Part shown: piece by piece, positions 1 through 52,571 of the stretch | Numbering within the stretch: the stretch's first letter is position 1 | Layout: the number at the start of each line of letters is the position of its first letter | From: an uncultured Oscillospiraceae bacterium | GTDB lineage: Bacteria > Bacillota > Clostridia > Oscillospirales > SIG519 | Length of the DNA: 52,571 nucleotides | Reading direction: 5' to 3' | Assembly (NCBI GenBank): GCA_964520885.1 | Contig: CAZFQD010000001.1 | Coordinates: 1 to 52,571 of the forward strand | Program-made: the position numbers and the translations under genes | The notes under the pieces: generated by a model | What the model was told of the DNA's origin: nothing | What the model saw: the letters and a program-made list of their open reading frames with translations, nothing else | The model's database searches: none

Positions 1-55
1 AGAAAAATAATCTAATTACCCCCTTTATGAAGATAAATAGATTATACGTGAAAAA

Positions 56-1924
56 ATGACATATACAGCAGAAGAATATGATATTGCAGTTATTGGAGCA
101 GGGCATGCAGGTATTGAAGCCGCCCTTTGTTGTGCACGGCTCAATCTAAAAACTATACTTTTTACCATTAACTTAGATGCAGTAGGCAATATGCCTTGCA
201 ATCCATCAATAGGCGGCACTGCTAAGGGGCATTTAGTTTTTGAAATAGATGCTTTGGGTGGGCAAATGGGCAAAGTGGCAGATAAAACTTTTATTCAATC
301 AAGAATGCTAAATAAAGGTAAAGGTCCTGCTGTTCACAGCCTTAGAGTTCAGTCGGACAGGAGAGCCTATCAAGTTCTTATGAAGCATATCATTGAATTG
401 CAAGAAAACCTTGATTTAAAGCAAGCGGAAATAATAGATATTGGTGTTAAAAATGGCAAAGTAACCTCGGTTACTACTCATATTGGAGCAGTTCATAAGG
501 CAAAAGCAGTAATTATTTGCTCCGGAACATATTTAAAAGGCAAAATAATTGTTGGCGATTATGCTTATAGTGGCGGACCTGATGGAATGTTTCCTGCAAA
601 TAGCCTTTCGGATAAATTAAAGGATTTGGATATTGAACTTTTAAGATTTAAAACAGGAACACCTGCAAGAGTTTTAAAAAGCAGTATTGACTTTTCTCAA
701 ATGGAGGAACAAAAGGGAGATGATATTATTGTCCCATTTTCATCTGATACTGAGAATTTAGGACAAAACAAGGTTTCTTGTTATCTAACATATACTAATT
801 TGCAAACTCATAAAATAATTAAAGATAATTTGCACCGCTCCCCACTTTTTGGTGGGAAAATTGAGGGTGTTGGACCACGATATTGCCCAAGTATTGAAGA
901 TAAGGTTGTTCGTTTTGCCGATAAGCAAAGGCATCAACTTTTTATAGAGCCTATGGGTTTAAACACTGAAGAAATGTATGTTCAAGGTATGTCCTCGTCC
1001 TTGCCTGAGGATGTTCAACTTTTAATGCTTCGCTCAATTAAAGGTTTGCAAAAAGTAAAAATTATGCGTAATGCCTATGCTATTGAATATGACTGCGTAA
1101 ATCCATTAGAGCTATTGCCAACTTTGGAATTTAAAAAAACCAAAGGGCTTTATGGTGCAGGGCAATTTAATGGCACAAGCGGATATGAAGAGGCGGCGGC
1201 ACAAGGCTTAGTTGCAGGAATAAATGCCTCATTAAAACTAAAAAACAAAGAGCCTCTAATTTTAGATAGAAGTAGTTCTTATATTGGTATGCTAATTGAT
1301 GATTTAGTTACAAAGGGAACAAATGAACCTTACAGAGTTATGACCTCACGAAGTGAATATCGCCTTATATTAAGGCAAGATAATGCCGACGCAAGGCTTA
1401 CTCCAAAGGGCTATGAAATAGGGCTAATTTCAAAAGAGAGATATGAAAAGTTTTTACAAAAGCAAAAGTTAATAGAAAATGAAATAAGCAGAGCCGAAAA
1501 AGAGAATATACCTCCGACAAAAAAGTTAAATGAAATATTAATTGACAATGAAACTCAGGAATTATCAACAGGGGCAAAACTTGCCGATTTAATAAGGCGA
1601 CCACAATTAAACTATGAAAAATTATCTGAGATAGATAAAAAAAGGCCAAATCTAAAAAGCGAAATTTTTGAGAGTGCAGAAATAGCAATAAAATATGAGG
1701 GCTATATAAAAAGACAACTAATTCAAATTGAACAATTCAAAAAAATTGAGCAAAGAGAATTGCCAAAGGAAATAGATTATTCAAAAATAAAAGGGCTAAG
1801 AATTGAGGCAGGACAAAAATTAAACAAAATCAAGCCTTTAAATTTAGGTCAAGCCTCACGAATTTCGGGAGTAAGCCCTGCCGATATTTCTGTTTTGCTT
1901 ATTTACTTAGAGCAGAATAAGTGA
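56..1924 (+). CDS. mnmG: tRNA uridine 5-carboxymethylaminomethyl modification enzyme MnmG (GidA)
   Basis: 622-aa ORF with an N-terminal FAD fold ([15 protein letters not shown]), the family-typical CNPSIGG.AKGHLV.EIDALGG block and a full-length C-terminal helical domain. Confidence 0.95.
1739..1924 (+). repeat. Direct repeat copy 1: intact last 62 codons of mnmG (partner 8006-8191)
   Basis: Hand alignment to 8006-8191: 186 nt, no indels, 19 mismatches. Confidence 0.85.
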
Positions 1925-1961
1925 TATAATTAAGATATATTTAGTTAAATGGGGGATGATT

Positions 1962-4900
1962 ATGAAAATTAATAAAAAACTAATAAAAATAGTGTCAATT
2001 AATTTACTTACCCTTGTTTTTATATTTAGCAATATTTTTGCATCCTTTGTTATTGTTTCAGGAGAACAGGTAACGGTTAATGAAGTTATAAATATGATTG
2101 ACCAATTGCCAAATACTTACTCAGGGTTGCCATTAGTAAATGGTGAAATAGATGAGATTACTTATTCAACAAATGCTTTGCCGTTTATAAAAGATACTTC
2201 TGTTGCTTTTGAGGGAATTAATCCAATTAAGATTACCTCTGAGTCTGGTGGCAGTGATGAAACTACTTTCGGCAAAACATTTGCCTCTTCGCAAGATTTA
2301 TCCGATTTAGATAATATTGAAATGTTGCTTTGGTTTTATGAACAAAATCCTGAATTATATTTAAGCAGTTTTAGAATTGACTTAGTAACATCAGCGGGTA
2401 ATTATTTTTATAAGTATGTTGATGGTTCATATTGGAAAAGATGCCCCGGTGCATCAAGAATAAGATATAATATATCAGAATTTAAGATATATGGAAATCC
2501 GGATTTATCTAATATCAATAGTTTTAACTTGCGGATAAAAGGCGTTGACTATATGGTTGAGAGTTTAGGGCTTTTTTCCGTAACCTACAATGCAAGGAGC
2601 ACCCCAAAAGTAATACTTACCTTTGATGACGGATGGCAAGATAATTATGATAATGCTTTTCCTATTTTAGAAGCACAAGGTTTTAAAGGGGTATCTTATG
2701 CTGTAAGTGATTTCGTTCAAGGAAACGACCCTAATTATATGAGAAAACCAACCCTTGACATTCTTTACAATGCAGGCTGGGATATATCAAATCACTCAAA
2801 GCACCATGAAAATTATAAGATAACCCCCGGAGCAAATGCGGAATATATGGGGACAAGCTACAAAACTTGTCTTGACTTTCTTTTAGATTGTGGCTATGAG
2901 AGAAGTGCAAGATATGTTTGTTATCCGGATGGTAGTTTTGATGATGAATTAATTCCATATTTAAAGGATATAGGTATAGTTTCTGCAAGAACCACAAGAA
3001 TTGGCTATAATGCAGAGCCTTATACTGATTTGTACAAATTAAAACAGTATACAATTGGAGCTGTCACAACCTTTGGAGTTGACAATTCTTCTAATGATAT
3101 TAAAGCCTGTATTGACCGTGCAATTGCTTCGGGGCAAACTATGTCAGTAATGATGCACCGAGTTTCGCTTGATAACCAAATGAATATCTCAGGAGATAGC
3201 ACTAATTCTATAAAAACATCTGTAACTATGTTAACTCAAGTTGTTCAATATTTAAAAGATACAGGTGTTAAAGTTTGCACAATGAGTGAGTGGTATGATG
3301 AGCTACCCTCTATAAAAACATTAACTCTTTTTGATAAATATGATGTATATAATGCAAAAACAGCATATGACCAACTATATTCAGAGCAAAAAGCATTAGT
3401 TACAAATTATAAAAACCTTACCGACGCTATAATTAAAATAGAACAGCTTCAAGGTGAAGCATTGCAACAAGTTATTGATGAAATTTTTGCTTTGCCTTTA
3501 GTAGAAAACTTAACATTAACTGATAAATCGGCGATTATTAAAACAAGACAATATTATGAATTGTTAACGCAACAACAAAAGGAATTAGTTACTAATTATT
3601 CTATTCTTGTTGATGCCGAACAAGCAATTTATTATCTTGAAATAAATACTATTATAGAAAAAATAGATTTTTTGCCAAGTGTAGAAAATTTAGTTCTTTC
3701 GGATAAAACAAGAATAGCATCAATAAGAGAAAATTATAACAATTTAACTACCGAGCAAAAATTACTTGTAACAAATTATGATAAGCTTACAAGTTTAGAA
3801 GCTAAAATATTAATTCTTGAGGATAATGCAGTTTTTGAAATAATTGATTTAATTTATGCTTTGCCGGACATTCAATATTTGGTTCTTGAAGACAGAGCAT
3901 TCGTAGAAGAAGCAAGGGCAAAATATAATATATTAGATGATATTTTAAAAGTTCGTATTAGCAATTACGAAACACTTCAAAAAGCAGAATTATCAATTGA
4001 TAATCTTTTAGCAGAGCAAGTTGTTGATAAAATTAACGCATTACCAATTAACAATTCAGGTATAACTTTAATAAATGGGAAATTAGATGATATTACTTAT
4101 TCAACTAACACCTCGCAAATTATTAAAGACACTTCAGTTAGTTTTGAAGGAGCTTACCCTATTAAAATTACATCAGAAAGCGGGTCAAATATAACTCCAA
4201 CTACATTTGGAAAAACATTTGAATTTTCAAAAGATTTATCAGATTTAACTAATATCGAAATGTTACTTTGGTTTTATGAACAAAATCCCGAATTATATTT
4301 AAGCAGTTTTAGAATTGACTTAGTAACATCAGCGGGCAATTATTTTTATAAGTATGTTGATGGTTCGTATTGGAAAAGATGTCCCGGTGCATCAAGAATA
4401 AGATATAATATTTCAGAATTTTTAACAGTTGGTTCTCCCGATTTGTCTAATATCAATAGTTTTAACATACGAATTAAAGGTGCTGAAGGTATGATTGAGA
4501 GTTTGGGGATTTTTTCAATAGACTACAATGCAAGTAGCTCTCCAAAGGTAATTTTAACATTTGATGACGGATGGCAAGATAATTATGATAATGCTTTTCC
4601 TATTTTAGAAGCACAAGGTTTTAAAGGGGTATCTTATGCTGTAAGTGATTTCGTTCAAGGAAACGACCCTAATTATATGAGAAAACCAACCCTTGACATT
4701 CTTTACAATGCAGGCTGGGATATATCAAATCACTCAAAGCACCATGAAAATTATAAGATAACCCCCGGAGCAAATGCGGAATATATGGGGACAAGCTACA
4801 AAACTTGTCTTGACTTTCTTTTAGATTGTGGCTATGAGAGAAGTGCACGATTTTTAAGTTATACCGATAGCAATTCAGATGACGAATTAATTCCATATTT

Positions 4901-6158
4901 AAAAGATATGGGAATTGTTTCGGCAAGAACAACAAGAATAGGATATAATACAGAGCCCCCGGTGGACTTATATAAATTAAAGCAGATTACAATTGGGGCT
5001 GATACAACCTTTGGAGTTGACAATTCTTCTAATGATATTAAAGCTTGTATTGACCTTGCTATAGCCTCAGGGCAAACGATGGCAATAATGATGCATCGAG
5101 TTTCGCTTGATAGCCAAATGAATGCACCCGATGATTCTTCAAATTCAATAAAAACCTCAGTAACTATGTTAACTCAAGTTGCACAGTATTTAAAAGATAT
5201 AGGTGTTGAAGTTTGCACAATGAGTGATTGGTATAATGAATTAGAAACTACTGAAAAATTAACTCTTGCAAATAAAACAGAAGTGTCAGATGCAAGAGCT
5301 TCATATAATCAATTATCGCAAAGCCAAAAGGAATTTGTAACAAATTATAAAACTCTTTTAGTTGCCGAAACTATACTTTCACAATTATCTAATGAAGCCT
5401 TGCCAAAAGTAATTGATGAAATTTCGGCATTGCCTTCATTAGAAAACTTAAAGATAGAGCATAAATTTGCAATAGAAAAGGCAAGACAAGATTATGAATT
5501 TTTACCGTCAGAACAAAAGCCACTTGTTACAAACTATTCTAAACTTTTAGGAATAGAAAGCAAGTTTGAACAGCTTAATAATGCAGTAAATATTATTATT
5601 GGGTATGCCGACAATAATAACGCAAATTCATTGACCATTTCACAGTTATCAGCGGTTGGGGTAACCAAAGCTTATGAAGAAAATTTGGCAGAATACAAAA
5701 CTGAAATAGAAAACTCAACAGAAATTTCAGTAAACACAATTTCAAAAATCCAAGCAATAATTGACACAGTAAATACTCCAATAATAACTATAAATTCTTA
5801 TATAACTACCCAAACAAATCAAAATATTATAGTTACAGCTTCAACCAGTAAAGGAATACTAAATTCTTATAGTTATACTTTTACTAAAAATGGAAGTTTT
5901 GAATTTATTGCTACTTATAAAAATGAATATATTGTTAAAAAAACTGTTACAATTACAAATATAATTATTAAGGGCGATGTAACAGGTGATGGAATTGTAA
6001 ATGCACTTGATTTATTACAGCTTAAAAAACATCTTTTAGGCCAAGTATCAATAACAGGCAGTAAGGCTTTAGCGGCAGATGTAACAGGTGATGGCAAAAT
6101 AAACGCACTTGATTTGTTAAAACTTAAAAAATATCTTTTAGGTCAAGTTCAATTATGA
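1962..6158 (+). CDS. Secreted multidomain protein: 2 x [beta-rich module + NodB/CE4 polysaccharide deacetylase], helical linker repeats, Ig-like module, C-terminal dockerin
   Basis: Start moved to ATG 1962 (GGGGG RBS at 1951-1955; hydrophobic N-terminus MKINKKLIKIVSINLLTLVFIF). Two copies of TFDDGWQDNYD...SNHSKHH (NodB motifs 1-2). Repeated ~57-aa helical units contain QK.LVTNY. The C-terminus carries two DVTGDG.(I/V)NALDLL.LKK.LLG calcium-loop segments. Confidence 0.8.
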   Translation: MKINKKLIKIVSINLLTLVFIFSNIFASFVIVSGEQVTVNEVINMIDQLPNTYSGLPLVNGEIDEITYSTNALPFIKDTSVAFEGINPIKITSESGGSDETTFGKTFASSQDLSDLDNIEMLLWFYEQNPELYLSSFRIDLVTSAGNYFYKYVDGSYWKRCPGASRIRYNISEFKIYGNPDLSNINSFNLRIKGVDYMVESLGLFSVTYNARSTPKVILTFDDGWQDNYDNAFPILEAQGFKGVSYAVSDFVQGNDPNYMRKPTLDILYNAGWDISNHSKHHENYKITPGANAEYMGTSYKTCLDFLLDCGYERSARYVCYPDGSFDDELIPYLKDIGIVSARTTRIGYNAEPYTDLYKLKQYTIGAVTTFGVDNSSNDIKACIDRAIASGQTMSVMMHRVSLDNQMNISGDSTNSIKTSVTMLTQVVQYLKDTGVKVCTMSEWYDELPSIKTLTLFDKYDVYNAKTAYDQLYSEQKALVTNYKNLTDAIIKIEQLQGEALQQVIDEIFALPLVENLTLTDKSAIIKTRQYYELLTQQQKELVTNYSILVDAEQAIYYLEINTIIEKIDFLPSVENLVLSDKTRIASIRENYNNLTTEQKLLVTNYDKLTSLEAKILILEDNAVFEIIDLIYALPDIQYLVLEDRAFVEEARAKYNILDDILKVRISNYETLQKAELSIDNLLAEQVVDKINALPINNSGITLINGKLDDITYSTNTSQIIKDTSVSFEGAYPIKITSESGSNITPTTFGKTFEFSKDLSDLTNIEMLLWFYEQNPELYLSSFRIDLVTSAGNYFYKYVDGSYWKRCPGASRIRYNISEFLTVGSPDLSNINSFNIRIKGAEGMIESLGIFSIDYNASSSPKVILTFDDGWQDNYDNAFPILEAQGFKGVSYAVSDFVQGNDPNYMRKPTLDILYNAGWDISNHSKHHENYKITPGANAEYMGTSYKTCLDFLLDCGYERSARFLSYTDSNSDDELIPYLKDMGIVSARTTRIGYNTEPPVDLYKLKQITIGADTTFGVDNSSNDIKACIDLAIASGQTMAIMMHRVSLDSQMNAPDDSSNSIKTSVTMLTQVAQYLKDIGVEVCTMSDWYNELETTEKLTLANKTEVSDARASYNQLSQSQKEFVTNYKTLLVAETILSQLSNEALPKVIDEISALPSLENLKIEHKFAIEKARQDYEFLPSEQKPLVTNYSKLLGIESKFEQLNNAVNIIIGYADNNNANSLTISQLSAVGVTKAYEENLAEYKTEIENSTEISVNTISKIQAIIDTVNTPIITINSYITTQTNQNIIVTASTSKGILNSYSYTFTKNGSFEFIATYKNEYIVKKTVTITNIIIKGDVTGDGIVNALDLLQLKKHLLGQVSITGSKALAADVTGDGKINALDLLKLKKYLLGQVQL
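2622..2909 (+). repeat. Intragenic duplicate block, copy 1 (100% identical to 4560-4847)
   Basis: Base-by-base comparison: 288 nt identical at a constant offset of 1938 nt. Flanking sequence of the duplicated module is only ~75-96% identical. Confidence 0.95.
4560..4847 (+). repeat. Intragenic duplicate block, copy 2 (100% identical to 2622-2909)
   Basis: Same comparison as for copy 1; the block lies in the second NodB module. Confidence 0.95.
5973..6155 (+). other. Dockerin module (two EF-hand-like segments) at the C-terminus of the deacetylase protein
   Basis: GDVTGDGIVNALDLLQLKKHLLG ... ADVTGDGKINALDLLKLKKYLLG, the canonical duplicated dockerin pattern. Confidence 0.75.
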
Positions 6159-6172
6159 TGGGAGTGAAAAAT

Positions 6173-7948
6173 ATGAAAAAATTTATCTCTTTATTAGTAT
6201 CACTTTTAGTCTTTGGTTCAACATTAATGTTACCATCCTTTGCAACCTCTAAAAGCACAGTTATTTCATTGGTTCCCACAAATACAACTGTTAGAATAGG
6301 CGATACTATTACAATTACAGGTAAATTTAATGGAAATGCAATGGTGGGAACATTTAATGTTTATGTAAAATACAATGTCACACAATTACAATATAAAAGT
6401 GTTGAGGGTATCTCACCTTCAATAAAAGCCGGCGAACTTGATGCTGTTAGTAGTAGTGGTAGCATACAACTTTTATACCTTGATGCTGATGGTGGCGAAA
6501 CGGGTATACTATCTGCAAATGCTTTTAAGTTAACTTTTAAAGTGGTTGGCGGAAATGTTGGAGATACTATTTCTGTAAATACACAAGTTGATACAGTAGG
6601 CGATGTAAACGTAACTGAAGTGGAAACATCGGTAGTTGCTGCTACAATGAAAATAGCCGCACCACTTTCAACAAATAATTATCTAAGTAGTTTAAGCATA
6701 GATAACGGCACTCTTTCACCTTACTTTAAAAAAAGTGTAACTACTTATAATGTTTCTGTGCCGTTTACTGTTTCAAAGTTAAATGTAAATGCAAAAGCCG
6801 AGGACACTAATTCAAAAGTTTCTATAAATAACCCAACTCTTACACCTAATTCAACCACAAATATTACTGTGTTAGTTACTGCTCAAAATGGTGCTAAAAA
6901 AACTTATACAATTAAGGTGGCAAGAGCCAAAGACCCTAATTATCAGCAAAGTAGCAATAATTATCTTTCAAGTATAACAGTTAATCTTAGTATGCTTTCT
7001 CCAATTTTTAATAAAGATGTAACAAGTTATGTAGTTTGGTTGCCATATGAAACGGATAATATTGTGGTTGCAGGCACTGCCGAAAACAACAAAAGCACAG
7101 TAAGTGTTATCGGTGGTAGCAACTTAGAAGCGGGTAAAGATAATACTATTACACTTGTTTGCACAGCAGAAAATGGGGATGTTAAAACATACACCATAAT
7201 TGCTAAAAGAGCGTCAGAAGATTTTAGCCAAACTCCAACGCCAACGGGAACTCCAACCTCTTTAGATATTGAAAAGATTAAAAATGAAATCTCAGTTGCA
7301 CAAAAATCTCAAGTTAGCAAGACAGTAAATGTTGATTTAAGTAATAGCGGTTCAAAACTACTTGACAATTTATTTTTTAACCAACTTTCAAGTAGTAAAG
7401 ATGTAATAGTAAATATAAATTTAGGTGGAGCAAAAATAGTATTTGAGGGCAAAGAAACAACAGTTCTATCAGAGCAAAAAACCTATGATTTTTCATATGT
7501 TAATAATAGCCAATATAAAGATATAATGATAAAAGATGTAGGTAGTGAAAACGATATATTTACATATTCATTTGCTTATCACGGAGACTTGCAAGGATTT
7601 GCAACATTTAATATTTACACTAATTTTGTTTCTGGCGATAAGGTTAATGTTTATAAGTATGATGCAGAAAAACCACAATATATTTTAATTGCCCAAAACA
7701 TAACTGTTGGCACAGGTGGTGTGGTTACATACATTAATAACTCTTGCTCAGATTATTTAATTACAAAAAATACAATTGCAAATGCTTTAAAATCCGATGT
7801 TATTGCAAAACAGGTTTTGCAAAACACAAGTGATGATTTTTTATTAAATATAGTAATATTTGCTGTAATATGTGTATTAATTTTAGCATTAGGTATTTTT
7901 ATTGGATATAATATTAAAGTCAATAGAACACAAAACAATATAATTTAA
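6173..7948 (+). CDS. Membrane-anchored cohesin-domain protein with two cadherin-like beta-sandwich repeats
   Basis: Start moved to ATG 6173 (GGGAG RBS 6160-6164; signal peptide MKKFISLLVSLLVFGSTLMLPSFA). aa ~35-170 show a cohesin-like pattern (RIGDTITITGKFNGNAMVGTFNVYVKYN..LQYKSV; FKLTFKVVGGNVGDTISV). Two NNYLSS(L/I)..G.LSP.F...VT.Y.V.(V/L)P ... KTYTI units follow. There is a TP-rich linker and one C-terminal TM helix (IVIFAVICVLILALGIFIGY). Confidence 0.65.
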   Translation: MKKFISLLVSLLVFGSTLMLPSFATSKSTVISLVPTNTTVRIGDTITITGKFNGNAMVGTFNVYVKYNVTQLQYKSVEGISPSIKAGELDAVSSSGSIQLLYLDADGGETGILSANAFKLTFKVVGGNVGDTISVNTQVDTVGDVNVTEVETSVVAATMKIAAPLSTNNYLSSLSIDNGTLSPYFKKSVTTYNVSVPFTVSKLNVNAKAEDTNSKVSINNPTLTPNSTTNITVLVTAQNGAKKTYTIKVARAKDPNYQQSSNNYLSSITVNLSMLSPIFNKDVTSYVVWLPYETDNIVVAGTAENNKSTVSVIGGSNLEAGKDNTITLVCTAENGDVKTYTIIAKRASEDFSQTPTPTGTPTSLDIEKIKNEISVAQKSQVSKTVNVDLSNSGSKLLDNLFFNQLSSSKDVIVNINLGGAKIVFEGKETTVLSEQKTYDFSYVNNSQYKDIMIKDVGSENDIFTYSFAYHGDLQGFATFNIYTNFVSGDKVNVYKYDAEKPQYILIAQNITVGTGGVVTYINNSCSDYLITKNTIANALKSDVIAKQVLQNTSDDFLLNIVIFAVICVLILALGIFIGYNIKVNRTQNNII

Positions 7949-8005
7949 TTGTTTTTATATTTTACCTTAGTTTTTCATATTCCCTCATTATTAAAAATAT
8001 ATTTT

Positions 8006-8191
8006 AAAAAAATTGAGCAAAGAGAATTATCAAAGGAAATAGATTATTCAAAAATCTAAGGGCTTAGAATTGAGGCAGGGCAAAAACTAAACAAAAAAAA
8101 GCCTTTAAATTTAGGTCAAGCCTCGCGAATTTCGGGAGTAAGCCCGACGGATATTTCGGTTTTGCTAATATATTTAGAGCAGAATAAATAA
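8006..8191 (+). pseudogene. mnmG: Displaced remnant of the mnmG 3' end (direct repeat copy 2)
   Basis: Collinear with 1739-1924 (167/186 nt identical). In-frame TAA at 8057-8059. No upstream gene body. Confidence 0.85.
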
Positions 8192-8360
8192 TGATATGAA
8201 TGTAATGAGGAATTAGGAATGAGAAATTTAGGTGACAAAATTTTTTTCTTTATTATGTTATTTTCTTATATCTTTTAGGCTAAGGGTGAATGGTTAAAGT
8301 TTAATGACAAAAATGTTATTCTACAACTAAATTGTCATTGCGAGTGTAACGAAGCAATCT
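8192..8360 (+). repeat. Composite intergenic repeat: heptamer array + conserved core + palindrome
   Basis: Heptamer units GAATGTA/ATGAGGA/ATTAGGA/ATGAGAA (8198-8232). Core ATTTAGGTGACAAAATTTTTTTCTTTAT (8226-8253). Palindromic GTCATTGCGAGTGTAACGAAGCAATC (8334-8359), which recurs at 24572-24597. Confidence 0.6.
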
Positions 8361-8419
8361 TAAAATTATTTAATATAATAAATTAATATATGTATAAATA
8401 AAGTTATTTTCAAAATAAA

Positions 8420-8448
8420 ATGACAATAAAATATATTTGTGATATAAT
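8420..8448 (+). promoter_or_regulatory. Putative sigma-A-type promoter for the glmS ribozyme and glmS
   Basis: ATGACA (8420-8425), 17-nt spacer, TG-extended TATAAT (8440-8448). Confidence 0.45.
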
Positions 8449-8517
8449 ATAAAAGTTAAAGAATAAAAGGAGGGCAGAATAGAACTTTAACTTAAAATTA
8501 AATAATAGAATATTTAA

Positions 8518-8672
8518 AGCGCCAGAACCGAAATTTTTTATCGGTTGACGAGGAAAGGGATTATCGAAATTATCGGCGGATACCCTTCGGCTATTTGCGT
8601 AATGGTCGTTAGGCTTTTTGTAAAAATTATGGGTAACCATAAAACAAAGCAAAAGCCAATACTACGCAATTT
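8518..8672 (+). ncRNA. glmS ribozyme: glmS ribozyme (GlcN6P-dependent self-cleaving riboswitch)
   Basis: Conserved core strings in order: A|GCGCCAGAAC, CCGA..TCGG hairpin, GGTTGACGAGGA, TATCGAAATTATCGGCGGATACCC, and closing helix TTGCGTA...TACGCAA. It lies immediately 5' of glmS. Confidence 0.85.
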
Positions 8673-8727
8673 TTATGCCCAAAAACAAGATATTAAAAAT
8701 AAATTTAACTTTGAAAGGAATAAATAT

Positions 8728-10539
8728 ATGTGCGGAATAGTTGGATATATTGGCGATAAAGAATGTTCAGATATATTAATAGAAGGCTTAAAGAAATTAG
8801 AATATAGAGGCTACGACTCTGCTGGAATAGCAGTATTTGACCATAATATTAATGTTGTAAAAGTAAAAGGAAGATTGGCAAATTTAGAAAATAAAATAAA
8901 AAATGAGGGAACTCCAAAGGGCAAAGTTGGAATTGGACACACGCGGTGGGCTACTCACGGAGAGCCATCTGATGTAAATTCCCATCCGCATTGTAGTGGA
9001 AAGGTTGTTATAGTTCATAATGGAATTATTGAAAACTACTCTGCTTTAAAACAGCATATGCAAGAGCATAATAGAAAATTTGTTTCAGCAACTGATACTG
9101 AAGTTGTTGCTCATTTGATTGACTTTTATTATGAGGGTGACCCATTAGAAGCAATATTTAAAGCAACAAGTAGAATTAGAGGCTCATATGCTTTAGGGAT
9201 ATTATTTGAAGATATTCAGGATAAAATATTTGCTATTAGAAAGGATAGTCCTTTGGTTGTGGGAATTGGAAAGGGAGAAAACTTTATAGCATCCGATATG
9301 CCTGCAATTTTATCTAAAACAAGAGAGTATTATTTAATTGAAGAGGGCGAATTGGCAGTTTTAACTAAGGATAATATTACGATTTATAATCAAGATAAAG
9401 AAGAAATCAATAAGGAAATAACAACTGCAACTTGGGATGTTGAGGCCGCTGAAAAGGGTGGCTATCCTCACTTTATGTTAAAGGAAATTTATGAACAACC
9501 GAAAGCTTTGAAAAATACTATTAATCCGCGAATAGCAGGTGGTATTCACAATATTTTGTCGGAAGAACTAATTGACACTTCAAATATTAAACGAATTAAC
9601 ATTATTGCTTGTGGCTCTGCAATGCATACCGGTCTTTTAGGAAAATATGCATTTGAAAGATTAGCAAGAATTCCTGTTAATGTAGATGTTGCATCGGAAT
9701 TTCGTTATAGGGACCCCGTTTTATCAGATGGAGACATTGTTTTAATAATATCTCAATCGGGAGAAACAGCGGATTCTTTGGCGGCACTTAGATTAGCAAA
9801 AAGTAGAAACATTCCTACCATAGCAATTGTTAATGTTGTGGGTTCATCTATTGCAAGAGAAGCCGATTCGGTTATTTATTTTCAAGCAGGTCCCGAAATT
9901 GCTGTTGCCACTACAAAGGCTTTTACTTGCCAAACCGCAGTTTTATATCTATTTGCACTAAGATTAGCAATTGACAATAAAACAATTAGTGAACAACGGG
10001 CAAATGAAATTTTAGACGCATTATTGTCCGTCCCAAATGCTGTTGAAGAAATATTAAAGAATATTGAGCATTACCAACATTTAGCTTCATTTAATCAAAA
10101 TATTCATAACCTTTTCTTTATTGGCAGAGGGCAAGATAATGCTCTTTGCTGTGAAGGCTCATTAAAGCTCAAAGAAATATCCTATATGCACAGTGAGGCA
10201 TACGCCGCAGGAGAATTAAAGCACGGAACAATATCCTTAATTTATGACGGTGTGCCTGTTATTGCAGTTGCAACAGAAGATGTGCTTATGGAAAAAACAA
10301 TAAGCAATATTAAAGAGGTTAAAGCAAGAGGGGCTACTGTAACATTTATGTGCAAAAAGGGTGCTGTTAAGGACGGCGATTTTTATGACCATCTTATTGA
10401 ATTGCCAATTTTAGATGAATTTGTTATGCCAATTTTGGCAATCGTGCCTTTGCAAGTTTTTGCTTATTATACTGCTATATATAAGGGCTGTGATGTTGAT
10501 AAGCCAAGGAATTTAGCAAAATCAGTTACAGTTGAATAA
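8728..10539 (+). CDS. glmS: Glutamine--fructose-6-phosphate aminotransferase (isomerizing)
   Basis: True start is MCGIVGYIG (catalytic Cys2). Two SIS domains are present (SQSGETADS) and the C-terminus is ..AKSVTVE. The upstream part of the 8545 track ORF is the ribozyme. Confidence 0.95.
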   Translation: MCGIVGYIGDKECSDILIEGLKKLEYRGYDSAGIAVFDHNINVVKVKGRLANLENKIKNEGTPKGKVGIGHTRWATHGEPSDVNSHPHCSGKVVIVHNGIIENYSALKQHMQEHNRKFVSATDTEVVAHLIDFYYEGDPLEAIFKATSRIRGSYALGILFEDIQDKIFAIRKDSPLVVGIGKGENFIASDMPAILSKTREYYLIEEGELAVLTKDNITIYNQDKEEINKEITTATWDVEAAEKGGYPHFMLKEIYEQPKALKNTINPRIAGGIHNILSEELIDTSNIKRINIIACGSAMHTGLLGKYAFERLARIPVNVDVASEFRYRDPVLSDGDIVLIISQSGETADSLAALRLAKSRNIPTIAIVNVVGSSIAREADSVIYFQAGPEIAVATTKAFTCQTAVLYLFALRLAIDNKTISEQRANEILDALLSVPNAVEEILKNIEHYQHLASFNQNIHNLFFIGRGQDNALCCEGSLKLKEISYMHSEAYAAGELKHGTISLIYDGVPVIAVATEDVLMEKTISNIKEVKARGATVTFMCKKGAVKDGDFYDHLIELPILDEFVMPILAIVPLQVFAYYTAIYKGCDVDKPRNLAKSVTVE

Positions 10540-10552
10540 TTAGTAATTTTTT

Positions 10553-10588
10553 AAACGGCTTCAAACAGAAATTTGAAGCCGTTTTTTT
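10553..10588 (+). terminator. Rho-independent terminator after glmS
   Basis: Perfect 13-bp stem AAACGGCTTCAAA/TTTGAAGCCGTTT followed by a T-run. Confidence 0.85.
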
Positions 10589-10656
10589 GTGTAATAATTT
10601 AGAAAAAATTAAACATACTATTAAATGAAAACATCTTATGAAAGAAGGAAAAAAAT

Positions 10657-11100
10657 ATGAATACAAATGTTGAGTTTCTGAATTATATCCATCAAAATGC
10701 ACAAATGGGCAAGGATACTGTAAAGCAATTAATTGACATTTCAAATGATGAGCAATTTAAGAATATGTTAAAATCGCAACACAATGAATATGTTAGCGTT
10801 TTTGACAAAACCAATACTTTATTAGAACAGTTTAACAAAAAAGCAAAAGGGACTAATGTATTATCAAAGGTTACATTTTATTTAATAGTAAATATGCAAA
10901 CCTTAACAAACAAAACAGCCTCGCATTTATCCGAAATGCTGATTCAAGGAAGCACAATGGGAATTATTCAAATTACTAAAAAAATAAGCGAATACAATAC
11001 TGCCAACACGCAAATTTTAGATTTAGCAAATCAACTTCTTAATATTGAGCAAAAAAATGTAGATGAATGTAAAAAGTTTTTAGGCTCATTTGTTAAATGA
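10657..11100 (+). CDS. Hypothetical protein, predicted all-helical (four-helix-bundle-like)
   Basis: 147-aa ORF with an AGGAA RBS and no recognisable catalytic motif. Confidence 0.55.
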   Translation: MNTNVEFLNYIHQNAQMGKDTVKQLIDISNDEQFKNMLKSQHNEYVSVFDKTNTLLEQFNKKAKGTNVLSKVTFYLIVNMQTLTNKTASHLSEMLIQGSTMGIIQITKKISEYNTANTQILDLANQLLNIEQKNVDECKKFLGSFVK

Positions 11101-11231
11101 TTTATCTTTAATCATAGTTGGCTGTCGAGAAATGTGCAGAATTTGACTAAATTAAATTCGTCATCGTATAAAAGATACGATAGAGTTTGATTTGGTCAAA
11201 AGCCACAAAAACCTCACTCCTGTGCGGTTTT

Positions 11232-12359
11232 TTAAAACCCTTTATTTTTAATATTAATTGCCTTTTGAGGGCAAATTTCTTGACAGCAAAAGCATTTAAT
11301 ACAGTTCTTATAAAGAATTACAGCTTTTTTATTCTGCATTTTTATAGTTTTTGCAGGGCAGGTTCTATAACAATCGGCACAGCCTATACATTTTGAATTA
11401 TTAATTTTTGGAATTTGGGTAAAGTAATTTTGCAAAGGTTGTTTTATAAAATTTGGCATTCTTTGAAAAGCCGACATTTTATTTGAACTATTTGGTCTTT
11501 TAAAATTCTTTATAATAAAATCTTTAATATTATCTCCAACTATATCTAATTCATTTGCATTTTGTGGGCACAATTTTCTTTCAACTATTCTTTTTATAAT
11601 ATCAACCTCATCGGTTGAAAAACCTATTATTTCACAACAGGCTCTGTCTAAATGAAATGAGTTTTCGGATGCTAATGTAACTCCAATAAATCGTGGATTG
11701 CCACTTGAAGGACCATTTCCCTCCATACCTACTATTCCATCCATAAAGGCAAGTGTTGGTTTAGTAGCCAAACACAAATCTATTAACATATCGCAAAAAT
11801 CCTCAACCTTTGGAAAGCGAAAATGGTATTTTGCCTTTTCTAAGCCGGGAATTAAGCCAAAAATATTTTTAACAGCTCCTGTATATTTTGTTAAAGCGTG
11901 AGTTTTTAATTTTGAAACTGATATTACTATATCTGCATCAAAAAAAGCCTGCGTAATGTTAAATCTTTTAGCTTTTTCTCCTTTGGAATAGGAAAGTTCT
12001 TTGTATTTAAGGTCGTAGTTTAAATTACATTTAGTTACATTTGCAACCTTTTCCATTCCAGTTCCAACATAAATTGATTTAATAAAATTTGTAGTATGCG
12101 GACCGCCGGGGCAATCGGCAATAGTAACAACCCCGCCACTTTCCATAATTACTTTTGTTAAAGCAGTCATAAAAATTGGATGAGTTGTAACTGCTGTATC
12201 AGGATTTCGTTTAGTAATTAAATTTGGCTTTAATAAAACTTTTGTGCCTTTTTTTATGTATTTTTGAATTCCACCCAAATTATCAAAATGCTTGATAATT
12301 ATTTTAGTAAGCAAATGCTCATCATATTGAGCACAACCCAAAAGCGAAACAGTATTCAT
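11232..12359 (-). CDS. DUF362 domain protein with C-terminal 2x[4Fe-4S] ferredoxin domain
   Basis: 375-aa ORF with an AGGAG RBS. C-terminal CIGCADCYRTCP and CIKCFCCQEICP cluster motifs. Confidence 0.8.
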   Translation of the reverse strand: MNTVSLLGCAQYDEHLLTKIIIKHFDNLGGIQKYIKKGTKVLLKPNLITKRNPDTAVTTHPIFMTALTKVIMESGGVVTIADCPGGPHTTNFIKSIYVGTGMEKVANVTKCNLNYDLKYKELSYSKGEKAKRFNITQAFFDADIVISVSKLKTHALTKYTGAVKNIFGLIPGLEKAKYHFRFPKVEDFCDMLIDLCLATKPTLAFMDGIVGMEGNGPSSGNPRFIGVTLASENSFHLDRACCEIIGFSTDEVDIIKRIVERKLCPQNANELDIVGDNIKDFIIKNFKRPNSSNKMSAFQRMPNFIKQPLQNYFTQIPKINNSKCIGCADCYRTCPAKTIKMQNKKAVILYKNCIKCFCCQEICPQKAINIKNKGF

Positions 12360-12474
12360 ATAACGCTCCTTTAAAATTAATTAAGATTGATTTTATTATA
12401 AGATATTAATCACTATTTATCAATACTAAAAATTAGTTGCTATTGCATTTATTATTAAACTAAATAAAAAACGC

Positions 12475-12503
12475 TTGACAAGAATAAAAAGTTATGTTAA
12501 AGT
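12475..12503 (+). promoter_or_regulatory. Putative sigma-A-type promoter of the ATPase leader
   Basis: TTGACA (12475-12480), 17-nt spacer, TG-extended TAAAGT (12495-12503). Confidence 0.5.
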
Positions 12504-12540
12504 AACCATAAACTTTTTTATTTCATATATTATTATTAAT

Positions 12541-12641
12541 AACTGAGCAGGCGATGAGTTTAATTACTCGTGGGGCTGGGCCTTTAAGGGCAACAGGAAT
12601 ATACCTGTGGGACAGAAATGTGTTTCACAAGGTATTTTTTT
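12541..12641 (+). promoter_or_regulatory. Structured 5' leader with intrinsic terminator (candidate metal riboswitch or attenuator)
   Basis: G-rich blocks GTGGGGCTGGGCC, GGGCAACAGG and TGGGACAG. Terminator ATACCTGTG...CACAAGGTAT plus T-run (12601-12641). Its 5' arm can instead pair with ACAGG at 12593-12597. Confidence 0.4.
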
Positions 12642-12682
12642 ATACTCAAAAATTAATTTTAATTTTTTTGGAGGGGAAAAGC

Positions 12683-15217
12683 GTGTTAGAAAATATTATT
12701 ATTGGTTTAACAAGTGATAAGGCTAAAGAATTACAAATAAAATACGGAAAAAACCAACTTACTATAGAAAAAAAAGAAACATTTTTTCATAAAATTATTG
12801 AAGTTATAAAAGAGCCAATGTTTATTTTGCTTATGGTTGCCGCTGTTATATACTTCATTTTAGGGGAACCAAGAGACGGAGCAATTATGCTTGTTTTTGT
12901 TGTGGGCATAATTAGCATTGATGTAATTCAAGAATGGAAAACAGATAAAACCTTAAAGGCTTTAAAGGATTTATCGGCACCACACATAAAAGTAATTAGA
13001 GATGGAAATGAAATATTAATAAATAGTTGCGATTTAGTGCCAAATGATTTAATGCTAATTTCGGAAGGGGTAAAAATTCCTGCTGACGGAGTTGTAATTA
13101 GAGCCAATGACCTTTGCGTTGACGAATCTTCCTTAACCGGTGAAGCTTTAGGAGTTTGGAAAGTAATTACTGAAAAAGTTAATAAAGAGGACAAGGATTA
13201 TTGGCGAAAAGATTATTGCTATGCAGGAACTCTTGTAACGAGTGGTAGTGCAACTATATTAGTAGACAAAATCGGCTTAGAAACAGAGTATGGAAAAATT
13301 GGTGCTAATGTTGCTAATGTTGAAGAAACGATAACTCCATTGCAAAGGCAAACGGGTGCGTTAGTAAAACTAAGTGCTGTAATAGCCGCAATTTTGTTCG
13401 CATTTGTAGCAATAATAACCTTTTTCAACATTCTCGACCATATTTTGAAAGATAGAATTATTGAGAGTATATTGTCCGGCATAACCTTATCTATGGCTAT
13501 GATACCGGAGGAATTTCCTGTTATTTTAACTGTATTTTTATCAATGGGTGCATGGCGATTGGCAAAAAAGCAATCTCTTGTTAGAAAACTTCCATCGGTT
13601 GAAACACTTGGTATGGTTTCAGTTTTATGTGTTGACAAAACAGGAACAATAACACTTAATAAAATGACAGTTAAGGATACATTTCCTTTTAATTGTGACC
13701 AAAAAGAATTGAGTTTTATTATGGGTTTAGGTTGTGAAACTAATACTTATGACCCTATGGAAAAGGCTATGCTTTCTCATTGCGAACAATTGGGAATTAG
13801 CAAAGAAACTCTTTTTAGTAATGAACTAGTTAAAGAGTATTCTTTCACAAATGAAACAAAGATTATGGGACATATATGGAAAATGCCTAATGAAATATTA
13901 GTTGCGGCTAAGGGTTCGCCCGAGAAAATAATTTCTCTTTGCAATTTATCTTATGATGAGGAAAAAAACATAACCGACAAAATAACGCAAATGTCTAAAG
14001 AAGGACTAAGGGTAATTGCAGTCGCAAAAATGTCATTAAAAGACAAAAATAACATTCCCGAAACTCTACTTGAATGCAAAATGCAGTTGTGTGGTATAGT
14101 TGGACTGGCGGACCCTCCAAGAGAAACAATTAAGGATGATATAAAGCGATGCTCAAAAGCCGGAGTTCGCGTGGTTATGATAACCGGCGACAATGGAATT
14201 ACAGCAAGTTCTATTGCAAAACAAATAAAAATGCCTAATTGCGATGAAATTATAACCGGCGATGAACTTAATAAAATGAGCGATGAGCAGTTAAGAGAAA
14301 AAGTAAAGAGAGTAAACATTTTTTCAAGGGTTATCCCTGAGCATAAAATGAGAATTGTTAAGGCTTTCAAGGAAAATGGGCAAGTAGTTGCTATGACAGG
14401 CGACGGAGTAAACGACGCTCCAGCACTAAAAAATGCCGATATAGGAATTGCTATGGGCAAAAGAGGTTCGCAGGTTTCAAGAGAAGCGGCAGATTTAATT
14501 TTACTTGATGATAATTTTTCCACAATAGTTGATACAATTAAAGACGGAAGAAGAATATATGATAATATAAGAAAAGCAATAGGCTATGTTTTTACAATTC
14601 ATATTCCTATTGCACTTGCTTCACTTTTTGCACCATTATTGAAAATCGAACCTGCTTTATTAATGTTTTTACCATTGCATATTGTTTTGCTTGAATTAGT
14701 TATAGACCCTACCTGCTCAATTGTTTTGGAAAGACAGCCTGCCGAAAAAGATATAATGGAAAGACCACCTCGAAAAACTAATGAAAAAATACTAAATTTT
14801 TATATTTTAGCAAAGAGTTTTATTCAAGGGTTAGTGATTTTTGCGACTTCCTTCGGAACATATTTTGCAATAACAATAAGCAACCCTGAAAATCAATACC
14901 TCGCACGCACTATGGGACTTTGTATAATTTTACTCTCCAATATCTTTTTAGTTCAAGTTAACAGTTCAAATAGCGATTTCTTTTTTGTTTCATTTAATCG
15001 TTTAAAAAAAGACAGAGTAATGTGGATAGCAAATGGGGCAATAATATTTGGACTGCTAATTATGTTATACACGCCACTTTCAGCTTTATTAAAATTAACT
15101 CCTCTATCCTTTTCGCAATTAGCATTGGTTGCAATAATAGCCTTTGCTTCTGTAATGTGGTTTGAAATTGTAAAGTTAGTAAAATATATTATTAGGAATA
15201 AACATAGAAGTAATTAA
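12683..15217 (+). CDS. Cation-transporting P-type ATPase (type II, Ca2+/Mn2+-ATPase-like)
   Basis: GTG start after a GGAGGGG RBS. Phosphorylation motif CVDKTGTITLNKM, plus MITGDN and TGDGVNDAPALKNADIGIAMG. About 10 TM segments. Confidence 0.9.
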   Translation: MLENIIIGLTSDKAKELQIKYGKNQLTIEKKETFFHKIIEVIKEPMFILLMVAAVIYFILGEPRDGAIMLVFVVGIISIDVIQEWKTDKTLKALKDLSAPHIKVIRDGNEILINSCDLVPNDLMLISEGVKIPADGVVIRANDLCVDESSLTGEALGVWKVITEKVNKEDKDYWRKDYCYAGTLVTSGSATILVDKIGLETEYGKIGANVANVEETITPLQRQTGALVKLSAVIAAILFAFVAIITFFNILDHILKDRIIESILSGITLSMAMIPEEFPVILTVFLSMGAWRLAKKQSLVRKLPSVETLGMVSVLCVDKTGTITLNKMTVKDTFPFNCDQKELSFIMGLGCETNTYDPMEKAMLSHCEQLGISKETLFSNELVKEYSFTNETKIMGHIWKMPNEILVAAKGSPEKIISLCNLSYDEEKNITDKITQMSKEGLRVIAVAKMSLKDKNNIPETLLECKMQLCGIVGLADPPRETIKDDIKRCSKAGVRVVMITGDNGITASSIAKQIKMPNCDEIITGDELNKMSDEQLREKVKRVNIFSRVIPEHKMRIVKAFKENGQVVAMTGDGVNDAPALKNADIGIAMGKRGSQVSREAADLILLDDNFSTIVDTIKDGRRIYDNIRKAIGYVFTIHIPIALASLFAPLLKIEPALLMFLPLHIVLLELVIDPTCSIVLERQPAEKDIMERPPRKTNEKILNFYILAKSFIQGLVIFATSFGTYFAITISNPENQYLARTMGLCIILLSNIFLVQVNSSNSDFFFVSFNRLKKDRVMWIANGAIIFGLLIMLYTPLSALLKLTPLSFSQLALVAIIAFASVMWFEIVKLVKYIIRNKHRSN

Positions 15218-15235
15218 AAGTTAATTTTATATAAG

Positions 15236-15264
15236 ACACTATAACAAAATATAGCGTTTTTTTG
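15236..15264 (+). terminator. Probable terminator after the ATPase gene
   Basis: Imperfect stem ACACTATA/TATAGCGT (7 of 8 bp) followed by T7. Confidence 0.45.
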
Positions 15265-15435
15265 TTGTTTAATTGGTTTAAATGCTTTTTTGTTACCGTT
15301 TTGTAACTACTTTTTTTAAAAAATAGTGTATAATAGCAATAATGTATAAATATTATTGAAAAATATTGTATATTTTAAAACATATATAGTTTTTTATGGT
15401 ATAATTAATTTAATGATGCAAGTTGAAGTATTGGC

Positions 15436-15712
15436 AAAGACATAAGATATACCGCCCCTTGTTTTTTTGGCGGTGCAATAAGATAAAATTTTGTCTTTAT
15501 ACCAATTCCAAATAAAAATCTGGAATAGATTTTTGCAAGCATAGCTTGCCGAATTTTCCAAAGGAAAATTCATTTGGTTTGGTTCAATGCTAATTCCCTC
15601 AAAATTTGCATTGTTATTTTAGCAAATTTTGAGTTAGTCGCAAAGCGACTTTTAAAAAATACTCTATTTTTTAAACTGGAATTAGTATTACAAGGTGCAA
15701 TTCATTTGCACC
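15436..15712 (+). promoter_or_regulatory. Train of seven hairpins in the spo0A upstream region
   Basis: Nested hairpin at 15436-15498, then ATTCCA/TGGAAT 15505-15526, GCAAGC/GCTTGC 15535-15549, GAATTTTCC/GGAAAATTC 15551-15571, CAAAATTTGC/GCAAATTTTG 15600-15631, GTCGC/GCGAC 15637-15649 and GGTGCAA/TTGCACC 15694-15712. Confidence 0.4.
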
Positions 15713-15735
15713 ACGGGAAAGGAATGGTTATAAAA

Positions 15736-16551
15736 ATGAATGAAAAAATTAAAGTATTGGTTGTTGATGACAATCCATCATTTTGCTTTCTTGCTTCTGA
15801 AGAACTGAAAATAAGAAATTTTGAGGTTGTTGGAACCGTCGGAGATGGACATACTGCGTTACAATATATCTTAGATGAGACCCCTGATGTTGTGGTTCTT
15901 GACCTTATTCTATCTGGCATTAATGGTATTGGAGTTATGAGTTCTGTTGCAGAAAGTAATTTAGCAAAAAAACCGGCATTCATTATTTCAACTGTTATGT
16001 CAAACGAGTATTCATTTAAAGAATGTTCAAAATGGGGAGCTTCATACTATTTAGTAAAACCTTATGATTTTGATATATTAGCTCTTAGAATTAATGGCTT
16101 ATTTCCAAATAAAATATACGATAATACACAAATAAACGATAAAGATAATCATATTAATATCAACAATCGAGCAATTGCCAATAGACTACTTTCTTCGTCA
16201 AAAGATATAGATACGCAAGTTACTACACTTATTATAGATATGGGTATTCCTGCACATCTTAAAGGCTATCAATATATTCGCACTGCTATTATGATGGCTA
16301 TTGAAAATAGAGATATTATAAAATCAATAACTAAGGGTTTATATCCAGCAGTGGCAAATATACATTCAACTACTCCTTCAAGAGTAGAAAGAGCTATAAG
16401 AAATGCAATTGAAGTGGCTTGGCAAAGAGGAAATATTGTTGCTTTTCATAATATCTTTGGGTATACAATATCAAATGAAAGAGGCAAACCAACAAATTCT
16501 GAATTTGTAGCTCTATTAGCCGAAAAGATAAGAATAGAAAATAATAAATGA
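15736..16551 (+). CDS. spo0A: Sporulation master regulator Spo0A
   Basis: Receiver domain (KVLVVDDN...VVVLDLIL). Spo0A-specific C-terminal effector strings PAHLKGYQYIRTAIMMAIEN and SRVERAIRNAIEVAWQRGN. Start taken at ATG 15736 after AAAGGAA. Confidence 0.9.
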   Translation: MNEKIKVLVVDDNPSFCFLASEELKIRNFEVVGTVGDGHTALQYILDETPDVVVLDLILSGINGIGVMSSVAESNLAKKPAFIISTVMSNEYSFKECSKWGASYYLVKPYDFDILALRINGLFPNKIYDNTQINDKDNHININNRAIANRLLSSSKDIDTQVTTLIIDMGIPAHLKGYQYIRTAIMMAIENRDIIKSITKGLYPAVANIHSTTPSRVERAIRNAIEVAWQRGNIVAFHNIFGYTISNERGKPTNSEFVALLAEKIRIENNK

Positions 16552-16696
16552 AACAACCGATATTACAACTATATATGCAACTGCTTATAATGATAAACTT
16601 AAATTGGAAATTGAACTTTATCAACCTGTAAAAAAAGGGGCAGACGGCATTTGGGCAGTAAAAAGATTTAGATATGTAAATTAAATATTAATATTA

Positions 16697-16727
16697 TAAA
16701 AAGCCCTCTTTTTGAAGGCTTTTTTTC
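16697..16727 (+). terminator. Terminator downstream of spo0A
   Basis: AAAAGCCCTC TTTTT GAAGGCTTTTTTT, a stem with one mismatch plus a T-run. Confidence 0.6.
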
Positions 16728-16812
16728 TTCTCAAAACTTAAATATTTTTCGCTTTACACTACTACATAAAACTGATATAATATTATAATATAAAATAAAA
16801 AGGAAGATTTTT

Positions 16813-18210
16813 TTGAGCCAAAATGAGAACGAAACACAAAATTTATATATACAAAAGGTCTTGCACTTAAACGACCAAAGAGGTGCAATGCCATATTGTG
16901 TGGTGCAAACATTTGGTTGTCAACAAAACGCAAGCGACTCTGAAAAGTTAAAAGGTATGGCCGAAAAAATGGGGTATATTATTACAAATAAAATCGAAAT
17001 TGCCGATTTAATTATATTTAATACCTGTGCTGTTAGGGATAGTGCTGAAAAAAAAGTTTTAGGAAACATTGGTGCAATTAAGCATTTAAAGCAAAATAAT
17101 CGAAATGTCATTATGGTTTTGTGTGGCTGTATGATGGCTCAACAGCATATCCCAAAAATGATAAAGGAAAAATATCCTTATATTGATATGGTTTTTGGAA
17201 CAAATGCACTTTATAAATTCCCCTCATTATTATATGAAAAAATTTCTACTAAAACTAAGGTTTTTTTGACAGAAAATATAGATATATCAATACCCGAAGG
17301 AATACCGATTAAAAGAGAAAGCACTTGCAAAGCATATGTTACAATTATGTATGGGTGCAATAATTTTTGCTCATATTGTATCGTGCCTTATGTTAGGGGC
17401 AGAGAAAGAAGCAGACAGTCTTATGAGATTGAAAAGGAAATAAAAGAACTAATAAAAGACGGTTATAAGGATATAACTCTTTTAGGGCAAAATGTAAATT
17501 CCTATGGCAAGGACTTGAAAATAGAAACCGATTTTGCCGACTTGTTAAGGCAATTAAACAATATTGAAGGCGATTTCCGATTAAGGTTTATGACAAGTCA
17601 TCCAAAGGATATTACAAAAAAATTAATAGATACTATTACAGAGAGTGAAAAGGTATGCAATCACATTCATTTACCTGTTCAAGCAGGCTCAAACAAAATT
17701 TTAAAATTAATGAACAGAGGCTACACAAGAGAAAAATATTTTGAACTTATAGACTATGCAAAAAGCAAAATAAAAGATTTAGTTTTAACGAGTGATATAT
17801 TAGTGGGCTTTCCAACCGAAACAGATGATGATTTTTTAGAAACTATTGATTTAATAAAAAAAGTAGAGTTTGATTGCTTGTTTACCTTTATTTATTCTAA
17901 AAGAAAAGGCACTCCGGCAGATACTATGGAGGGGCAAATACCTTATGAACAAAAGCACAAAAATTTTGCTATACTTATAAAAGAGCAAAATTTAATTTCA
18001 AAAAGGATTAATGACAATTATTTAGGCAAAACTGTTAGAGTATTAGCAGAAGGCAAAAGCCAAAGCAATGAAGATATGCTAACCGGCAGAACTGAAGGAA
18101 ACAAGATAGTAAACTTTGCAGGAGATGAAAAGTTAATAGGGCAATTTGTAAATGTTAAAATTTTAGAAAGTAAAACTTGGCACTTATTAGGAGTTAATAT
18201 TAAAAAATAA
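16813..18210 (+). CDS. miaB: tRNA-2-methylthio-N6-dimethylallyladenosine synthase MiaB
   Basis: TTG start 6 nt after an AAGGAAG RBS. UPF0004 domain (VQTFGCQQN), radical-SAM CNNFCSYC motif and a TRAM domain. Confidence 0.9.
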   Translation: MSQNENETQNLYIQKVLHLNDQRGAMPYCVVQTFGCQQNASDSEKLKGMAEKMGYIITNKIEIADLIIFNTCAVRDSAEKKVLGNIGAIKHLKQNNRNVIMVLCGCMMAQQHIPKMIKEKYPYIDMVFGTNALYKFPSLLYEKISTKTKVFLTENIDISIPEGIPIKRESTCKAYVTIMYGCNNFCSYCIVPYVRGRERSRQSYEIEKEIKELIKDGYKDITLLGQNVNSYGKDLKIETDFADLLRQLNNIEGDFRLRFMTSHPKDITKKLIDTITESEKVCNHIHLPVQAGSNKILKLMNRGYTREKYFELIDYAKSKIKDLVLTSDILVGFPTETDDDFLETIDLIKKVEFDCLFTFIYSKRKGTPADTMEGQIPYEQKHKNFAILIKEQNLISKRINDNYLGKTVRVLAEGKSQSNEDMLTGRTEGNKIVNFAGDEKLIGQFVNVKILESKTWHLLGVNIKK

Positions 18211-18233
18211 ATAAAAATTAAGGAGAACAAAAA

Positions 18234-18629
18234 ATGAGTAAAGTTATGGAAAAGGCAAATGAATTAGGCGAAGTTTTAAAGCAAGATGAAAGGTTTTTAG
18301 TTTATCAAGCAAAAAAAGAACAACATGATAATGATTTAGAACTTAAAAAAATGATTTCTGAATTTAATCTTACAAGAATGAATTTAGATAGTGAAATGAA
18401 GAAAGATGACCGTGATGATGAAAAGGTTCAATCTATTCAAAAAACGCTTGAGCAGCAATACAAAATCATTATGGATAATAAAAATATGAAAGAATTTATG
18501 ATGGCAAGAGAAGATTTAGAGGAAATTGTAAACAATATTTATGGCACAATTAATTACCATATAACAGGAGAGCAACAAGGCTGTGATGACTCTAAATGCG
18601 AAAGTTGTGGCGGAGGGTGTGAGCATTAA
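18234..18629 (+). CDS. ymcA: YlbF/YmcA-family regulatory protein with C-terminal Cys cluster
   Basis: 131-aa helical protein that follows miaB as in the B. subtilis ymcB-ymcA arrangement. C-terminal CDDSKCESCGGGCEH. Confidence 0.7.
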   Translation: MSKVMEKANELGEVLKQDERFLVYQAKKEQHDNDLELKKMISEFNLTRMNLDSEMKKDDRDDEKVQSIQKTLEQQYKIIMDNKNMKEFMMAREDLEEIVNNIYGTINYHITGEQQGCDDSKCESCGGGCEH

Positions 18630-18650
18630 ACATAATGTAGCATTATGTTT

Positions 18651-18767
18651 AATGTAATGAATACTGAATATTGAATAATGAATAATTTCGGTATCAAAAC
18701 TATTTTCTTTATAAAAATGATAAAGTGTAAGAGTCAAAAGTGTAGGGGCGATTATTAATCGCCCGAA
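18651..18767 (+). repeat. Composite repeat: (TGAATAN)x5 + core + GTAGGG-hairpin
   Basis: Heptamers at 18651-18685. Core TTTCGGTATCAAAACTATTTTCTTTAT (18686-18712). REP-like GTAGGGGCGATTATTAATCGCCCGAA (18742-18767). Confidence 0.6.
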
Positions 18768-18815
18768 TAATAAAATTGAATTATCGGGATTTTATTATTT
18801 GTAGAAAATGCAATT

Positions 18816-18940
18816 AAGAAATAAAAAAGAAGAAATAAGAATTAAGGTATCAAAACTATTTTCTTTATATTTATTAATATTTGTTACACAAGAAAAAACA
18901 GAAAATATTGACATTGCAACGGAACGGTCAAGACCGCTCC
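18816..18940 (+). repeat. Composite repeat: (AAGAANN)x5 + core + palindrome
   Basis: Heptamers at 18816-18850. Core AAGGTATCAAAACTATTTTCTTTAT (18844-18868). CGGAACGGTCAAGACCGCTCC (18920-18940). Confidence 0.6.
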
Positions 18941-19011
18941 AAAAGTTAAATTTATTGATTTTATTATTATTATAATTATTATTTAGATTTTGCGAAATGT
19001 GGTGAAAAGTT

Positions 19012-19515
19012 GTGAAAATACACATTATTGGCGGAAGTGGCACAGGCAAGTCATACATTGCGGAAAAAATATCTCGTAAGTTTGGAATGAAGCATTATGA
19101 TTTGGATGATATTTTTTGGGATAACGTAGCAGATACATATGGTACAAAAATGCCAATAGATAAGAGAACAGCTAAACTTAACGACATTCTTAAAAATGAC
19201 AACTGGGTAATTGAAGGTGTGTTTTACGATTGGCTTAGTGATAGTTTTTCGTTGGCGAATTACATTTTTATATTAAAAACAAAACCTATCGTTTTTAATT
19301 TCAGAATTATAAGAAGATTTTTTAGAAGAAAGTTTGGCATTGAAAAAGCGAAGAAAGAAACACTAAAATCTTTGAAGAATTTGCTTGTTTGGACGAACAA
19401 TTATCAAAAAAATAATATTCCAAAGATTGTATTATTTTTAGAGCCTTATAAGCAAAAAGTAATTTTGCTTAACAATGCCGAAAAAATATTAGATTATATT
19501 AACTTCACAAAATAA
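19012..19515 (+). CDS. P-loop NTPase, adenylate-kinase/FlaR-like (AAA family ATPase)
   Basis: GTG start. Walker A IIGGSGTGKSYIAEKI. ~165-aa single-domain kinase-like fold. Confidence 0.7.
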   Translation: MKIHIIGGSGTGKSYIAEKISRKFGMKHYDLDDIFWDNVADTYGTKMPIDKRTAKLNDILKNDNWVIEGVFYDWLSDSFSLANYIFILKTKPIVFNFRIIRRFFRRKFGIEKAKKETLKSLKNLLVWTNNYQKNNIPKIVLFLEPYKQKVILLNNAEKILDYINFTK

Positions 19516-19633
19516 CCCTTTAAAATGGGGAAACGATAAATATTTTATTATACAATAATTAAAAATGAGATTGCCACGCAATGTCAACTTTCAACTTTCC
19601 ACTTTCAACTTTCCACTTTCAATTTTCCACTCA
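19509..19633 (+). repeat. RAYT-like 3' remnant followed by a 7-unit heptamer array
   Basis: 19509-19544 matches 27425-27460 (35/36 nt; encodes NNPLKW.NDKY). (CAACTTT/CCACTTT)x7 at 19585-19633 ends 7 nt before the mutS RBS. Confidence 0.6.
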
Positions 19634-19654
19634 AAAACGAAAGGAAGATTATTT

Positions 19655-22258
19655 ATGTCCGAAATGTCCCCTATGATGAAGCAATACCTTGAAATAAAAG
19701 AAAAGAACAAAGATGCAATTGTATTTTTTCGTTTAGGCGACTTTTACGAAATGTTCTTTGAGGACGCAAAATTAGCCTCAAAGGAATTAGAACTTACCTT
19801 AACAGGCAGGGATTGTGGGCAAGAGGAAAGAGCCCCAATGTGTGGTATTCCTTACCATAGTTGTGATGGCTACATTGCAAGGCTTGTTCAAAAGGGTTAT
19901 AAGGTTGCCATCTGCGAGCAAACAGAAGACCCTTCACAGGCTAAGGGCATTGTAAAAAGAGAGGTTGTCCGAGTTATTACTCCGGGAACGGTTATAGATA
20001 CAGGAATGTTAGAGGAAAGCAAAAACAATTTTTTAGCTTGCGTTTACTTAAACAAAAACAGTGCCGGAATTTGCTTTGCAGACATTTCCACAGGAGAAAT
20101 ATTTGCAACTCAAACTACAAAAGAGGGCGTTGTTAGAATAGTAAACGAATTAGGCAGATTTTCGCCTAAGGAGGTTGTTGTAAATAGTGAGGCGAATGAA
20201 AGTAAAGAAATAAACTCATTTGCTAAGGATAAATTAAATTGTTTATTGTCAAAAGCAATGGACAGTGATTTTGAATTAGAAAAGTGTAAAAATATTGTAG
20301 ATGAGCATTTTGGAGAAAGTGCAAGCACTATAAATAAAGAAGATTGGGAAAATGCAATAAGAGCATTAGGAGTTTTAATTAAATATTTAAACGACACTCA
20401 AAAGGTTAATTTATCCCATTTGGTCAATCTTTCTTTATATGAGCAGTCACAATTTATGGATATAGATTTATTCACAAGGCGAAATTTAGAACTAACCGAA
20501 ACAATGCGACAAAAAGAGAAAAAAGGCTCTCTTTTATGGGTGCTTGATAAAACTAAAACTGCAATGGGTAGTAGAATGTTACGAAATTATATTGAACAGC
20601 CCTTAGTTAGTTGCACTTTAATTAATAAACGCTTAAATGCTGTGGACGAACTTAGCAAAGAGTATATTAAAAGGCAGGAAATTTGTAATGCCCTTGAAAA
20701 TGTTTATGATATTGAAAGGCTAATGACTAAGGTTGTTTTTGGCAATGCAAATGCAAGGGATTTAAAGGCATTGTCGGCAACTGTTTCGCATATGCCAAAT
20801 ATAAAAGAGCAGTTAAATGGGCTTTCTTCTGCTTTGATTAATGAGACGAATAATGCAATAGACAATTTAAAGGATATACATATTTTAATTGAGAGTGCGT
20901 TAACAGATGAACCTCCAATTACAATAAAAGAAGGAAATATTATTCGCAAAGGTTACAGCGAGCAAGTGGACGAACTACTCACTATTATTAATGATGGGCA
21001 ATCGTGGTTTTCAAAAATGGAAGCCACCGAGCGAGATAAAACTGGAATTAAGAAGTTGAAAATTGGCTATAATAAAATATTTGGATATTATATAGAGGTT
21101 ACCCCGTCTTATTATGATTTGGTGCCGGAAAGTTACATAAGAAAGCAAACTTTATCAAATTGTGAGAGGTTTATTACACAAGAATTAAAGGAAATGGAAA
21201 ATAAAATTCTTTCAGCCAAAGAGAAAATTACACAGCTTGAATACGAAATTTTTTGTGATGTGAAAAATGAGATTGCCACTGCGTTACACAGAATTCAAAA
21301 TACAGCCAGTGCAGTAGCAAGGCTTGATGTTTTGTGTTCTTTCGCAGAGGTGGCGGTAAAAAATAATTATATTATGCCACAGGTTGATTATAGCAATGTA
21401 ATTGATATAAAGGACGGGCGACACCCTGTTGTGGAAAAAATGCTTTCTAATTCTTTGTTTGTCCCAAATGACACTTATATGGACAATGACCAAAACAGAT
21501 TAAGCATAATAACAGGACCTAATATGGCAGGAAAATCTACATATATGAGGCAGGTAGCAATTATTGCTTTAATGGCTCAAATAGGCAGTTTTGTGCCAGC
21601 CACATCAGCAAGAATTGGCGTTGTGGACAAGATTTTTACAAGGGTTGGAGCATCGGACGATTTAGCGTCAGGTCAATCCACATTTATGGTTGAAATGAGT
21701 GAGGTTGCAAACATATTAGATAATGCCACTAAAAAAAGCCTTTTAATTTTTGACGAAATAGGCAGAGGAACCTCAACCTTTGACGGTATGAGCATTGCAA
21801 GAGCAGTGCTGGAATTTGTTGCTAATAAGAAAAAATTAGGAGCAAAAGCTTTGTTTGCAACCCATTATCACGAGTTAACCGAATTAGAGGAAATGGTTGA
21901 AGGGGTTAAAAATTACAATATCGCCGTTAAAAAAAGAGGGGACGATATTACCTTTTTAAGAAAAATCGTTCGTGGCGGTGCAGACGATAGTTATGGAATA
22001 GAGGTTGCAAAATTAGCGGGAATTCCGCACGAGGTAATAGAAAGAGCAAAGGATATTTTATTAAAATTAGAAGAGGGACAAGCGGTAGACAATTGCAAGG
22101 GTAATAATAAAAAGGTTATTGAAGACCCCTTAATGCAAATTTCAATGTCGGAAGGAAGCAATAACGAAATTATTGAAAAGTTAAAAAGCTTTGATTTGAA
22201 TGTTTTAACACCAATTGAAGCAATGAATATTTTGTATGAGTTAAAGAAGATGATGTAA
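19655..22258 (+). CDS. mutS: DNA mismatch repair protein MutS
   Basis: Start at MSEMSPMMKQYLEIK after an AAGGAAG RBS. Walker A GPNMAGKSTYMRQ, plus STFMVEM and DEIGRGTSTFDG. Confidence 0.95.
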   Translation: MSEMSPMMKQYLEIKEKNKDAIVFFRLGDFYEMFFEDAKLASKELELTLTGRDCGQEERAPMCGIPYHSCDGYIARLVQKGYKVAICEQTEDPSQAKGIVKREVVRVITPGTVIDTGMLEESKNNFLACVYLNKNSAGICFADISTGEIFATQTTKEGVVRIVNELGRFSPKEVVVNSEANESKEINSFAKDKLNCLLSKAMDSDFELEKCKNIVDEHFGESASTINKEDWENAIRALGVLIKYLNDTQKVNLSHLVNLSLYEQSQFMDIDLFTRRNLELTETMRQKEKKGSLLWVLDKTKTAMGSRMLRNYIEQPLVSCTLINKRLNAVDELSKEYIKRQEICNALENVYDIERLMTKVVFGNANARDLKALSATVSHMPNIKEQLNGLSSALINETNNAIDNLKDIHILIESALTDEPPITIKEGNIIRKGYSEQVDELLTIINDGQSWFSKMEATERDKTGIKKLKIGYNKIFGYYIEVTPSYYDLVPESYIRKQTLSNCERFITQELKEMENKILSAKEKITQLEYEIFCDVKNEIATALHRIQNTASAVARLDVLCSFAEVAVKNNYIMPQVDYSNVIDIKDGRHPVVEKMLSNSLFVPNDTYMDNDQNRLSIITGPNMAGKSTYMRQVAIIALMAQIGSFVPATSARIGVVDKIFTRVGASDDLASGQSTFMVEMSEVANILDNATKKSLLIFDEIGRGTSTFDGMSIARAVLEFVANKKKLGAKALFATHYHELTELEEMVEGVKNYNIAVKKRGDDITFLRKIVRGGADDSYGIEVAKLAGIPHEVIERAKDILLKLEEGQAVDNCKGNNKKVIEDPLMQISMSEGSNNEIIEKLKSFDLNVLTPIEAMNILYELKKMM

Positions 22259-22263
22259 ATTAA

Positions 22264-22536
22264 TTGTGGAATGGTCTTGACCATTCCGAAAAAGAAAACC
22301 TTGTATATATTATAACGGAACGGTCAAGACCGTTCCCTACCATACAAAAAATAATGGGTTTATACAAATCGGGTGTTTCAAAAAACATTCATTTAATTAA
22401 TGAAAAAATAGAAGTGTGGCAAAAATCATATTATGAACACATAATACGAAACGAACAAGATTACAAAGAAATCTATGAATACATAGAAAATAACCCTTTA
22501 AAATGGGAATTGGATAAATATTTTAACTTATCTTAA
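22264..22536 (+). pseudogene. 5'-truncated RAYT/IS200-like (Y1 HUH) transposase remnant with embedded palindromes
   Basis: C-terminal WQKSYYEHIIRNEQDYKEIYEYIENNPLKWELDKY is present but there is no HUH motif. Inverted palindromes GGAATGGTCTTGACCATTCC (22268-22287) and GGAACGGTCAAGACCGTTCC (22318-22337). Confidence 0.6.
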
Positions 22537-22615
22537 CACTAAAAGATTAATAGTATATAATAAAATTGAATTTTATATTAGTCGGAAAAATAAAAATAAC
22601 AATGCACAATTAATT

Positions 22616-22680
22616 AAAGAAAATGACTTTGAAACCGAAAATTTTCAATTTTCAATTTTCAACTTTTCACTTTCAACTTA
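22616..22680 (-). repeat. Core (inverted) + heptamer array upstream of mutL
   Basis: AAAGAAAATGACTTTGAAACCGAAA is the reverse complement of the core. (ATTTTCA/ACTTTCA)x6 at 22641-22680. Confidence 0.6.
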
Positions 22681-22696
22681 AAAAGGAGCCAAAAAA

Positions 22697-24493
22697 ATGG
22701 ACAAAATTAATGTCTTAGATAAGCACACAAGTGAATTAATTGCCGCCGGTGAGGTAGTGGAAAGACCTGCATCGGTTGTTAAGGAATTGGTGGAAAATTC
22801 AATTGATGCCGGTGCTACTTTAATTGTTGCGGAAATAAAAAACGGAGGGCTTTCCTACATTAGAATTACCGATAATGGTTGTGGAATGAGCGAAAATGAT
22901 GCAAAAACCTCATTTTTACGGCACGCCACAAGTAAAATACATAATAAAGACGATCTTCAAAGTATTAACACAATGGGCTTTAGAGGTGAGGCTCTTGCGG
23001 CAATTTCAGCAGTTTCCAAAATAGAGCTTTTTACAAAGGAAAAGGGAGCCCAAAACGGAACCAAAATTTCGGTTGAGGGAGGAGATATTTTAAGTATTTC
23101 TCCTGCCGGTTGCCCCGATGGAACCACAATAGTTGTAAAAGATTTGTTTTATAACACTCCGGCAAGGCTTGCTTTTATGAAAAAGGATAGCACCGAAGCC
23201 TCTTACATTGCTTTAATTTTAGATAAATTAGCACTCTCTAACCCTCACATTTCAATTCGTTTTATTAAAGAGGGGAAAGAAGACCTTTTTACAGCAGGAG
23301 ATAATAAACAGTTATCAGTTATTTATAGTGTTTATGGCAGAGATTTTGCAAATGGCTTATTAGAAACAAAGTATTCTTATAATGATATTACAATAAAGGG
23401 CTATATTTCTAAGCCCTTAAATGTTCGCCCTAACCGAAATATGCAGGTGTTTTTTGTAAATGGTAGGGTAATTCGTTCAAGGCTTTTAATGGCGGCATTA
23501 GAGCAAGGCTATAAAAACTCTATTATGACAGGGAAATTCCCTTGTTGTGTCCTAAATATAAAGGTAAATTTAAAAAAAGTGGATGTTAATGTTCATCCTT
23601 CAAAACAAGAGATAAAATTTTCTAATGAAAAGGATATTTTTGATGCACTTTATTTTACTGTTAAAAATGTATTGGAAAATGATTTAGGAAGAAAGGAAAT
23701 CCAACTTAAAAATGTTAATCCTGTTTTGGTAACTGATACCTTTAAAGCAGATGAGCCTATTAACCAAAACACTCAAAGGTTATTTAATTTACTCGATAAT
23801 ATGAAGACAGATGATAACTTTTCAGTAAAGCAAAATGACGAAATAACTTCACAGGTTAATTCCTTTAAAAGTCAAGAATATTCAAATAACACAAATGTTA
23901 AAGTTGAAATAGAAGACCAACCAATTATTGATTTTTTAGTAATTGGTCAAGCATTTAATACATATATAATTGTTCAAGAGGGACAAAGCATTTTATTTAT
24001 TGATAAACACGCAGGGCACGAAAGAATTATATATGAAGAGTTAAAAAACAATGATAATGAGGCAAATTCTCAAATATTGCTTAGCCCAATAGTTGTGAAT
24101 TTACCTAAGGACCATTGTGAATTTGTAATGAATAATATAGGTGAATTTGAAAATTTAGGATTTTCACTTGAAGATTTTGGAAATGGTAGTATAATAATTA
24201 GAGAAGTGCCTTTAATTTTACCCGAAAGTGAGATTGAAGGGGCAATAATGGAATTAGCAGGAATAATTAAGCATAACAAAGGGTGCATAAATTTAAAGGT
24301 AAAAGATGAAATTTTACATAGTGTAGCATGCAAGGCGGCAATAAAAGGTGGCAGTTTAATGAGCGAATTTGAGCAAAACAGCTTTGTTAGAATGCTTTTA
24401 TCAATGCCCGATATAAAGTATTGCCCTCATGGGCGACCGATAATTGTTGAAATGACAAGGTATCAGTTGGAGAAAATGTTTAAAAGAAGCTAA
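22697..24493 (+). CDS. mutL: DNA mismatch repair protein MutL
   Basis: GHKL ATPase N-terminus (IAAGEVVERPASVVKELVENSIDAG, DNGCGM, GFRGEAL) and a C-terminal dimerisation domain. Confidence 0.95.
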   Translation: MDKINVLDKHTSELIAAGEVVERPASVVKELVENSIDAGATLIVAEIKNGGLSYIRITDNGCGMSENDAKTSFLRHATSKIHNKDDLQSINTMGFRGEALAAISAVSKIELFTKEKGAQNGTKISVEGGDILSISPAGCPDGTTIVVKDLFYNTPARLAFMKKDSTEASYIALILDKLALSNPHISIRFIKEGKEDLFTAGDNKQLSVIYSVYGRDFANGLLETKYSYNDITIKGYISKPLNVRPNRNMQVFFVNGRVIRSRLLMAALEQGYKNSIMTGKFPCCVLNIKVNLKKVDVNVHPSKQEIKFSNEKDIFDALYFTVKNVLENDLGRKEIQLKNVNPVLVTDTFKADEPINQNTQRLFNLLDNMKTDDNFSVKQNDEITSQVNSFKSQEYSNNTNVKVEIEDQPIIDFLVIGQAFNTYIIVQEGQSILFIDKHAGHERIIYEELKNNDNEANSQILLSPIVVNLPKDHCEFVMNNIGEFENLGFSLEDFGNGSIIIREVPLILPESEIEGAIMELAGIIKHNKGCINLKVKDEILHSVACKAAIKGGSLMSEFEQNSFVRMLLSMPDIKYCPHGRPIIVEMTRYQLEKMFKRS

Positions 24494-24500
24494 ATTAATA

Positions 24501-24597
24501 TAGAATGTAGAATGTAGAATTTCGGTGTCAAAGCCATTTTCTTTATTTGAATTTTGCATATTGTTAAATTTGTCATTGCGAGTGAAACGAAGCAATC
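24501..24597 (+). repeat. Composite repeat: (TAGAATG)x3 + core + palindrome
   Basis: Core TTTCGGTGTCAAAGCCATTTTCTTTAT (24520-24546). GTCATTGCGAGTGAAACGAAGCAATC (24572-24597). Confidence 0.6.
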
Positions 24598-24636
24598 TCA
24601 TAATATTAGGGATAAAGGGATAAAGGAAAAATTATA

Positions 24637-25575
24637 ATGAAAAAACCAAATATTTTAGTTATATGCGGACCTACTGCTACAGGCAAAACAAAATTATCAA
24701 TTGAAATTGCTGCGTTAAAAAATGGCGAAATAATTTCGGCTGATTCAATGCAAATATATAAAAAAATGAATATTGGAACTGCAAAACCAACGATAAAGGA
24801 AAGACAAGGTGTAAAACACTATTTGATTGATGAAATAGAACCAAATGAGTCTTTTAGCGTTGTAAAATATAAAGATTTAGCAGTAAAATATATTGAAACT
24901 ATATTAAGTAATAACAAATTACCGATAATTGTTGGAGGAACAGGGCTATATATTAATTCAGTTATTGATAATTTGGAATTTCCAAATTACAAAGTAGATT
25001 ATGATTATAGAAATAAACTTTGCGAAATAGCCAAAAATGAAGGAGGTCAAAAGTTAAAAGAAATGCTTTTAAAGGTGGATGAAACCACCGCTTTGGCATT
25101 ACATAATAATGACATTAAAAGGCTTTGCCGAGCATTAGAAATATATAATACAACAGGAAAAACTCAAAGTTATTGGAATGAAAAGTCAAAGCAAAACCAA
25201 TGCTCATATAATCCTATTATGGTAGGGCTAACTTATAAGGATAGAAACTTGCTTTATGAAAAGATTAATTTAAGAGTAGATAAAATGTTAGAAAACGGCT
25301 TAATTGATGAGGTAAAAGAACTATTAAACAGTGGTTTGAATGAATTGGCAACCTCAATGCAAGCAATAGGGTATAAAGAATTAGCACTGTATTTAAAGGG
25401 CGAAACTACAAAAGAGAAAGCAATTGATAAAATCAAGCAAGAATCAAGAAGATATGCCAAAAGACAACTTACTTGGTTTAGAAATGATAATAGAATAAAA
25501 TGGATTTTCATTGATGAAACAAAAGAAAGCGAAAACATTTTAAAAAACATTTTAAATTATATGGAAATTAATTAA
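24637..25575 (+). CDS. miaA: tRNA dimethylallyltransferase MiaA
   Basis: P-loop GPTATGKT, SADSMQIYKKMNIGTAKP and GGTGLY motifs. Confidence 0.95.
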   Translation: MKKPNILVICGPTATGKTKLSIEIAALKNGEIISADSMQIYKKMNIGTAKPTIKERQGVKHYLIDEIEPNESFSVVKYKDLAVKYIETILSNNKLPIIVGGTGLYINSVIDNLEFPNYKVDYDYRNKLCEIAKNEGGQKLKEMLLKVDETTALALHNNDIKRLCRALEIYNTTGKTQSYWNEKSKQNQCSYNPIMVGLTYKDRNLLYEKINLRVDKMLENGLIDEVKELLNSGLNELATSMQAIGYKELALYLKGETTKEKAIDKIKQESRRYAKRQLTWFRNDNRIKWIFIDETKESENILKNILNYMEIN

Positions 25576-25616
25576 AGTATATGGTATAATAAGGAAAAAA
25601 TAAAGGAGAGAGAGAA

Positions 25617-25856
25617 ATGAACAAGGTATTAAATTTGCAGGATGTATTTTTAAATCAAGTTAGGAAGGAAAAAATCAATGTTACAGTATTCTTAACAAAT
25701 GGTTTTCAATTTAAAGGATATGTTAAAGGTTTCGATACTTTTATAGTTATTTTGGAATGCGATATGAAACAGCAATTAGTATATAAGCATGCAATTTCTA
25801 CTATTATTCCAGCTAGGTCTGTCAGTATTTTAAATTCTTTAGATACAATCGAATAA
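25617..25856 (+). CDS. hfq: RNA chaperone Hfq
   Basis: 79 aa with Sm1/Sm2 motifs ([34 protein letters not shown]...VYKHAISTI). Confidence 0.9.
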
Positions 25857-25871
25857 TTTTGGTGGTGAAAC

Positions 25872-27092
25872 TTGGTGAAGAATAAAGGTACAAAAATTTA
25901 TTTAGTAATAGCTGTAATAATTATTTCCGCATATGCAATAATTCAAGCAATATTTTTGTTTGCAAAGCCTTTAAAAACTGAAAAATTAGTTGAATTTACT
26001 GCTGATGATTTTATTTCATCAGAAGGTTTTATTATGCGAAAGGAAACTCTAATTAAGACTTCTAATAGTGGCTCTCCTGAATATTTAGTTGGAGAGGGAG
26101 AAAAAGTTAAAAAAGATAGTATTATTGCAGTAATGTATTCGGGTAACGATGATGTAGCCACAAAAAACAAAATTAATGATTTGGAAAAGAAAATTAGTCA
26201 AATTGAGAATAGTCTTAGCACAAATGATTTATTTATGTCTGATGCTTTAAAATTGGAAAATATGATTGAAGAAAAGCTAATGCTCATTGCTAAGGCAAGC
26301 GGAACAAAAAAAACCGTTTTAGTTTCACAATATACAAATGAATTGCAAACCTTACTAAATAAAAAGCAAATTATTTTAGGTGAGGTTGAAGGTTTTGACA
26401 AAAAACTTAAGAGTTTAAAGCAAGAGAGAGATAACTTAAAAGAAAACTTTTCAGGGCAGTTTGCCAATGTATCAACACCAGTAGCAGGTTTTTTTTCAAG
26501 TGAATTTGATGGTTATGAAAATCTCTTAGAACCGGAATTTTTAAAGAAGAATGGATTTTCTGCTTTTAATGAAGTTTTAGCATTAAAAAGCGGTTCAAAT
26601 AAACCCTCAAATTATATAGGCAAAATTATTGAGGATTTTAAAATGTATTATGCATGCATAATGCCTTTTAAACAAATAAGGGATTATTCAGTTGGAGACA
26701 ACTTTAAAATTAGGTTTGAAAATTCAAAAGGAGGAGAAGTTAATTCAAGCATTTGGCATATGGATGAAAGTAGCCAAGATGTTCTTGTTATATTTGAATG
26801 CGATACTGCTAATTCGCAAACTAATAATTTAAGGAAAGAAAAAGCACAAATTATTACCAAAAATTATAAAGGCTATAAGGTAAATAAATCAGCTGTTCGA
26901 ATGATTGATAATACTACCGGAATTTTTGTTTTAGTTGGAGTTCAAATTCAGTTTAAACCTGTAAAAGTCCTTTTTTCAAGGGATGATTATATGATAATAG
27001 TTGCAGATAGTGAAAAAAGGGGTAGCCTTATGACTAATGAACAGGTTGTAGTTGAAGGCAAAGAACTTTTTGATGGGAAAATCGTGAAATAA
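25872..27092 (+). CDS. HlyD-like membrane-fusion/barrel-sandwich protein with N-terminal TM anchor and coiled coil
   Basis: N-terminal TM helix, a lipoyl-like GEGEKVKKDSIIAV segment and a long coiled coil. The start is ambiguous (TTG 25872 or GTG 25875). Confidence 0.5.
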   Translation: MVKNKGTKIYLVIAVIIISAYAIIQAIFLFAKPLKTEKLVEFTADDFISSEGFIMRKETLIKTSNSGSPEYLVGEGEKVKKDSIIAVMYSGNDDVATKNKINDLEKKISQIENSLSTNDLFMSDALKLENMIEEKLMLIAKASGTKKTVLVSQYTNELQTLLNKKQIILGEVEGFDKKLKSLKQERDNLKENFSGQFANVSTPVAGFFSSEFDGYENLLEPEFLKKNGFSAFNEVLALKSGSNKPSNYIGKIIEDFKMYYACIMPFKQIRDYSVGDNFKIRFENSKGGEVNSSIWHMDESSQDVLVIFECDTANSQTNNLRKEKAQIITKNYKGYKVNKSAVRMIDNTTGIFVLVGVQIQFKPVKVLFSRDDYMIIVADSEKRGSLMTNEQVVVEGKELFDGKIVK

Positions 27093-27109
27093 TTGCAAAT
27101 TGCAAATGA

Positions 27110-27472
27110 ATTGTTGAGAACAATATAAATATTATTGCAAATTACAAGGAATACATAAAGGTTATAAATTATTGCATAATGCCAAATCACATTCATTTGT
27201 TGTTGGCAATTTGTAGGGAACGCATTGTATGCGTTCCGAATGAAAACCGAACCAAAATGGAAATTTCAAAAATAATACAGCAATTTAAAGCATCAGTTTC
27301 AAAACAATGTAGTGCAATCAATAATAACGGAACGCATACAATGCGTTCCCTACAATGGCAAAAATCATATTATGACCACATAATCAGAAACAAAAAAGAC
27401 TATAAAGAAATTTATGAATACATAGAAAATAACCCTTTAAAATGGGAAAACGATAAATATTATTGCAAGTAA
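27110..27472 (+). pseudogene. 5'-truncated RAYT/IS200-like (Y1 HUH) transposase remnant with embedded palindromes
   Basis: The in-frame stretch ..YKEYIKVINYCIMPNHIHLLL (HUH motif) opens only after TGA 27107. The C-terminus is WQKSYYDHIIRNKKDYKEIYEYIENNPLKWENDKY. Perfect hairpins GGAACGCATTGTATGCGTTCC (27216-27236) and its reverse complement (27328-27348) lie inside the reading frame. Confidence 0.65.
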
Positions 27473-27481
27473 ATATTAATT

Positions 27482-27539
27482 AAAGAAAATAGTTTTGATA
27501 CCATAATTGTTAATTGTTCCTTGTTAATTGTTCATTGCA
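27482..27539 (-). repeat. Core (inverted) + heptamer array upstream of yggS
   Basis: AAAGAAAATAGTTTTGATACCAT is the reverse complement of the core. (AATTGTT/CCTTGTT)x5 at 27505-27539. Confidence 0.6.
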
Positions 27540-27551
27540 AAGGTGATTTTT

Positions 27552-28247
27552 ATGAGTATTTGCGAAAACATTAAAGAAATTAAATATAATATTGAACAAG
27601 CCACTCAAAAAAGCGGCAGAAATGTTGATGATATTTTACTTTTAGCAGTAACTAAAACAGTTCCAGCAAACATAATAAAAGAAGCAATTAATTGCGGTAT
27701 TACTGAAATTGGCGAAAATAAGGTTCAAGAATTAGTATCAAAATATGAGCAATTAGGTTCGCTTACCAAGTATCATTTTATTGGCACACTGCAAACAAAT
27801 AAGGTTAAATATTTAATGAATAAAGTAGAACTTATTCATTCTGTGAACAGCTTGAAATTAGCACAAGAAATAAATAAGCAATCAAATAAAAATAATATTA
27901 TTTCTGATATTTTAATTGAAATAAATATTGGGGATGAGTTATCAAAAAGCGGAGCAAATAAGCAAGATATTTACAACTTATTGCAAGAAATTAGTGTTCT
28001 TTCTAATATAAGGATTAAAGGTTTGATGACAATTCCACCTTATTCGCAAGATTTAGCCAAAACAAGAGAATATTTTAAAAGAATGTTTAACATATTTATT
28101 GACATTAGACAGAAAAAATTAGATAATGTATATATGGATTTATTATCTATGGGAATGTCAATGGATTATATAGTTGCAATAGAAGAAGGTGCAAACATAG
28201 TTAGAATAGGAAGTAAAATATTTGGCCAAAGAAAAAAGGAGGATTAG
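27552..28247 (+). CDS. yggS: YggS/YlmE-family pyridoxal-phosphate homeostasis protein
   Basis: Start at MSICENIKEI after an AAAGGTGA RBS. LLAVTKT (PLP lysine), HFIG.LQTNKVK and a TIM-barrel-length ORF. Lies in the division-cluster context. Confidence 0.85.
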   Translation: MSICENIKEIKYNIEQATQKSGRNVDDILLLAVTKTVPANIIKEAINCGITEIGENKVQELVSKYEQLGSLTKYHFIGTLQTNKVKYLMNKVELIHSVNSLKLAQEINKQSNKNNIISDILIEINIGDELSKSGANKQDIYNLLQEISVLSNIRIKGLMTIPPYSQDLAKTREYFKRMFNIFIDIRQKKLDNVYMDLLSMGMSMDYIVAIEEGANIVRIGSKIFGQRKKED

Positions 28248-28249
28248 AA

Positions 28250-28672
28250 ATGGGAATAGGTGATCAGTTTAAAAAAATCTTGGGGCTACCAGAGGACGAA
28301 GAAATTGAAGAAGAAACTGTCGATACTATTGATGAGGAACAACCTCAAAGCAGGCATAAGACAAGAGCAAACGAAGGTGGCTTAAGTCATGGTACTAAAA
28401 TGCAATTTGTATTAGTCAAGCCAGAAAAATATGATGAGTGCATTCAAATTGGAAATCATCTTTTGGAAAGAAAAACTGTTGTTCTTAATTTAGAGGCTAC
28501 CGGTAAGGATGTTTCAAGAAGAATTGTTGATTTCTTATCAGGAGTTGCTTTTGCCTTAAATGGACAAATAAAAAAGGTTTCTGTTGCTACATACATTATT
28601 GTTCCTACTAATGCTGATATTTCAGGCGATGCTTTATATGAAATTGAAGGCGGAGGATTTTCTGTAAATTAA
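28250..28672 (+). CDS. sepF: Cell division protein SepF
   Basis: 140 aa. Acidic N-terminus and a conserved C-terminal domain (..VVLNLE......RRIVDFLSG...AL.G.I.KV....YI..P). Confidence 0.85.
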   Translation: MGIGDQFKKILGLPEDEEIEEETVDTIDEEQPQSRHKTRANEGGLSHGTKMQFVLVKPEKYDECIQIGNHLLERKTVVLNLEATGKDVSRRIVDFLSGVAFALNGQIKKVSVATYIIVPTNADISGDALYEIEGGGFSVN

Positions 28673-28757
28673 GAATCTTAAAATGACAATTGAAATGCTT
28701 AACTTTTCAACTTAAATTGTTAATTGTTGGTTTTATTTAAAACGGAAGGGTAGTTTT

Positions 28758-29039
28758 TTGTTTATGATTTCACAAAGTGCAGTTTTAATGGCTTTCTCTT
28801 GGCTATTATCATGCTTAGAAGTATTAATTCTTGCAAGAGTAATTTTATCACTTATTTTTACTTTTACGCATAAAGAATGGAAAATAACAGCTATCGTTAT
28901 TGCAATAACGGAGCCATTTTTAGCACCAGTAAGAAAACTTTTAAATAAATTTGAAGCAATAAAGAAATTGCCAATAGATTTATCTATTTTGGTTGTTTGG
29001 TTATTAATTGATTTTATTAGAAGTATAGTAATAGGATAA
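28758..29039 (+). CDS. yggT: YggT/YlmG-family membrane protein
   Basis: ~90-aa two-TM protein in the conserved position after sepF. The start is either TTG 28758 or ATG 28764. Confidence 0.75.
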   Translation: MFMISQSAVLMAFSWLLSCLEVLILARVILSLIFTFTHKEWKITAIVIAITEPFLAPVRKLLNKFEAIKKLPIDLSILVVWLLIDFIRSIVIG

Positions 29040-29150
29040 GTATAAAAAATTAGTAATTATGAATTAGGAATAAAAGTATGGCTTTGTCACTTGATATTAA
29101 TTTAAGTCAACTTTGGCACACATTAATTATACAATGCAAAAAAAAATAAA

Positions 29151-29930
29151 ATGGGAGTGAGTTTTGTGTTTAATCCTCAAGATATTGAAGAAAAAACCTT
29201 TGAAAAGGCGTTTATTGGTGGTTATAAAGCAGAAGATGTAGATGATTTTCTTGATGGGCTTGCAGTAGATTACAAGAGAATGTTTGTTGAAAATGCTGAG
29301 ATTAAGAAAAAGATTGTAATTTTAGCCGAAAAAATTGAGGAATATAGAAAAAGTGAAGAAACTATTAAAACAGCAATCATATTTTCTCAAAAGTTAAAGG
29401 AAGATTCCACAAAGGAAGCCCAGAATATTTCTGAGAAAATTTTAGCAGACACAAAAGCCGAAGCAGATGAAATAATTAAAGAGGCTCAAGATAAATCAAA
29501 GGAAATATATGATGATGCAGATAGATTTGTTGAGGTTACAAAGAAAACAAATGCCGATTTAATTCAAAGGGAAAACGATGCTTTAAATGCAATTAAAAAA
29601 GAAGTATCGGATTTTAAAACACAACTTCAAACTATTTACAAATCTCATTTAAAGGTTATTATGTCCTTGCCAAATTATGAGGAACCTATAAAATCAAAAG
29701 AGAATGTTCAAATTGAAAAAGAAATTGAGCAAGTTATAGAAAAAAAAGAAGAAATATTAGAAATAGTTGAAAAAGTTGAAATAATTGAAAAAGTTGAAAA
29801 CAGTGATGATGTTTCTAATGAGAAAATAAATATTGCACTTAATATTAAAGAGGAGCCAGACGAGGACGAGGAGCCAATCGTTTTATCAAAGCCAATTAGT
29901 ATTGATTTTGAAATTACACCTAAGGAATAA
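29151..29930 (+). CDS. divIVA: Cell division/septum-site protein DivIVA
   Basis: N-terminal FNPQDIEEKTFEKAFIGGYKAEDVDDFLD lipid-binding motif, a coiled coil and an acidic tail. The real start may be GTG 29166, which follows GGGAGTG. Confidence 0.85.
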   Translation: MGVSFVFNPQDIEEKTFEKAFIGGYKAEDVDDFLDGLAVDYKRMFVENAEIKKKIVILAEKIEEYRKSEETIKTAIIFSQKLKEDSTKEAQNISEKILADTKAEADEIIKEAQDKSKEIYDDADRFVEVTKKTNADLIQRENDALNAIKKEVSDFKTQLQTIYKSHLKVIMSLPNYEEPIKSKENVQIEKEIEQVIEKKEEILEIVEKVEIIEKVENSDDVSNEKINIALNIKEEPDEDEEPIVLSKPISIDFEITPKE

Positions 29931-29963
29931 TTTTTTATATTACAAAAGGGGAGTATTAATATA

Positions 29964-32753
29964 ATGCCACAGGATTACAATCAAACTTTAAACCTGCCAA
30001 AAACGGATTTTCCAATGAGGGCAGGTTTGCCACAAAGAGAGCCGGAATTATTAAATAAATGGTCGCAAGAAAAATTATATGAAAATATTTTAAAGCAAAA
30101 CAATGAAAAGCCACTTTACATTTTGCATGATGGACCGCCTTATGCTAATGGCGACATTCATATAGGACACGCATTAAATAAAGTTTTAAAGGACATTGTT
30201 GTTAGATATAAAAATATGTCAGGTTTTAAGGCTCCTTATGTTCCCGGCTGGGATACTCATGGCTTGCCTATTGAACTTCAAGCTATAAAAAGCTTAGGAA
30301 TAAATAGAGCAAATACTGATGTATTGGAGTTTAGAAAGCATTGCAAGGATTTTGCATTAAAATATGTAGCAAATCAAAAAGAACAATTTAAAAGGCTCGG
30401 TGTAATTGGCGATTGGGATAATCCCTATTTAACTTTACAACCTGAATTTGAAACAAAGCAAATAGAAATTTTCGGTGAAATGGCTAAAAAAGGGTATATT
30501 TATAAGGGCTTAAAGCCTGTTTATTGGTGCCCCCACGATGAAACTGCTCTTGCAGAAGCAGAAATAGAATATGCTGAAGATACAAATAATTCTGTATTTG
30601 TAAAGTTTAAAGTAACAGATGATAAAGGCAAATTGACTGCTTTAACTAATGAAAAGTGCGACAATATGTATTTTGTTATTTGGACTACTACAATATGGAC
30701 TTTGCCGGGCAATGTTGCTATTTGTGTTGGACCTAAATATAAATACTCTCTTGTTAAATGTAATAATGAAATTTTAATATTAGCAAACGAATTAATAAAA
30801 AGTGTAATGAAAGCCACAAACATTGATGATTATAAGGTTTTAGCCGAAATAAACGGAAAAGACCTTGAATTAATGAGTACACAACATCCTTTTTTAGACA
30901 AGCAATCACTTGTTATAGTTGGTGACCATGTAACTTTAGAAGCTGGAACAGGTTGTGTTCACACAGCACCGGGACACGGTGTGGATGACTTTATTGTTTG
31001 CCAAAATTATAAACAACTAAAAATAGTAGTCCCCGTTGATAATAAAGGGGTTATGATTGCTGATGCCGGAAAGTTTGCTGGGCTTTATTATAAAAAAGCA
31101 AACAAGGCAATTTTTGAAGATTTGCAGGAAACAAATGCACTTTTAGCAACAGAAACAATAATTCACCAATACCCTCATTGTTGGAGATGTAAAAGCCCGA
31201 TTTTGTTTAGAGCGACGGAACAATGGTTTTGTTCAGTAGAAGATTTTAAAGAGCAAGCTATAAAGGCTTGTCATAGTGCCAAATGGGTTCCTGCTTGGGG
31301 CGAGGATAGAATTGTAAGTATGATTAAGGATAGAAATGATTGGTGCATTTCAAGGCAAAGAGTTTGGGGCGTTCCAATTCCTGTTTTCTATTGCAAAAAA
31401 TGCGGAAAATATATTATTAATGATGAAACTATTAATGCCGTATCAGAAAAATTTAGATTAGAAGGCTCTGATGCTTGGTATAAATATAGTGCAAAAGAAC
31501 TTTTGCCAAATGGTATTTCTTGTGAATGTGGGCATACTGAATTTAGAAAAGAAACTGATATTATGGATGTTTGGTTTGATAGTGGCTCCTCTCATAAAGC
31601 AGTGCTTGAAACAAGAGAGGGTTTAACAAGCCCTGCTGATATGTATTTAGAAGGGAATGACCAATATAGAGGTTGGTTTCAGTCCTCTTTGTTGACTTCG
31701 GTAGCAACAAGCGGAATTGCTCCTTATAAAACAGTTTTAACTCATGGCTTTGTAGTGGATAAAGAAGGTAAAAAAATGTCCAAATCACAAGGCAATGTTA
31801 TTAGTCCACTTGATATAATAAAAGAATATGGGGCAGATATTTTAAGGCTTTGGGTGGCAAGTTCTGATTATACTGTGGATGTGAGGATTTCAAATGATAT
31901 TTTAAAGCAGTTATCTGAGGTTTACAGAAAAATAAGAAACACCGCAAGATTTATTTTAGGAAATATTAATGATTTTAATCCAGATAATGATATGGTGGAA
32001 TATTCAAAAATGCCAGAACTTGATAAATGGGCATTAATCAAACTTAATGCCTTAATTGAAAAGGTTAACAAAGCATATAACGAGTATGAATACCACACTG
32101 TTTATCACTCTATTCACAATTTTTGCGTTGTTGATATGTCGAATTTTTATCTTGATATAATAAAGGATAGGTTATATTGCGAAAACGCCTCTTCGGTTGA
32201 TAGAAGAACTGCTCAAACGGTAATGTATATTATACTTGATGCGTTGGTTAAAATACTCTCGCCCGTGCTTTGCTTTTCTGCTGAGGAAATTTGGCAGTTT
32301 ATGCCTCATACAAGTGATGTAAAAAAACAAAGTATTTCCTTTAACCAAATCCCAAAGATTAATACTCTATATGTAGATAATATAATTTCAGAGCAATTTG
32401 ATAAACTCTTAGAAATAAGAGAGGATGTTAAAAAAGTTCTTGAAATAGCAAGAACAGCAAAAACAATTGGCTCTTCGCTTGAAGCGAAATTGGTTATTTA
32501 TTGCAATCAAGAAAAATACGATTTTCTAAACGGAATTGAAGACTTTTTAACAACCGCCTTTATTACCTCACAAGTGCAACTTGTAAAGGGAGAAAACAAG
32601 GACGCATTTATAGGCGAGTATAGTGGAATTGCTGTTGAAGTTAAAAAAGCCGACGGCTTAAAATGTGAACGATGCTGGGTATTTAGCACAACGGTAGGGC
32701 AAAGCGAAAAGCACCCGACGCTTTGTGAAAGATGTACAAAAGTAGTCGGTTAG
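29964..32753 (+). CDS. ileS: Isoleucine--tRNA ligase
   Basis: HIGH motif (PYANGDIHIGHALNK), KMSKS motif (GKKMSKSQGN) and a C-terminal zinc-finger CERCW...CERC. Confidence 0.95.
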   Translation: MPQDYNQTLNLPKTDFPMRAGLPQREPELLNKWSQEKLYENILKQNNEKPLYILHDGPPYANGDIHIGHALNKVLKDIVVRYKNMSGFKAPYVPGWDTHGLPIELQAIKSLGINRANTDVLEFRKHCKDFALKYVANQKEQFKRLGVIGDWDNPYLTLQPEFETKQIEIFGEMAKKGYIYKGLKPVYWCPHDETALAEAEIEYAEDTNNSVFVKFKVTDDKGKLTALTNEKCDNMYFVIWTTTIWTLPGNVAICVGPKYKYSLVKCNNEILILANELIKSVMKATNIDDYKVLAEINGKDLELMSTQHPFLDKQSLVIVGDHVTLEAGTGCVHTAPGHGVDDFIVCQNYKQLKIVVPVDNKGVMIADAGKFAGLYYKKANKAIFEDLQETNALLATETIIHQYPHCWRCKSPILFRATEQWFCSVEDFKEQAIKACHSAKWVPAWGEDRIVSMIKDRNDWCISRQRVWGVPIPVFYCKKCGKYIINDETINAVSEKFRLEGSDAWYKYSAKELLPNGISCECGHTEFRKETDIMDVWFDSGSSHKAVLETREGLTSPADMYLEGNDQYRGWFQSSLLTSVATSGIAPYKTVLTHGFVVDKEGKKMSKSQGNVISPLDIIKEYGADILRLWVASSDYTVDVRISNDILKQLSEVYRKIRNTARFILGNINDFNPDNDMVEYSKMPELDKWALIKLNALIEKVNKAYNEYEYHTVYHSIHNFCVVDMSNFYLDIIKDRLYCENASSVDRRTAQTVMYIILDALVKILSPVLCFSAEEIWQFMPHTSDVKKQSISFNQIPKINTLYVDNIISEQFDKLLEIREDVKKVLEIARTAKTIGSSLEAKLVIYCNQEKYDFLNGIEDFLTTAFITSQVQLVKGENKDAFIGEYSGIAVEVKKADGLKCERCWVFSTTVGQSEKHPTLCERCTKVVG

Positions 32754-32802
32754 GAGTTAGTAATGAAATGATAAATGACAATTGTTTAAAGGAGATGAAG
32801 AA

Positions 32803-33069
32803 ATGCCTGAACTTTGCAGATTTGAAGGTATGATAATTAAACTTATTTTTGGCGATAATGTTCAACATAACAAGCCACATATACATGTTTATTTTGCAGA
32901 ATTTGAAGCTTCAGTTGGAATAGATGGTGAACTATTATCAGGTTCATTACCGGTAAAAAAACTAACAATTTTACAGGCTTGGATGATATTACACGAAGAT
33001 GAACTTTATAAAGCTTGGAATAAAGCAGTAAGAAACGAGCCTTTTGGTAAAATTGAGCCTTTAAGATAG
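32803..33069 (+). CDS. DUF4160 family protein
   Basis: Start at ATG 32803 after an AAGGAG RBS. MPELCRFEGMIIKLIFGDNVQHNKPHIHVYF is the family-typical N-terminus. Confidence 0.75.
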   Translation: MPELCRFEGMIIKLIFGDNVQHNKPHIHVYFAEFEASVGIDGELLSGSLPVKKLTILQAWMILHEDELYKAWNKAVRNEPFGKIEPLR

Positions 33070-33081
33070 GAGGTATTCAAC

Positions 33082-33381
33082 ATGTATATTATTGACGGTA
33101 TTGCTTATGCAGGTGAGCCAAAGCCCCCCATAATTGTTAAGGCGGCTCGCTCACTTGACGACTATAAATTATGGATTCGTTTTGCAAATAATGAGGAAAA
33201 AATATTTAATTTTACACCTCTTTTAAATTATCCCTGTTATACTCCTTTAAAAGATAAATCCGTGTTTGATAAAGTGTATATAGATTTTGGTTGTCCAGTT
33301 TGGAACAATGGAGAAATTGATATTGCTCCGGAATTACTTTATAAAGATGGAATGCCAACAGGAGAAAATACCAATTCTTAA
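33082..33381 (+). CDS. DUF2442 family protein
   Basis: 99 aa. LWIRFANNEEKIFNF..LL and W.NGEIDIAPELLY are typical of DUF2442. A GGAGG RBS is present and the gene lies 12 nt after the DUF4160 gene. Confidence 0.75.
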   Translation: MYIIDGIAYAGEPKPPIIVKAARSLDDYKLWIRFANNEEKIFNFTPLLNYPCYTPLKDKSVFDKVYIDFGCPVWNNGEIDIAPELLYKDGMPTGENTNS

Positions 33382-33398
33382 TTGGCACATAATTCTTC

Positions 33399-33472
33399 AG
33401 CATAACAGTAGGGCAAAGCGAAAAGCACCCGACGCTTTGTGAAAGATGTGCAAAAGTAGTTGGTTAGGAGTT
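33399..33472 (+). pseudogene. ileS: Displaced copy of the ileS 3' end (partner 32685-32758)
   Basis: 74 nt with 4 mismatches and no indels. Includes the TAG stop and the first heptamer unit. Confidence 0.85.
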
Positions 33473-33505
33473 GGGAATTAGGATTTAGGAATTAAGAATA
33501 AAATT
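33464..33505 (+). repeat. Heptamer array (TTAGGAG/TTGGGAA/TTAGGAT/TTAGGAA/TTAAGAA)
   Basis: Six consecutive 7-nt units read directly from the sequence. Confidence 0.55.
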
Positions 33506-33536
33506 AGATTTTATAAGTTACAAAAATTATAACAAT

Positions 33537-33573
33537 AAAAATCTCACTTTCAATTTTGAAGGTGAGATTTTTA
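33537..33573. terminator. Bidirectional terminator between the ileS region and the convergent beta-propeller gene
   Basis: 10-bp stem AAAATCTCAC/GTGAGATTTT with A/T runs on both sides. Confidence 0.6.
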
Positions 33574-33605
33574 ATTATTTGATTAGTAAAGTTAAAGTTT
33601 TAAAA

Positions 33606-35762
33606 TTATTTTAAATTCAAACGATAAGTTTCCTTTAATGAATTGTAATCATAAGTAATTAAAACTCCACGAATAGAAAGATAAACATTATTATTAATAT
33701 ACAACACTCTTGAATTATTATAATAAGAGTTTTCATTTAAATTGTCAGGCAATAATCTGCCTTTTTCAACAAGTTTATTATCTTTTACCGATACCATAAT
33801 AGCACCCTCACGATAAATCCCCCCATTGTTGTAATCAATGTTACCATCAGTTCCATTAATATATGCCGGGAAAAGTGCAGTGGTTTTATTATTCCACCAA
33901 ACAAAAGCTCTTGGATTATATTGTGCTTCGGACGATGAACCAACTCCACCAAAAACTAAATTATCAAGTTCTTTTGGTTTTTTAGGGTCTGAAACATCAA
34001 ATAATGATGCCTTTAAGCCACCAACTCTATTTCCAACTACTGTTTCTTTGCCATCTTTATCCTTTGAATATATTTCTACAGTATCAACACCAATACCCAT
34101 TAAGAGATTAGCACTAACAGGATGAAGATAATTAGAAAATCCGGGAATTTTTAGTTCGCCTAATACCTTTGGTGCATTAGGATTTGATAAATCAATAACA
34201 AATAATGGGTCCATATTTTTAAATGTTACAATATACGCTGTTTTGCCCATAAATCGAACTGATTTAATGGTTTCACCGACAGCCAAGCCTTCAATTTTTC
34301 CAGCCAATTGCAAATTGCTATTTAATACATACAAATTATTAGTTGCCCCATTTTGTCCCCACTTTGTAGTGGCAATTCTAAAAGTGCTACCAAATTCATC
34401 CATACTATATTGATTTAATATTTGTCCGGGAACCTCGCCTGCTACAATAAATTTTACAGAAGTTTCGGTAATATCAAATTTCATAATTACTGTTCCTTCT
34501 TCGGCAGGTGCAATTATTTCAGATTTAATTGATGGATTTATCTCTTTAATTCCATCAACCGCAGTTACTGTTCCATCTGCTGATGTAACAGTAGTTTGAG
34601 ATGATAATTTTTGTTGTCTGTAATAAGGTGAAACAATATACAAAGAACTATTACTCATATATAAATTACTGCCTGCACCTAAGATTGTTTCAACTGAAAC
34701 GGGGTTATTATTATTTATATCAAATATAGAAATTAATAGAAAGTTTTGAGAAATATTTTCAGGACAATATTGAATACTTTCTGCTTTTATTACAATGTTA
34801 TCTTTTCCCTTAACACTATCAGAATAAAAGGGTAAAATCTGTTGAGGTTGCACTTGCGAAATTGGATAATGTTGTATATATTTATTAGTTACAATATAAA
34901 ATTTGCCATCCTTTTCACGAGTGGATAAAATACTACCATCAAAGGTTAATTCCCGATTAAGAACTGGCTTTTCTTTATTTGAAACATCGTAAACTTTAAC
35001 CATTGTAGTTTGATAACCCATATAACGCATATCGGCAGTTTTGCCCATTGAAGGAGAATCAATAGCAGGTTCAATCTGAGCGAAAGTGTCAGGCTCACCT
35101 TCAATTTGAGTTGATTTTGAACCAATAATAGTAAGTAAATTGCCCTTTAAATAAATTTCACTAATATATTCATTAGTGGCTAAAACTATACTGCCAATAT
35201 TTTTAGGCTGTGGATTAGCCGCAACAATAAAAACCTTGTTGCCACTAACAATATAAATAAACTCACCATCATTTTTGATAATATCTCCCTCGTCAACACC
35301 GCTAACCTGAGTGTTAGTGGAAGAATAGTCTGCACTGTCAGATGTTGTTTGTGCTTCAGGTGCACCTGCAACTGATTTTGCATTATCTGTTGTGACCGAT
35401 TGAGATTGAGCATAATCGTATGTTGTGGTATTGCCTTCATATAAAACACCCATACTTTTTAGCAAACTAACCATCTCAGCATAAGTTTTAAATTTTGGTA
35501 GTTTAACTTCTTGATTAATTTTAATAATTGCAGGACTACTTTTTAAAGTTTCTCCCGAAATTAAAGGAACTTTATCAGCAGTATTACTTGAATTTTCCGA
35601 ATTGCTTTCTGATTGCGTTATTGAACCGCTTGAATTTGAGTTTTGAATTGAAGTATTTGCCTTTTTAAACCATCCAAAAACATTCGCCAAAATTAAAATT
35701 CCAAAAACAATAGTCATAGCCGTTGAAGATGCTAAAATAATTAATAATCTTTTTTTATTCAT
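33606..35762 (-). CDS. Secreted beta-propeller domain protein (Beta_propel family)
   Basis: Start at ATG 35762 (GGAGG RBS; MNKKRLLIILASS signal anchor). Family-typical TNTQVSGVDEGDIIKNDGEFIYIV, and a C-terminal propeller with DPLFVIDLSNP. Confidence 0.8.
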   Translation of the reverse strand: MNKKRLLIILASSTAMTIVFGILILANVFGWFKKANTSIQNSNSSGSITQSESNSENSSNTADKVPLISGETLKSSPAIIKINQEVKLPKFKTYAEMVSLLKSMGVLYEGNTTTYDYAQSQSVTTDNAKSVAGAPEAQTTSDSADYSSTNTQVSGVDEGDIIKNDGEFIYIVSGNKVFIVAANPQPKNIGSIVLATNEYISEIYLKGNLLTIIGSKSTQIEGEPDTFAQIEPAIDSPSMGKTADMRYMGYQTTMVKVYDVSNKEKPVLNRELTFDGSILSTREKDGKFYIVTNKYIQHYPISQVQPQQILPFYSDSVKGKDNIVIKAESIQYCPENISQNFLLISIFDINNNNPVSVETILGAGSNLYMSNSSLYIVSPYYRQQKLSSQTTVTSADGTVTAVDGIKEINPSIKSEIIAPAEEGTVIMKFDITETSVKFIVAGEVPGQILNQYSMDEFGSTFRIATTKWGQNGATNNLYVLNSNLQLAGKIEGLAVGETIKSVRFMGKTAYIVTFKNMDPLFVIDLSNPNAPKVLGELKIPGFSNYLHPVSANLLMGIGVDTVEIYSKDKDGKETVVGNRVGGLKASLFDVSDPKKPKELDNLVFGGVGSSSEAQYNPRAFVWWNNKTTALFPAYINGTDGNIDYNNGGIYREGAIMVSVKDNKLVEKGRLLPDNLNENSYYNNSRVLYINNNVYLSIRGVLITYDYNSLKETYRLNLK

Positions 35763-36006
35763 AATAAATTCCTCCAATTTATTTAGTTTTTGCTCTTTAA
35801 TTTAATCTACAACTATTTAGACTATAAAAATAGTAAAAAGTTCCCGTTTATTAAAAAGTATTTCATATTAAGATTATATCATATTAATTTTAATGTGCAA
35901 CACAAAATGGCACTCTCGTTTTTTGTTGACTAAGGTATATTTTTGTGATAATATTAAACAAATTAAAAAGATTTTCAATTGTTTTTCGGAAGGAATTGAG
36001 TTTTAA

Positions 36007-36708
36007 ATGGTAAACCAACTTTCAAGACTATTAATTTTATTAAGACAAGAAAAGGGAATATCACAAAAAAAAGCCGCAGATGCTTTGGAAATTTCTCAAG
36101 CCTTGCTATCCCATTATGAAAAGGGAATTAGAGAATGTGGCTTGGATTTTTTGATAAAGGTTGCTAATTTTTATAATGTGTCCACCGATTACTTATTGGG
36201 CAGAACAGCCGATAGACAAGGCGCCATTTTTTCATCAGAAGATATCCCCGATGAAAATTCAATGGGAAAGGAAAATATTTATAAGGGTAGTGTTTTGTCT
36301 ACCTTAAATAAAAGATTAATATTTAATTCATTAAACATTCTTTTTGACCTTTTGCAAAAAACCAACAATAAGCAAATAGTAAATGAGGTTTCCACTCATA
36401 TAATGCTTTCGGTTTATAGAAATTTTCGCTATATATATTGCTTAAATGAGGATAATCCAACAAGCCTTTTTGCCGCAGATAATGCTGTTTTTTCTCATTT
36501 ATGTAACTGTGCAGAAAATATGGCTGAGTTAAATGTTAGTTGTTTAACTAATTATAAACAATCAAAAAGTATTAAACCAATAAATATTGAAAAAGAAAAA
36601 TTTACTTTAAATCAACAAGAAATAGAGAGGCTTTATCCTTTGTATGCGTCGTCATTGCTAAATTTAATTCAAAATTGCGAAACAAAAATGAATGTCAGAA
36701 AAAAGTAA
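36007..36708 (+). CDS. XRE-family HTH transcriptional regulator with uncharacterised C-terminal domain
   Basis: N-terminal HTH LRQEKGISQKKAADALEISQALLSHYEKG, then ~160 aa with no recognised motif. Confidence 0.8.
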   Translation: MVNQLSRLLILLRQEKGISQKKAADALEISQALLSHYEKGIRECGLDFLIKVANFYNVSTDYLLGRTADRQGAIFSSEDIPDENSMGKENIYKGSVLSTLNKRLIFNSLNILFDLLQKTNNKQIVNEVSTHIMLSVYRNFRYIYCLNEDNPTSLFAADNAVFSHLCNCAENMAELNVSCLTNYKQSKSIKPINIEKEKFTLNQQEIERLYPLYASSLLNLIQNCETKMNVRKK

Positions 36709-36727
36709 AAATTAATAAGACAAAACA

Positions 36728-36762
36728 AAAAATGGGCGAATAAAAACCGCCCATTTTTTTTA
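36728..36762. terminator. Terminator after the XRE gene (bidirectional shape)
   Basis: AATGGGCG AATAAAAAC CGCCCATT followed by T8, with an A-run upstream. Confidence 0.8.
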
Positions 36763-36823
36763 TTTTGCTTAATCAATACTCAACCACTCTTAACTCCTCG
36801 TTCCTAATTCCTAACTGTTATTA

Positions 36824-36889
36824 ATCAATTAACTAAAACCCCATTATCATTTTGCAGTAAAATCAATATATCCTCTTCATTGCCATTTT
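36824..36889 (-). pseudogene. ypeB: Displaced copy of the ypeB 3' end (partner 39129-39194)
   Basis: 66 nt with a single mismatch, which is synonymous (GGA/GGC) in the ypeB frame. Same orientation as the intact copy. Confidence 0.85.
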
Positions 36890-37065
36890 CCTCATATTAT
36901 GAGCTATACTTAATACTAATTCTCCATTAAAATATAGAAAATATTTTAATACGAAAGGGTAAACTTTCAAAACATTTTGTAAAAATGTTTGAGAATGAAA
37001 AGACATGGAAAGACAGGGTTCAGTCTAAACGGTCCCTTATGTTCGCTGTAATATTATAAACTATA

Positions 37066-38781
37066 TTAGCTAATTGTTTGTATTCCCAAAAGATGTTTTT
37101 TTATCGCAATTAAATCGCTTATAGAAATATTCCCGTTGTCATAAATATCTCCGGCAATTTTATTAATACCATTCAAAAAATTTATTCCCAACAAGTGGTT
37201 TTTAACAGCTGCTAAGTCCAAAATATCAATAATATTATCCCCATTAGTATCACCCAATTTATAAATATTTGCTATTGTAACAGTTTTATTTGTTACATTT
37301 CCGGCATCATCGGTTGCCACAAATTCAAAGATACCGTTTTCAGCAAAAGTATGAGTTGGAGCATTTAATGAACCTTCATTTGTTGAGGCAGTTACTGTAA
37401 TATTTTTATTTGTTGGAGTTGTATTATAATCTGCAAGTGTTATCATAGGTGCCACCTTATCAATATTATTTATTGTTACTGTTATTGTTATAACATTGCC
37501 CACATCATCTGTTGCCACAAAATCAAAGCTGCCATTTTCAGTAAATGTATGGCTTGTTTCATTTAATGTACCTTCATTAGCCGCAGCTGTAACAGTAACA
37601 TTTTGATTTGTCGGAGTGTTAACATAACTATTTATTGTAATACTCACTGAAGGTATTACTACGAACTGTATATTTTTACTTGCTGCAAATGTCTTAGCAT
37701 ATGAATTGTCAGCCCCATATATAACTACTTTTGTGCTACCGAAAAATGCATTTGGTGCAATACTTGTTACACTATTAGGAATTGCAATTTTAATTAAATT
37801 AGCACAACTGCTAAATGTATCGCTACTTATACTTGTTACACTATTGGGAATGGTTATTGTTGTTATGCCGGAGCATAGGTAAAATGCTCCATCTCCTATA
37901 CTTGTTACACTATTTGGAATTGTTATTGATGTTATACCACAACTACTAAATGTATTATTTCCAATACTTGTCACACTATTGGGAATGGTTATTGATTTTA
38001 AACTAATACATTGATAAAAAGCAAACTCTCCCAAAATTGTTACACTATTTGGAATGATATAGCAAGTTGTTGTTTTCCCTGCAGGGTATTGAATAATTAT
38101 TGTCTTATCTTTGTTAAACAATACTCCGTCGGTGCTTGAATAAAATAAATTATTTGAGTCCACATTAATTGAGGTTAAGACGGGAGAAAAATAAAATGCT
38201 TGTTTTCCTATACTTGAAACACTACTTGAAATATCTACTGTTGTTAATTTTAAACAACCAGAAAACGCATAATCTCCAATGATTGTTACACTATTTGGAA
38301 TTGTTATTGATGTTAAACTACTGCAAGATGAAAATGCATAATTACTGATATTTGTTACACTATTTGGTATTATTATTGAGGTTAATTTTCTGCATCCATA
38401 AAATGCATAGATCCGAATATTTTTTACGCTATTTCCTATTGTTATTGAAGTTATTCCACTACATTGTAAAAATGCATAGTTATTTATATTTATTACACTA
38501 TCCGGAATTATTACTGAGGTGATACTGGTTTTATTTTCAAACGCATTATATCCAATTTCAGTTACCGGTTTCCCTGCAATTGTATCAGGTATAGTAACCG
38601 CACCACCGGTTCCCGTATAACCTGTAATTCTAACATTAGCACCATTATCAATTAACGCATAATTAAAATTCCCACTTGATAATGCAAACGATGGCAATGC
38701 CAAACTCGACACCAAAGAAATCGCCAAAAGTAATGTTAATAAAACCGATACTGCTTTTTTAATAATATTCACTTTTTTCAT
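37066..38781 (-). CDS. Secreted BspA-type leucine-rich-repeat protein with two Ig-like modules and C-terminal dockerin
   Basis: Signal peptide. About 12 repeats of IPNSVT.I...AF..C..LTSITI. Two TN(Q/K)N(V/I)TVTA...HTF.ENG.F.FVATDD.GN modules. Dockerin GDTNGDNIIDILDLAAVKNHLLG...GDIYDNGNISISDLIAIKKHLLG. Confidence 0.8.
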   Translation of the reverse strand: MKKVNIIKKAVSVLLTLLLAISLVSSLALPSFALSSGNFNYALIDNGANVRITGYTGTGGAVTIPDTIAGKPVTEIGYNAFENKTSITSVIIPDSVININNYAFLQCSGITSITIGNSVKNIRIYAFYGCRKLTSIIIPNSVTNISNYAFSSCSSLTSITIPNSVTIIGDYAFSGCLKLTTVDISSSVSSIGKQAFYFSPVLTSINVDSNNLFYSSTDGVLFNKDKTIIIQYPAGKTTTCYIIPNSVTILGEFAFYQCISLKSITIPNSVTSIGNNTFSSCGITSITIPNSVTSIGDGAFYLCSGITTITIPNSVTSISSDTFSSCANLIKIAIPNSVTSIAPNAFFGSTKVVIYGADNSYAKTFAASKNIQFVVIPSVSITINSYVNTPTNQNVTVTAAANEGTLNETSHTFTENGSFDFVATDDVGNVITITVTINNIDKVAPMITLADYNTTPTNKNITVTASTNEGSLNAPTHTFAENGIFEFVATDDAGNVTNKTVTIANIYKLGDTNGDNIIDILDLAAVKNHLLGINFLNGINKIAGDIYDNGNISISDLIAIKKHLLGIQTIS

Positions 38782-39028
38782 TTTGTCCCCTCCAAATTGT
38801 GTTTAATTAAGTGTAATTTTTTTCTAATTAAGTAGTATTATATTGTATTTATATTAATATTTCAATATATATATAACATTTTACTGCCAAAGGGATGCAC
38901 CAAAGGGACGGAGTTTTGACAATCATATATATTATGCTAATTTAACATCTAAATATTACATACATAATAGCATATTGAAAACTATTTTGTCAATCACAAA
39001 TTTTTTTGTTTTTTATTCAAAAGTTGAG

Positions 39029-39058
39029 CAAAAAAATGGACGAATTTACTCGTCCATT
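39029..39058 (-). terminator. Minus-strand terminator just downstream of ypeB (inside the inserted segment)
   Basis: ATGGACGA/TCGTCCAT stem. On the minus strand a T-run follows it (complement of A-run 39031-39036). Confidence 0.7.
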
Positions 39059-39129
39059 TCTCATTTGTGCAAACAATTTTTTTGTACAAACTTCCCATTT
39101 TTAATATAATTATGCATTATTTTCTTTTA

Positions 39130-40479
39130 TCAATTAACTAAAACCCCATTATCATTTTGCAGTAAAATCAATATATCCTCTTCATTTCCATTTTTTGCGT
39201 TTATATATATTAACATATTTTTATCGTCAATAGTTTTACATTTAAATTCATAGCAAAGTCGTTCAACTTTTCCCGGAGTTGGTATAATACATAGCTCACT
39301 TCCTTCAATTTTTAAAGAAGGGCTAACTTTTTTTTCTGCTTGTGCTTTGGTTAAAATTGGAGTTACATCTCTATTTGTAGTATGATTCATTAAATATCCA
39401 TTTGCTTCAAAACTCATAATTTTACCATCATTTAAAGAAACACCCACCTTAATTAAATCGGGATAACATATTGCATTATCTAATACATAAGCGAAATTAA
39501 TTGTTAAAATATTATTGCCTTCATAATAATAGCTTTCTTTCATATTTTTATAATTCTTGCTAATTAAAAACCCTTGTGCTTTCTTAATTGCTTGCTCAAA
39601 ACTAATATTTTTAGCGGTAATAGCAGCACTATTTAACATACTATAAACAAATCCGCCCTGCCGAGTAATTTCAATTGAAACAGTTCCACTATTAAACGAA
39701 AAGGTGGGAATTAAACCATTAGTTTCGCCTACATAAACGATATTTTCAATATTTACATTTAAAAATTCCGCCGCCTTTTTTTTAGCATTTACATTAGAAA
39801 ATTGAGGTTGATTTTTTAGCATTGTAGGGGATAAGTTTTCTAAATGCTCGCTAAATGGTCCATCATAAATTAATTTTGGGTAACTTGCAATATCCTCTTC
39901 AATTTTAGCCATTTCACTTGTTAAACTTATGGCATTCTCATTGCCGTTTTTTTCAGTGTTTTTAATTAAATTTAATAGTTCATTATTTTTTAGATTTCCA
40001 TTTTGCACCTCGCTTTGCAAGAAACTAATTTGTGTTGCTAAAATTGTGGCTTCATCCGAAAGGTTTTTCAAAGTTTCTCTATCTTGTTCGTTAATTACTC
40101 CACCCTCTAAAACTTTCCTCGATAAAGAATTCACATACTCACCTGTTTGAGATAAAAATTTTGCTGTTCCCATTAAATTAGAAGCATAAAAAGGCAATGC
40201 CGAAATGCTTTCCTTTGCAGCACTGGTTGTTTTCCAAATTTGACTTGCCAAACCCACTAACTGCAATGAAGAATTTGCATATAGGCCCTTTTGCAAAGTG
40301 GCATCAATAGTATTCATATATTCCGATAATTGTGCAAATGAGCCTTGATAGGTATAGCTAATATATCGTCTGTAAATTGAAGATTGAACAAAAAAGGTAA
40401 GTGCAAAACCAGCTATAACTGCCATTAAGGATACAGTATAGCTTATTATTCTAATTAATTGTCTTCTTGTTAAATGCAT
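39130..40479 (-). CDS. ypeB: Spore germination protein YpeB (PepSY-domain)
   Basis: 449 aa. N-terminal TM anchor, the YpeB-type N-domain (SFAQLSEYMNTIDATLQKGLYANS) and C-terminal PepSY repeats. Confidence 0.8.
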   Translation of the reverse strand: MHLTRRQLIRIISYTVSLMAVIAGFALTFFVQSSIYRRYISYTYQGSFAQLSEYMNTIDATLQKGLYANSSLQLVGLASQIWKTTSAAKESISALPFYASNLMGTAKFLSQTGEYVNSLSRKVLEGGVINEQDRETLKNLSDEATILATQISFLQSEVQNGNLKNNELLNLIKNTEKNGNENAISLTSEMAKIEEDIASYPKLIYDGPFSEHLENLSPTMLKNQPQFSNVNAKKKAAEFLNVNIENIVYVGETNGLIPTFSFNSGTVSIEITRQGGFVYSMLNSAAITAKNISFEQAIKKAQGFLISKNYKNMKESYYYEGNNILTINFAYVLDNAICYPDLIKVGVSLNDGKIMSFEANGYLMNHTTNRDVTPILTKAQAEKKVSPSLKIEGSELCIIPTPGKVERLCYEFKCKTIDDKNMLIYINAKNGNEEDILILLQNDNGVLVN

Positions 40480-40734
40480 AATTAATTCAATTCCTTTCGC
40501 TTTTGTTAGTATTATTTTTTTGCTTTTGGTAAAAATTATACATTATAATTTTAAAATATTGAAAAAATAAAAATTTTTTTTAAAAAGCATTGCTATTATC
40601 AATTTTATGTGGTATTATGTTTTGGCTAATTAATAAACTATGGAATTTAAATAATAACCTATTCTCTTTAATTTTTTTTGAAGACATGAAAGATTATTTT
40701 TCACTTTCCAAATAAATTAAAGGAGGATATTAAT

Positions 40735-40932
40735 ATGGCTGATAAAACAATTAAGTGTAAGGATTGTGGAGCAGATTTCTTGTTTACTGATAGTGAGCAA
40801 GCATTTTACAAGGAAAAGGGTTTTGAAAATGAACCACAAAGATGTGCTGATTGCAGAAGATTAAAGAAGCAACAAAGAAATGAAGGCGGCTTCGGCGGCA
40901 ACAGAAACTTTGGCGGCGAAAAAAAGTGGTAA
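40735..40932 (+). CDS. Small zinc-ribbon protein (CxxC...CxxC) with Gly-rich tail
   Basis: 65 aa. IKCKDCGADFLFTDSEQAFYKEKGFENEPQRCADCRR. Strong AAAGGAGG RBS. Confidence 0.7.
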   Translation: MADKTIKCKDCGADFLFTDSEQAFYKEKGFENEPQRCADCRRLKKQQRNEGGFGGNRNFGGEKKW

Positions 40933-40953
40933 ACTAACTCTTAGTTCACAATA

Positions 40954-40988
40954 AAAAGCCTCTTGAATATTTCAAGAGGCTTTTTATT
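40954..40988 (+). terminator. Rho-independent terminator
   Basis: 14-bp stem AAAAGCCTCTTGAA/TTCAAGAGGCTTTT plus a T-run. Confidence 0.85.
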
Positions 40989-41087
40989 ATAGTATTTTAG
41001 AAATAAATCACTTGAAAAGAAATCACTTAATTAATTTAGCTTTTCGCAAAGCCATTACAACAACAACCGACAAAGTGTCACCTATCA

Positions 41088-41116
41088 TTGACGACTTAAG
41101 AAAAATTTTCTATAAT
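41088..41116 (+). promoter_or_regulatory. Putative sigma-A-type promoter of the wzz/BY-kinase operon
   Basis: TTGACG (41088-41093), 17-nt spacer, TATAAT (41111-41116). Confidence 0.5.
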
Positions 41117-41200
41117 ATTTTAAAATAATATTTGCATATTATTATAAAAAATGCTATTATTATAAAAAAACTAATTATTAAATTAAAATGGAGGCAAAAA

Positions 41201-41995
41201 ATGAATAGTGATAAGATTCAACCCATAGCTGGAACACCTATTAATACAACTATTTTTATGAGGCCAAAGCAAACTATTAATAACCAAAATAACGATATTA
41301 CTGATGATAGTGCTTTTGCTGATTACAAATATTTGTTTTTTGTTTTAATTAAGAAATGGTGGATAATTGCTTTAATTGCAATTGTTAGTGGAATTATTGC
41401 GGCAATATATTCCTTTTTCTTTGCAAAACCAATTTTTAGTGCTGAGGCGAGTTTGTATTTATATAGCAAAACAAGTCAAAGTGCTTTATTGTCGGAACTC
41501 AATGCAAGCGAGCTTTTAGTTAAGGATAGTTTGGAAATAATAAAAAGTAATACGGTAATGCAAACGGCTATTAAGAAAATTACTGTGGCAACTAAACCTT
41601 CCATTTCATCATTAAAAAACAGCACTTTCGTATCATCACAATCTGATACACGAATAATAAGAATACGAGTTGAGGACACAAATGCCTCAGATACAGCATT
41701 ATATGCCAATGCAATTGCTAAATCATTTGTGGAAGAAATGAGCAATTTAATAGGTTCGGACTATCAAAGCAATGATATTGTAAATGTTCTTGATGAGGCT
41801 AATAAGCCGACATCTCCAATTAAACCCAATAAGTTAGTAAACATTCTAATTGCTGTTCTTATTGGAGTTTTTTCTGGAGCGGCATTGTTATTTGTTTTAG
41901 AGAAAATAGATGATACTCTTAAATCACCAGAAAAGGTTAAAGCTATATCAGGACTTCCTATGTTAGGAGCAATAATGTTCTTTGATGAAAAATAA
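41201..41995 (+). CDS. Wzz/YveK-type chain-length determinant (BY-kinase transmembrane modulator)
   Basis: Start at ATG 41201 after GGAGG. Two TM helices flank an extracellular domain. Lies immediately upstream of the kinase gene. Confidence 0.8.
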   Translation: MNSDKIQPIAGTPINTTIFMRPKQTINNQNNDITDDSAFADYKYLFFVLIKKWWIIALIAIVSGIIAAIYSFFFAKPIFSAEASLYLYSKTSQSALLSELNASELLVKDSLEIIKSNTVMQTAIKKITVATKPSISSLKNSTFVSSQSDTRIIRIRVEDTNASDTALYANAIAKSFVEEMSNLIGSDYQSNDIVNVLDEANKPTSPIKPNKLVNILIAVLIGVFSGAALLFVLEKIDDTLKSPEKVKAISGLPMLGAIMFFDEK

Positions 41996-42012
41996 AAAAG
42001 GAGAATTGACTT

Positions 42013-42834
42013 ATGTTAAATACAAAATCATTAATAATGGTAAATAAAAAAAGGTCGCCTGCCGCTGAGGCATATAGAATGATAAGAACAAGTCTTTTAT
42101 ATTCTAAAAATGGTCAGTTACCTCAAGTTATTATAGTTACAAGCACAAGGACTAGTGAAGGAAAAACTACCACCGCAAGCAATCTCGCCTTGGCATTTGC
42201 TCAAACAGGAAGAAAGGTTTTGCTTTTAGATGGTGATGTTAGAAAGCCTTCAATTCACCAGCTTTTTGGAATTAGCAAATTAAAAGGTTTAACTTCCTTG
42301 CTTAAAAACACTTCAACAATAACTGAAAGTGTTTTTCATATTGATGATTATAATATTGATATTATGCCTTCAGGTCCCAGTATGTCGGACCCTACAGAAC
42401 TTTTATCTTCTTCTATTTTATCTGAAATATTTAATGAGCTAAAAGAGATGTATCAAGTAATATTAATTGATACTCCTCCTGTTGGAGTTGTAACTGATGC
42501 GGCTATGTTAGCTCCCATTGCTGATGGATATGTTATAGTTGTTTCCGAAGGTGGAGCTACTGTTGCAGAATTTAAAAACGCCAAAGACCATCTTGAAAAA
42601 GTTGGAGCTGACATTTTAGGGGTAGTATTTAACAAAATGGGTGCTGTTTTGGGCAAGGATAGTTATTATTATAAGTATTATTATAATAGATATTATTATT
42701 ATGGTTATGGAAGTGTTTATGGTTCTAAAAACAAGAAAAAGAAAGGTTTGTTTAAAGATAAAAAAACAACTCCAAACGAAGAAACAAAAAATTCTGAGTT
42801 GAATAAAGAAACTACTAAAACTGAAAATAAATAA
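42013..42834 (+). CDS. CpsD/CapB-family protein tyrosine kinase (BY-kinase) with extended Tyr cluster
   Basis: Walker A TSTRTSEGKTTTASNLA, Walker A' LLLDGDVRKP, Walker B VILIDTPP. C-terminal DSYYYKYYYNRYYYYGYGSVYG, then a Lys-rich tail. Confidence 0.85.
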   Translation: MLNTKSLIMVNKKRSPAAEAYRMIRTSLLYSKNGQLPQVIIVTSTRTSEGKTTTASNLALAFAQTGRKVLLLDGDVRKPSIHQLFGISKLKGLTSLLKNTSTITESVFHIDDYNIDIMPSGPSMSDPTELLSSSILSEIFNELKEMYQVILIDTPPVGVVTDAAMLAPIADGYVIVVSEGGATVAEFKNAKDHLEKVGADILGVVFNKMGAVLGKDSYYYKYYYNRYYYYGYGSVYGSKNKKKKGLFKDKKTTPNEETKNSELNKETTKTENK

Positions 42835-42852
42835 TAGATAGGAGGGATTCTC

Positions 42853-43698
42853 TTGTCTAATAATAAAAAATTTATTGATTTACATATACATACTAATATG
42901 TCTGATGGAAGTTATTCCCCTGAGGAAATAGTATTATTAGCAAAACAAAATGGCATTAGTGCTATTGCTATTACCGACCATGATACTTTCGAGGGTGTTG
43001 AAGATGCTATGTATTATGGGGCAAAATACGGAATTGAAGTAATAGCGGGTGTTGAAATAGGTATTGATTTTAGTTATAACTTTGGTGTTCATGGTTTAGC
43101 CTATTTTTTTGACAATAGATTTTTACAGTTACAAGAGTGGTTTTTTAATTTAAGAAATTATAATGTAAATTCATTTATTGATAGTATTTCAAGAAAAGTT
43201 ATTGAAATTGGAATACCTTTTTCAAATAAAGATTTTATGAAATTTTCAGGCAATAAATATATTAACATCTATTGCGTTTTTGATTATATTTCCACTATAA
43301 GTGATTATACAAGTGCTTTTGAGGTTGAAAAAGAATTGTTTACTTTTGGCAAGCCTTGTTTTATTGAAGGTTTGAACATAATTTCTGAAATTATTAGAAT
43401 TGTTAAGGATTGTGGTGGTAAATTATTTCTTTCTCATCCATTCAAATACGGATTAGAAAAAAATGATGCAATTGAATTAGTAAAAACTGCAAAATTAAGA
43501 GGCTTTGATGGAATTGAGGTTTATAACGGAGAATCCTCATTAGAGCAAACAAAAATTCTTGAAAATTTAAGTAAAGAGTTGAAATTTTTAATCACTGGCG
43601 GAAGTGATTTTCATGGAGAGAACAAACCAAATGTTAAAATTGGAATTGTAAATAATAAAAATTTATCTTATGAAATATTAGAAAAAATTAGAAATTGA
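42853..43698 (+). CDS. PHP-domain phosphoesterase (TrpH/YciV-like), possible cognate phosphotyrosine phosphatase
   Basis: TTG start after GGAGGG. FIDLHIHTNMSDGSYSPEEIV...IAITDHDT and C-terminal GGSDFHG metal-ligand motifs. Confidence 0.7.
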   Translation: MSNNKKFIDLHIHTNMSDGSYSPEEIVLLAKQNGISAIAITDHDTFEGVEDAMYYGAKYGIEVIAGVEIGIDFSYNFGVHGLAYFFDNRFLQLQEWFFNLRNYNVNSFIDSISRKVIEIGIPFSNKDFMKFSGNKYINIYCVFDYISTISDYTSAFEVEKELFTFGKPCFIEGLNIISEIIRIVKDCGGKLFLSHPFKYGLEKNDAIELVKTAKLRGFDGIEVYNGESSLEQTKILENLSKELKFLITGGSDFHGENKPNVKIGIVNNKNLSYEILEKIRN

Positions 43699-43781
43699 TA
43701 TTTTTTCTTTATTTTTTTATTATTATGTTGAATAACAAAAATTAATTAACATAAAATAATTAAGTGCCAAGGGGTGAAAAT

Positions 43782-44681
43782 GTGAAAAAAGTAATAAAAA
43801 TTATTTTTGGGATATTAGTAACTGCCGTTATTTTATATTATAGTATTCAAGCTCTTGGTTTAGTAGATTTTAGAACAATTAGAAGTATAAACATTAATTG
43901 GTTTTATATTTTTTTTGCAGTAGTAGCTTTTGTTGGAAGTAACTTAGCTAAAGGAGCTATGTATACTTTTGGAATAGCTAAGGGAATTAGTTTTTTTGAT
44001 GCAGTTAGATTTAATTCTGTTGGTAATGCTTTAAATATGGTGCTTCCTTTTAAGGCTGGAGACGGATTAAAACTCTCGCTTTTTCCTAAGGAATACTCTG
44101 TTTCTCAAAGAGGGGTTTTATTTGGTCTTTCAATGGCATTAGACTGTATTTCTATTATATTCTTTGCAATATTAGCATTGTTGTTTTCTGATTTTACAAA
44201 AGATATAATAGGATATAACCTTGACCTTAAAGCTCTTATTATTGTTAGTAGTATAGTAATATTTTTATTGGGCTTTGGTGGAATTGTAATTGGAATGCGT
44301 TTTGAAAAAACAAAACAACAAATCCTTGATTTACTAAAAGGCGATATAAAACATGCCTTAATGTATAATATGCTTTCTTGGTTTTTGCTATATGTTTCTA
44401 AGGTGTTTAGTTTATTGGCTTTAGATTATTTTACTTTAATCCCCTCAATAAAAGATGCTTTGTTAGTTACGGTAACAACTAATGTTGCATTAGTAATCCC
44501 AGCTGCTCCGGGAGGAATAGGCCTTTTTGAATTTGCTTGTGTAATTGCTCTTACTCAATCTAATTTGAATGTCGCTGAGGCTACTACTGCTGGCATTGTA
44601 ATTCATATAATACAATACATAGGGCTTGTGCCTATGGGAATTTATTATTATTTTAAAGGATTGAAGAGAAAAAATGCCTAA
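43782..44681 (+). CDS. Flippase-like/LPG-synthase-TM (UPF0104) family membrane protein
   Basis: Start at GTG 43782 (MKKVIKIIFG) after AAGGGG. About 8 TM helices, with PAAPGGIGLFE near the C-terminus. Confidence 0.6.
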   Translation: MKKVIKIIFGILVTAVILYYSIQALGLVDFRTIRSININWFYIFFAVVAFVGSNLAKGAMYTFGIAKGISFFDAVRFNSVGNALNMVLPFKAGDGLKLSLFPKEYSVSQRGVLFGLSMALDCISIIFFAILALLFSDFTKDIIGYNLDLKALIIVSSIVIFLLGFGGIVIGMRFEKTKQQILDLLKGDIKHALMYNMLSWFLLYVSKVFSLLALDYFTLIPSIKDALLVTVTTNVALVIPAAPGGIGLFEFACVIALTQSNLNVAEATTAGIVIHIIQYIGLVPMGIYYYFKGLKRKNA

Positions 44682-45366
44682 TGGTTTTATTAAGGCTTTA
44701 GCAGTAACAAAATTTTATGAAATGGGCTATTCAAGGCTTAGTGCGTTAGATAGAATTACTACAACTATTAACAAAGGTGAGTTTATTGCAATACTTGGTC
44801 CATCCGGTTCTGGAAAATCCACCCTAATGAATTTAATTGGGGGACTTGACTTGCCTGAACAAGGCAAGATTTTTGTTAAAGGACAAGATTTATCAAAACT
44901 TTGTGATAAGGAAATGTCTTTGTATCGCAATAAAACGGTCGGTTTTGTTTTTCAAAGTTTTAATTTAGATAATTCATTAACTGCAATAGAAAATGTAATG
45001 CTCCCATTAATGTATGCTGGAGTTTCACGGTCAAAAAGGGCAGATATTGCCTACGAGGCACTTTCTAATGTTGGTCTTTCTGATAGAGTAAAACATCGCC
45101 CCTCAGAACTTTCGGGTGGGCAAAGACAAAGAGTTAGCATTGCAAGAGCAATAGTTAATCAACCTGAAATTATTTTAGCCGATGAACCAACAGGTAATTT
45201 AGATACTCAATCTGGCGAAATGGTGTTAAACCTTTTGCAAGAGTTAAACAAAAAAGGCTACACAATAATAATGGTAACCCATAATCCTTTGCAAGCGAAC
45301 TATGCAAATAGAGTAATAGAAATATGTGATGGGAAAATTGTGAGGGATGAATGTTTGAACAATTAA
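44674..45366 (+). CDS. ABC transporter ATP-binding protein (MacB/LolD-like), no adjacent permease
   Basis: Walker A GPSGSGKST, Q-loop, signature LSGGQRQRVSIARA, Walker B ILADEPTGNLD. Overlaps the upstream gene by 8 nt. Confidence 0.9.
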   Translation: MPNGFIKALAVTKFYEMGYSRLSALDRITTTINKGEFIAILGPSGSGKSTLMNLIGGLDLPEQGKIFVKGQDLSKLCDKEMSLYRNKTVGFVFQSFNLDNSLTAIENVMLPLMYAGVSRSKRADIAYEALSNVGLSDRVKHRPSELSGGQRQRVSIARAIVNQPEIILADEPTGNLDTQSGEMVLNLLQELNKKGYTIIMVTHNPLQANYANRVIEICDGKIVRDECLNN

Positions 45367-45442
45367 TAACCAACAACACAATCTGCCATCTTTTTTGCTA
45401 CCCATCTAAAAAAAATAAGCCTAATAAGTTAGAACAGCAAAT

Positions 45443-45658
45443 TTTATCATTAAACAAAGTGGTATCATTAAGTAAAACGATTTCATTAAATGAGCAAAGC
45501 GAGTGATTTCATTAAGCAAAGCGATTTCATTATTAAAACTTAAAACTTAACAACTAAAATGAAAAAATGAAAACGGGACTTATGTCCCTTAATGAAACCG
45601 CTACACTAAATGATATCGGTGCTTTGCACCTAAATGATATCGTGCTACGCACTTAATG
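45443..45658. repeat. Inverted arrays of an 11-nt box (GATWTCATTAA)
   Basis: Five direct boxes (45445, 45462, 45479, 45505, 45522). GGGAC-TTAT-GTCCC hairpin at 45575-45588. Four inverted boxes (45588, 45607, 45631, 45652). Confidence 0.55.
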
Positions 45659-45713
45659 TTTGCTGATTAAACTTATAGCCATAAAAACCATAAACGAAAG
45701 GACAAATTTTATA

Positions 45714-46961
45714 ATGAGTGATACCGCACTGCAAGAAGTTACAAGATGTTTAAAATGCAAAAATGCACCTTGTATGAAAGCATGCCCTGTCCAAACACCT
45801 TTACATAAGGCATTTGACCTTTTGGAAAATGGAGAAATTGAAAAGGCGGGCAAGTTGCTTTTTGACAATAATCCTCTCTCAATTGCTTGTGCTCATGTTT
45901 GTCCTCAAGAGTTACAATGTGAAGGCAACTGTGTATTAGGAATAAAAAGCCTTCCCATTAGGGTGCATGAGGTTGAAAAATATATTTCAAATTTCTATTT
46001 GGATTTAAAAGAAAAAGATGTCCCGAAAGCGGATATAAACAAAAGAGTGGCAATTATTGGAGCCGGTCCCGCAGGCATTACTATTGCAATTGTTTTAGCC
46101 AAAAAGGGTTATGCAACTACTATTTTTGAAGTTTATGATAAAATAGGTGGTGTTTTGCAATATGGAATACCTGAATTTAGATTGCCAAAGCAAATTTTAG
46201 AACGATTAAAGCAGAAAATGCTGGATATGGGTATAAAAATTCGCCCCAATACTCTTATTGGGCAAACTATTACAATAGATGATTTACTTAATGATGGTTA
46301 TAAAGCTGTTTTTATTGGCACAGGAGTTTGGAAAGCCAACACTTTAAAAATTAAAGGCGAAACATTTGGCAATGCCCATTATGCTATTGATTATTTAAAA
46401 ATGCCTCAATCATATAACCTTGGAAACAGCGTTTGTGTAATTGGTGCCGGAAATGTTGCAATTGATGTTGCCCGCACTGCTTTAAGAAATGGAGTAAGAG
46501 AAGTAACAATAATGAACAAAGGCAATGAATATGATATGGCATCCTTAAAATCAGGAATTGCTTATGCCAAGTTGGATGGGGTTAAGCTTTTGCACTTTAA
46601 AATGCCGATAGAAATTTTAGATGATGGTGTAAAATATTTAGAAACTTGTTATAACGATGGAAACTTACTTATTGTAAAAGAAAACAGTGAGGGATTTTTT
46701 CCTTGTAGCAGTGTAATTATTTCAATAGGACAAGGACCTCGTTCTCTGATAGTTTCAAGCACAAAAAATATTTCAGTGAATAATAAAGGGCTTGTTATAA
46801 CTGATAAAGAAGGTAAAACTTCAAAGGAAGGCGTTTTTTCCTCTGGTGATGTGGTTACCGGTGCAAAATCAGTTGTTCAAGCTGTTGTGCAATCTAAAAT
46901 AGTTGCTGATAATATAGATAAATATGTAACTGAACTCTTAAAAAAAGAAAAGAGACCTTGA
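45714..46961 (+). CDS. NAD(P)H-dependent oxidoreductase of the GltD/NfnB/SudA family (glutamate synthase small-subunit-like)
   Basis: Start at MSDTALQE (ATG 45714). N-terminal Fe-S motifs CLKCKNAPCMKACP and CAHVCPQELQCEGNC. FAD/NAD folds IIGAGPAGITIA and VIGAGNVAIDVA. Confidence 0.8.
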   Translation: MSDTALQEVTRCLKCKNAPCMKACPVQTPLHKAFDLLENGEIEKAGKLLFDNNPLSIACAHVCPQELQCEGNCVLGIKSLPIRVHEVEKYISNFYLDLKEKDVPKADINKRVAIIGAGPAGITIAIVLAKKGYATTIFEVYDKIGGVLQYGIPEFRLPKQILERLKQKMLDMGIKIRPNTLIGQTITIDDLLNDGYKAVFIGTGVWKANTLKIKGETFGNAHYAIDYLKMPQSYNLGNSVCVIGAGNVAIDVARTALRNGVREVTIMNKGNEYDMASLKSGIAYAKLDGVKLLHFKMPIEILDDGVKYLETCYNDGNLLIVKENSEGFFPCSSVIISIGQGPRSLIVSSTKNISVNNKGLVITDKEGKTSKEGVFSSGDVVTGAKSVVQAVVQSKIVADNIDKYVTELLKKEKRP

Positions 46962-47042
46962 TTTTGGCTCTCTTGACAATATATTTTTCTTATGATAAAA
47001 TAAATGAAAATTTGCATAAAAATATTATTAGGAGAGTGTAAA

Positions 47043-48197
47043 ATGAACTATTTTCTTACAGAAGAACAGCAAATGATTAAAGACCTTTCTAAAACAATAG
47101 CAGATGAAAAAATTGCTCCAGTAGCAATTCAATATGATGAAGAAGGTAAATTCCCAAATGATATAATAAAAATATTAGCAGATTCTGATTTGTGTGGAGT
47201 ATATATTGAAGAGCAATACGGCGGTTTAGGCGGTGGTATTTTTGAAATGGCACTTGTTATTGAGGAATTAAGCCGTGCTTGTGGAGGAATAGCACTTTCT
47301 TATGCTGGAACAGGACTTGGAACTTTTCCAATTATTCTTTTTGGAAATGATGAGCAAAAAAATAAATACTTACCCCAAGTTGCATCAGGCAAAAAACTTG
47401 CGGCTTTCGGTTTAACTGAAGCCAATGCCGGTAGCGATGCCGCCGGTGTTCAAACCACAGCAGAATTAGATGGTGATGAATACATATTAAATGGGACAAA
47501 ACAATGGATAACAAATGGTGGCGAGGCTGATATTTACACAATAATCGCTTGTACAAATAAAACAAAAGGTTCAAGAGGCTTTTCGGCATTTATTGTTGAT
47601 AAAGGCACACTCGGTTTCTCTTTTGGAAAAAAAGAAAACAAAATGGGAATTAGAGCTTCTTGCACTGTTGAATTAGTTTTTGAAAACTGTAGAATTCCAA
47701 AAGAAAATCTGCTTGCAAGAGAAGGAATGGGCTTTATTGTGGCTATGAAAACGCTTGATAGAACAAGACCGGGCGTTGCCGCTCAAGCATTAGGTATTGC
47801 ACAAGGTGCTTTTGAAGTAGCAGTAAAATACTCAGGAGAAAGAGTTCAATTTAGGCAAAAAATTTCATCTTTCCAAGCAATTCAACACATATTAGCTGAT
47901 ATGGCAATTCAAATAGAAGCTTCAAGAGCATTAGTTTATCAAACATGCAAATTTATTGATAGTGGTGCGAAAAATATTTCCAAAGATTCTGCTATGTGCA
48001 AGGTTTTAGCATCTGATACTGCAATGAAAGTTACTACTGATGCCGTTCAGGTTCTCGGAGGATATGGCTATATGAAAGAATATCCTGTTGAAAAAATGAT
48101 GAGAGATGCAAAAATCACTCAAATTTATGAGGGAACAAACCAAATTCAAAGAAATGTAATTGCACTTGAATTGATAAAAGAACAATCAACCAAGTAA
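47043..48197 (+). CDS. Acyl-CoA dehydrogenase (butyryl-CoA dehydrogenase-like)
   Basis: Start at MNYFLTEEQQMIKD after AGGAGAG. GLTEANAGSDA and QVLGGYGYMKEYPVEKMMRDAKITQIYEGTNQIQ. Confidence 0.9.
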   Translation: MNYFLTEEQQMIKDLSKTIADEKIAPVAIQYDEEGKFPNDIIKILADSDLCGVYIEEQYGGLGGGIFEMALVIEELSRACGGIALSYAGTGLGTFPIILFGNDEQKNKYLPQVASGKKLAAFGLTEANAGSDAAGVQTTAELDGDEYILNGTKQWITNGGEADIYTIIACTNKTKGSRGFSAFIVDKGTLGFSFGKKENKMGIRASCTVELVFENCRIPKENLLAREGMGFIVAMKTLDRTRPGVAAQALGIAQGAFEVAVKYSGERVQFRQKISSFQAIQHILADMAIQIEASRALVYQTCKFIDSGAKNISKDSAMCKVLASDTAMKVTTDAVQVLGGYGYMKEYPVEKMMRDAKITQIYEGTNQIQRNVIALELIKEQSTK

Positions 48198-48218
48198 TAG
48201 TAAATTATATTTAATTAG

Positions 48219-48236
48219 CGGCTTCAATTGAAGCCG
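48219..48236 (+). terminator. Palindromic hairpin after the acyl-CoA dehydrogenase gene (weak or partial terminator)
   Basis: CGGCTTCAATTGAAGCCG, followed by AT-rich sequence containing a short T-run. Confidence 0.35.
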
Positions 48237-48277
48237 TTAATTTAAAGTTTTTTATAAGATATAAAGGAGTGAATATA

Positions 48278-49072
48278 TTGAACATTATTGTATGTATAAA
48301 GCAAGTTCCAGCTACTGATGAAGTAAAAATCAACAAGGAAACCAATACTATTATTCGCGAGGGAGTTTCGGCAATTATTAATCCCTTTGATTCTTATGCT
48401 ATTGAAGAAGGTTTGAGAATTAAAGATAAAATTGGCGGAAATGTTACTGTTATGAGTATGGGAATTCCTGCTGTTGCCGATCTACTTAAAGAAACCATTT
48501 CTTTTGGTGTTGATGATACCGTTTTGCTTAGTGACAGAGCATTTGCAGGTGCCGATTCATTAGCCACTGCTTATGCACTTTCAATGGGAATAAAAAAAAT
48601 AGGGCAATATGATTTAATAATTTGCGGAAAACAAGCAATTGATGGAGATACAGCACAAGTAGGTCCTTCTCTTGCTGAAAAATTAGGTATTCCTCATACA
48701 ACCTATGTTAAAAAAATTGAAGAAATCCGTGAAGGATATATAAGATGCCAAAGAATGACTGATGATGGCTATGAAGTTATTGAAATGTCTTTGCCTGCTG
48801 TTATTACTGTTGTTAAAGAAATAAATGAACCGAGATTACCATCTATAAAAAATAAAATTCGTGCAAAAAATGCCACAGTTAATGTTCTTACTGCTGATGA
48901 TATAGGTGCAGATAAAGAATTATGCGGATTAAAAGGCTCTCCTACTCAAGTTGTTAAAACTTTTGTCCCCACTCATAATGTTAATAGTGAAATGATAGAG
49001 GGGCAACCAAACGAGCAAGCAAATAAATTAGCAGATAGGTTAATGAATTTGAATATAAAGATTAGTAATTAA
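48278..49072 (+). CDS. etfB: Electron transfer flavoprotein beta subunit
   Basis: Start at TTG 48278 (MNIIVCIKQVP) 8 nt after AAGGAG. Conserved NPFD and GKQAIDGDT motifs. Confidence 0.9.
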   Translation: MNIIVCIKQVPATDEVKINKETNTIIREGVSAIINPFDSYAIEEGLRIKDKIGGNVTVMSMGIPAVADLLKETISFGVDDTVLLSDRAFAGADSLATAYALSMGIKKIGQYDLIICGKQAIDGDTAQVGPSLAEKLGIPHTTYVKKIEEIREGYIRCQRMTDDGYEVIEMSLPAVITVVKEINEPRLPSIKNKIRAKNATVNVLTADDIGADKELCGLKGSPTQVVKTFVPTHNVNSEMIEGQPNEQANKLADRLMNLNIKISN

Positions 49073-49091
49073 GATTAATTTGGAGGTTATT

Positions 49092-50279
49092 ATGGCAGAA
49101 ATTAAAATAATTCTTGAAAAATGTATAGGATGTAAACTTTGTATTAAGGCTTGTCCGTTCGGTGCAATAGAGGTTGAGGAAAAAAAGGCTAAAATCCTTG
49201 ATAATTGCACTTTGTGCGGTGCTTGTGTATCGTCTTGTAAATTCGACGCCATTGATTTGCAAAAAGATGAAATAAAAGAAACAAATGATTTAGCCTCATA
49301 TAAAGGTGTTTTAGTATTTGGGCAACAAAAAGACAGTGTTGCTTCAAGCGTTACTCTTGAATTGCTTGGAGAGGGAAGAAAATTAGCCGACAAATTAGAT
49401 GTTTCTTTATTGGTAGCTTTATTGGGAGAAAATATTGAAAATACAGCAAAAACATTGATTTCTTATGGTGCCGATATAGTTTATAAAGTTGATAACCCAT
49501 CTTTAAAAGATTTTAATGATGAGTCATACTCAGATATATTTGTTCAAATAATAAATGAGTATAAGCCGGAAATTATTTTAATGGGTGCTACTACTTATGG
49601 AAGGTCTTTAGCACCAAGAGTTTCTTCAAGGCTAAATACTGGCCTTACAGCAGATTGCACTAAACTTGAAATAGATGAAAAAGAGAATATTCTTCTCCAA
49701 ACAAGACCAGCATTTGGTGGCAATTTAATGGCTACCATTATTTGCCCCAATCACAGACCGCAAATGTCCACAGTCCGTCCAAAGGTTATGAAGGCTTTAG
49801 AGCCTGATAGTTCAAGAACAGGGCAAATAATTAATGCAGATGTAAAAATACCACAAAATTTAAAAACAAAAGTTATAGATGTGGTATCAGAGCTTTGCGA
49901 AACAGTTAATTTAACCGAAGCAGATGTTATTGTTGCGGGTGGCAGAGGTATGTCGGACCCTAAGAATTTTAAGTTACTTGAAGAGCTTGCAAAAGTTTTG
50001 GGTGGTGCAGTCGGTGCTTCCCGTGCCGCCGTCGATGCCGGCTGGATAGAATATAGCCATCAAGTAGGGCAAACAGGCAAAACAGTAGGTCCAAAAGTCT
50101 ATTTTGCATGTGGCATTTCTGGTGCTGTTCAGCATATTGCAGGAATGTCCTCATCGGATATAATTATTGCAATAAATAAAAATCCCGATGCACCAATCTT
50201 TAAAATAGCCACATACGGAATTGTAGGCGATGTATTACAAGTTATTCCGGCTTTGATAAGTGAGTTTAAAAATAGATAA
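49092..50279 (+). CDS. etfA: Electron transfer flavoprotein alpha subunit with N-terminal 2x[4Fe-4S] ferredoxin domain
   Basis: Start at ATG 49092 after GGAGG. CIGCKLCIKACP and CTLCGACVSSC, followed by a canonical EtfA (GASRAAVDAGW, QVGQTGK, YFACGISGAVQH). Confidence 0.9.
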   Translation: MAEIKIILEKCIGCKLCIKACPFGAIEVEEKKAKILDNCTLCGACVSSCKFDAIDLQKDEIKETNDLASYKGVLVFGQQKDSVASSVTLELLGEGRKLADKLDVSLLVALLGENIENTAKTLISYGADIVYKVDNPSLKDFNDESYSDIFVQIINEYKPEIILMGATTYGRSLAPRVSSRLNTGLTADCTKLEIDEKENILLQTRPAFGGNLMATIICPNHRPQMSTVRPKVMKALEPDSSRTGQIINADVKIPQNLKTKVIDVVSELCETVNLTEADVIVAGGRGMSDPKNFKLLEELAKVLGGAVGASRAAVDAGWIEYSHQVGQTGKTVGPKVYFACGISGAVQHIAGMSSSDIIIAINKNPDAPIFKIATYGIVGDVLQVIPALISEFKNR

Positions 50280-50379
50280 ATAAAATTATTAACTATTTGA
50301 AAAATGAGTAGACAAAATAGGAGCGGCAAACCAAGTGATGTACTAAAAAAATATTTTTAAATAATTTCGAGGTGCAGTA

Positions 50380-51606
50380 ATGATACGAAAAAGAATAAAA
50401 AAGAGGCAATTATTAAAAAAGAAAAAGCGAGGCGAATTTTTTCTTTATTTAACAGTAATTATTTTTTCTGTACTTTTTCTTTTTTTAGGGAATAAAATTG
50501 CAACTAATGATTTACCTGTTTTAAATGGTGATTATTCAAAGCAAACAATTGTAACGGCAAAAATAGAAAAAATAACGGACAGGTCTTTAGAAGAATATAG
50601 CCTTGATGAAAATAATACGAATAAAATTGTTAAGATAACCTTTGATGCTATGATTCTCAGCGGAGCAGAAAAAGGAAAAAAAGTTGCAGGAATTCAAAGC
50701 ATTGGTAGCATTTACATTTATGATATGAATACACCAGAGGTCAAAAAGGGGGACAAAATTTTACTCCTATACAACGAAGGTCAGGAAGAAATTGATTGGC
50801 AATTTGTTGAGTTTGTAAGAACGGACAAGCTTCTTGTATTTGGCATTCTTTTTGTTTTTGCGTTGCTGTTATTCGGACACATAAAAGGGTTCAATACACT
50901 ACTTTCTCTTGTTTTTACTTGCGGTGCTATTTTTGCAGTTTTTATTCCATCCATACTTTCCGGAAAAAATATTTATTTATCATCTATAATCATTTGTTTA
51001 TATACAATTTTAATGACATATCTGATAGTAAATGGGTTCAATAAAAAAACACTTTCAGCCATTCTTGGTTGCTTTGGTGGAATTTTTATATCTGGAATAT
51101 TAACCATTATTATGGATAAAGTTCTTGCATTAACAGGATATGTTAATGAGGAATCAGGTTATTTATTTTGTGTATCGACCGAAGCACCAATTGATTTAAA
51201 AGCAATTATTTTTGCCGCCATACTTATTGGAGCAATGGGTGCAATAATGGATGTTTCAATGTCGATATCTTCTTCTCTTTGGGAAGTAAAAAATAAATCA
51301 GACTATTCTTCTTTCAATGTTTTGTTTAAATCAGGAATGAATATTGGTAGAGATGTAATGGGAACTATGGCAAACACTTTAATTCTTGCCTACATAGGAA
51401 GTTCGCTTTCCGTAGTTTTACTTCTTAGCATATATAGCACATCTTTAATATATCTTTTAAATCAGGAAATGATTGTTGTAGAAATCATTCAGGCACTTGT
51501 AGGCAGTTTTGGAATATTGTTTACAATACCTTTAACCTCTCTTATTTGTGCTGCAATTTACAATAAAGACATTAATGAAAACAGAGCAAGACAGGAGATA
51601 AGTTAA
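50380..51606 (+). CDS. YibE/F-family integral membrane protein
   Basis: 408 aa. N-terminal TM plus an extracytoplasmic domain, then ~6 TM helices with YibE/F-like composition. GAGGTG RBS. Confidence 0.7.
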   Translation: MIRKRIKKRQLLKKKKRGEFFLYLTVIIFSVLFLFLGNKIATNDLPVLNGDYSKQTIVTAKIEKITDRSLEEYSLDENNTNKIVKITFDAMILSGAEKGKKVAGIQSIGSIYIYDMNTPEVKKGDKILLLYNEGQEEIDWQFVEFVRTDKLLVFGILFVFALLLFGHIKGFNTLLSLVFTCGAIFAVFIPSILSGKNIYLSSIIICLYTILMTYLIVNGFNKKTLSAILGCFGGIFISGILTIIMDKVLALTGYVNEESGYLFCVSTEAPIDLKAIIFAAILIGAMGAIMDVSMSISSSLWEVKNKSDYSSFNVLFKSGMNIGRDVMGTMANTLILAYIGSSLSVVLLLSIYSTSLIYLLNQEMIVVEIIQALVGSFGILFTIPLTSLICAAIYNKDINENRARQEIS

Positions 51607-51731
51607 CTAGCATAAGTAAAGGGATAATAGAAAAGTTATAAATGTATAAATTATACCAAAGACACAGAACAGGTCTGACCCCAAAAAAGTAGACAAAATA
51701 GGGACGGATAATATATGCTAAAAATATGGAA

Positions 51732-51830
51732 ATGAAAAGAATGAAAAAAGTATATTCAGACTAGTTCAAAAAGTATGTAATAGAAAATTATTATAACAGT
51801 CCGTTGGGAATAAAAGTAATTGCCCAAAAG
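51732..51830 (+). pseudogene. Remnant of an IS3-family transposase OrfA N-terminus
   Basis: MKRMKKVYSD*FKKYVIENYYNSPLGIKVIAQKK resembles the YS.EFK...V..Y....S...IA HTH start of IS3 OrfA. An in-frame TAG replaces the Glu codon, and nothing follows. Confidence 0.4.
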
Positions 51831-51850
51831 AAGGAGCATTTTATATTATT

Positions 51851-52375
51851 ATGGCATTTTCTTTATTAATTTTATTTTCATCTTGTAAGCCAAATATTAA
51901 TTCATCAAGTTCGATTGTTTCAAACAATAGTTCTAATATGGTATCCTCTGAGCTATTAAATAAAGTTTCAAAGCTGATAATATTTGCAGAGGAACACAGA
52001 TATTAAAGAGCAACTCTCCTTTGGGACCATTTATTCCTATATCTGATAAACCTATTACTCCTAATGATTGGGAGTGCCTTGACGGAACTTTGTTGATTGA
52101 AAATGGAATTCCTTATATAATATTTTCTCATGAATGGGCACAAGTATATGATGGGCAAATTTGTGTTATGCCTTTGTCCGAAGACTTGAAAACACCATTA
52201 GATAAGCCAACCATTCTATTTAGAGCATCAGAAGCCCCTTGGACAATGGCTAATAATTGGAATGATATTTAAAAGCTTAGGTAATGAGCTTATACTTACA
52301 ATTCATTGTCCAAATAATACTCCGTTTGAGCGACCTGTTTTCTTTAAAATTGAAGAAAAAAATGGGCAAGATTAA
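51851..52375 (+). pseudogene. Fragmented GH43-like glycoside hydrolase lipoprotein gene
   Basis: Three pieces in different frames. Lipoprotein signal MAFSLLILFSSC ends at a stop at 52004. The middle piece is GPFIPISDKPITP..LDGTL...NGIPYIIFSHEW...LFRASEAPW (52021-52272). The C-terminal piece is [27 protein letters not shown] (52274-52375). The catalytic N-terminal part is missing. Confidence 0.55.
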
Positions 52376-52520
52376 AGATATTGTTTATACTCCAAATGTT
52401 AAAAACGTAGCAATTTACGATAAAATATATGCTGAATATGAAATATTACACGATTACTTTGGCAAAAATGCCAACGATGTTATGAAAAGGCTTAAAAAGA
52501 TTAAGAAGGAAACGAGGTAA
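52362..52520 (+). pseudogene. araB: Isolated 3' fragment of a ribulokinase-like (FGGY) gene
   Basis: [42 protein letters not shown] matches the conserved AraB C-terminus. There is no kinase body upstream. Confidence 0.55.
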
Positions 52521-52571
52521 AATATTATGCTTAAAAAATATGTGTACATCTGCAAATAATGATAGCGAATG

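Follow-up and report, generated by a model that had tools for sequence, protein, structure and literature searches.

A displaced copy of the mnmG 3′ end behind a dockerin–cohesin gene pair: a possible scar of gene acquisition in an uncultured clostridial genome

How do two genes for predicted cell-surface proteins come to lie between an intact mnmG gene and a second, diverged copy of the mnmG 3′ end? In the stretch of DNA analyzed here (52,571 nt; hereafter, the window), a direct repeat of the mnmG 3′ end (89% identical and ungapped by MAFFT and a repeat finder; E = 1e-67 by self-BLAST) encloses an interval of 6.08 kb (hereafter, the islet; Table 1). Between positions 1739–1924 and 8006–8191, 167 of the 186 nucleotides are identical, with zero indels, and the 17 codons that differ comprise 12 synonymous, 3 missense, 1 nonsense, and 1 stop-to-stop changes. 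These values, first given in an earlier note made from the sequence by eye, were reproduced exactly by a recount over the same coordinates. From the proximal to the distal copy, the missense changes are P→S, I→K, and A→T, the nonsense change replaces a Lys codon with TAA, and the stop codon changes from TGA to TAA. Homology between the copies runs one base beyond the stop codon and then ends. To the left of position 8003, similarity to mnmG is zero, and the spacer that precedes the distal copy resembles neither mnmG nor anything else in the window. A block of 23 nt at the left edge of the repeat is identical in both copies.

Table 1. Coordinates of the mnmG locus and of the two parallel cases in the window
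Feature	Position	Strand	Basis
mnmG, intact, 622 aa	56..1924	+	Pfam GIDA, GIDA_C_1st, SAM_GIDA_C, all full length
Proximal repeat copy: functional last 62 mnmG codons and stop	1736..1925	+	
ORF1: predicted secreted protein, one polysaccharide deacetylase domain in each of two tandem halves, type I dockerin at the end	1962..6158	+	
ORF2: predicted signal peptide, cohesin, two cadherin-like domains, C-terminal membrane anchor	6173..7948	+	
Spacer from ORF2 stop to distal repeat; right-hand novel junction at its end	7949..8002	+	
Distal repeat copy: displaced, dead mnmG 3′ fragment, TAA in frame at 8057–8059, substitutions at three residues non-conservative	8003..8192	+	
Intergenic repeats typical of the genome, directly after the distal copy	8201..8360	+	
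glmS ribozyme/riboswitch	8507..8667	+	Rfam RF00234, 115 bits
glmS, 603 aa, start at MCGIVG	8728..10539	+	Pfam GATase_6/7, SIS
ileS case: proximal copy, last 24 ileS codons and 11 nt	32682..32764	+	
ileS case: insert, DUF4160 and DUF2442 gene pair	32803..33381	+	
ileS case: distal 3′-end copy, 76/83 identical, heptamer array next	33396..33478	+	
ypeB case: distal 3′-end copy, 67/69 identical, then heptamer array and terminator	36821..36889	-	
ypeB case: insert, LRR_5–dockerin protein gene	37066..38781	-	
ypeB case: proximal copy, last 21 ypeB codons and stop	39126..39194	-	

The pattern of substitutions indicates where the two copies diverged. Nei–Gojobori counts (S = 39.3, N = 143.7, Sd = 13.5, Nd = 4.5) give dS = 0.46, dN = 0.032, and omega = 0.07. 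So many synonymous changes would be expected with P = 5.6e-7 if both copies had evolved neutrally, and with P = 2e-4 if one had been neutral and the other constrained. This codon-aware test had been proposed in the earlier note, and its significant synonymous bias bears out the claim made there that the two ends diverged mostly as parts of functional mnmG genes, and not by local duplication followed by decay.

Several features identify the copy that has since lost its function. At all three amino-acid differences the proximal copy carries the homologue-consensus residue (P, I/V/L, and A, respectively), whereas the distal residues are rare among 119 homologues (S, 5/119; K, 0/119; T, 1/119), which marks the distal copy as dead. 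Together with the in-frame TAA, these residues uphold, on sequence grounds, the description of the distal copy as a displaced, decaying remnant. The fragment is unchanged in two contigs from other samples (L080 and L082), and the MnmG protein is 100% identical in five such contigs. Both copies share a Gly residue, within EAGQ, that occurs in 0/119 homologues, which makes them sister alleles of related lineages. The sole usable outgroup, a relative with 77% MnmG identity that is uniform along the gene, is equidistant from the proximal and distal copies (130/186 and 128/186, respectively), and so cannot decide which is native, as the earlier note had hoped such a comparison would. No intact MnmG with the distal allele was found in a search of 5.8 billion proteins.

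The islet contains two genes only, with spacers of 31 and 54 nt. ORF1 begins 31–37 nt past the mnmG stop codon (an alternative start is at 1956), with no terminator between them, and its two halves form an internal repeat with a spacing of 1938 nt. Pfam detects PF01522 (Polysacc_deac_1) twice and PF00404 (Dockerin_1; E = 1.3e-18, residues 1339–1395), the two calcium-binding repeats of the dockerin being encoded at 5976–6046 and 6078–6148. An alternative ATG of ORF2, at 6155, overlaps the ORF1 stop codon (ATGA), and the islet genes are probably co-transcribed with mnmG. The cadherin-like domains of ORF2 match PF12733, and its translation ends in a hydrophobic helix. The cohesin domain (PF00963; 29.6 bits vs. 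a cutoff of 24.1, E = 8.9e-7, profile positions 4–139 of 139) is detected only in a scan restricted to the N-terminal 176 aa, has no sequence match to solved cohesins in PDB, and yielded a single-sequence structure model too poor to use (pLDDT 42). The cargo, a matched dockerin enzyme and anchored cohesin protein, is thus predicted from its domain content to be a small cell-surface display module. The Pfam scan of the islet returned only these deacetylase–dockerin and cohesin genes, which agrees with the report in the earlier note of no integrase in the islet, and no recombinase or integrase was found elsewhere in the window. The GC content (0.31) and GC3 (0.18–0.20) of the islet are indistinguishable from those of the rest of the window, consistent with parents that were close relatives.

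Directly to the right of the distal copy lie intergenic repeats that combine an array of (GGAATKA)n heptamers with TTGTCATTGCGAGTGTAACGAAGCAATCT and a degenerate GGTATCAAAAC...TTTCTTTAT-like motif; the composite recurs at 24505–24604 and in L075. A promoter scan places a promoter-like site at 8420–8448, near the glmS ribozyme. One contig (L081) has a differing sequence upstream of glmS, but this is an artefact, a high-GC chimeric assembly joined at the ATG. The junctions mnmG–ORF1, ORF1–ORF2, and ORF2–remnant–glmS are each present in independent contigs of other samples. Exact-protein look-ups with MnmG, GlmS, ORF2, and a 233-aa HTH protein recovered same-species contigs that are all occupied and essentially clonal. 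In other same-species contigs the mnmG–ORF1 block has alternative flanks, so the history of the locus is more complex than a single event.

Relatives organize this region differently. Loci were collected by an MnmG scan of one genome per GTDB species (74 loci; best match, 66% identical), by a scan of JGI metagenomes (80 loci, one of them from the same species), and by the 5.8-billion-protein search, in which the nearest proteins are 81% and 77% identical. Both of these nearest relatives have the order mnmG–rsmG–noc–parA–parB, with neither islet nor glmS, and neither the islet nor glmS follows mnmG at any of the 74 genome loci, the 80 metagenome loci, or the two nearest contexts. Synteny of islet and mnmG across the clade, which the earlier note had listed as an outcome against acquisition, is therefore not seen. 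That note had also suggested a search for an empty site, in which mnmG is followed directly by the flank from 8192 onward, and had counted its absence among relatives against its reading; formally that is the outcome, as the same loci and contexts contain no uninterrupted junction, but with the nearest relative only 81% identical in protein this is a weak test. No donor-type locus and no intact gene with the distal allele occurs in any collection searched, so that neither parent has been observed. The best homologue of ORF1 sits in an unrelated polysaccharide locus, and no ORF1 homologue adjoins mnmG or a cohesin gene.

We favor, with a probability of about 0.5, the reading that the mnmG structure is the scar of homology-anchored, integrase-free recombination between related lineages that carried different genes downstream of mnmG. 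In one parental lineage mnmG would have been followed by ORF1–ORF2, and in the other, which would have supplied the distal copy, by the glmS leader and glmS. Incoming mnmG–ORF1–ORF2 DNA would have paired with the resident mnmG, the homologous side resolving inside mnmG and the non-homologous side, 54–57 nt past ORF2, being linked, by illegitimate joining, to the resident gene 186 nt ahead of its stop codon. Such a process would be homology-facilitated illegitimate recombination (HFIR), and a Campbell-type single crossover of a circularized fragment would be an equivalent route. The outcome would be an intact mnmG with the incoming 3′ end, two new genes, and a resident 3′ end shifted downstream, which would have lost its function and then gained the stop codon and three damaging substitutions. 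Homology would end at the stop codon because the parents had just the coding sequence in common. The locus fits the HFIR-type layout in that an intact gene is followed by foreign DNA and by a co-oriented displaced fragment with its own downstream flank, and the two mnmG ends behave as alleles of different lineages by their omega, dS, and shared derived Gly. The reading in the earlier note is partly supported: the ends are of the allele type, but arrival of the islet with a foreign mnmG terminus, and the mechanism, are not established, no empty site having been found.

The mnmG structure itself is real, but two like structures in the window, at ileS and ypeB, had been missed; a protein-level self-search finds only these three displaced 3′ ends. 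All three inserts are co-oriented with the target gene and recombinase-free, the layout is likewise of the HFIR type at ileS and ypeB, and the three target genes are different and have no common core. Inspection of the ends of the three cassettes by eye revealed no convincing common motif or inverted repeat. The ileS copies differ by 3 synonymous, 2 non-synonymous, and 2 non-coding changes, and the inserted gene pair has GC3 values of 0.18 (DUF4160) and 0.22 (DUF2442); a search for the empty site at ileS reached a relative with 85% identity, the contig of which stops 50 nt past ileS. The ypeB copies differ by 1 synonymous and 1 non-coding change, and the C-terminal module of the inserted LRR_5–dockerin protein resembles that of ORF1. 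Both cases are statistically compatible with plain long target duplication and subsequent decay. Their presence makes a dedicated site-specific element less likely as the mechanism. Were the illegitimate process purely random, 5′ fragments of downstream genes would be expected as well; all three fragments here are 3′ ends of upstream genes, which at n = 3 is not significant.

Such an element is nevertheless the first alternative to be weighed. The islet may have originated as a site-specific integrative element, of the kind that e14 and phage 21 represent in icd, that entered mnmG at about 1739 with a substitute 3′ end and has since degraded, the integrase and other genes having been lost later or supplied in trans. 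The e14 benchmark is close: a direct repeat of the 3′ end with 90–93% identity and no indels, a displaced copy at the far end, and differences that are mostly synonymous (10:2 in e14 vs. 13.5:4.5 at mnmG). At mnmG the repeats of the target 3′ end are attL/attR-like, the gene is restored by the proximal copy, and the identical 23-nt block occupies the left edge of the repeat, the place expected for a crossover core. We nonetheless consider this origin unlikely. Integrase, excisionase, and phage genes are all absent from the islet; its two intact cargo genes fill the interval, leaving 31 and 54 nt to spare and no room for remnants; and comparison with plasmids, phages, and IMG/VR viral contigs gave no match. 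No repeat of a tRNA 3′ end occurs in the window, and the three structures in 52 kb involve three target genes with no shared core and no recombinase.

It is slightly less likely still that nothing was inserted, and that the distal fragment is the rest of a second complete mnmG, a paralogue or xenologue upstream of glmS, of which all but the last 186 nt was deleted after both copies had long been functional. The synonymous-biased divergence is accounted for equally well in this way, as is a glmS flank that adjoins mnmG in no relative, and the mnmG–ORF1 block seems to occur in two contexts within the species, perhaps because each genome has two copies. The scenario requires two events, however, and an extended time during which two mnmG genes functioned, and it would have to apply again to ileS and ypeB, normally present as single copies; in all three cases the shared orientation and the tight spacing directly behind co-oriented inserts fit an insertion scar better.

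A more speculative extension, which we regard as doubtful, is that the mnmG, ileS, and ypeB structures represent a class of integrase-free "baited" cassettes that carry the last 60–190 nt of a housekeeping gene and cycle by release and reinvasion. Host homologous recombination between the flanking repeats would loop the cassette out, after which a single crossover, again at that gene, would carry it into related genomes, each entry restoring the target gene and leaving the resident end behind. To our knowledge, no evidence for such a cycle has been presented so far, and, if the idea is true, the mnmG repeats, with their allele-type divergence, would provide the first trace of it. A release-and-reinvade cycle has been proposed for inserts with long target duplications (PMC2853133).

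The direction of transfer assumed in the favored reading could also be reversed, with the islet resident and a glmS-side fragment from an islet-free relative incoming, its left end lying 186 nt inside the donor mnmG. The final structure is symmetric as to the incoming side, and the outgroup does not polarize the alleles; even so, this version is improbable, as it adds no gene and requires three separate fixations within 52 kb, each through drift or hitch-hiking, whereas the forward direction brings selectable cargo each time. Least probable is islet insertion with a 186-nt target duplication in one genome, the copies being identical at first and diverging in place: inserts of <20 kb without mobility genes and with direct repeats of 30–420 bp are documented (PMC2853133), the mnmG locus is of this size (6.08 kb insert, 186–190 nt repeats, no mobility genes), and the ileS and ypeB cases fit well, but 13–14 of the 18 coding differences at mnmG are synonymous when about 6 are expected with the distal copy neutral and the proximal copy constrained (P = 2e-4), and by hand calculation the non-synonymous load of the dead copy (~0.03 per site) predicts just ~2.5 synonymous differences.

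The displaced mnmG tail is a known kind of event that occurs three times in a window of 52 kb, which suggests that this route is a major way of gene gain for the genome. Accessory surface genes (dockerin enzymes and a cohesin anchor) would in this manner be added right behind essential genes, without mobile-element machinery, in uncultured low-GC Clostridia, and the fragment left behind would preserve a record of the event and of how far the donor had diverged. In metagenome-assembled genomes, displaced 3′ fragments could be used generally to mark such acquisitions without recourse to annotation.

The cargo and its insertion can each be compared with known systems. As in cellulosome pairs, ORF1 carries a type I dockerin at its end, and ORF2, which is membrane-anchored, opens with a predicted cohesin domain. 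The enzyme that bears the dockerin is a double polysaccharide deacetylase, not a glycoside hydrolase, and the cohesin assignment comes from a single Pfam match just over threshold.

Prophage e14 (and phage 21) occupies icd of E. coli K-12, with icdC as the displaced pseudogene (PMC13626634). As at icd, mnmG keeps working with a replaced 3′ end, and beyond the insert the old end persists as a direct repeat. The two pairs of repeats are of comparable length and identity (165 nt and 92.7% for icd/icdC, with 153/165 positions identical and 10 synonymous and 2 non-synonymous changes; 186 nt and 89.8% for mnmG), and both are indel-free and mostly synonymous in their differences. In contrast, e14 spans 15 kb, carries intE and xisE along with phage genes, and excises site-specifically, whereas the mnmG islet is 6 kb of cargo without a recombinase, and the displaced mnmG copy is already inactivated by a stop codon. 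The benchmark calls for caution: because integrases make the same sequence pattern, with nearly the same numbers, the pattern by itself cannot assign a mechanism.

"Insertion with long target duplication" has been described for restriction-modification genes by Nobusato, Furuta, and Kobayashi, and the repeats of several published cases overlap a gene at its 3′ end (PMC2853133). The mnmG insert is likewise <20 kb and without mobility genes, and its direct repeats far exceed transposon target duplications. The long-target-duplication repeats come from one target and are near-identical, whereas those of mnmG show allele-type, synonymous-biased divergence, and the cargo here consists of surface proteins instead of restriction-modification genes.

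[quoted passage not shown] These loci encode toxin/immunity functions and their 3′ ends are variable and selected, whereas at mnmG a housekeeping 3′ end is conserved and unrelated genes lie past the stop codon. In both settings, a conserved gene part anchors the incoming DNA, no dedicated recombinase is present, and the old 3′ end and its sequel are shifted downstream in the same orientation.

The mnmG coding sequence occupies positions 56–1924, and its last part occurs again 6267 nt further on, in the same orientation. A repeat finder places the two copies at 1736–1925 and 8003–8192 (89% identical, ungapped; self-BLAST E = 1e-67), and in a MAFFT alignment identity begins abruptly at 1736/8003 and ceases one base past the stop codon. 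Between 1739–1924 and 8006–8191, 167 of 186 positions are identical and 17 codons differ: 12 synonymously, three by missense changes (P→S, I→K, A→T), one by AAA→TAA (8057–8059) and one by a TGA→TAA change of stop codon. The recount reproduced all figures given for the repeat in the earlier note (coordinates, identity and codon classes). Nei–Gojobori counts (S = 39.3, N = 143.7, Sd = 13.5, Nd = 4.5) give dS = 0.46, dN = 0.032 and ω = 0.07. The synonymous excess has P = 5.6e-7 under a model in which both copies are unconstrained, and P = 2e-4 under a model in which one copy decays freely and the other is under selection. Under random placement of the observed substitution spectrum, synonymous changes average 4.3, and in none of 20,000 trials did they reach 13. 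The repeat is real and significant.

Both copies were compared with 119 MnmG homologues. Wherever the two differ by a missense change, the proximal copy carries the residue most common among the homologues (P in 111, I in 77 [I, V or L in 113] and A in 112), and the residues of the distal copy, which also has the stop codon, are rare (S in 5, K in 0 and T in 1). The amino-acid changes therefore arose on the distal copy after its function was lost. Together with ω = 0.07, these residues support the earlier claim of two diverged functional alleles, the distal one displaced. Because the Gly of ‘EAGQKL’ is common to both copies and occurs in none of the 119 homologues (R in 96), the copies are sister alleles whose lineages were closely related; they are not a native gene and a distant foreign one. 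By the Nei–Gojobori counts, non-synonymous changes in the dead distal copy amount to about 0.03 per site, a load that by hand estimate would account for only some 2.5 of the 13.5 synonymous differences; on this estimate, the remaining divergence (dS roughly 0.3) must be older than the displacement.

The interval between the copies is filled by two genes, ORF1 and ORF2 (see table), with 31–37 nt to spare after the mnmG stop codon and 54–57 nt before the distal copy, and its GC and GC3 match those of the window. Its description as a cohesin/dockerin islet is correct, given the type I dockerin of ORF1 and the PF00963 match of ORF2 (29.6 bits against a cutoff of 24.1, with the first 176 residues scanned alone). 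The N-terminal domain of ORF2 has no PDB sequence match and is a putative cohesin, a thin call. As previously noted, the islet has no integrase or recombinase gene; no integrase or transposase was found in the rest of the window either, which is ordinary core chromosome (spo0A, miaB, mutS, mutL, miaA, sepF, divIVA, ileS, ypeB and others). No terminator was found between mnmG and glmS, and the distal copy is followed by intergenic repeats, a promoter-like site, the glmS ribozyme and glmS.

Coordinates of genes, flanks and displaced gene ends (window positions unless a same-species contig from another sample, L075–L083, is named)
Feature	Coordinates	Strand	Description
ORF1	1962–6158 (alternative start 1956)	+	Two tandem halves, polysaccharide deacetylase domain in each; C-terminal type I dockerin
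ORF2	6173–7948 (upstream ATG 6155 overlaps ORF1 stop)	+	Signal peptide, cohesin (putative), two cadherin-like domains, C-terminal membrane helix
Promoter-like site, strong	8420–8448		Between distal mnmG copy and glmS ribozyme
glmS ribozyme	8507–8667		115 bits
glmS	8728–10539		Downstream of ribozyme
Left flank up1	Window 1–48; L076 1–135; L083
Left flank up2	L075 9271–10000; L077		tRNA-Arg and three Gut-1 RNA copies
Right flank ORF2–remnant–glmS	Window; L082
Right flank Z	L076 6246–6385; L083		Unrelated to ORF2
ileS proximal copy	32682–32764		Last 72 nt (24 codons) plus 11 nt; ileS ends at 32753
ileS distal copy	33396–33478		714 nt downstream; 76/83 identical
ypeB proximal copy	39126–39194	−	Last 63 nt (21 codons) plus a few bases; stop 39130–39132
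ypeB distal copy	36821–36889	−	2305 nt downstream; 67/69 identical
LRR_5–dockerin gene	37066–38781	−	Between ypeB repeats; C-terminal module 44–57% identical to that of ORF1

A further promoter-like site lies across the mnmG stop codon (1902–1930; TTTACT, 17 nt spacer, TG-extended TATAAT), with its −35 hexamer within the proximal repeat and its −10 hexamer in the first islet bases; the distal copy has neither hexamer. The distal fragment is in the frame of ORF2, and no other stop interrupts this frame between the ORF2 stop codon and the TAA at 8057 (7949–8059). Read-through would add 36 residues, and the in-frame remnant is probably a coincidence.

The species is sparse in public data (samples containing it are SRR8437287, SRR8437278, the runs behind ERZ27248920/965/885, and JGI 3300028191 and Ga0268285), and the collections searched lack congeners at 85–99% ANI. 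Scans for MnmG reached a best identity of 66% with one genome per GTDB species; in JGI metagenomes they gave a single contig of this species, and all other matches were at most 63% identical. A protein search found relatives at 81% (P0002), 77% (P0003) and next about 71%, and the protein's own 90% cluster has a single member. At about 150 mnmG loci, no homologue of ORF1, ORF2 or glmS follows the gene, and the loci of the two nearest relatives read mnmG–rsmG–noc–parA–parB; synteny of the islet with mnmG across the clade, which would speak against insertion, was thus not seen. The relatives' loci indicate that mnmG ancestrally neighboured neither the islet nor glmS. Among ORF1 homologues, the best match (62% over one half) lies in a polysaccharide-synthesis locus and shares its sample of origin with the 77% relative; three others are also far from any mnmG or cohesin gene. 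No islet matches were found in plasmids, phages or viral contigs.

The protein search did not find the distal allele in any intact MnmG protein. That a second full-length mnmG was once present and later lost would fit two alleles that diverged as functional genes, and is considered unlikely. The earlier proposal to recognize the native copy by comparison with a relative's mnmG was carried out with the 77% relative and favoured neither copy (130 and 128 of 186 positions shared with the proximal and distal copies); its identity along the whole gene is flat, at about 70%, and it is therefore uninformative on both polarity and mosaicism. A reverse polarity, with the glmS side as the incoming DNA, is improbable.

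Contigs from several samples share, at 100% identity, a block that begins 7–9 nt ahead of the mnmG start codon and ends with the ORF1 stop. Among same-species contigs, this block has two unrelated left and two unrelated right flanks, and its breakpoints are sharp (7–9 nt before the mnmG ATG; ORF1 stop/ORF2 ATG at 6157/6158). L076 and L083 stop about 135–140 nt past both breakpoints, the leftover expected at a branch of a k = 141 assembly graph. The block is either present in two copies per genome or carried by two coexisting strain types. At least one independent contig supports each junction of the structure, and the whole is spanned by the window only. Within 4619–4791, 32 positions of the window disagree with three other contigs, and the window's ORF1 halves are 100% identical over about 200 nt (4600–4800 and 2662–2862), with adjoining segments at 81–92%; the patch reflects either gene conversion or assembly collapse. 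In L075, tRNA-Arg(ACG) followed by three Rfam Gut-1 RNA motif copies (9426–9872) lies just upstream of mnmG, and two of these copies are within an exact 90-nt direct repeat. L081 1–183 (an ENA contig) was rejected as a locus variant, being high-GC sequence joined exactly at the glmS ATG by chimeric assembly.

Repeats were sought across the whole window and, at the protein level, by a self-search; exactly three displaced gene fragments emerged, at mnmG, ileS and ypeB, each the 3′ end of the upstream gene and co-oriented with it. The ileS copies differ by three synonymous and two non-synonymous changes and at two positions past the stop codon, and enclose a DUF4160/DUF2442 gene pair in the same layout as at mnmG. 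Each time, homology runs out at the stop codon (+1 nt in mnmG, +11 in ileS, +4 in ypeB), the distal copy is followed by a (GGAATTA)n-type heptamer array of the kind that fills many intergenic regions of the genome, and no recombinase was found; the three left boundaries have no core sequence in common. The ileS and ypeB cases are statistically compatible with any model, and judged by the differences counted, only mnmG has enough to indicate allele-type divergence. The LRR–dockerin gene also contains about seven tandem 69-nt (23-residue) units, 63–77% mutually identical (37731–38508).

A composite intergenic repeat family (8201–8360, 18651–18869, 24485–24604, 27471–27545; also L075 intergenic regions) is built of variable heptamers in tandem, such as (GGAATGA)n or (AATTGTT)n, adjoining GGTATCAAAACTATTTTCTTTAT, often with TTGTCATTGCGAGTGAAACGAAGCAATCT, and has zero matches in shuffled sequence. 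REP-like hairpins (GGAACGCATTGTATGCGTTCC) in an inverted pair flank a fragment translating to ‘...YYDHIIRNKKDYKEIYEYIENNPLKWENDKYYCK*’ (27211–27470, 22417–22525, 19509–19547), which we take to resemble REP-associated tyrosine transposases; two shorter copies of this 3′ fragment occur in other intergenic regions. Immediately upstream of a P-type cation ATPase gene (12554–15217) is a NiCo riboswitch (12533–12617, 60 bits); since the listed ATG of this gene is inside the riboswitch, the true start is probably further downstream.

The earlier claims that the islet was inserted with a foreign terminus, and by a Campbell-type or site-specific route, remain inferences. Capture of DNA from a relative by host recombination is favoured, with moderate confidence, because with dedicated site-specific elements one would have to assume three different integrases, each lost without trace. 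Confidence is limited by the likeness to the e14 benchmark given below, by the less likely readings of a reverse polarity and of a lost second full-length mnmG, and by the fact that neither parental arrangement turned up in the collections searched. Incoming DNA from a relative with mnmG–ORF1–ORF2 would pair with the resident mnmG; one end would resolve by homology inside the gene, and the other would join illegitimately at a point 186 nt short of the resident stop codon, as in homology-facilitated illegitimate recombination. A single crossover of a circularised fragment would be an alternative. Either route would restore mnmG, add the cargo and displace the resident end, and homology would stop at the stop codon because the parents had only coding sequence in common.

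[quoted passage not shown] Element e14 in icd of E. coli K-12 served as benchmark for integrase-made displacement (PMC13626634): the 165-nt icd end that it carries matches the displaced icdC at 153 of 165 positions, with no indels, 10 synonymous and two non-synonymous changes. This is the same signature as that of the mnmG repeat, though integrase-made, and the pattern therefore proves two alleles, one displaced, and not which enzyme acted. The interest of the mnmG case lies in the recurrence of displacement in this genome and the absence of any mobility gene; the displacement itself belongs to an already known kind of event.

Follow-up and report, generated by a model that had tools for sequence, protein, structure and literature searches.

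Displaced 3′ ends of mnmG, ileS and ypeB beyond co-oriented cargo genes in an uncultured Clostridia genome: possible footprints of homology-anchored gene import

In the low-GC genome of an uncultured Clostridia bacterium (Oscillospiraceae; contig CAZFQD010000001.1 of assembly GCA_964520885.1), three genes, mnmG, ileS and ypeB, each have their own 3′ end duplicated beyond a downstream cargo that is read in the same orientation. The window, that is, the whole stretch of 52,571 nucleotides analyzed here, had been interpreted previously from its letters alone. That sequence-only reading placed three repeat pairs in it and described a common order of intact gene end, co-oriented cargo, displaced gene end and array-bearing flank. 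A repeat search of the window found all three pairs at the same positions, and the order holds at all three loci. The features are as follows, each locus being given in its direction of transcription.

56–1924, plus strand: intact mnmG (gidA), with Pfam domains GIDA, GIDA_C_1st and SAM_GIDA_C
1736–1925, plus strand: first copy of the mnmG repeat, the last 186 nt and the stop codon (repeat search)
1956–7948, plus strand: cargo a, two genes (Pfam and sequence reading)
1956–6158, plus strand: first gene of cargo a, encoding a dockerin-bearing polysaccharide deacetylase of 1400 aa (Pfam)
6155–7948, plus strand: second gene of cargo a, a 597-aa cadherin-like protein (Pfam)
8003–8192, plus strand: displaced mnmG 3′ end, a pseudogene fragment (190 nt, 89% identity to the first copy)
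8204–8227, plus strand: heptamer array AATGAGG/AATTAGG, directly 3′ of the displaced mnmG end
29964–32753, plus strand: intact ileS, with precomputed Pfam domains tRNA-synt_1, Anticodon_1 and zf-FPG_IleRS
32682–32764, plus strand: first copy of the ileS repeat, the last 69 nt, the stop codon and about 11 nt (repeat search)
32782–33381, plus strand: cargo b, a DUF4160/DUF2442 gene pair (Pfam, PHROGs and sequence reading)
32803–33069, plus strand: DUF4160 gene of cargo b (Pfam)
33082–33381, plus strand: DUF2442 gene of cargo b (Pfam)
33396–33478, plus strand: displaced ileS 3′ end (83 nt, 92% identity to the first copy)
33464–33499, plus strand: heptamer array TTAGGAA after the displaced ileS end
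33536–33573: terminator-like hairpin beyond this array
39130–40479, minus strand: intact ypeB, with Pfam domains YPEB_N and YPEB_PepSY1-2
39126–39194, minus strand: first copy of the ypeB repeat, the last 62 nt, the stop codon and about 4 nt (repeat search)
36890–39125, minus strand: cargo c (Pfam and sequence reading)
39034–39059, minus strand: terminator-like hairpin in cargo c
38993–38964, minus strand: promoter-like site in cargo c
37066–38781, minus strand: gene of cargo c, a 571-aa BspA-type LRR protein with a dockerin (Pfam)
36821–36889, minus strand: displaced ypeB 3′ end (69 nt, 97% identity to the first copy)
36775–36820, minus strand: heptamer array of the TTAGGAA type after the displaced ypeB end
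36759–36727, minus strand: terminator beyond this array

The duplicated ends span the last 66–190 bases of the three genes and enclose, as direct repeats, 6.1 kb (mnmG), 0.64 kb (ileS) and 2.2 kb (ypeB) of cargo. The two copies of each pair are unmistakably related, with BLAST E-values of 9e-62 for mnmG, 2e-28 for ileS and 9e-31 for ypeB, and the cores previously described for ileS (74 nt, four mismatches) and ypeB (66 nt, one synonymous mismatch) were reproduced. In all three pairs the homology stops 1–11 nt 3′ of the stop codon, which puts a measure on the earlier remark that it ends a few nucleotides past the stop. The displaced mnmG end has an in-frame stop inside it in addition to its own TAA stop. 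Cargo a begins 31 nt past the mnmG stop, preceded by a ribosome-binding site alone, and 54 nt separate its end from the displaced copy. Cargo b is preceded by a short run of AATGAnA heptamers and ends 14 nt before the displaced ileS copy, and in cargo c a tail of 175 nt follows the LRR gene. Neither codon usage, host-like in cargo a as elsewhere, nor GC content distinguishes the cargo from host genes, and no foreign composition was detected. PHROG matches were obtained for cargo b (phrog_14333 and phrog_37898) and not for cargo a.

The pattern exceeds what chance would produce, because 3 of the 36 genes in the window have a duplicated 3′ end and none of the 36 a duplicated 5′ end in the same scan, and because the controls are almost empty: essentially only tandem paralogs were detected when the same script was applied to other loci totalling about 1 Mb. 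These control loci were matches to (TAGAATG)3 in GTDB from many phyla, collected in a scan originally aimed at relatives. No comparable 3′-end duplication was found in 43 kb of an array-rich relative or in these roughly 1 Mb of array-containing genomes. Footprints of this type are already known, and it is their density here that is unusual.

A chimeric metagenome contig joining strain variants could in principle imitate such a structure. The window is indeed a metagenome contig; the first gene of cargo a has an internal repeat of 1.9 kb at which other assemblies break, and the displaced mnmG copy is known from the window contig alone because the contigs of other assemblies stop within that gene. 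The junction between mnmG and its cargo is nevertheless seen in other assemblies too. Moreover, contigs from two independent assemblies, ERZ27248920 and ERZ27248965, show both the ileS and the ypeB structure, their repeats being identical, and parts of these are covered by shorter contigs from ERZ27248885 and JGI 3300028161. Since these repeats differ in sequence and are shorter than the k of 141 stated in the ENA labels of the contigs, their collapse in the assembly graph is impossible, and Logan contigs break exactly within the displaced ypeB copy, as a true repeat predicts. An artefact can thus be given hardly any credence.

The comparison of strains that had been proposed for each cargo showed that every sampled assembly carries the cargoes that its contigs reach. 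Look-ups with the exact YpeB, MnmG, HTH, LRR and DUF2442 proteins revealed neither an empty site nor a donor, the arrangement being the same in every sample; a circular form was not found either. Among 5.8 billion proteins the closest MnmG is 81% identical and the closest YpeB 62%, and the nearest relatives (YpeB 62% and 52%, MnmG 81% and 77%) have other gene neighbors and are uninformative about the insertion sites. A GTDB scan with YpeB gave no relative, and so many repeat proteins matched the LRR cargo protein that a search for its homologues yielded nothing of use. A candidate fourth case, an apparent 1.6-kb insertion relative to ERZ27248920, turned out to be a 1620-nt deletion between 11-nt repeats; recombination between short repeats is active in this population.

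The differences between the intact and the displaced copies bear on how the duplications arose. In mnmG, 14.5 synonymous and 4.5 non-synonymous differences were counted (pS 0.366, pN 0.031), and the corresponding values are pS 0.198 and pN 0.037 for ileS and pS 0.083 and pN 0 for ypeB. If a gene end were duplicated in place and the displaced copy then decayed neutrally, about 65% of the changes should be non-synonymous. This null model is rejected for mnmG (P = 1.2e-4) and for the pooled pairs (P = 3.4e-5). The copies thus show divergence of the allelic, coding type: since their differences are mostly synonymous, most of the divergence accumulated in two lineages, at a time when each copy was still coding. 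It follows that, on arrival, each cargo was most likely accompanied by a diverged allele of the adjoining gene end. The polarity of the two mnmG copies in base composition (GC3, CpG) gave no clear signal.

These values leave little room for a duplication made on the spot, whether as the target-site duplication of a staggered cut or by template switching that re-enters 66–186 nt upstream, as the copies would then have been identical at first. Such an origin would agree with a cargo composition indistinguishable from that of the host, and the arrays could stall replication forks exactly at the left junction; the ypeB pair, with one or two differences, is too similar to discriminate. However, the synonymous excess in mnmG is incompatible with it, and neither terminal inverted repeats around the cargo nor a transposase was found, so that we regard it as very unlikely. 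A DDE/IS-type transposon with target-site duplication is rejected on the same grounds, there being no IS ends at the cargo and a divergence pattern that contradicts copies identical at birth. A diversity-generating retroelement is likewise rejected, as there is no RT domain and the mismatches comprise every type of change, run both ways and show no adenine bias.

Site-specific integration is a rival explanation. Small integrative elements could have carried an attP that includes the 3′ end of the target gene, with a tyrosine integrase encoded elsewhere or lost; attL would then restore the gene and attR would be the displaced end. Direct repeats that include the target gene end, as attL and attR would, are in fact present at both borders of each cargo. 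The architecture is identical to that of icd in Escherichia coli, where e14 or phage 21 supplies the functional end of the gene and the displaced native C-terminal fragment, icdC, lies at the far side, the copies again differing mainly synonymously (PMC13626634). A synonymous bias is expected when an element-borne gene end turns functional on integration, and no requirement for homology has to be satisfied. CIMEs, known at gene 3′ ends of Firmicutes in the context of ICESt1 and ICESt3, keep attL and attR after loss of the integration genes (PMC5704250), and DUF4160/DUF2442 pairs occur in phages. However, e14, a prophage of 15 kb, encodes an integrase and excises by site-specific recombination, whereas the inserts here are of 0.64–6.1 kb, consist of genes that do not look mobile, have no integrase and lie at three different genes within 40 kb. 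Similarly, a CIME is what is left of a decayed ICE or IME and has its att sites in common with an autonomous partner, whereas no partner, decay remnants or shared att sequence was found here.

Several further results weigh against integration. The cargo was said earlier to encode no recombinase, and Pfam and PHROGs agree; domain searches of about 62 kb of this genome, cargo included, gave no tyrosine or serine recombinase and no integrase or integrase fragment. Cargoes a and b are coding from wall to wall with margins of 14–54 nt, with no decayed remnants and no room for lost genes, and the cargo is made up of commonplace dockerin-bearing surface proteins whose codon usage is that of the host. 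Three target genes would also need three specificities. None of 2.9 million viral contigs has an exact match to the three repeat cores, and none of about 40 related DUF2442 or DUF4160-DUF2442 metagenome loci is flanked by gene-end repeats; two apparent flanking repeats at such loci were discarded, one being duplicated promoter-like sequence and the other a GC-rich repeat. Integration by a specific enzyme is therefore judged unlikely, if still worth entertaining. An integron gene cassette is rejected, as the window has no integrase and the cargo ends share no palindromic site.

The flanks of the displaced copies provide another clue. As the sequence-only reading had pointed out, a heptamer array lies 3′ of every displaced copy; these arrays are purine-rich. 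Similar arrays stand 4–26 nt past the stop codons of the intact ylbF, mutL and yggT genes; the intact ends of mnmG, ileS and ypeB run directly into cargo. The displaced copies thus keep the layout of stop codon, array and terminator that is typical of this genome, which fits the displaced copy and its flank being the older local gene end. Downstream of the array at the mnmG locus are a diverged copy of a 22-nt motif (GGTGACAAAATTTTTTTCTTTA) and then a glmS ribozyme (8507–8667). Arrays flank genes in a relative as well, and a literature search on heptanucleotide arrays in Firmicutes found nothing.

The arrays raise the possibility of an undescribed type of cassette insertion that is tied to their position after stop codons, possibly catalyzed in trans by Y1 (IS200/RAYT-like) transposases. 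All three left junctions lie within 1–11 nt of the stop, where arrays normally begin, and all right junctions lie shortly 3′ of cargo stop codons. Fragments of Y1_Tnp (IS200-like) with conserved end motifs stand directly after the stop codons of mutS and an HlyD-like gene, bounded by inverted arrays, and these are the sole recombinase-like relics seen. None of them adjoins cargo, however: the Y1 end motif and hairpin are confined to 18.7–19.0, 22.3, 24.5 and 27.5 kb and occur at no cargo border, by which an IS200/IS605 or RAYT-type (Y1 HUH) element as the cargo itself is rejected. No motif or inverted repeat common to the three junctions was found; inverted heptamers beside the displaced copies are significant for ileS alone (P about 0.009), so that neither the cargo nor the copies are consistently surrounded by inverted repeats. 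HUH transposition cannot account for the gene-specific duplication of a diverged allele, and the array-rich relative and the array-containing genomes scanned above offer no comparable case. On balance we consider this mechanism improbable. The same low standing is given to a dedicated system in which compact or promoterless cassettes are placed after the stops of conserved genes and the copy of the gene end serves as a programmable address, possibly with a Y1/HUH or other factor acting in trans. The suggestion that a recombinase acting in trans targets gene 3′ ends accordingly finds no backing in about 62 kb searched for recombinases, in the junctions or in the location of the Y1 relics. Of the recurrent signature proposed for the three loci, the architecture stands in all three cases; the phrase suggests a single dedicated mechanism, but the events differ in pS (0.37, 0.20 and 0.08) and in the type of cargo. 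They could be independent products of ordinary recombination.

We tentatively favor, at a little short of even confidence, the view that genes were imported three times independently, with homologous recombination in the conserved 3′ end of a housekeeping gene as the anchor in each case, by a mechanism that we infer. An outline of the process would be as follows: DNA enters the cell from a related lineage in which mnmG, ileS or ypeB directly precedes other genes, and brings the donor version of the gene end together with the adjoining genes. If the molecule is circular, a single Campbell-type crossover would duplicate the homology arm on either side of the insert. If it is linear, homology-facilitated illegitimate recombination (HFIR) would place the second joint 66–186 nt upstream of the resident stop. 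Either route would leave a functional gene end, the imported genes and a displaced end that keeps its array and terminator as a decaying pseudogene fragment. The functional end would then be donor-derived or a hybrid and the displaced end the resident one, although the displaced end with its flank could instead be the imported part. We infer which of the two is the resident one, in what form the donor DNA arrived and that RecA took part. A filter of survival may also operate, in which short 3′-end duplications alone persist, as they leave the gene intact and are too short and too diverged for quick removal by recombination.

Several observations are reasonably explained by such an import. That each repeat is the end of its own gene is predicted by a homology-driven process without three site-specific enzymes. 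Cargoes a and b, which have a ribosome-binding site only and start 30–50 nt past the stop, look as expected of the next genes in a donor operon. The match of cargo codon usage and GC to the host points to a closely related donor. The closest relatives sampled differ in the order of genes around ypeB and mnmG, which makes related lineages with other neighbors plausible. The activity of short-repeat recombination in this population, noted above, is in line with an import as well. The single-crossover integration of circular DNA with a gene-end arm, suggested earlier, fits all that was testable and gains support from the synonymous divergence of the arms, which indicates that the arm came from a functional gene of another lineage.

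Precedents exist for both routes. The cargo borders show what a Campbell-type event would leave, a direct duplication of target-homologous sequence and no further end features. In such insertion-duplication the duplication is the homology arm, of about 100–950 bp in experiments (PMC3240628), and no element-encoded enzyme is needed. In E. coli, single crossovers of circular DNA gave locus duplications of 109–950 bp and far outnumbered true HFIR events; the usual outcome of HFIR is loss of recipient DNA, not its duplication (PMC3240628). Most known cases of Campbell-type insertion, however, involve plasmids or laboratory constructs, and the present arms are both short and diverged. HFIR consists of one homologous joint and one illegitimate joint with 3–10 bp of microhomology. 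For orphan modules of the T6SS and Rhs kinds, displacement of this type has been put forward; in T6SS, Rhs and CDI modules, as here, an upstream anchor is followed by new DNA and the old 3′ part is pushed downstream as an orphan (PMC5361080). Those are polymorphic toxin loci with selected orphan immunity genes, whereas the displaced pieces here are useless ends of housekeeping genes.

Some features sit uneasily with the import of genes by homology. Arms of 66–190 nt at an original identity of roughly 93% are poor substrates for RecA. All three right borders of the cargo are non-coding, 14–175 nt past a stop, which random illegitimate joints would rarely manage in a genome with a non-coding share of only about 10%. 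All three left borders lie at the very start of the array position, which hints at a site preference unexplained by plain homologous recombination. The circular route would also require a natural source of circles made of a gene end and its neighbors.

Should a dedicated mechanism prove true, it would represent a novel means of directing gene cassettes to selected sites. If the import of genes anchored in housekeeping-gene ends is the true reading, the window is a clear natural footprint of gene gain without mobile-element machinery, in which the gene end serves as anchor and its displaced counterpart as a datable fossil: the event could be dated from the non-synonymous decay of the fossil, and the distance of the donor read from the synonymous excess. 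A genome-wide screen for displaced 3′ ends could then quantify homology-anchored import in uncultured bacteria. Three such fossils in 40 kb suggest that import is frequent in this lineage, and this may help explain why gene order is poorly conserved among its relatives.

Gene-end duplication in the window is real and denser than background. The three repeat pairs described in the sequence-only reading were all present in a repeat search, and the upstream copy in each is the genuine 3′ end of mnmG, ileS or ypeB, respectively:

1736–1925 and 8003–8192: mnmG pair, 190 nt, 89% identity; true gene 56–1924
32682–32764 and 33396–33478: ileS pair, 83 nt, 92% identity; true gene 29964–32753
39126–39194 and 36821–36889: ypeB pair, 69 nt, 97% identity; true gene 39130–40479, minus strand

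Homology stops 1–11 nt beyond the stop codon in all three. When the last and first 250 nt of 36 genes were searched against the window, a second copy was found for these three 3′ ends (E-values 9e-62 for mnmG, 2e-28 for ileS and 9e-31 for ypeB) and for none of the 36 5′ ends. A near-identical script, using the last 200 nt of every ORF, recovered all three cases, and in about 1 Mb of other loci it returned essentially tandem paralogs only, with practically no comparable gene-end duplications.

Between the intact end and its displaced copy lie cargo genes co-oriented with the gene bearing the duplicated end:

Cargo a, behind mnmG: 1400-aa polysaccharide deacetylase with dockerin and 597-aa cadherin-like protein
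Cargo b, behind ileS: DUF4160/DUF2442 gene pair
Cargo c, behind ypeB: 571-aa BspA-type LRR protein with dockerin

Their GC, GC3 and codon usage are like those of host genes. That the cargo encodes no recombinase, as had been read from the sequence, holds for every cargo gene identified, and the rest of the window has no recombinase gene except two Y1 (IS200-like) transposase fragments. The deacetylase gene carries an internal 1938-nt tandem duplication (71–87% identity) with two deacetylase modules (2083–3608 and 4018–5546); other assemblies break here, and no other part varies as much between samples (99.3% vs 99.98% elsewhere).

The 52.6-kb contig (GC 31%) belongs to an uncultured lineage of spore-forming Clostridia with dockerins on secreted proteins; among 5.8 billion proteins searched, the closest YpeB is 62% and the closest MnmG 81% identical. 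mnmG lies outside its usual origin-region setting: relatives have mnmE-mnmG-rsmG-noc-parA-parB, and here a tRNA and a flavodoxin-like gene precede mnmG (window 1–8700; comparison stretches L002 and L008), while a glmS ribozyme (8507–8667) and glmS follow cargo a. A NiCo riboswitch (12533–12617) precedes a P-type ATPase gene.

Could the repeats be an assembly artefact? This is extremely improbable, as independent assemblies from ERZ27248920 and ERZ27248965 show both the ileS and the ypeB structure again, repeats identical, and shorter contigs from ERZ27248885 and one JGI sample show parts of them. Short Logan contigs terminate exactly within the displaced ypeB copy, as expected of a genuine repeat. 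At mnmG, the junction with the cargo is confirmed elsewhere; those contigs end within the first cargo gene, and thus the displaced mnmG end is known from the window only. Strains are polymorphic: an ERZ27248920 contig lacks 1620 nt (window 45443–47062 vs L010 19425–19436) between two 11-nt direct repeats, GAACAGCAAAT. Lost with this deletion are a Fer4_20/Pyr_redox_2 oxidoreductase gene and the beginning of the acyl-CoA dehydrogenase gene.

How did the copies diverge? Nei–Gojobori counts per codon gave the following:

mnmG pair: Sd 14.5, Nd 4.5, pS 0.366, pN 0.031
ileS pair: Sd 3, Nd 2, pS 0.198, pN 0.037
ypeB pair: Sd 1, Nd 0, pS 0.083, pN 0; too alike for the synonymous/non-synonymous test

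Had the ends been duplicated in place, with the intact copy under selection and the displaced copy neutral, non-synonymous changes should make up about 65% of the differences. This model is rejected (P = 1.2e-4 for mnmG, 3.4e-5 pooled) and is very unlikely; therefore, most divergence accrued while both copies were working gene ends in two lineages. Non-synonymous changes are few, one of them a stop codon within the displaced mnmG copy, and are consistent with about 3% later neutral decay. Judged from these substitutions, each cargo most likely brought a diverged allele of the gene end with it. The synonymous excess also excludes, for mnmG, both a long target-site duplication and local template switching.

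Purine-rich heptamer arrays stand behind the stop codons of intact ylbF, mutL and yggT, and likewise behind the three displaced ends; arrays of the reverse-complement type stand before start codons. A related MAG (MnmG 77%) shares this arrangement, with the arrays packed more densely.

Heptamer arrays: 8204–8227, 18655–18686, 18815–18846, 24497–24520, 29048–29071, 33464–33499 and 36775–36820 (minus strand)
Further heptamer arrays: 19584–19631, 22640–22679 and 27504–27537; also in comparison stretches L006 and L008

The intact mnmG, ileS and ypeB ends lead directly into cargo without a normal array, which argues that displaced end, array and terminator are the older, resident gene end, a polarity read from the arrays only. 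Intergenic regions are bracketed by these tandem arrays (post-stop units GAATTAG, TAGAATG, TAATGAA; pre-start units TCAACTT, AATTTTC, TAATTGT), so that genes or operons lie between inverted arrays. More than 120 GTDB genome stretches (L019–L138) contain exact (TAGAATG)3 arrays. They represent many phyla, among them Bacteroidota, the cyanobacteria Moorena and Symploca, Peribacteria, Ignavibacteria and Clostridia, and the array is thus far wider spread than this lineage. Short-hairpin modules (units like TCATTAAGCAAAGCGATT and GTGTGATATAC) form arrays in two intergenic regions (window 45447–45660; L002 9500–9960), including, immediately upstream of mnmG, a perfect repeat of 90 nt whose copies are 259 nt apart. 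Hairpins of REP-like type, GTCATTGCGAGTGAAACGAAGCAATC, are found at ~8335 and ~24570.

We tentatively favour cargo import anchored by homology in the gene end. A circle carrying a gene end and its neighbour genes would recombine once with the chromosome, which necessarily leaves a copy of the arm at either side of the insert; in a linear variant, homology-facilitated illegitimate recombination (HFIR), one joint would be homologous and the other illegitimate. Homology guidance accounts for the match between each repeat and the end of the gene in front of it, with no need for three site-specific enzymes. Short 3′-end arms would be the survivors, since the gene stays intact and short, diverged repeats are slow to recombine away. 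In E. coli, single crossovers of this kind gave duplications of 109–950 bp and were far commoner than HFIR (PMC3240628), and the linear variant has been put forward for displaced "orphan" T6SS and Rhs modules (PMC5361080). Cargo a and b open with a ribosome-binding site alone right behind the stop codon, as would be expected had they followed the gene in a donor operon. The nearest relatives have a different gene order behind mnmG and ypeB, so donors with other neighbours there are plausible. The homology reading has weak points: the search turned up no donor, empty site or circle for any of the three loci, RecA would have to work with short and diverged arms, and the polarity comes from the arrays only.

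Insertion by an integrase is less probable, though its architecture would be identical: in icd/e14/icdC the copies differ synonymously, as in the window pairs (PMC13626634), and integrase-less cis-mobilizable elements give the same picture (PMC5704250). However, no integrase or remnant was found in the cargo or elsewhere in about 62 kb of this genome, three specificities would be required, cargo a and b are coding throughout with tiny margins, and the cargo resembles ordinary surface-protein genes.

All right-hand borders lie 14–175 nt past a cargo stop codon and all left-hand borders at the array start position, which suggests some positional preference and is a further weak point of the homology reading. 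These junction positions are the sole hint of a dedicated cassette mechanism linked to the arrays or to Y1 elements, which we consider unlikely. The Y1 relics are as follows:

18690–18711, 18846–18867, 24524–24545 and 27481–27502 (minus strand): 22-nt end motif GGTATCAAAACTATTTTCTTTA, 4 copies vs 0 expected
18918–18940 and 22314–22336: perfect hairpin AACGGAACGGTCAAGACCGYTCC of decayed Y1 elements
22264–22536 and 27179–27472: Y1_Tnp gene fragments

Both motifs occur at 18.7–19.0, 22.3, 24.5 and 27.5 kb only, at no cargo border. The relics look like decayed Y1 (IS200/RAYT-like) elements; they stand directly behind the mutS and HlyD-like stop codons with inverted heptamer arrays on both sides, and relics and arrays may form a REP/RAYT-like system with the arrays among its repeats. 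No terminal inverted repeats surround the cargo, and inverted heptamers do not flank the displaced copies consistently across the three loci. A diversity-generating retroelement (DGR) was rejected, as no reverse transcriptase is present and the mismatches are not biased towards adenines. Scanning 2.9 million viral contigs gave no exact match to the repeat cores, and none of about 40 metagenome loci with DUF2442 relatives is flanked by gene-end repeats. In an unrelated JGI contig (L160), a duplicated 53-nt promoter-like sequence (94%; 3074–3126 and 4230–4282) flanks a DUF4160/DUF2442 and HTH cassette, resembling an insertion in which a 5′ regulatory region, not a gene end, was duplicated.

The window is best filed as a further example of a known footprint, insertion between duplicated gene ends with a displaced pseudo-end, here occurring three times in 40 kb without any mobile-element gene. 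It is of moderate interest, and of far greater interest should a dedicated mechanism emerge from a scan of the whole genome or from junctions in reads.

Follow-up and report, generated by a model that had tools for sequence, protein, structure and literature searches.

Single-cohesin and non-cellulosomal systems

OlpA and OlpC of Clostridium thermocellum attach to the cell wall by SLH domains and serve cellulosomal enzymes. In both, a monovalent type I cohesin places a single dockerin enzyme on the cell surface (PDB 3ul4 and 4dh2). A second group, the transmembrane (TM)-anchored single-cohesin 'nonSLH-anchoring scaffoldins', has been predicted in genomic surveys, with hosts that include Lachnoclostridium sp. 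MSJ-17, H. luporum, C. cibarium, Ruminococcus difficilis and Ruminococcus sp. HUN007/JE7B6, some of these proteins coming from organisms that do not degrade cellulose and have few glycoside hydrolases with dockerins (PMC11557425; PMC13463774). With one cohesin and a C-terminal TM helix, they are presumed to be direct attachment points for dockerin proteins on the membrane; they stand as catalogue entries, their partners being called unclear there, and are compared here by description. In Cellulosilyticum lentocellum, ClcC and ClcD are encoded by adjacent, apparently co-transcribed genes ∼40 bp apart, and their heterodimer has been shown experimentally (PMC13487519). ClcC has the layout CBM3-X2-cohesin with no anchor to membrane or wall, ClcD is a GH5 cellulase, and the system targets cellulose.

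Cohesin-dockerin interactions outside cellulose degradation are represented by the glycosidase/toxin complexes of Clostridium perfringens (2jh2, 2w1n), the Archaeoglobus fulgidus cohesin (2xdh), the Ruminococcus bromii amylosome and the Limousia mucinolysome (PMC12997984). Dockerins are carried there by peptidases and other cargo that is not a glycoside hydrolase, and these systems are built on multi-cohesin scaffoldins or enzyme-borne cohesins, the Limousia anchor being of the sortase (LPxTG) type. A TM-anchored cassette of two genes is not described for any of those named.

The window examined here (the whole stretch of DNA analysed, 52,571 nt from an uncultured Oscillospiraceae bacterium) carries two neighbouring forward-strand genes, ORF1 (1962-6158) and ORF2 (6173-7948), that probably form a co-transcribed cognate dockerin-cohesin pair tethering a deacetylase to the cell's own membrane. 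Like OlpA and OlpC, ORF2 has a monovalent type I-like cohesin, but it differs from them in its TM helix and its non-cellulosomal cargo. As with ClcC and ClcD, neighbouring genes encode a single cohesin and a single dockerin, but ORF2 is predicted to sit in the membrane and its cargo would be a CE4 deacetylase. ORF2 is also distinguished from the nonSLH entries by its order of cohesin, two cadherin-like domains, an optional new juxtamembrane domain and TM helix, and by having a partner gene directly upstream together with covariation evidence. A classical cellulosome does not describe the locus: where a primary scaffoldin would combine several cohesins with a cellulose-binding CBM, ORF2 offers a single cohesin and lacks a CBM, with no other cohesin within the 52-kb window, and the dockerin proteins of the window are the CE4 pair and a leucine-rich repeat (LRR) protein rather than plant-wall glycoside hydrolases. 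An earlier note on this DNA had proposed a single-cohesin, TM-anchored protein beside a CE4-dockerin gene, apart from cellulose degradation, and Pfam, fold matching, gene adjacency and covariation all bear this out. Its description of the host as a spore-former is supported because the window encodes YpeB (39130-40479).

A secreted twin CE4 protein with a C-terminal dockerin

The longest open form of ORF1 spans 1956-6158, but the ATG at 1962, giving 1398 aa, is the better start because a ribosome binding site, GGGGGA (1950-1955), lies 6 nt before it. Upstream is a promoter-like site (TTTACT, 17 nt, TG-TATAAT; 1902-1930), which a consensus scan picked out as a consensus match only. The N-terminus is signal-peptide-like (MKINKKLIKIVSINLLTLVFIFSNIFA), and Pfam matched Polysacc_deac_1 (PF01522) in two stretches (E 8.5e-29). 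Each stretch belongs to a repeat unit, at 2076-3311 and 4011-5249, in which an unassigned N-domain of ∼170 aa, shared by both units, precedes a CE4/NodB domain. Unit 1 contains TFDDG (2619-2633), HSKHH (within 2787-2807), RYVCYPDGSFDD (2910-2945) and MMHRV (within 3144-3164). The catalytic motifs required of a CE4 enzyme were taken as MT1 (T)FDD, MT2 H(S/T)xxH, MT3 R..YP and MT5 LxH; neither copy, nor any homologue aligned with them, departs from the Asp-Asp pair, His-x3-His or the MT5 His (D10, D11, H66, H70 and H187, invariant across an alignment of eight sequences). Motif 3 of unit 2 is divergent (RFLSYTDSNSDD, 4848-4883): YTDSNS replaces YPDGSF, the conserved Pro, Gly and aromatic residue are missing, and the family-conserved YPxGx[YF] is thereby lost. 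Copy 2 keeps its metal and catalytic residues but, without YPxG, may be impaired in activity or altered in specificity.

The units repeat with a period of 1938 nt and share 75% amino acid identity across 528 aa. The stretch at 2619-2678, beginning with TFDDG, is the same in both CE4 copies, and along a tract of 270 nt (2636-2905 and 4574-4843) the identity of the units is 100%. The twin is an intragenic tandem duplication, which corrects the earlier claim of a CE4 pair: two CE4 units are present, but they arose within one gene and the second lacks YPxGx[YF]. Self-comparison detected helical repeats of ∼45 aa each between the units (3312-4010; pattern LP..ENL.L.DK..I...R..Y..L...QK.LVTNY..L) and a shorter set after unit 2 (∼5250-5600); a Pfam scan of the helical repeats matched no family, and they would serve as spacers. 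An Ig-like domain (5775-5969) precedes the dockerin.

The protein ends, as had been proposed, in a duplicated dockerin (5970-6140; PF00404, Dockerin_1, aa 1339-1395, E 1.3e-18, profile positions 1-57 of 57). A type I dockerin was taken to need, besides the profile match, a pair of 22-residue repeats in which a helix comes after a calcium loop of the form D-x-[DN]-x-[DN]-G-x-[IV]-x-x-x-D, and ORF1 has all of these: its two F-hand repeats (repeat D5) carry the calcium loops DVTGDGIVNALD (5976-6011) and DVTGDGKINALD (6078-6113), with Ala-Leu at positions 10/11 of either repeat. The domain matches 23 solved dockerins, including the type I dockerins 2ccl_B, 1ohz_B and 2vn5_B from cohesin complexes.

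A predicted membrane-anchored monovalent cohesin protein

ORF1 terminates with TGA at 6156-6158 and the ATG of ORF2 lies at 6173, so the spacer is 14 nt; the genes nearly abut, as the earlier note had stated. A ribosome binding site (GGGAG, 6160-6164) is located 8 nt before the ORF2 ATG, and a scan of the window sequence found no terminator between the two genes. ORF2 (591 aa) has the architecture originally put forward, beginning with a signal peptide (aa 1-25) and a cohesin domain (aa 27-168; 6251-6676). The Pfam match to PF00963 is modest (29.6 bits against a gathering threshold of 24.1, E 8.9e-7, profile positions 4-139 of 139) and was obtained with the isolated N-terminal 176 aa but not in a scan of the whole protein. 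A precomputed PF00963 match is present in most members of the ORF2 family. An AlphaFold2 (AF2) model, with pLDDT >90 in the cohesin domain and a mean of 89.9, has the nine-stranded beta-sandwich of cohesins and superposes on solved examples. In a Foldseek search of the PDB, the top ∼30 matches were all cohesins, solved type I structures among them (TM(target) 0.75-0.83, rmsd 2.0-2.5 Å); they include 2vn6_A, 6kgf, 1g1k, 1aoh, 5nrm and the OlpA/OlpC structures 3ul4 and 4dh2, and identity to a C. cellulolyticum type I cohesin reaches 23%. The N-domain of ORF2 therefore matches both cohesin profiles and cohesin folds, one of the outcomes on which its proposed identity had been made to depend. Across both genes, Pfam recovered each family that the earlier note had named: cohesin (with the domain alone), Dockerin_1, Polysacc_deac_1 and cadherin-like.

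Two cadherin-like beta-sandwich domains follow (aa 168-252 and 262-347; 6674-7213; PF12733, E 3.3e-12 in two stretches, with AF2 strands), then a Thr/Pro linker, SQTPTPTGTPTS (aa 352-363; 7226-7261; pLDDT <50 at aa 352-359), and a juxtamembrane domain of ∼190 aa (aa 363-553; 7259-7831). The latter is modelled with confidence (pLDDT 90.9, pTM 0.88) and kept in long-form relatives of ORF2; neither Pfam nor the PDB gave it a family or fold match (Foldseek at best E 0.012, with TM <0.4). The protein ends in a TM helix, FLLNIVIFAVICVLILALGIFIGY (aa 556-579), and a basic tail, NIKVNRTQNNII (together 7838-7945), as indicated by AF2 and the sequence. This ending is alike in 15 of 15 family members whose sequences were read, as is the overall layout of signal peptide, cohesin and C-terminal TM helix that ORF2 shares with monovalent membrane-anchoring scaffoldins of the nonSLH type (PMC11557425).

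A conserved cassette with exchangeable cargo

Relatives of ORF2 are encoded in at least 175 species genomes of gut and anaerobe Clostridia. The anchor gene was adjoined by a dockerin gene in 76 of 81 related loci, compared with a background of 6 of 525 among the other genes present, an ∼80-fold enrichment and therefore an adjacency beyond chance. In 70 of the 81 loci the neighbour lies on the same strand and encodes its dockerin at the C-terminus, the median gap being 12.5 nt, and in 6 it is divergent; the remaining 5 have no adjoining dockerin gene. Pfam found Dockerin_1 in 73 of 75 anchor neighbours, and in each of six relatives examined individually the gene or gene fragment immediately upstream encodes a dockerin. 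With a dockerin gene 14 nt from its anchor gene, the window pair belongs to a cassette conserved among Oscillospirales and Eubacteriales-type Clostridia. The cargo comprises S8 proteases, GH73 (in 7 cassettes), CE4, GH25, CHAP, LRR adhesins (LRR_5 proteins in 15 of 75) and Ig proteins, with SASA and GDSL esterases and CBM_4_9 also represented; across the family it is mainly proteases, peptidoglycan enzymes and Ig/LRR proteins. CE4 cargo was found again in Faecousia loci. The module is thus real as the earlier note described it, but it belongs to a widespread cassette rather than being a one-off, and the cargo is usually an S8 protease, GH73, LRR or Ig protein.

Divergence of the cohesin correlates with that of the dockerin (r = 0.83, a value reached in none of 2000 Mantel permutations). 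With the anchor's own cadherin-like region controlled for, the partial correlation is 0.66, and the reverse partial is 0.09; even with this control, the covariation is in part confounded by shared ancestry. Two cohesin subtypes match two dockerin helix signatures consistently. The window dockerin is 76% identical to that of cassette L005 and 57-59% identical to those of L001-L003, whose cargo is an S8 protease, while the closest CE4 homologue, P0121, bears another dockerin type, and the dockerin therefore follows the anchor, not the cargo. On this sequence evidence, dockerin and anchor appear to stay paired while cargo is exchanged.

Alternative partners and alternative substrates

The other dockerin of the window was correctly located by the earlier note in the reverse-strand ORF at 37066-38781, a BspA-type LRR protein (LRR_5 E 1e-71) that has two Ig-like domains and, at the C-terminus, a dockerin (37087-37257; Dockerin_1 E 4.3e-10), bringing the window total to one cohesin and two dockerins. 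The LRR protein may be a second cargo that competes or alternates with ORF1 on the ORF2 anchor in a two-cargo minimal display system, along the lines of the earlier note, a reading that we regard as possible and still somewhat doubtful. Its dockerin is genuine, it has the Ig-like-plus-dockerin module in common with ORF1 (44% identity over 140 aa), its repeat-1 helix (ILDLAAVKNHLLG) is akin to that of ORF1 (ALDLLQLKKHLLG), and LRR_5 proteins are common among cassette cargo. However, its nearest dockerins (51% identity) are those of L007 and L008, whose cassettes have the other cohesin subtype, its repeat 2 has the SISD signature of the other dockerin group, and the gene lies 30 kb off on the opposite strand; because its dockerin is of a different subtype, the protein is only a possible ORF2 cargo. 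Type I cohesins frequently accept many dockerins. It could be argued that ORF1 and ORF2 are not cognate at all, ORF1 docking on a scaffoldin elsewhere and ORF2 binding other dockerins, such as that of the LRR protein, or being an adhesin itself. The genome is visible over 52 kb only, so that other cohesins may exist, a second protein with the ORF1-type tail is at hand, and five related anchors have no adjoining dockerin gene. This nevertheless seems improbable given the enrichment of dockerin genes beside the anchor, the covariation that holds after control for anchor history, the consistent pairing of cohesin subtypes with helix signatures and the close spacing of the ORF1 stop and ORF2 start.

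Short-read assemblers may mis-join at repeats such as the 270-nt identical tract, and the twin architecture of ORF1 could on that account be an assembly artefact. We consider this very improbable: beyond the tract the units are just 60-90% identical, in register over ∼1.3 kb, the reading frame is unbroken over 4.2 kb, specific motifs differ between units, and gene conversion explains the identical tract. A different alternative accepts the tethering and has the enzyme act on foreign glycans, with a nutritional or antagonistic function; these glycans might be acetylated xylan from plants, chitin or chitooligosaccharides, or else peptidoglycan or exopolysaccharide from microbes nearby. CE4 is a family that takes in chitin deacetylases and acetylxylan esterases (PMC5855634). 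The extra 170-aa N-domain of each CE4 unit could be a carbohydrate-binding module, long helical spacers would lengthen the reach of the enzyme, and the proteases, LRR adhesins, SASA/GDSL esterases and CBM_4_9 of other cassettes fit outward roles. On the other side, PNAG or wall-linkage de-N-acetylases come out best among family and structure matches, enzymes acting on peptidoglycan (GH73, GH25, CHAP) are the cargo of many sister cassettes, and a Pfam scan of the N-domain matched no CBM family, leaving foreign glycans a less likely target.

Proposed display mechanism and activity

The best NCBIfam matches of the ORF1 CE4 domains are IcaB and PgaB, and the best PDB match is PplD (6dq3, E 2e-5). 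PplD, IcaB and PgaB, which remove N-acetyl groups from wall-linkage GlcNAc or from poly-beta-1,6-GlcNAc, belong to the NodB2 class (PMC10967932) and, as in ORF1, conserve the Asp-Asp pair, His-x3-His and the catalytic His, but they are tethered otherwise and have no dockerin, N-domain or tandem duplication. ORF1 was rejected as an IcaB or PgaB equivalog (43.2 bits against a cut-off of 248.35 for TIGR03933 and 40.2 against 321.9 for TIGR03938), and its sequence suggests that it works like the IcaB/PgaB class at best and is no member of it. Because of the resemblance to PplD, IcaB and PgaB, a GlcNAc surface polymer is a likely substrate; the assignment is tentative since similarity to characterized enzymes is weak (E 2e-5; ∼40 bits against cut-offs >240).

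In the preferred reading, that of a cognate pair, both proteins would be exported by Sec, and the C-terminal TM helix would keep ORF2 in the cytoplasmic membrane with its N-terminus outside and its basic tail inside. The two cadherin-like domains, Thr/Pro linker and 190-aa juxtamembrane domain would form a stalk that holds the single type I-like cohesin off the membrane, where it would be bound by the type I dockerin of ORF1 in a calcium-dependent manner. Docking would retain the large twin CE4 enzyme on the surface of the producer, preventing its diffusion away. Its most likely activity would be de-N-acetylation of GlcNAc in a PNAG-like exopolysaccharide, wall polysaccharide or peptidoglycan, carried out by copy 1, with every catalytic motif, and perhaps less effectively or with altered specificity by copy 2.

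The cargo gene and its dockerin

The two genes at issue are neighbours on the same strand and tightly coupled, as found by ORF calling in the window. The longest frame called for the upstream gene, ORF1, which encodes a secreted twin CE4 deacetylase, extends over 1956-6158 (+). An ATG at 1962, the start proposed in the earlier note, is preferred because the sequence GGGGGA (1950-1955) is properly spaced before it, and a match to the promoter consensus, TTTACT-17-TG-TATAAT, is located at 1902-1930 (+). Pfam detects Polysacc_deac_1 in two stretches of ORF1 (E 8.5e-29) and Dockerin_1 at aa 1339-1395 (E 1.3e-18). The latter, together with two calcium-loop repeats recognized by sequence motif at 5976-6011 and 6078-6113 (+), bears out the C-terminal duplicated dockerin that had been read there, which is matched by 23 solved dockerins. 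Each repeat carries Ala-Leu at positions 10/11, the signature of C. cellulolyticum-type dockerins, and this agrees with the C. cellulolyticum cohesin being the closest by sequence to that of ORF2. The near-identity of the two repeats would allow a dual binding mode.

The anchor protein and its cohesin

The ORF1 stop codon (TGA, 6156-6158) is followed on the plus strand by GGGAG (6160-6164) and the ATG of ORF2 (6173); no terminator-like site was detected downstream of ORF2. A Pfam scan of full-length ORF2 returned two Cadherin-like domains only and no cohesin match; aa 1-176 scanned alone matched Cohesin PF00963 over the whole profile, with 29.6 bits against a gathering score of 24.1. An AF2 model built from an alignment of 40 homologues (mean pLDDT 89.9) found nearly exclusively cohesins as its best matches in the PDB (TM(target) 0.75-0.83, rmsd 2.0-2.5 Å over ∼146 residues), at sequence identities to solved cohesins of up to 23%. 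These include the type I cohesins of C. cellulolyticum, C. thermocellum, C. acetobutylicum, and A. cellulolyticus, those of OlpA and OlpC, and the non-cellulosomal cohesins of A. fulgidus and C. perfringens. The N-terminal domain that the earlier note called cohesin-like is therefore a cohesin by both profile and fold, and every other element of the layout described there is likewise present, namely a signal peptide (aa 1-25), the cohesin (aa 27-168), two cadherin-like domains (aa 168-252 and 262-347), a linker (SQTPTPTGTPTS), a further folded domain (aa 363-553), a TM helix (aa 556-579), and a basic tail (NIKVNRTQNNII).

The juxtamembrane domain (aa 363-553; window 7259-7831) is confidently predicted when modelled alone (pLDDT 90.9, pTM 0.88) and has neither a fold match in the PDB (best Foldseek E 0.012, TM <0.4) nor a Pfam family; weak matches to CBM32 and amylase-C folds (TM <0.4) were set aside. 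A confident prediction that has no PDB match makes this domain a target for structure determination. Long-form anchors falling into at least 15 clusters at 50% identity retain it, and their cargo includes S8 protease, GH73, and CE4 proteins.

Distribution and cargo of the cassette

ORF2 has hundreds of relatives, most of which are ∼400 aa in length and do not have the juxtamembrane domain, with a minority of 575-720 aa that resemble ORF2. In a scan of one genome per species, a relative was detected in 175 genomes, all 175 of them MAGs, from Oscillospiraceae, Acutalibacteraceae, Faecousia, Eubacteriaceae, and related Clostridia; this set excludes the window's own genome, and its best ORF2 match is 50% identical. 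MnmG encoded in the window has at most 81% identity to any database entry, and ∼71% to Petroclostridium and Ruminococcaceae entries. An exhaustive representative search gave no clean family size because giant proteins with 10-30 cadherin-like repeats dominate it.

Adjacency of the two genes is conserved. Each of the six relatives inspected singly is directly preceded by a gene, or a fragment of one, that encodes a dockerin. Among 81 related loci having upstream DNA, 70 contain a same-strand gene with a C-terminal dockerin, which stops short of the anchor gene by a median of 12.5 nt. A divergent gene with an N-proximal dockerin is found in six of the 81, no adjacent dockerin gene in five, and a frameshifted anchor in one further census locus. 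Dockerin_1 was confirmed by Pfam in 73 of 75 neighbours. Of the 525 remaining genes in these loci that are 200 aa or longer, only 6 encode a dockerin. The adjacency that the earlier note interpreted as a surface-display module is not due to chance, and the module is not a one-off, having relatives in 175 species genomes and a diverse cargo.

Pfam families represented among the neighbours are Big_3 (30), Big_2 (23), LRR_5 (15), Glug (11), Peptidase_S8 (10), Glucosaminidase (GH73; 7), Polysacc_deac_1 (6), and Transglut_core (4), in addition to GH25, CHAP, SASA, and GDSL. S8 protease appeared from the first four loci to be the usual cargo, which was ruled out by its presence in only 10 of the 75; CE4 cargo in the Eubacteriaceae loci with long anchors was also ruled out, as these carry GH73. 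The six CE4 cases include divergent Faecousia genes, one confirmed singly (L073) and the rest assigned via cluster membership. In this alternative layout, seen in L073, L074, L077, L080, L082, and L084 (Faecousia and related MAGs), the partner is divergent from the anchor gene; its dockerin is close to the N-terminus (aa ∼100-160), with Big_2 domains and a CE4 deacetylase after it. Most cargo of the main subgroup contains a conserved, X-module-like segment of ∼70 aa just before the dockerin (P..ITS..Y......ISKI..GTT...LL....KVY.G....VGTGM.V), where ORF1 has an Ig-like domain.

Covariation of cohesin and dockerin

Across 76 pairs, cohesin identity is correlated with the identity of the adjacent dockerin (r = 0.83), a value reached in none of 2000 Mantel permutations. 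With the cadherin-like region of the same anchor used as a proxy for shared history, the partial correlation of cohesin and dockerin given cadherin is 0.66, and that of cadherin and dockerin given cohesin is 0.09; the covariation signal remains with the window's subgroup left out. By eye, the dockerins that partner the window's cohesin subgroup (the window, L001-L005, and L086/L087) have helices of the form LDLLxLKKxLLGQ, and those that partner the main cohesin group have SITDFIQIKAHILGK. The ORF1 dockerin is 76% identical to that of the related locus L005 and 57-59% identical to the dockerins of the S8 protease genes in L001-L003, so by these identities the dockerin tracks the anchor rather than the cargo.

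A family-derived HMM recovers both dockerins of the window, which contains a single cohesin. The second is on an LRR_5 protein (37066-38781, -), where it is also found by Pfam, as had been noticed from the sequence. The LRR protein and ORF1 have in common an Ig-like-plus-dockerin tail (44% identity over 140 aa), and LRR_5 proteins are common cargo within the cassette family. The LRR-protein dockerin has its nearest counterparts (51% identity) in cassettes whose cohesin is of the other subtype, and its repeats are mixed (ILDLAAVKNHLLG and SISDLIAIKKHLLG). The LRR protein is a possible second cargo of the ORF2 anchor. Neighbours of the LRR gene encode Beta_propel (PF09826; 33606-35777, -), an HTH_3 regulator (36007-36708, +), and the germination protein YpeB (39130-40479, -).

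The twin CE4 units and their putative substrate

Self-comparison of ORF1 reveals an intragenic tandem duplication with a period of 1938 nt, the units of which are 75% identical over 528 aa and each comprise a ∼170-aa N-domain of no assigned family, a CE4 domain, and ∼45-aa helical repeats. The units share a 270-nt tract of 100% identity (2636-2905 and 4574-4843) amid surrounding DNA of 60-90% identity, which suggests recent gene conversion. The 3′ end of this tract is 5 nt short of CE4 motif 3, the site at which copy 2 diverges. Alignment with the small set of homologues shows Asp-Asp, His-x3-His, and the MT5 His to be invariant in copy 1 and copy 2 alike. Copy 1 also matches the family consensus YPxGx[YF], where copy 2 has YTDSNS. 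The earlier description of a twin deacetylase therefore holds for the two CE4 units, but the second is without a conserved motif.

The N-domain-plus-CE4 unit is rare, with only 15 matches among 5.8 billion proteins. The best (P0121; 60% identity) combines CE4 with LRR_5 and with a dockerin of another type, and its gene is one of five dockerin genes in a row (Big_3-Doc, CE4-LRR-Doc, GHL15-Doc, SpoIID-SH3-Big_3-Doc, and DUF4832-Doc; L085:4930-16082), an interval in which no cohesin gene was called. A dockerin on a SpoIID-type peptidoglycan enzyme, as in this row, is unusual. Three other homologues (P0123, P0124, and P0126) start straight at the N-domain with no obvious signal peptide, suggesting that the unit also occurs in non-secreted or differently delivered proteins.

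The best NCBIfam matches of ORF1 are IcaB and PgaB, far under their cut-offs, and the solved structure closest to its CE4 domain by sequence is 6dq3 (E 2e-5). This is PplD, a de-N-acetylase of streptococcal wall-linkage GlcNAc, which belongs to the NodB2 class with IcaB and PgaB (PMC10967932).

Regulatory RNA elements elsewhere in the window

A glmS ribozyme (Rfam RF00234, 115 bits) is located at 8507-8667, upstream of glmS, so the TTG at 8545, listed as the start of a 664-aa ORF, is spurious; GlmS probably begins with the methionine of MCGIVGY near 8728. A NiCo (nickel/cobalt) riboswitch (RF02683, 60 bits) at 12533-12617 overlaps the listed start of an 887-aa ORF (12554-15217), which presumably encodes a protein of metal efflux or transport and has its true start further downstream.

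Proposed mechanism and significance

Cohesin-dockerin pairs are best known from cellulosomes. Established non-cellulosomal uses include those of C. perfringens, the amylosome, and the mucinolysome (PMC12997984). Genomic surveys list proteins with one cohesin and a TM anchor as predicted "nonSLH-anchoring scaffoldins", the partners of which they describe as unclear (PMC11557425, PMC13463774). ClcC/ClcD of C. lentocellum is likewise an adjacent two-gene cohesin/dockerin pair, for which binding has been demonstrated, although unlike the window's pair it is cellulolytic and unanchored (PMC13487519). No description of the cassette, its cargo spectrum, or the covariation was found in the literature searched; subscription journals or the Peer et al. 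2009 review may have one.

In the proposed mechanism, ORF1 and ORF2 would both be exported by Sec, and ORF2 would be inserted in the membrane as a type I protein whose stalk projects the cohesin outward. Calcium-dependent capture of the ORF1 dockerin by this cohesin would then retain the deacetylase on the producer's surface, where a GlcNAc-containing surface polymer would be de-N-acetylated; the substrate is the weakest step. The domains, cohesin fold, and adjacency observed in the earlier note are all confirmed, and its interpretation is supported, with corrections concerning uniqueness, the copy 2 motif, and use of the anchor by the LRR protein.

A broader reading, which we regard as possible but somewhat unlikely, is that the cassette gives wall-bearing Clostridia a general and so far undescribed means of placing enzymes that remodel the envelope (GH73, GH25, CHAP, and CE4), proteases, and adhesins, with a membrane stalk and private cohesin in place of the LysM, SLH, or sortase tethers that are absent from these proteins. 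The stalk would hold the cognate dockerin enzyme at a fixed height in the wall or over it, cassettes sharing one cell would be kept orthogonal by co-evolving cohesin-dockerin subtypes, and the long-form juxtamembrane domain, as a new fold, would contribute regulation or binding to the wall. The cassette would be of more interest if it proves to be such a general tether for wall-remodelling enzymes. In characterised systems, de-N-acetylation alters resistance to lysozyme, charge, and the retention of biofilm.

Here plug and socket would pair one to one to tether peptidoglycan hydrolases, deacetylases, proteases, and adhesins to the membrane, and would do so in at least 175 species of gut and anaerobe Clostridia, most of them uncultured. 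If the binding is true, the family would offer protein engineers dozens of cohesin-dockerin pairs that co-evolved in nature and may be orthogonal; the binding would also explain how large secreted enzymes stay on the surface of the organisms that produce them, and would suggest that cohesin-dockerin tethering organises envelope editing.

What the first reader, a model, noticed from the sequence alone, without database searches (positions are those of the whole stretch)
18651..19633. Dispersed composite repeat family: locus-specific heptamer array + conserved 25-nt core + REP-like palindrome (+/- RAYT-like ORF)
At least seven copies share the core TTYGGTNTCAAARNNATTTTCTTTA. They are at 8226-8253, 18686-18712, 18844-18868 and 24520-24546, and inverted at 22616-22640 and 27482-27504, with a degenerate piece near 29078-29092. 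On one side of each core is a tandem array of 4-7 heptamers. The unit sequence differs between loci: TGAATAN, AAGAANN, TAGAATG, ATTTTCA, AATTGTT, ATGAGGA. On the other side, 25-80 nt away, is one of three palindrome types: GTAGGG-hairpin-CGAA, GGAACGGTCAAGACCGYTCC, or GTCATTGCGAGTGNAACGAAGCAATC. In the two longest copies, a truncated RAYT/IS200-like ORF lies beyond the palindromes. Conserved periodicity combined with non-conserved unit sequence is not what a simple MITE or REP would show. I do not know a described element with this layout.
Basis: seen in the sequence. Interest (0 to 1): 0.65.

Follow-up and report, generated by a model that had tools for sequence, protein, structure and literature searches.

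The report
Mosaic intergenic repeats with species-specific core
The repeats are real, but they are not one composite element: an uncultured Clostridia bacterium has filled once-tight gene junctions with separately repeated pieces (7-base tandem arrays, a species-specific 25-base core, hairpin repeats and decayed transposase genes), a new variant of a known but unexplained kind of bacterial filler DNA.

Summary
The 25-nt core occurs 6 times in the window (0.04 expected) and about 33-45 times in the 2.3-Mb genome. It is absent from 40 relatives, from 185,579 species genomes and from metagenomes, apart from this same organism.

Nearly every copy abuts the inner end of a tandem heptamer array. The "single composite element" reading is only partly right.
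- The genome holds about 166-181 heptamer arrays (0-1 in shuffles), and most have no core.
- The arrays follow the rule published for Xanthomonas and Nostoc heptamers. The purine-rich strand starts at or on a stop codon, or its complement ends just before a Shine-Dalgarno site.
- Palindromes go with arrays in general, not with the core.
The third (P1, at least 48 copies) also occurs in RAYT-bearing relatives.
- RAYT remnants are real (three in the window). One intact RAYT gene lies elsewhere in the genome.

In two same-family relatives the ylbF-mutS spacer is 37-53 nt; here it is 1,025 nt.

Best reading: a BIME-like mosaic of STRR-type arrays, a species-specific unstructured small dispersed repeat, and a REP/RAYT system. 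How the core spreads is inferred, not shown.

The parts
8204..8227 (+). heptamer array (AATGAGG x3.4)
   Evidence: TRF
8228..8252 (+). core K1, diverged copy (3 mismatches; 17 bits with profile R1)
8334..8359 (+). P1 palindrome GTCATTGCGAGTGTAACGAAGCAATC
18655..18686 (+). heptamer array (TGAATAN x4.6), left outer arm of the ylbF-mutS island
18687..18711 (+). core K1 (subfamily AAAACTA), 0 mismatches
18742..18768 (+). GTAG-tagged REP hairpin GTAGGGGCGATTATTAATCGCCCGAAT
18815..18846 (+). weaker heptamer array (AAGAAAT-type x4.6)
18843..18867 (+). core K1, second copy in the same island
18921..18940 (.). degenerate REP-type hairpin GGAACGGTCAAGACCGCTCC, with the GTAG lost
   Evidence: family defined
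19012..19515 (+). cargo ORF: P-loop kinase / DNA-topology-modulation-like protein, not a RAYT
19508..19546 (+). 13-residue remnant of a RAYT C-terminus (QNNPLKWGNDKYF) fused at the end of the kinase ORF
19567..19585 (-). short P1-like palindrome (GACATTGCGTGGCAATCTC on the - strand)
19584..19631 (-). heptamer array (GAAAGTT/GAAAGTG x6.9 on the - strand), right outer arm; ends about 23 nt before the mutS ATG at 19655
22264..22536 (+). RAYT remnant ORF (C-terminal WQKSYYEHIIRN...YIENNPLKW) with a GTAG REP inside it at 22317-22340(-)
22615..22639 (-). core K1
22640..22679 (-). heptamer array directly upstream of the mutL Shine-Dalgarno site
24497..24520 (+). heptamer array (TAGAATG x3.4) starting 3 nt after the mutL stop codon
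24521..24545 (+). core K1 (subfamily AAAGCCA)
24572..24597 (+). P1 palindrome
27113..27472 (+). N-terminally truncated RAYT gene (HUH and Y motifs) with two inverted GTAG REPs inside it at 27213-27237(+) and 27329-27353(-)
27481..27505 (-). core K1, 8 nt after the RAYT remnant's stop codon
27504..27537 (-). heptamer array just upstream of the Shine-Dalgarno site of the PLP-binding (YggS-type) gene
29048..29092 (.). heptamer array (AATTAGG-type) followed by a degenerate, reversed K1-like piece
33464..33499 (+). heptamer array (TTAGGAA x5) directly after the displaced copy of the ileS 3' end

Best explanation
Window 18651-19633 is the interior of a 1,025-nt island inserted into what is a 37-53-nt ylbF-mutS spacer in two same-family genomes. 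It is one of many such islands in this genome. The islands are mosaics of independently repeated modules that follow a grammar.

1. At the outer edge, against the gene, sits an STRR-type heptamer array. Its purine-rich strand reads from the gene boundary inward. It starts at or on a stop codon, or its complement ends just before a Shine-Dalgarno site.
2. At the inner end of an array sits one of several small modules. It is an unstructured 25-nt small dispersed repeat with two subfamilies and about 33-45 copies, confined to this species.
3. Further in lie REP-type hairpins: GTAG-tagged REPs, mostly as inverted REPIN-like doublets, and P1 palindromes.
4. Also inside are remnants of RAYT (HUH/Y1 transposase) genes and occasional cargo genes.

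Shown here: the modules, their counts, their positions, their free recombination, and that the islands are insertions.

Inferred: K1 multiplies as a non-autonomous module that is copied to the junction ...AAT|TTCGGT at the inner end of arrays. One route would be a trans-acting single-strand DNA enzyme such as the genome's RAYT. The other would be template switching or gene conversion between similar arrays. Its even split between sense and antisense orientation and its lack of any fold argue for a DNA-level element rather than an RNA signal.
For: Counts and specificity of the core: 6 copies in the window against 0.04 expected. 37 copies with up to 2 mismatches in the genome against 2 in a shuffle. 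Profile R1 gives 33 hits of at least 20.8 bits here, while the best hit in 20 relatives is 19.2 bits. Only 5 single chance hits occur in 185,579 species genomes. In metagenomes, every array-linked hit is at least 99.9% identical to this genome, and the other roughly 67 hits have no array.

Core-array link: 28 of 37 copies against 2.3% background, and AAT precedes 31 of 37. There are two subfamilies, GCCA (19) and ACTA (11).

Arrays: 166 against 0 in a shuffle at lag 7, and 0-18 at other lags. TRF at score 40 or more gives 181 against 1. 72 arrays sit a median 3 nt from a stop codon with purines on the sense strand, and 28 of them contain the stop codon. 43 arrays sit 14-27 nt before a start codon with pyrimidines on the sense strand. 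Paired arrays face inward in 11 of 15 spacers.

Module independence.

REP/RAYT system: 62 GTAG hairpins against 0 in a shuffle, and 10 of 11 neighbouring pairs are inverted. An intact 183-aa RAYT lies at C112:4966-5517 and scores 79.5 bits against NF047646.

Islands are insertions: the mutS-mutL gap is 0-16 nt in relatives and 438 nt here. The ylbF-mutS gap is 37-53 nt in relatives and 1,025 nt here.

Other tests on K1: orientation is 17 sense to 14 antisense. It has no fold, with free energy -0.2 and 0 kcal/mol and z-scores -0.4 and +0.3. It matches no Rfam family. Promoter-like sites are not in excess.
Against: No presence/absence polymorphism of K1 could be observed. All public assemblies carrying these loci are the same strain, with no variation in array length or in K1. 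No same-genus genome is held. Mobility therefore rests on copy number, subfamily structure and combinatorial flanks.

The intact RAYT at C112 has no REP, P1, K1 or array within a few hundred nt, so the enzyme-substrate link is unproven.

K1 follows the stop codon of two of nine RAYT 3' remnants, so it might instead be a decayed end of a RAYT cassette.

Gene boundaries were called with a simple ORF heuristic of my own.

The genome is a 255-contig assembly whose contigs often break in repeats, so copy numbers are lower bounds.
Confidence: 0.6

Rival explanations
1. Array + core + palindrome, with or without a RAYT gene, is one composite non-autonomous element, a new MITE- or REPIN-like family that transposes as a block.
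For: All six window copies show array then core, with a palindrome or a RAYT remnant further in. A palindromic module lies within 120 nt of 17 of 36 cores, against 5% of random intergenic positions. A few copies share array type, core and about 25 nt beyond it, for example window 18687 and C39:3025.
Against: Most arrays lack the core: 148 of 163. Palindromes are almost as frequent near arrays without the core, 27% against 40%. The same downstream module occurs behind different arrays, and the same array type occurs before different modules. Arrays abut P1 or REP directly, with no core, at many loci. There are no terminal inverted repeats and no target duplications. Some islands consist of two arrays only, such as C53, 85 nt long.
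Confidence: 0.1
2. K1 is the conserved subterminal end of a once-complete RAYT or IS200-like cassette, lying between the transposase stop codon and the array arm. The solo copies are what remains after internal deletion.
For: In two of nine RAYT 3' remnants, reverse-complemented K1 follows the stop codon, after 8 nt at 27481 and 78 nt at 22615. It is joined by the shared ATTAAT and followed by the array. P1 occupies the same slot behind two other remnants. K1 always has one orientation relative to the arm.
Against: Only 2 of about 36 K1 copies are next to RAYT sequence. The intact RAYT (C112) and four other remnants have no K1. K1 has no hairpin, whereas IS200/IS605 and REP ends are defined by hairpins. 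The inner flanks of solo K1 copies are other repeat modules, not graded deletions of a RAYT 3' end.
Confidence: 0.15
3. K1 is a functional cis-element, such as a protein-binding site or an RNA signal, kept by selection next to the arrays. It would not be a selfish repeat.
For: An 18-nt block, TCAAA(G/A)C(C/T)ATTTTCTTTA, is nearly invariant. Its position relative to gene boundaries is very regular. The reverse strand carries a TTGACA-like hexamer.
Against: K1 is absent from every relative and every other genome searched, so it is not a conserved regulatory site. It occurs in sense and antisense about equally, 17 to 14. It lies next to unrelated housekeeping genes. There is no consistent -10 partner and no excess of promoter-like sites. 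It matches no Rfam family and has no fold.
Confidence: 0.1
4. The pattern is an assembly or binning artefact of a metagenome-assembled genome.
For: The genome is in 255 contigs, and many contigs end in repeats.
Against: The same islands, base for base, appear in independent assemblies from ENA, JGI and Logan. The repeats lie between intact, syntenic housekeeping genes.
Confidence: 0.02

Closest known systems
STRR / long heptameric simple-sequence repeats: Calothrix and Nostoc STRR, Xanthomonas GGGAATC, Nostoc GGGGAYT (Rehm et al. 2015, PMC4692102; heptamer excess noted by Mrazek et al. 2007 as cited there)
   Same: Period of exactly 7. Typically 3-6 units. Hundreds of intergenic arrays. Units vary around a theme. 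The purine-rich strand is the sense strand within a few nt of, or overlapping, the stop codon, and the antisense strand just upstream of ORFs. Inverted pairs occur.
   Different: The units here are AT-rich (AAKKRRN: AATTAGG, AAGTGGA, AAGTTGA, GTAACAA and others) and cannot form G-quadruplexes, so the G4 explanation offered for Xanthomonas and Nostoc does not apply. The host is a Clostridia lineage. The density of about 71 per Mb is about 12 times that in samples of two same-family genomes.
Small dispersed repeats (SDR1-8) of heterocystous cyanobacteria (Elhai et al. 2008, Genome Res 18:1484; paper not held, details from memory and from citing papers PMC4390886 and PMC13756078)
   Same: Length of 21-27 nt. 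Dispersed and lineage-restricted. Function unknown. Placed precisely in or next to another short host repeat: SDR5 sits between bases 3 and 4 of HIP1, and K1 sits after ...AAT at the inner end of a heptamer array.
   Different: K1 shares no sequence with the SDRs and lies in another phylum. It does not fold. Mobility of the SDRs was argued from presence/absence at orthologous sites, which could not be tested here.
REP / REPIN-RAYT systems (Nunvar 2010; Bertels and Rainey 2011, PMC3116915; E. coli TnpA-REP)
   Same: There are 62 hairpins tagged with a 5' GTAG. 10 of 11 neighbouring pairs are inverted doublets about 30 or 91 nt apart. A RAYT-type HUH/Y1 gene is present.
   Different: The RAYT is not single-copy: there is one intact gene and at least 9 fragments. 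REPs have landed inside RAYT reading frames. The intact gene is not flanked by REPs. K1 itself is not a REP.
BIMEs (bacterial interspersed mosaic elements) of E. coli
   Same: Intergenic mosaics built from a small vocabulary of motifs combined in different orders.
   Different: BIMEs have no heptamer arrays and no unstructured core motif of this kind, and their motifs are unrelated in sequence. This comparison rests on my own knowledge.
S23p (PF05635) four-helix-bundle genes inside stems with tandem heptamers, as in the Coxiella burnetii 23S rRNA intervening sequence (Warrier et al. 2016, PMC4990558)
   Same: In this genome two of four PF05635 genes (C3:8317-8634 and C33:11156-11293) sit between inverted heptamer arrays at operon junctions, and a third sits between inverted 10-mers. 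The Coxiella IVS has a strain-variable number of GACAGAT repeats.
   Different: The finding's own island carries no S23p gene. Most array pairs here are not complementary: 13 of 147 arrays have a partner matching at 14 of 16 or better.

Membership tests
STRR-type heptamer SSR arrays | Tandem repeats of period exactly 7, far more frequent than chance and than other periods | tested here: met
   166 against 0 in a shuffle at lag 7, and 0-18 at lags 5, 6, 8, 9 and 10. TRF at score 40 or more: 181 against 1.
STRR-type heptamer SSR arrays | Intergenic, with strand polarity relative to neighbouring ORFs: sense after the stop codon, antisense before the start (PMC4692102) | tested here: met
   72 arrays at gene ends (median 3 nt from the stop) and 43 at gene starts (14-27 nt) obey the rule. 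40 do not, and those are scattered.
Small dispersed repeats (SDR, Elhai 2008) | Dispersed repeat of 21-27 nt, lineage-restricted, precisely placed relative to another host repeat | tested here: met
   25 nt; 33-45 copies; this species only. Always at the inner end of an array, after AAT.
Small dispersed repeats (SDR, Elhai 2008) | Mobility shown by filled and empty orthologous sites | not testable with these tools
   Only one strain population is available, with identical loci. No same-genus genome is held.
REP / REPIN-RAYT system (applies to the hairpins, not to the core) | Hairpin preceded by a conserved GTAG; many copies; inverted doublets | tested here: met
   62 against 0 in a shuffle. 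Stems differ (GGAACGC, GGGCGAT and others) within a constant GTAGGG...CCG frame. 10 of 11 neighbouring pairs are inverted. Free energy -9.8 kcal/mol, z -5.4.
REP / REPIN-RAYT system | A RAYT gene with HUH and catalytic-Tyr motifs | tested here: met
   C112:4966-5517 encodes 183 aa with PNHFHAIV and WQKSYYDHIIRN...YIENNP. NF047646 scores 79.5 bits against a cut-off of 80. Pfam Y1_Tnp matches the paralogues.
REP / REPIN-RAYT system | Single-copy RAYT flanked by its cognate REPs | tested here: not met
   There are at least 9 further fragments. No REP, P1 or K1 lies beside the intact copy.
REP (is the 25-nt core itself a REP?) | Imperfect palindrome able to form a hairpin | tested here: not met
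   Free energy -0.2 and 0 kcal/mol; z -0.44 and +0.34.
MITE | Terminal inverted repeats and target-site duplication around a unit of fixed length | tested here: not met
   The core has no TIR. Its flanks are an array on one side and variable modules on the other.
IS200/IS605 end | Subterminal hairpin next to a Y1 transposase gene; the same end found on intact elements | tested here: not met
   The core has no hairpin. It is adjacent to RAYT remnants in only 2 of about 36 copies. It is absent from all other genomes searched.
S23p (PF05635) heptamer-armed cassette | A PF05635 gene enclosed by inverted heptamer arrays | tested here: inconclusive
   Met for 2 of 4 PF05635 genes elsewhere in the genome. 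None lies in the finding's island or in the window.

The most novel reading that the evidence does not exclude
Gene-boundary heptamer arrays would be docking sites of an active insertion system. Arrays would be laid down at stop codons and Shine-Dalgarno sites. Short unstructured modules such as K1, and also REPs, RAYT genes and S23p genes, would then be delivered specifically to the inner end of an array (...AAT|TTCGGT) by a single-strand DNA enzyme encoded in the same genome. On this reading, K1 would be the first 'handle' sequence that marks the delivery junction. The AT-rich, non-G4 arrays of this Clostridia genome would show that the 35-year-old STRR puzzle has a transposition-type answer rather than a G-quadruplex or polymerase-slippage answer.
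Probability: 0.12. Interest if true: 0.8.

Novelty: new variant of a known kind. Interest (0 to 1): 0.45.

Why it matters
Tandem heptamer arrays have been known since 1990 in cyanobacteria, and later in Xanthomonas, and remain unexplained. This genome gives a very dense example (about 71 arrays per Mb in 2.3 Mb) in an AT-rich Clostridia lineage. It obeys the same stop-codon and start-codon polarity rule, yet its units cannot form G-quadruplexes, which removes the leading functional explanation.

It also shows, in one small genome, several features together:
- arrays at the outer edge of insertion islands;
- a young, species-specific 25-nt module always attached to the inner end of an array;
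- a full REP/RAYT system with decaying transposase copies;
- heptamer-armed S23p genes.

That makes the question 'what puts things next to heptamer arrays?' concrete. The practical limits are that the organism is uncultured and only one strain has been sampled.

Tried and rejected
- Known RNA family: an Rfam scan of 7900-29300 found only a glmS ribozyme and a NiCo riboswitch, and nothing at the core or the arrays.
- Hairpin or REP nature of the core: rejected by folding.
- Promoter: promoter-like sites are not in excess (54 against 56.5 expected), and the TTGACA-like hexamer in the reversed core has no consistent -10 partner.
- Known IS or MITE terminus, or a widespread motif: an exact-pattern scan of 185,579 species genomes gave 5 unrelated single hits. 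The metagenome scan gave only this organism plus chance hits inside genes. A three-hit relative (G030) proved to be coding sequence.
- Strain comparison of array length: all contigs carrying the identical YlbF or Hfq protein come from one strain population and are identical across the islands. Among about 16 SNPs in about 90 kb, one lies in an array, and there is no copy-number change.
- Complementary arms (hairpin model) as the general rule: only 13 of 147 arrays have a reverse-complement partner matching at 14 of 16 or better in the same spacer, against 2-10 in controls.
- Literature search for the P1 sequence: nothing relevant.
Full report
**The observation.** The core TTYGGTNTCAAARNNATTTTCTTTA occurs six times in the window with up to 3 mismatches, against 0.04 expected from shuffles. 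Put in one orientation, every copy is directly preceded by a short tandem array of 7-nt units ending in ...AAT, and is followed by AT-rich sequence and then varied modules. ORF 27179-27472 is a Pfam Y1_Tnp fragment with HUH and Tyr motifs. ORF 22264-22536 ends with the same RAYT C-terminus. A third 13-residue remnant sits at 19508-19546. The large ORF inside the flagged region, 19012-19515, is a P-loop kinase, not a RAYT.

**The core in the whole genome and beyond.** The window is contig 1 of a 2.32-Mb, 255-contig, 31.5% G+C Clostridia-type genome. The 22-nt core pattern has 37 copies with up to 2 mismatches, against 2 in a shuffle. A sequence profile built from 33 copies gives 33 hits of at least 20.8 bits and about 45 down to 16.5 bits. 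The best hit in 20 relatives is 19.2 bits. The core is absent from 40 relatives: they have 0-3 hits, the same as a reversed-pattern control, and the three-hit case is coding sequence. It is absent from 185,579 species genomes. In the metagenome collection, all 13 hits that have an upstream array are at least 99.9% identical to this genome, and the remaining roughly 67 hits are chance matches inside unrelated genes. The copies fall into two subfamilies, AAAGCCA (19-21 copies) and AAAACTA (11 copies), with an almost invariant 18-nt block. This pattern fits a young, species-specific expansion from a few source copies.

**The arrays are a genome-wide feature of their own.** A lag-7 detector finds 166 arrays against none in a Markov shuffle, and 0-18 at lags 5, 6, 8, 9 and 10. 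TRF at score 40 or more finds 181 period-7 arrays against 1. The units are variations on AAKKRRN, such as AATTAGG, AAGTGGA, AAGTTGA, GTAACAA, TTAACAA, AATGAGG and AATGTAG, and are strongly purine-rich on one strand.

Their placement is precise. 72 arrays have the purine strand as sense strand at a gene end, a median 3 nt from the stop codon, and in 28 of these the stop codon lies in the first unit. 43 arrays have the pyrimidine strand as sense strand 14-27 nt before a start codon, just ahead of the Shine-Dalgarno site. The two opposite combinations (20 each) are scattered. When two arrays share a spacer they face inward in 11 of 15 cases. This is the rule published for G-rich heptamers of Xanthomonas and Nostoc, including arrays that overlap stop codons (PMC4692102). 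The units here cannot form G-quadruplexes.

Samples of two same-family genomes have about 5-6 arrays per Mb, against 71 per Mb here. The commonest unit gives 58 hits here and 0-2 in each relative.

**The composite is a mosaic, not a unit.**
- The core is tied to arrays: 28 of 37 copies, against 2.3% of random intergenic 28-mers, and AAT precedes 31 of 37.
- Arrays are not tied to the core: only 15 of 163 have it adjacent.
- Palindromic modules lie within 150 nt inward of 40% of arrays with the core and 27% of arrays without it.
- Only 29 of 666 core pairs share 12 nt or more downstream. Those shared stretches are other reusable modules found behind different arrays.
- At many loci an array abuts P1 or a REP directly, with no core.
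- Other small modules occupy the same slot after a similar NNGGT junction. These include the hairpin GAAATGC-NNN-GCATTTC and GTCGCC-N-GGCGAC.
- The 3' half of the core also occurs behind a different module.
- Some islands are just two inward-facing arrays 7 nt apart.

**The hairpins and the transposase.** It has the frame GTAGGG-stem-loop-stem-CCG with differing stems. There are 62 perfect copies against 0 in a shuffle, and 10 of 11 neighbouring pairs are inverted, about 30 or 91 nt apart. This is the REP/REPIN layout, and the hairpin is stable.

Type 3 (P1) has at least 48 copies here. It also occurs, 7 copies each, in two relatives of another family that also carry RAYT genes. It folds only weakly.

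One intact 183-aa RAYT gene lies at C112:4966-5517 and scores 79.5 bits on NF047646 against a cut-off of 80. At least nine fragments are scattered through the genome. In three fragments two inverted REPs lie inside the reading frame and bracket a nearly identical stretch of about 91 nt. The intact gene has no REP, P1, core or array beside it. The two same-family relatives have no RAYT.

**The islands are insertions.** In relatives, mutS and mutL are 0-16 nt apart and ylbF and mutS are 37-53 nt apart. Here the gaps are 438 and 1,025 nt. This explains why the outermost module hugs the stop codon and the Shine-Dalgarno site: the original spacers were tiny. What still needs a mechanism is why the outermost module is nearly always an array pointing inward.

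**How the core probably works.** The core has no fold and no Rfam match. It gives no excess of promoter-like sites. It occurs in sense and antisense about equally, 17 to 14. I therefore read it as a DNA-level, non-autonomous small dispersed repeat. The closest parallel is the cyanobacterial SDRs, one of which inserts precisely into another short repeat.

That the core multiplies by being copied to the array's inner end is inferred. It rests on copy number, subfamilies, sharp ends and combinatorial flanks. Two routes remain open: delivery by a single-strand DNA enzyme such as the RAYT, or template switching between similar arrays. The core follows two of nine RAYT 3' ends, which keeps a 'decayed cassette end' reading alive.

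**Earlier scan notes.** Notes from other windows pointed to PF05635 (S23p) genes enclosed by inverted heptamer arrays. I tested this here. Two of four PF05635 genes in this genome are so enclosed, and one is enclosed by inverted 10-mers. This matches the heptamer-bearing stem of the Coxiella rRNA intervening sequence. However, complementary arms are the exception in this genome, and the finding's own island has no such gene.

**Limits.**
- No sister strain or same-genus genome is available.
- Gene boundaries come from my own ORF heuristic.
- The assembly is fragmented, so counts are lower bounds.

**Verdict.** This is a new variant of a known kind: STRR-type arrays, an SDR-like core and a REP/RAYT system arranged as a BIME-like mosaic in Clostridia.

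Noticed in passing
window 27213-27353; also C88:~4600-4800 and C12:19709-19851 of the genome: Two inverted GTAG REPs lie inside RAYT reading frames. They bracket about 91 nt of RAYT coding sequence that is almost identical in three loci, while the flanking RAYT sequence has diverged. In C12 the homology starts exactly at the left REP. This looks like a REPIN that has captured, and now carries around, a piece of its own transposase gene.
   Followed up: partly
genome C3:8317-8634, C33:11156-11293, C23:2363-2677: PF05635 (23S rRNA intervening-sequence protein, four-helix bundle) genes are wedged between housekeeping genes. Two are flanked by inverted heptamer arrays (C3, C33). C23 is flanked by inverted 10-mer arrays.
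   Followed up: partly
genome, many contig ends (e.g. C41:~15700): The 53-mer AGATAGTGTAAAAACTTTTATGAAAACTTCTGAAACAAACCCTTGACAGCCAA occurs about 32 times. A second repeat, AGGTGACTAACTATTAAAAGTCAAGCATTTTTTAAAAATTTTT..., occurs about 35-40 times. Both often lie near contig ends, and one interrupts a RAYT gene. This may be another repeat family or an IS end that breaks the assembly.
   Followed up: no
window 8507-8667 and 12533-12617: A glmS ribozyme (115 bits) lies upstream of the glmS gene (8545-10539 as an ORF), just downstream of the 8228 core island. A NiCo riboswitch (60 bits) lies upstream of the 12554-15217 gene.
   Followed up: no
genome C12:17664..., C24:12671..., C11:~20800, C95:~4530: Long P1 variants exist in which about 45 nt (TAGCCGACACCGCAGTGTCGTCCTGAGGCGTATCCCGCCGAAGGAGCC) is nested inside the P1 palindrome, between GTCATTGCA and CGTGGCAATCTC. 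This is one repeat nested within another.
   Followed up: no
genome C2:3604, C40:12242, C74:376, C28:3012 and others: A two-hairpin module, GAAATGC-NNN-GCATTTC followed by TTTTAATTAGATAA and GTCGCC-AAA-GGCGAC, is bounded by AAGGT...ACCTT and sits between inward-facing heptamer arrays. It is a second small element family using the same array-end junction as the core.
   Followed up: partly
window 22533-22561: A near-consensus promoter-like site (TTAACA, 17 nt, TATAAT; 11 of 12 matches) lies inside the inserted island upstream of mutL. In relatives mutL is translationally coupled to mutS. The insertion may have given mutL its own promoter.
   Followed up: no
relatives G001:C8:1083-1137, G006:C32:16812, G014:C23, G040:C12: The same heptamer unit family (AATTAGG / TTAGGAG) turns up in single arrays in genomes of four other families of the order. 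In G001 it lies upstream of a gene, with the purine strand as sense strand.
   Followed up: partly
genome C12:17613-18610: A 996-nt spacer contains a tandem duplication of about 235 nt. The duplicated block is itself made of a GTAG REP, heptamers and two P1 palindromes.
   Followed up: no

Follow-up and report, generated by a model that had tools for sequence, protein, structure and literature searches.

The ileS gene of an uncultured Oscillospiraceae bacterium is followed, on a contig of 52,571 nucleotides that was analysed as a whole (hereafter the window), by a two-gene cassette that belongs, judging from its domain matches, to the DhiTA family of type II toxin-antitoxin systems and that lies between two copies of the ileS terminus. 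By comparison with relatives the pair is an insertion, and we assign an even chance (probability roughly 0.5) to the reading that the cassette came joined to the end of a donor ileS and recombined by homology with the resident gene, the native end being pushed downstream. The movement of chromosomal toxin-antitoxin modules outside plasmids, phages and transposons is poorly understood, and the ileS locus represents a clean minimal example, with only two ORFs placed within an essential gene's operon. Its layout gives a hint of the way in which selfish pairs of this kind may spread, and replicated cases in the same genome and in the same cassette family turn an oddity into a testable model.

The target gene ileS (29964–32753, + strand) encodes an isoleucine--tRNA ligase of 929 aa (NCBIfam TIGR00392, 1028 bits). 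Repeat search and BLAST revealed a direct repeat of 83 nt with 92% identity (32682–32764 vs 33396–33478). Copy 1, on the + strand, comprises the functional ileS terminus (FSTTVGQSEKHPTLCERCTKVVG*) and 11 nt past the stop; the final 69 nt of ileS fall inside it. Copy 2, likewise on the + strand, represents a relic ileS terminus (FSITVGQSEKHPTLCERCAKVVG*) with its stop at 33465–33467; it lacks an upstream gene body and continues directly into the native heptamer array (GGAGTTG GGAATTA GGATTTA GGAATTA; 33467–33494, + strand). Homology between the copies stops at 33472–33478, within this array, as an earlier note on this DNA had stated, and at the left edge identity declines gradually. The duplication reported in the same note, 74 nt with four mismatches of which two are synonymous, was recovered by repeat search, BLAST and codon comparison (32685–32758 vs 33399–33472), the other two mismatches being non-synonymous (T>I, T>A). 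Since the ileS stop TAG occupies 32751–32753, this core contains 69 nt of ileS (stop included) and 5 nt of flank, which corrects the 67 and 7 nt given there. In the 83-nt version a fifth difference falls in the coding part (TTT/TTC) and two more lie 3' of the stop; 7 positions differ in total. The central 42 nt of the core are identical in both copies; this string has exactly two occurrences in the window, 0 being expected (100 shuffles), and the copy number of the repeat is 2 in the whole 2.32-Mb genome. Between the repeats lie 631–640 nt whose only ORFs are the DUF4160 and DUF2442 genes, with a leader of 38–49 nt and a trailer of 14 nt (33382–33395, + strand). [quoted passage not shown]

The first ORF (32803–33069, + strand) encodes a predicted DhiT-like toxin of 88 aa that matched DUF4160 (Pfam PF13711, 61.1 bits at a cut-off of 23, E 1.2e-16) over the full profile (1–65). 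It also matched the NCBIfam model toxin_DhiT (NF048015) at full length with 75.8 bits (E 3e-21); as this score lies below the equivalog cut-off of 100, we regard the protein as a relative within the DhiT family and not as an orthologue. The second ORF (33082–33381, + strand), encoding a predicted DhiA-like antitoxin of 99 aa (DUF2442; Pfam PF10387, 35.3 bits, E 1.3e-8), starts 12 nt past the toxin stop and has its own Shine-Dalgarno sequence, GGAGG. That of the toxin gene, AAGGAG, is located in the 49 nt from the ileS stop to the toxin ATG (32754–32802, + strand). The coordinates, family assignments and separate ribosome-binding sites proposed earlier for the two ORFs thus hold, and neither ORF failed its Pfam profile, the contrary outcome that had been envisaged. 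The toxin gene comes first; of 80 DUF4160 genes surveyed, 79 are followed directly by a DUF2442 gene, in line with the remark that the two families are commonly adjacent. The accompanying statement that their function is unproven is out of date: DUF4160/DUF2442 correspond to DhiT/DhiA, which were validated in 2021, in both Dickeya dadantii and E. coli, as a functional toxin-antitoxin system of type II (PMC8198452). The ileS-linked pair, known here from sequence, shares with DhiTA of Dickeya dadantii 3937 the domain pair, the toxin-first order and the small, closely spaced genes (PMC8198452). It differs in its genomic setting, with duplicated ileS ends here, and in that the Dickeya system has an autoregulated promoter, whereas a weak consensus scan detected none for the ileS-linked pair. 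PADLOC returned no match. Despite a confident AlphaFold model of the toxin (pLDDT 92.4), no fold neighbour was found in the PDB (best Foldseek E 0.59), nor was there a PDB sequence match.

Comparison with relatives addressed the status of the pair. It is missing behind ileS in the four ileS relatives examined (85%, 73%, 58% identical). In the nearest relative, L024 (ileS 85% identical at the amino acid level), a heptamer array comes immediately after the stop, together with a REP-like core; the contig ends 50 nt past the ileS stop, and the DNA is too diverged to align. Heptamer arrays occur genome-wide; since copy 2 is contiguous with such an array, as is ileS in L024, we take copy 2 to be the native end. 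In L025 (ileS 73% identical) a hairpin and an unrelated 85-aa ORF lie behind ileS, and family-level relatives have the gene order ileS-lspA-rluD. Within the order, DUF4160 has a patchy distribution (13 of 61 genomes), and the dhiTA pair is single-copy in this genome. Its closest toxin homologues (82–86% aa identity) were found beside a prophage integrase, in ANT/HTH prophage regions or in a ParE island, none of them beside ileS. The absence in relatives, the patchy distribution and the other contexts of the homologues thus indicate that the pair is an insertion, and they support the view of the earlier note that a discrete small cassette was inserted behind ileS between duplicated termini; conservation of the pair behind ileS throughout the clade, which that note had set against its own proposal, is not what the four relatives revealed. 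Closer relatives were sought in metagenome contigs by exact pattern, which gave no match, and by a protein-guided scan, which gave nothing closer than 59%. When the ileS, toxin and beta-propeller proteins served as queries, every match was a near-identical copy from the same strain (contigs 99.98–100%). The outgroups L024 and L025 are too diverged to polarise the differences between the repeat copies.

At least nine inserts in this genome are flanked by unique repeats, lack recombinases and carry unrelated cargo, including a HEPN/MNT pair. The repeats of the nine pairs measure 63–236 nt, and 0 of 9 pairs are identical; dispersed repeat families (pairs C15, C47, C80, C44 and C2) and tandem XRE paralogues (C96, C102 and C176) were left out. 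Neither a shared junction motif nor terminal inverted repeats were found across all repeat pairs of the genome, and the contigs that carry repeat-flanked inserts, the 52-kb ileS contig included, hold no integrase or resolvase. A survey of DhiTA pairs in other species, which the earlier note had proposed, showed that duplicated target sequence flanks them about 12 times more commonly than control positions, in some cases with perfect segments (L097 31/31, L070 33/33).

Functional and relic ends of eight duplicated gene termini of this genome differ at 44 synonymous and 39 non-synonymous positions, corresponding to a pooled pS of 0.248, pN of 0.056 and pN/pS of 0.23 (p = 5e-11 vs site proportions). 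Tested against a model of in-situ duplication and decay, the differences gave p values between 5e-5 and 0.06 according to the mutation bias that was assumed; when transitions were strongly favoured, the excess of synonymous differences in the pooled set was only marginal (p = 0.057). The mnmG terminus showed 15 synonymous and 4 non-synonymous differences, and its relic contains an in-frame stop, as does the C43 relic. At ileS taken by itself, with 3 synonymous and 2 non-synonymous differences, the signal of diverged alleles is weak (p = 0.08). Taken together, the counts make the duplicated termini of this genome look like diverged functional alleles. Clustering of mismatches at the edges, as a sign of gene conversion, formed no consistent pattern across the repeat pairs.

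A precedent was observed at queA. A cassette of the same family sits between queA and tgt in five species (L076, L089, L094, L097 and L106) and is, including its non-coding leader and trailer, mostly 88–98% identical across species (the leaders of L097 and L106 diverge), the flanking queA being 65–82% identical across the same five. In L073, L076, L089 and L094 the functional end 'GDAM[FL]IS*' and the following leader are conserved together with the cassette, and in L073 this arm-bearing cassette is located away from queA. The native queA ends (FIH*, FIQ*, FIGVV...) are displaced and lie just 3' of the cassette trailer. As read from these alignments, the cassette at queA demonstrably carries its own replacement gene end, which differs from the native one. 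The shared core at queA measures 14–31 nt, with an identical junction before a 14-nt core in all species; this is short for RecA-dependent recombination, and a site-specific recombinase would fit as well.

The anatomy of the locus, the family of the pair, its absence in relatives, the recurrence of the layout, the allele-like termini, the replacement terminus at queA and the lack of a recombinase on the contigs concerned all support the model of a cassette with a borrowed ileS end. According to this model, a dhiTA module would have been acquired horizontally, arriving joined to the last ~70 nt of ileS and about 11 nt of flank, presumably from a related genome in which the cassette was already in place behind ileS. 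The borrowed ileS end would serve as a homology arm in homologous recombination by the host, either through a single Campbell-type crossover with a putative circularised molecule of ileS end and cassette, or through one homologous crossover and one illegitimate join of a putative linear fragment. The outcome would be an intact ileS with a wholly or partly imported terminus, followed by the cassette and, beyond it, by the displaced native terminus (33396–33467), which would keep the native heptamer array and the terminator. The mobile unit would more likely be the cassette with one copy of the gene terminus as homology arm than the 0.64 kb between the repeats; of the 0.64-kb mobile cassette put forward earlier, the discrete insert stands, and its equation with the mobile unit probably does not. 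Travel of a terminus with its cassette is evident at queA, finds genome-wide support in the allele-like divergence and is what we infer at ileS itself. An addictive property of the module, assuming that this pair is toxic, and the mismatches between the repeats would slow loss by repeat-to-repeat recombination. Against the model, a donor with an ileS end joined to dhiTA was not found, 0 of 88 related cassette loci having an ileS fragment beside the cassette. A prior event would also be needed that placed the cassette behind ileS in some ancestor, a step of which the model gives no account.

The best-surviving rival, which we judge unlikely if serious, is in-situ insertion with long target duplication (ILTD), in which a naked cassette would enter at a staggered break or via replication template switching, 74–83 nt of target being copied on both sides at insertion and the downstream copy having decayed since. 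Long site-specific direct repeats (46–423 bp) of this kind were described for R-M units by Furuta, Abe and Kobayashi (2010, PMC2853133), who considered inserts of <20 kb without mobility genes, flanked by repeats of >30 bp unique in the genome; the ileS locus has a 631-nt insert, an 83-nt repeat unique in the genome and no mobility genes. Their repeats were also often imperfect (93–98%). The presence of at least nine such structures with unrelated cargo, the decay seen in the mnmG and C43 relics and the perfect repeats sometimes found in L097 and L070 would likewise be consistent with ILTD. Yet the pooled synonymous bias (pN/pS 0.23; 15:4 at mnmG) exceeds the expectation for one constrained and one freely decaying copy, none of the nine repeat pairs is identical, and the functional queA terminus is cassette-borne, unlike the native one. 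The mechanism for such duplications, moreover, lacks experimental demonstration (PMC2853133).

Site-specific recombination appears improbable. On this reading an integrative element (prophage, IME or ICE) would have entered at the ileS 3' end with a replacement terminus, the repeats being its attL and attR, and what remains would be a recombinase-less CIME-like remnant or a mini-cassette that an integrase from another locus mobilises in trans. The integrase-proximal end of prophages (L159–L161) does hold close homologues of the pair, other contigs of the genome hold 11 tyrosine and 2 serine recombinase matches, and the exact same junction before the 14-nt core in all queA species resembles an att core. 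However, an insert that consists of two ORFs, a 38-nt leader and a 14-nt trailer could be a remnant only if two deletions had stopped precisely at the att borders; the 52-kb contig is devoid of a recombinase, and at least nine inserts with unrelated repeats would need many integrase specificities. In the limited sample of 34 other ileS loci, none had a duplicated terminus 0.3–3 kb downstream. The repeat is also long (74–83 nt), its mismatches being spread along it instead of flanking an identical core with divergent arms. An integron gene cassette was rejected as well: an attC-like border site is lacking, the repeat folding no better than shuffles (z -0.2 to -1.1), and the repeat is target and not cassette sequence; an Rfam search of 29000–34500 gave no match. 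Finally, an assembly artefact or strain chimera, conceivable for a fragmented (255 contigs), repeat-rich metagenome-assembled genome, can practically be dismissed because the same structure was present in three independent public assemblies from different samples and pipelines at 99.98–100% identity; the copies also differ at 7 positions, and a k-mer join would not show the gradual loss of identity seen at the left edge.

Among known systems, C-terminal displacement and orphan modules are reportedly found in Rhs and CDI toxin loci. There, an incoming module homologous to the resident gene end recombines with it, and the old end persists as a promoter-less fossil that starts with the shared homology. 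The proposed course at ileS has in common with this the incoming homologous stretch and the previous gene end left downstream. It differs in that the invariant end of a housekeeping gene is displaced instead of a variable toxin tip, and that the cargo is a separate two-gene operon instead of a new C-terminal domain. CIMEs and integrative elements also target 3' ends of protein genes, as do ICESt1 and ICESt3 at fda. The gene 3' end site, the direct repeats, a replacement gene end and the lack of an own recombinase are shared with CIMEs; in size, however, to our knowledge no CIME described so far comes near the present insert, which is far smaller. The ileS locus differs further in that no related integrase-bearing element was found there and that the genome holds many unrelated repeat pairs. 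With R-M units inserted by ILTD (Nobusato et al. 2000, Gene 259:99; PMC2853133) the cassette shares the small addictive unit without mobility genes and the often imperfect target repeats, frequently overlapping a gene 3' end (PMC2853133). The cargo, however, is a toxin-antitoxin pair instead of an R-M system, and the copies look like diverged functional alleles and not like one sequence copied in situ. The review by Mruk and Kobayashi mentions the ILTD mode for R-M systems only (PMC3874152).

If the model of the borrowed ileS end is correct, one mechanism would link the mobility of toxin-antitoxin modules with R-M ILTD and with the C-terminal displacement of Rhs/CDI loci, and a relic gene end with allele-like divergence would be a signature for dating and tracing transfers in metagenomes. 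More tentatively, and with more doubt than confidence, small addictive cassettes (DhiTA, HEPN/MNT and other cargo) might form a recombinase-free mobile class that is targeted solely by borrowed conserved 3' ends. Host homologous recombination would then insert such units at the same gene in any related genome, the gene being regenerated intact and the old end left as a fossil, and repeat-to-repeat recombination would re-release the unit as a circle. This would explain the spread of chromosomal toxin-antitoxin pairs without transposases or integrases.

A consensus scan, which is weak evidence, revealed no sigma-70-like promoter in the 49-nt leader, and no terminator of the cassette's own was detected; the cassette is probably co-transcribed with ileS. 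Transcription would probably proceed by read-through from ileS and stop at the terminator of that gene. On the + strand, a palindrome with a 17-bp stem followed by a T-run (33536–33573), a member of a dispersed repeat family, is the sole terminator-like site. Downstream, the locus is bounded by a convergent beta-propeller gene (33606–35777, - strand; Pfam PF09826, E 7.9e-142), and the palindrome probably serves as a common terminator for this gene and for ileS-dhiTA.

A repeat search of the window returned a direct repeat of 83 nt (32682-32764 and 33396-33478, 92% identity), in which BLAST recovered the 74-nt core claimed in the earlier note (32685-32758 and 33399-33472, 94.6% identity). Since the stop codon TAG of ileS (29964-32753) occupies 32751-32753, this core comprises 69 nt of ileS and 5 nt of flank instead of the 67 and 7 nt initially assigned. 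A stretch of 42 nt at its centre is shared without mismatch and has exactly two occurrences in the window, compared with zero expected from shuffled sequences, and the repeat has two copies only across the whole genome (2.32 Mb, 255 contigs). The copies differ at 7 of the 83 positions: three differences are synonymous (TTT/TTC, ACG/ACA, GTC/GTT), two are non-synonymous (T>I, T>A), and the remaining two lie 3' of the stop. Copy 1 is the functional ileS terminus; copy 2 retains an intact reading frame and stop codon, yet has no preceding gene body. The 631-nt insert between them consists of a leader remainder of 38 nt with the Shine-Dalgarno sequence AAGGAG, a toxin ORF of 88 aa (32803-33069), a 12-nt spacer containing GGAGG, an antitoxin ORF of 99 aa (33082-33381) and a 14-nt trailer ending in …CACATAATTC, in agreement with the two small genes with their own ribosome-binding sites described before. 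Insert and genome share the same GC content. An assembly artefact was ruled out, as three public assemblies obtained independently (two from ENA, one from JGI) contain the identical structure at 99.98-100% identity. Samples with this strain are ENA ERZ27248965 and ERZ27248885, JGI 3300028161 and SRR8437287.

The toxin ORF matched DUF4160 across the whole profile (61.1 bits) and the antitoxin ORF matched DUF2442 (35.3 bits), as expected from the family assignment made on the sequence. The domain pair is alike that of DhiTA, the DUF4160/DUF2442 pair of Dickeya dadantii 3937 with the toxin gene first (PMC8198452), but the NCBIfam model "type II toxin-antitoxin system toxin DhiT", which aligned end-to-end with the toxin ORF, scored 75.8 bits and hence remained below its equivalog cut-off of 100. 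DhiT is growth-arresting in both E. coli and D. dadantii and is neutralised by the antitoxin, and the DhiTA complex represses its own promoter (PMC8198452). Judged by these profile matches, the dhiTA pair at ileS is a new member of a known toxin-antitoxin family, and the former remark that the function is unproven still holds for the mechanism, but not for the toxin-antitoxin behaviour, which was shown for DhiTA (PMC8198452). A 2025 study also counts DUF4160 among the effector domains of Menshen antiphage systems and reports that it has no structural homologue (PMC12065111). A confident AlphaFold model of the toxin (pLDDT 92.4) displayed five strands followed by two helices; a PDB fold search with this model found no neighbour (best E 0.59), and a search of solved structures by toxin sequence gave no match. 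The toxin alignment contained an invariant cluster, H22-x-K24-P25-H26-x-H28, and this H-x-K-P-H-x-H motif (residues 22-28) may form an active or metal site.

Conservation of the pair behind ileS throughout the clade, which would have spoken against an insertion, was not observed: the pair was absent from this position in the relatives compared. In the nearest ileS relative available (L024, 85% aa, Logan), a heptamer array and then a REP-like core come directly after the stop codon, an order resembling that of copy 2 and its heptamers in the window. A 73% ileS relative (L025) carries an unrelated membrane ORF of 85 aa together with a hairpin behind ileS, and two family-level genomes exhibit the classical ileS-lspA-rluD order. 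No empty ileS site was found in a close relative, the nearest being the 85% locus. DUF4160 is single-copy in the source genome, and of 61 genomes from the order only 13 contain it. Across Oscillospirales and other Clostridia, many toxin homologues reach 70-86% identity, whereas ileS identity drops to 65% outside the genus. Of the closest homologues, those at L159-L161 neighbour a prophage integrase, that at L156 lies within an ANT/HTH prophage region, that at L154 belongs to a ParE-containing islet and that at L155 follows a glycan-binding gene; none of them adjoins ileS. DNA similarity among these cassettes is limited to the two ORFs and their ribosome-binding sites. On the strength of these comparisons, the dhiTA pair behind ileS is an insertion. 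The widespread ileS-lspA-rluD linkage is absent from 32754-35777 of the window, where the cassette and a convergent beta-propeller gene follow ileS. In another Clostridia MAG (L054:4001-7715), a DhiTA pair lies upstream of ileS and not behind it.

The mode termed insertion with long target duplication (ILTD) comes from work on restriction-modification units (Nobusato et al. 2000; Furuta et al. 2010, PMC2853133). Its repeats measure 46-423 bp, are often imperfect and often overlap the 3' end of a gene; no mobility gene is involved and the mechanism is unknown (PMC2853133). A review from the same school extends the addiction analogy to toxin-antitoxin systems, but gives the ILTD mode for restriction-modification units only (PMC3874152), and the paper library searched contained no account of ILTD for toxin-antitoxin pairs. 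The ileS locus falls within the operational definition of ILTD, with a toxin-antitoxin pair as cargo instead of a restriction-modification unit. The toxin-antitoxin family and the ILTD-type signature are already known; the cargo class is new, and there is evidence for another origin of the repeats.

A genome-wide self-comparison for inserts bracketed by genome-unique direct repeats revealed nine cases (repeats of 63-236 nt, 82-97% identity). These are located at mnmG (cohesin/dockerin pair; repeat 185 nt, spacing 6.3 kb), ileS (DhiTA pair; 83 nt, 714 nt), ypeB (LRR-dockerin gene; 69 nt, 2.3 kb), fmt (HEPN and nucleotidyltransferase toxin-antitoxin pair; 63 nt, 803 nt), an EF-G-like gene with its convergent neighbour (GGDEF-HD gene and small ORFs; 236 nt, 3.4 kb), spoIIR (85 nt, 1.7 kb), a membrane protein gene on contig C43 (87-aa ORF; 219 nt, 1.0 kb), and on contigs C31 (82-aa ORF; 84 nt, 719 nt) and C87 (KilA-N gene; 68 nt, 1.9 kb). 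A tenth repeat pair, on C13, had a third, diverged copy elsewhere in the genome. None of the repeat pairs is identical, no shared motif was found at the junctions, and no recombinase was found in or beside the nine inserts; the 11 tyrosine and 2 serine recombinase matches of the genome are all on other contigs. The fmt insert (C93:2107-2972, outside the window) has the layout seen at ileS with a different toxin-antitoxin family, comprising HEPN (135 aa) and nucleotidyltransferase (107 aa) genes between 63-nt direct repeats that are 95% identical. At mnmG, the last 185 nt are duplicated (1736-1920 and 8003-8187 of the window) around a 6.1-kb cohesin/dockerin module. On C43, the membrane-protein relic (C43:14803-15051) is contained in an open frame of 82 aa that has a start codon of its own, and could still be expressed as a mini-protein.

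If insertion had duplicated a single sequence in situ, the functional copy would have collected mostly synonymous changes and the relic all changes, giving a pN/pS of about 0.5-0.6, whereas differences brought along with a donor allele would be nearly all allelic and mostly synonymous. Eight duplicated coding termini of the source genome, pooled, showed 44 synonymous and 39 non-synonymous differences (pS 0.248, pN 0.056, ratio 0.23), a synonymous excess over site proportions with p = 5e-11. Against the in-situ expectation, the departure gave p = 5e-5 without mutation bias and p = 0.003 to 0.057 when transition bias raised the effective synonymous share to 25-30%. With 15 synonymous and 4 non-synonymous differences, mnmG has a pS of 0.38, which is a species-level divergence, and of the individual loci it argues most strongly for an imported gene end; ileS alone (3:2) was not significant (p = 0.08), a single locus being underpowered. 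Some relics have decayed, as in-frame stops in those of mnmG (one) and C43 demonstrate. Such decay and the ILTD-like layout of the ileS locus favor duplication in situ, but given the low pooled ratio we consider this origin viable yet less likely than import.

We then surveyed DhiTA pairs of other species, for which 80 DUF4160 loci were fetched from one-genome-per-species contigs out of more than 527 candidate stretches encoding a relative. The DUF2442 gene was directly downstream in 79 of the 80, confirming that the two families form an adjacent pair. Of the 68 loci with enough flank, 9 were bracketed, within 350 nt of the pair on either side, by a direct repeat of 25 nt or longer, compared with 25 of 2339 control positions in the same loci (1.07%; binomial p = 5e-8), and 5000 per-locus resamplings of the control never exceeded 4 hits. 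The flanking repeats represent local target sequence: the last codons and stop of queA were duplicated at L097 (31/31) and L106 (25/26), the end of another ORF at L098 (86 nt at 97.7%), and whole terminator hairpins at L070 (33/33), L107, L101 and L104, while the repeat at L053 is paralogous coding sequence without target duplication.

One cassette lineage was located between queA and tgt in five species (L076, L089, L094, L097, L106; gene identities confirmed by Pfam). Between species, the toxin gene is 88-96% identical, the antitoxin gene 88-94%, the non-coding trailer 81-98% and the leader, among four of the loci, 88-93%, whereas the last 300 nt of queA reach only 65-82% and the downstream flank is 76-83% identical or unrelated. 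These identities show movement of the cassette between these species. Four loci (L073, L076, L089, L094) have in common not only the cassette but also the functional queA terminus 'GDAM[FL]IS*' and the 'TTTTGCACAAAAT…' that comes next; native queA ends (FIH*, FIQ*, FIGVV…) are found directly 3' of the trailer, and every junction falls on one and the same base, before GGCGAYGCGATGTT. A substitute for the gene end is thus demonstrably part of the queA-type cassette, which pushes the native end aside. L073 is a sixth locus with this cassette, situated away from queA (L073:3726-4690): a queA-like terminus fragment (SFGDAMFIS*) forms its left end, it adjoins genes for a HicB antitoxin and an HTH_38 protein, and a second copy of the core is absent. 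It may represent an arm-bearing cassette 'in transit' or in a toxin-antitoxin islet.

At ileS, copy 2 leads straight into the native heptamer array and terminator, and copy 1 into the cassette. The 11 nt past the stop of copy 1 are similar to a heptamer unit and a half (GGAGTTAGTAAT vs GGAGTTGGGAAT), which suggests a donor of the same heptamer-bearing lineage with the cassette just inside the array. A unit of ileS end and dhiTA from such a donor would have recombined by homology at the ileS end, either by a single crossover with a circle carrying the unit or by a homologous anchor and an illegitimate join, and the native ileS end would have been displaced downstream of the cassette. Largely by analogy, we give this imported-unit origin, which covers the transfer from a donor and not the very first insertion, a probability of about one half; a donor carrying ileS end and dhiTA was not found among 88 related cassette loci compared. 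A trans-acting integrase or decayed integrative element would fit the fixed junction and short core at queA, but is improbable because the insert is extremely compact, many unrelated repeat pairs coexist within one genome, the contigs concerned lack recombinases, and 34 other ileS loci have no duplicated ileS ends within 0.3-3 kb downstream.

No promoter-like site was found in the leader, and the sole terminator-like site on the + strand is a palindrome at 33536-33573, downstream of the relic terminus; we infer from this arrangement that the dhiTA pair is probably co-transcribed with ileS. The palindrome (33525-33584 with its 29-nt arms and T-run) is one of a dispersed family, other members of which are present on contigs C239, C12 (twice), C32 and C244. 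The heptamer array occupies 33467-33494. A simple pattern search (GGAATTA, GAGGTTA and AAAGTTG types, at least 3 units each) counted 44 tandem heptamer arrays genome-wide, mostly just 3' of gene ends, and in three cases on the window's contig a relic gene end abuts such an array. In L024, the array right behind the ileS stop consists of AATTCAC units and is followed by the REP-like core GTCATTGCGAGCGAAGCATGGCAATCT (L024:6963-7012), and the contig breaks inside this composite repeat. GTCATTGCGAGCGAAGCATGGCAATCT adjoins heptamer arrays in the source genome too (e.g., C12 near 26388 and C11 near 2960), and hence both species share this composite repeat family.
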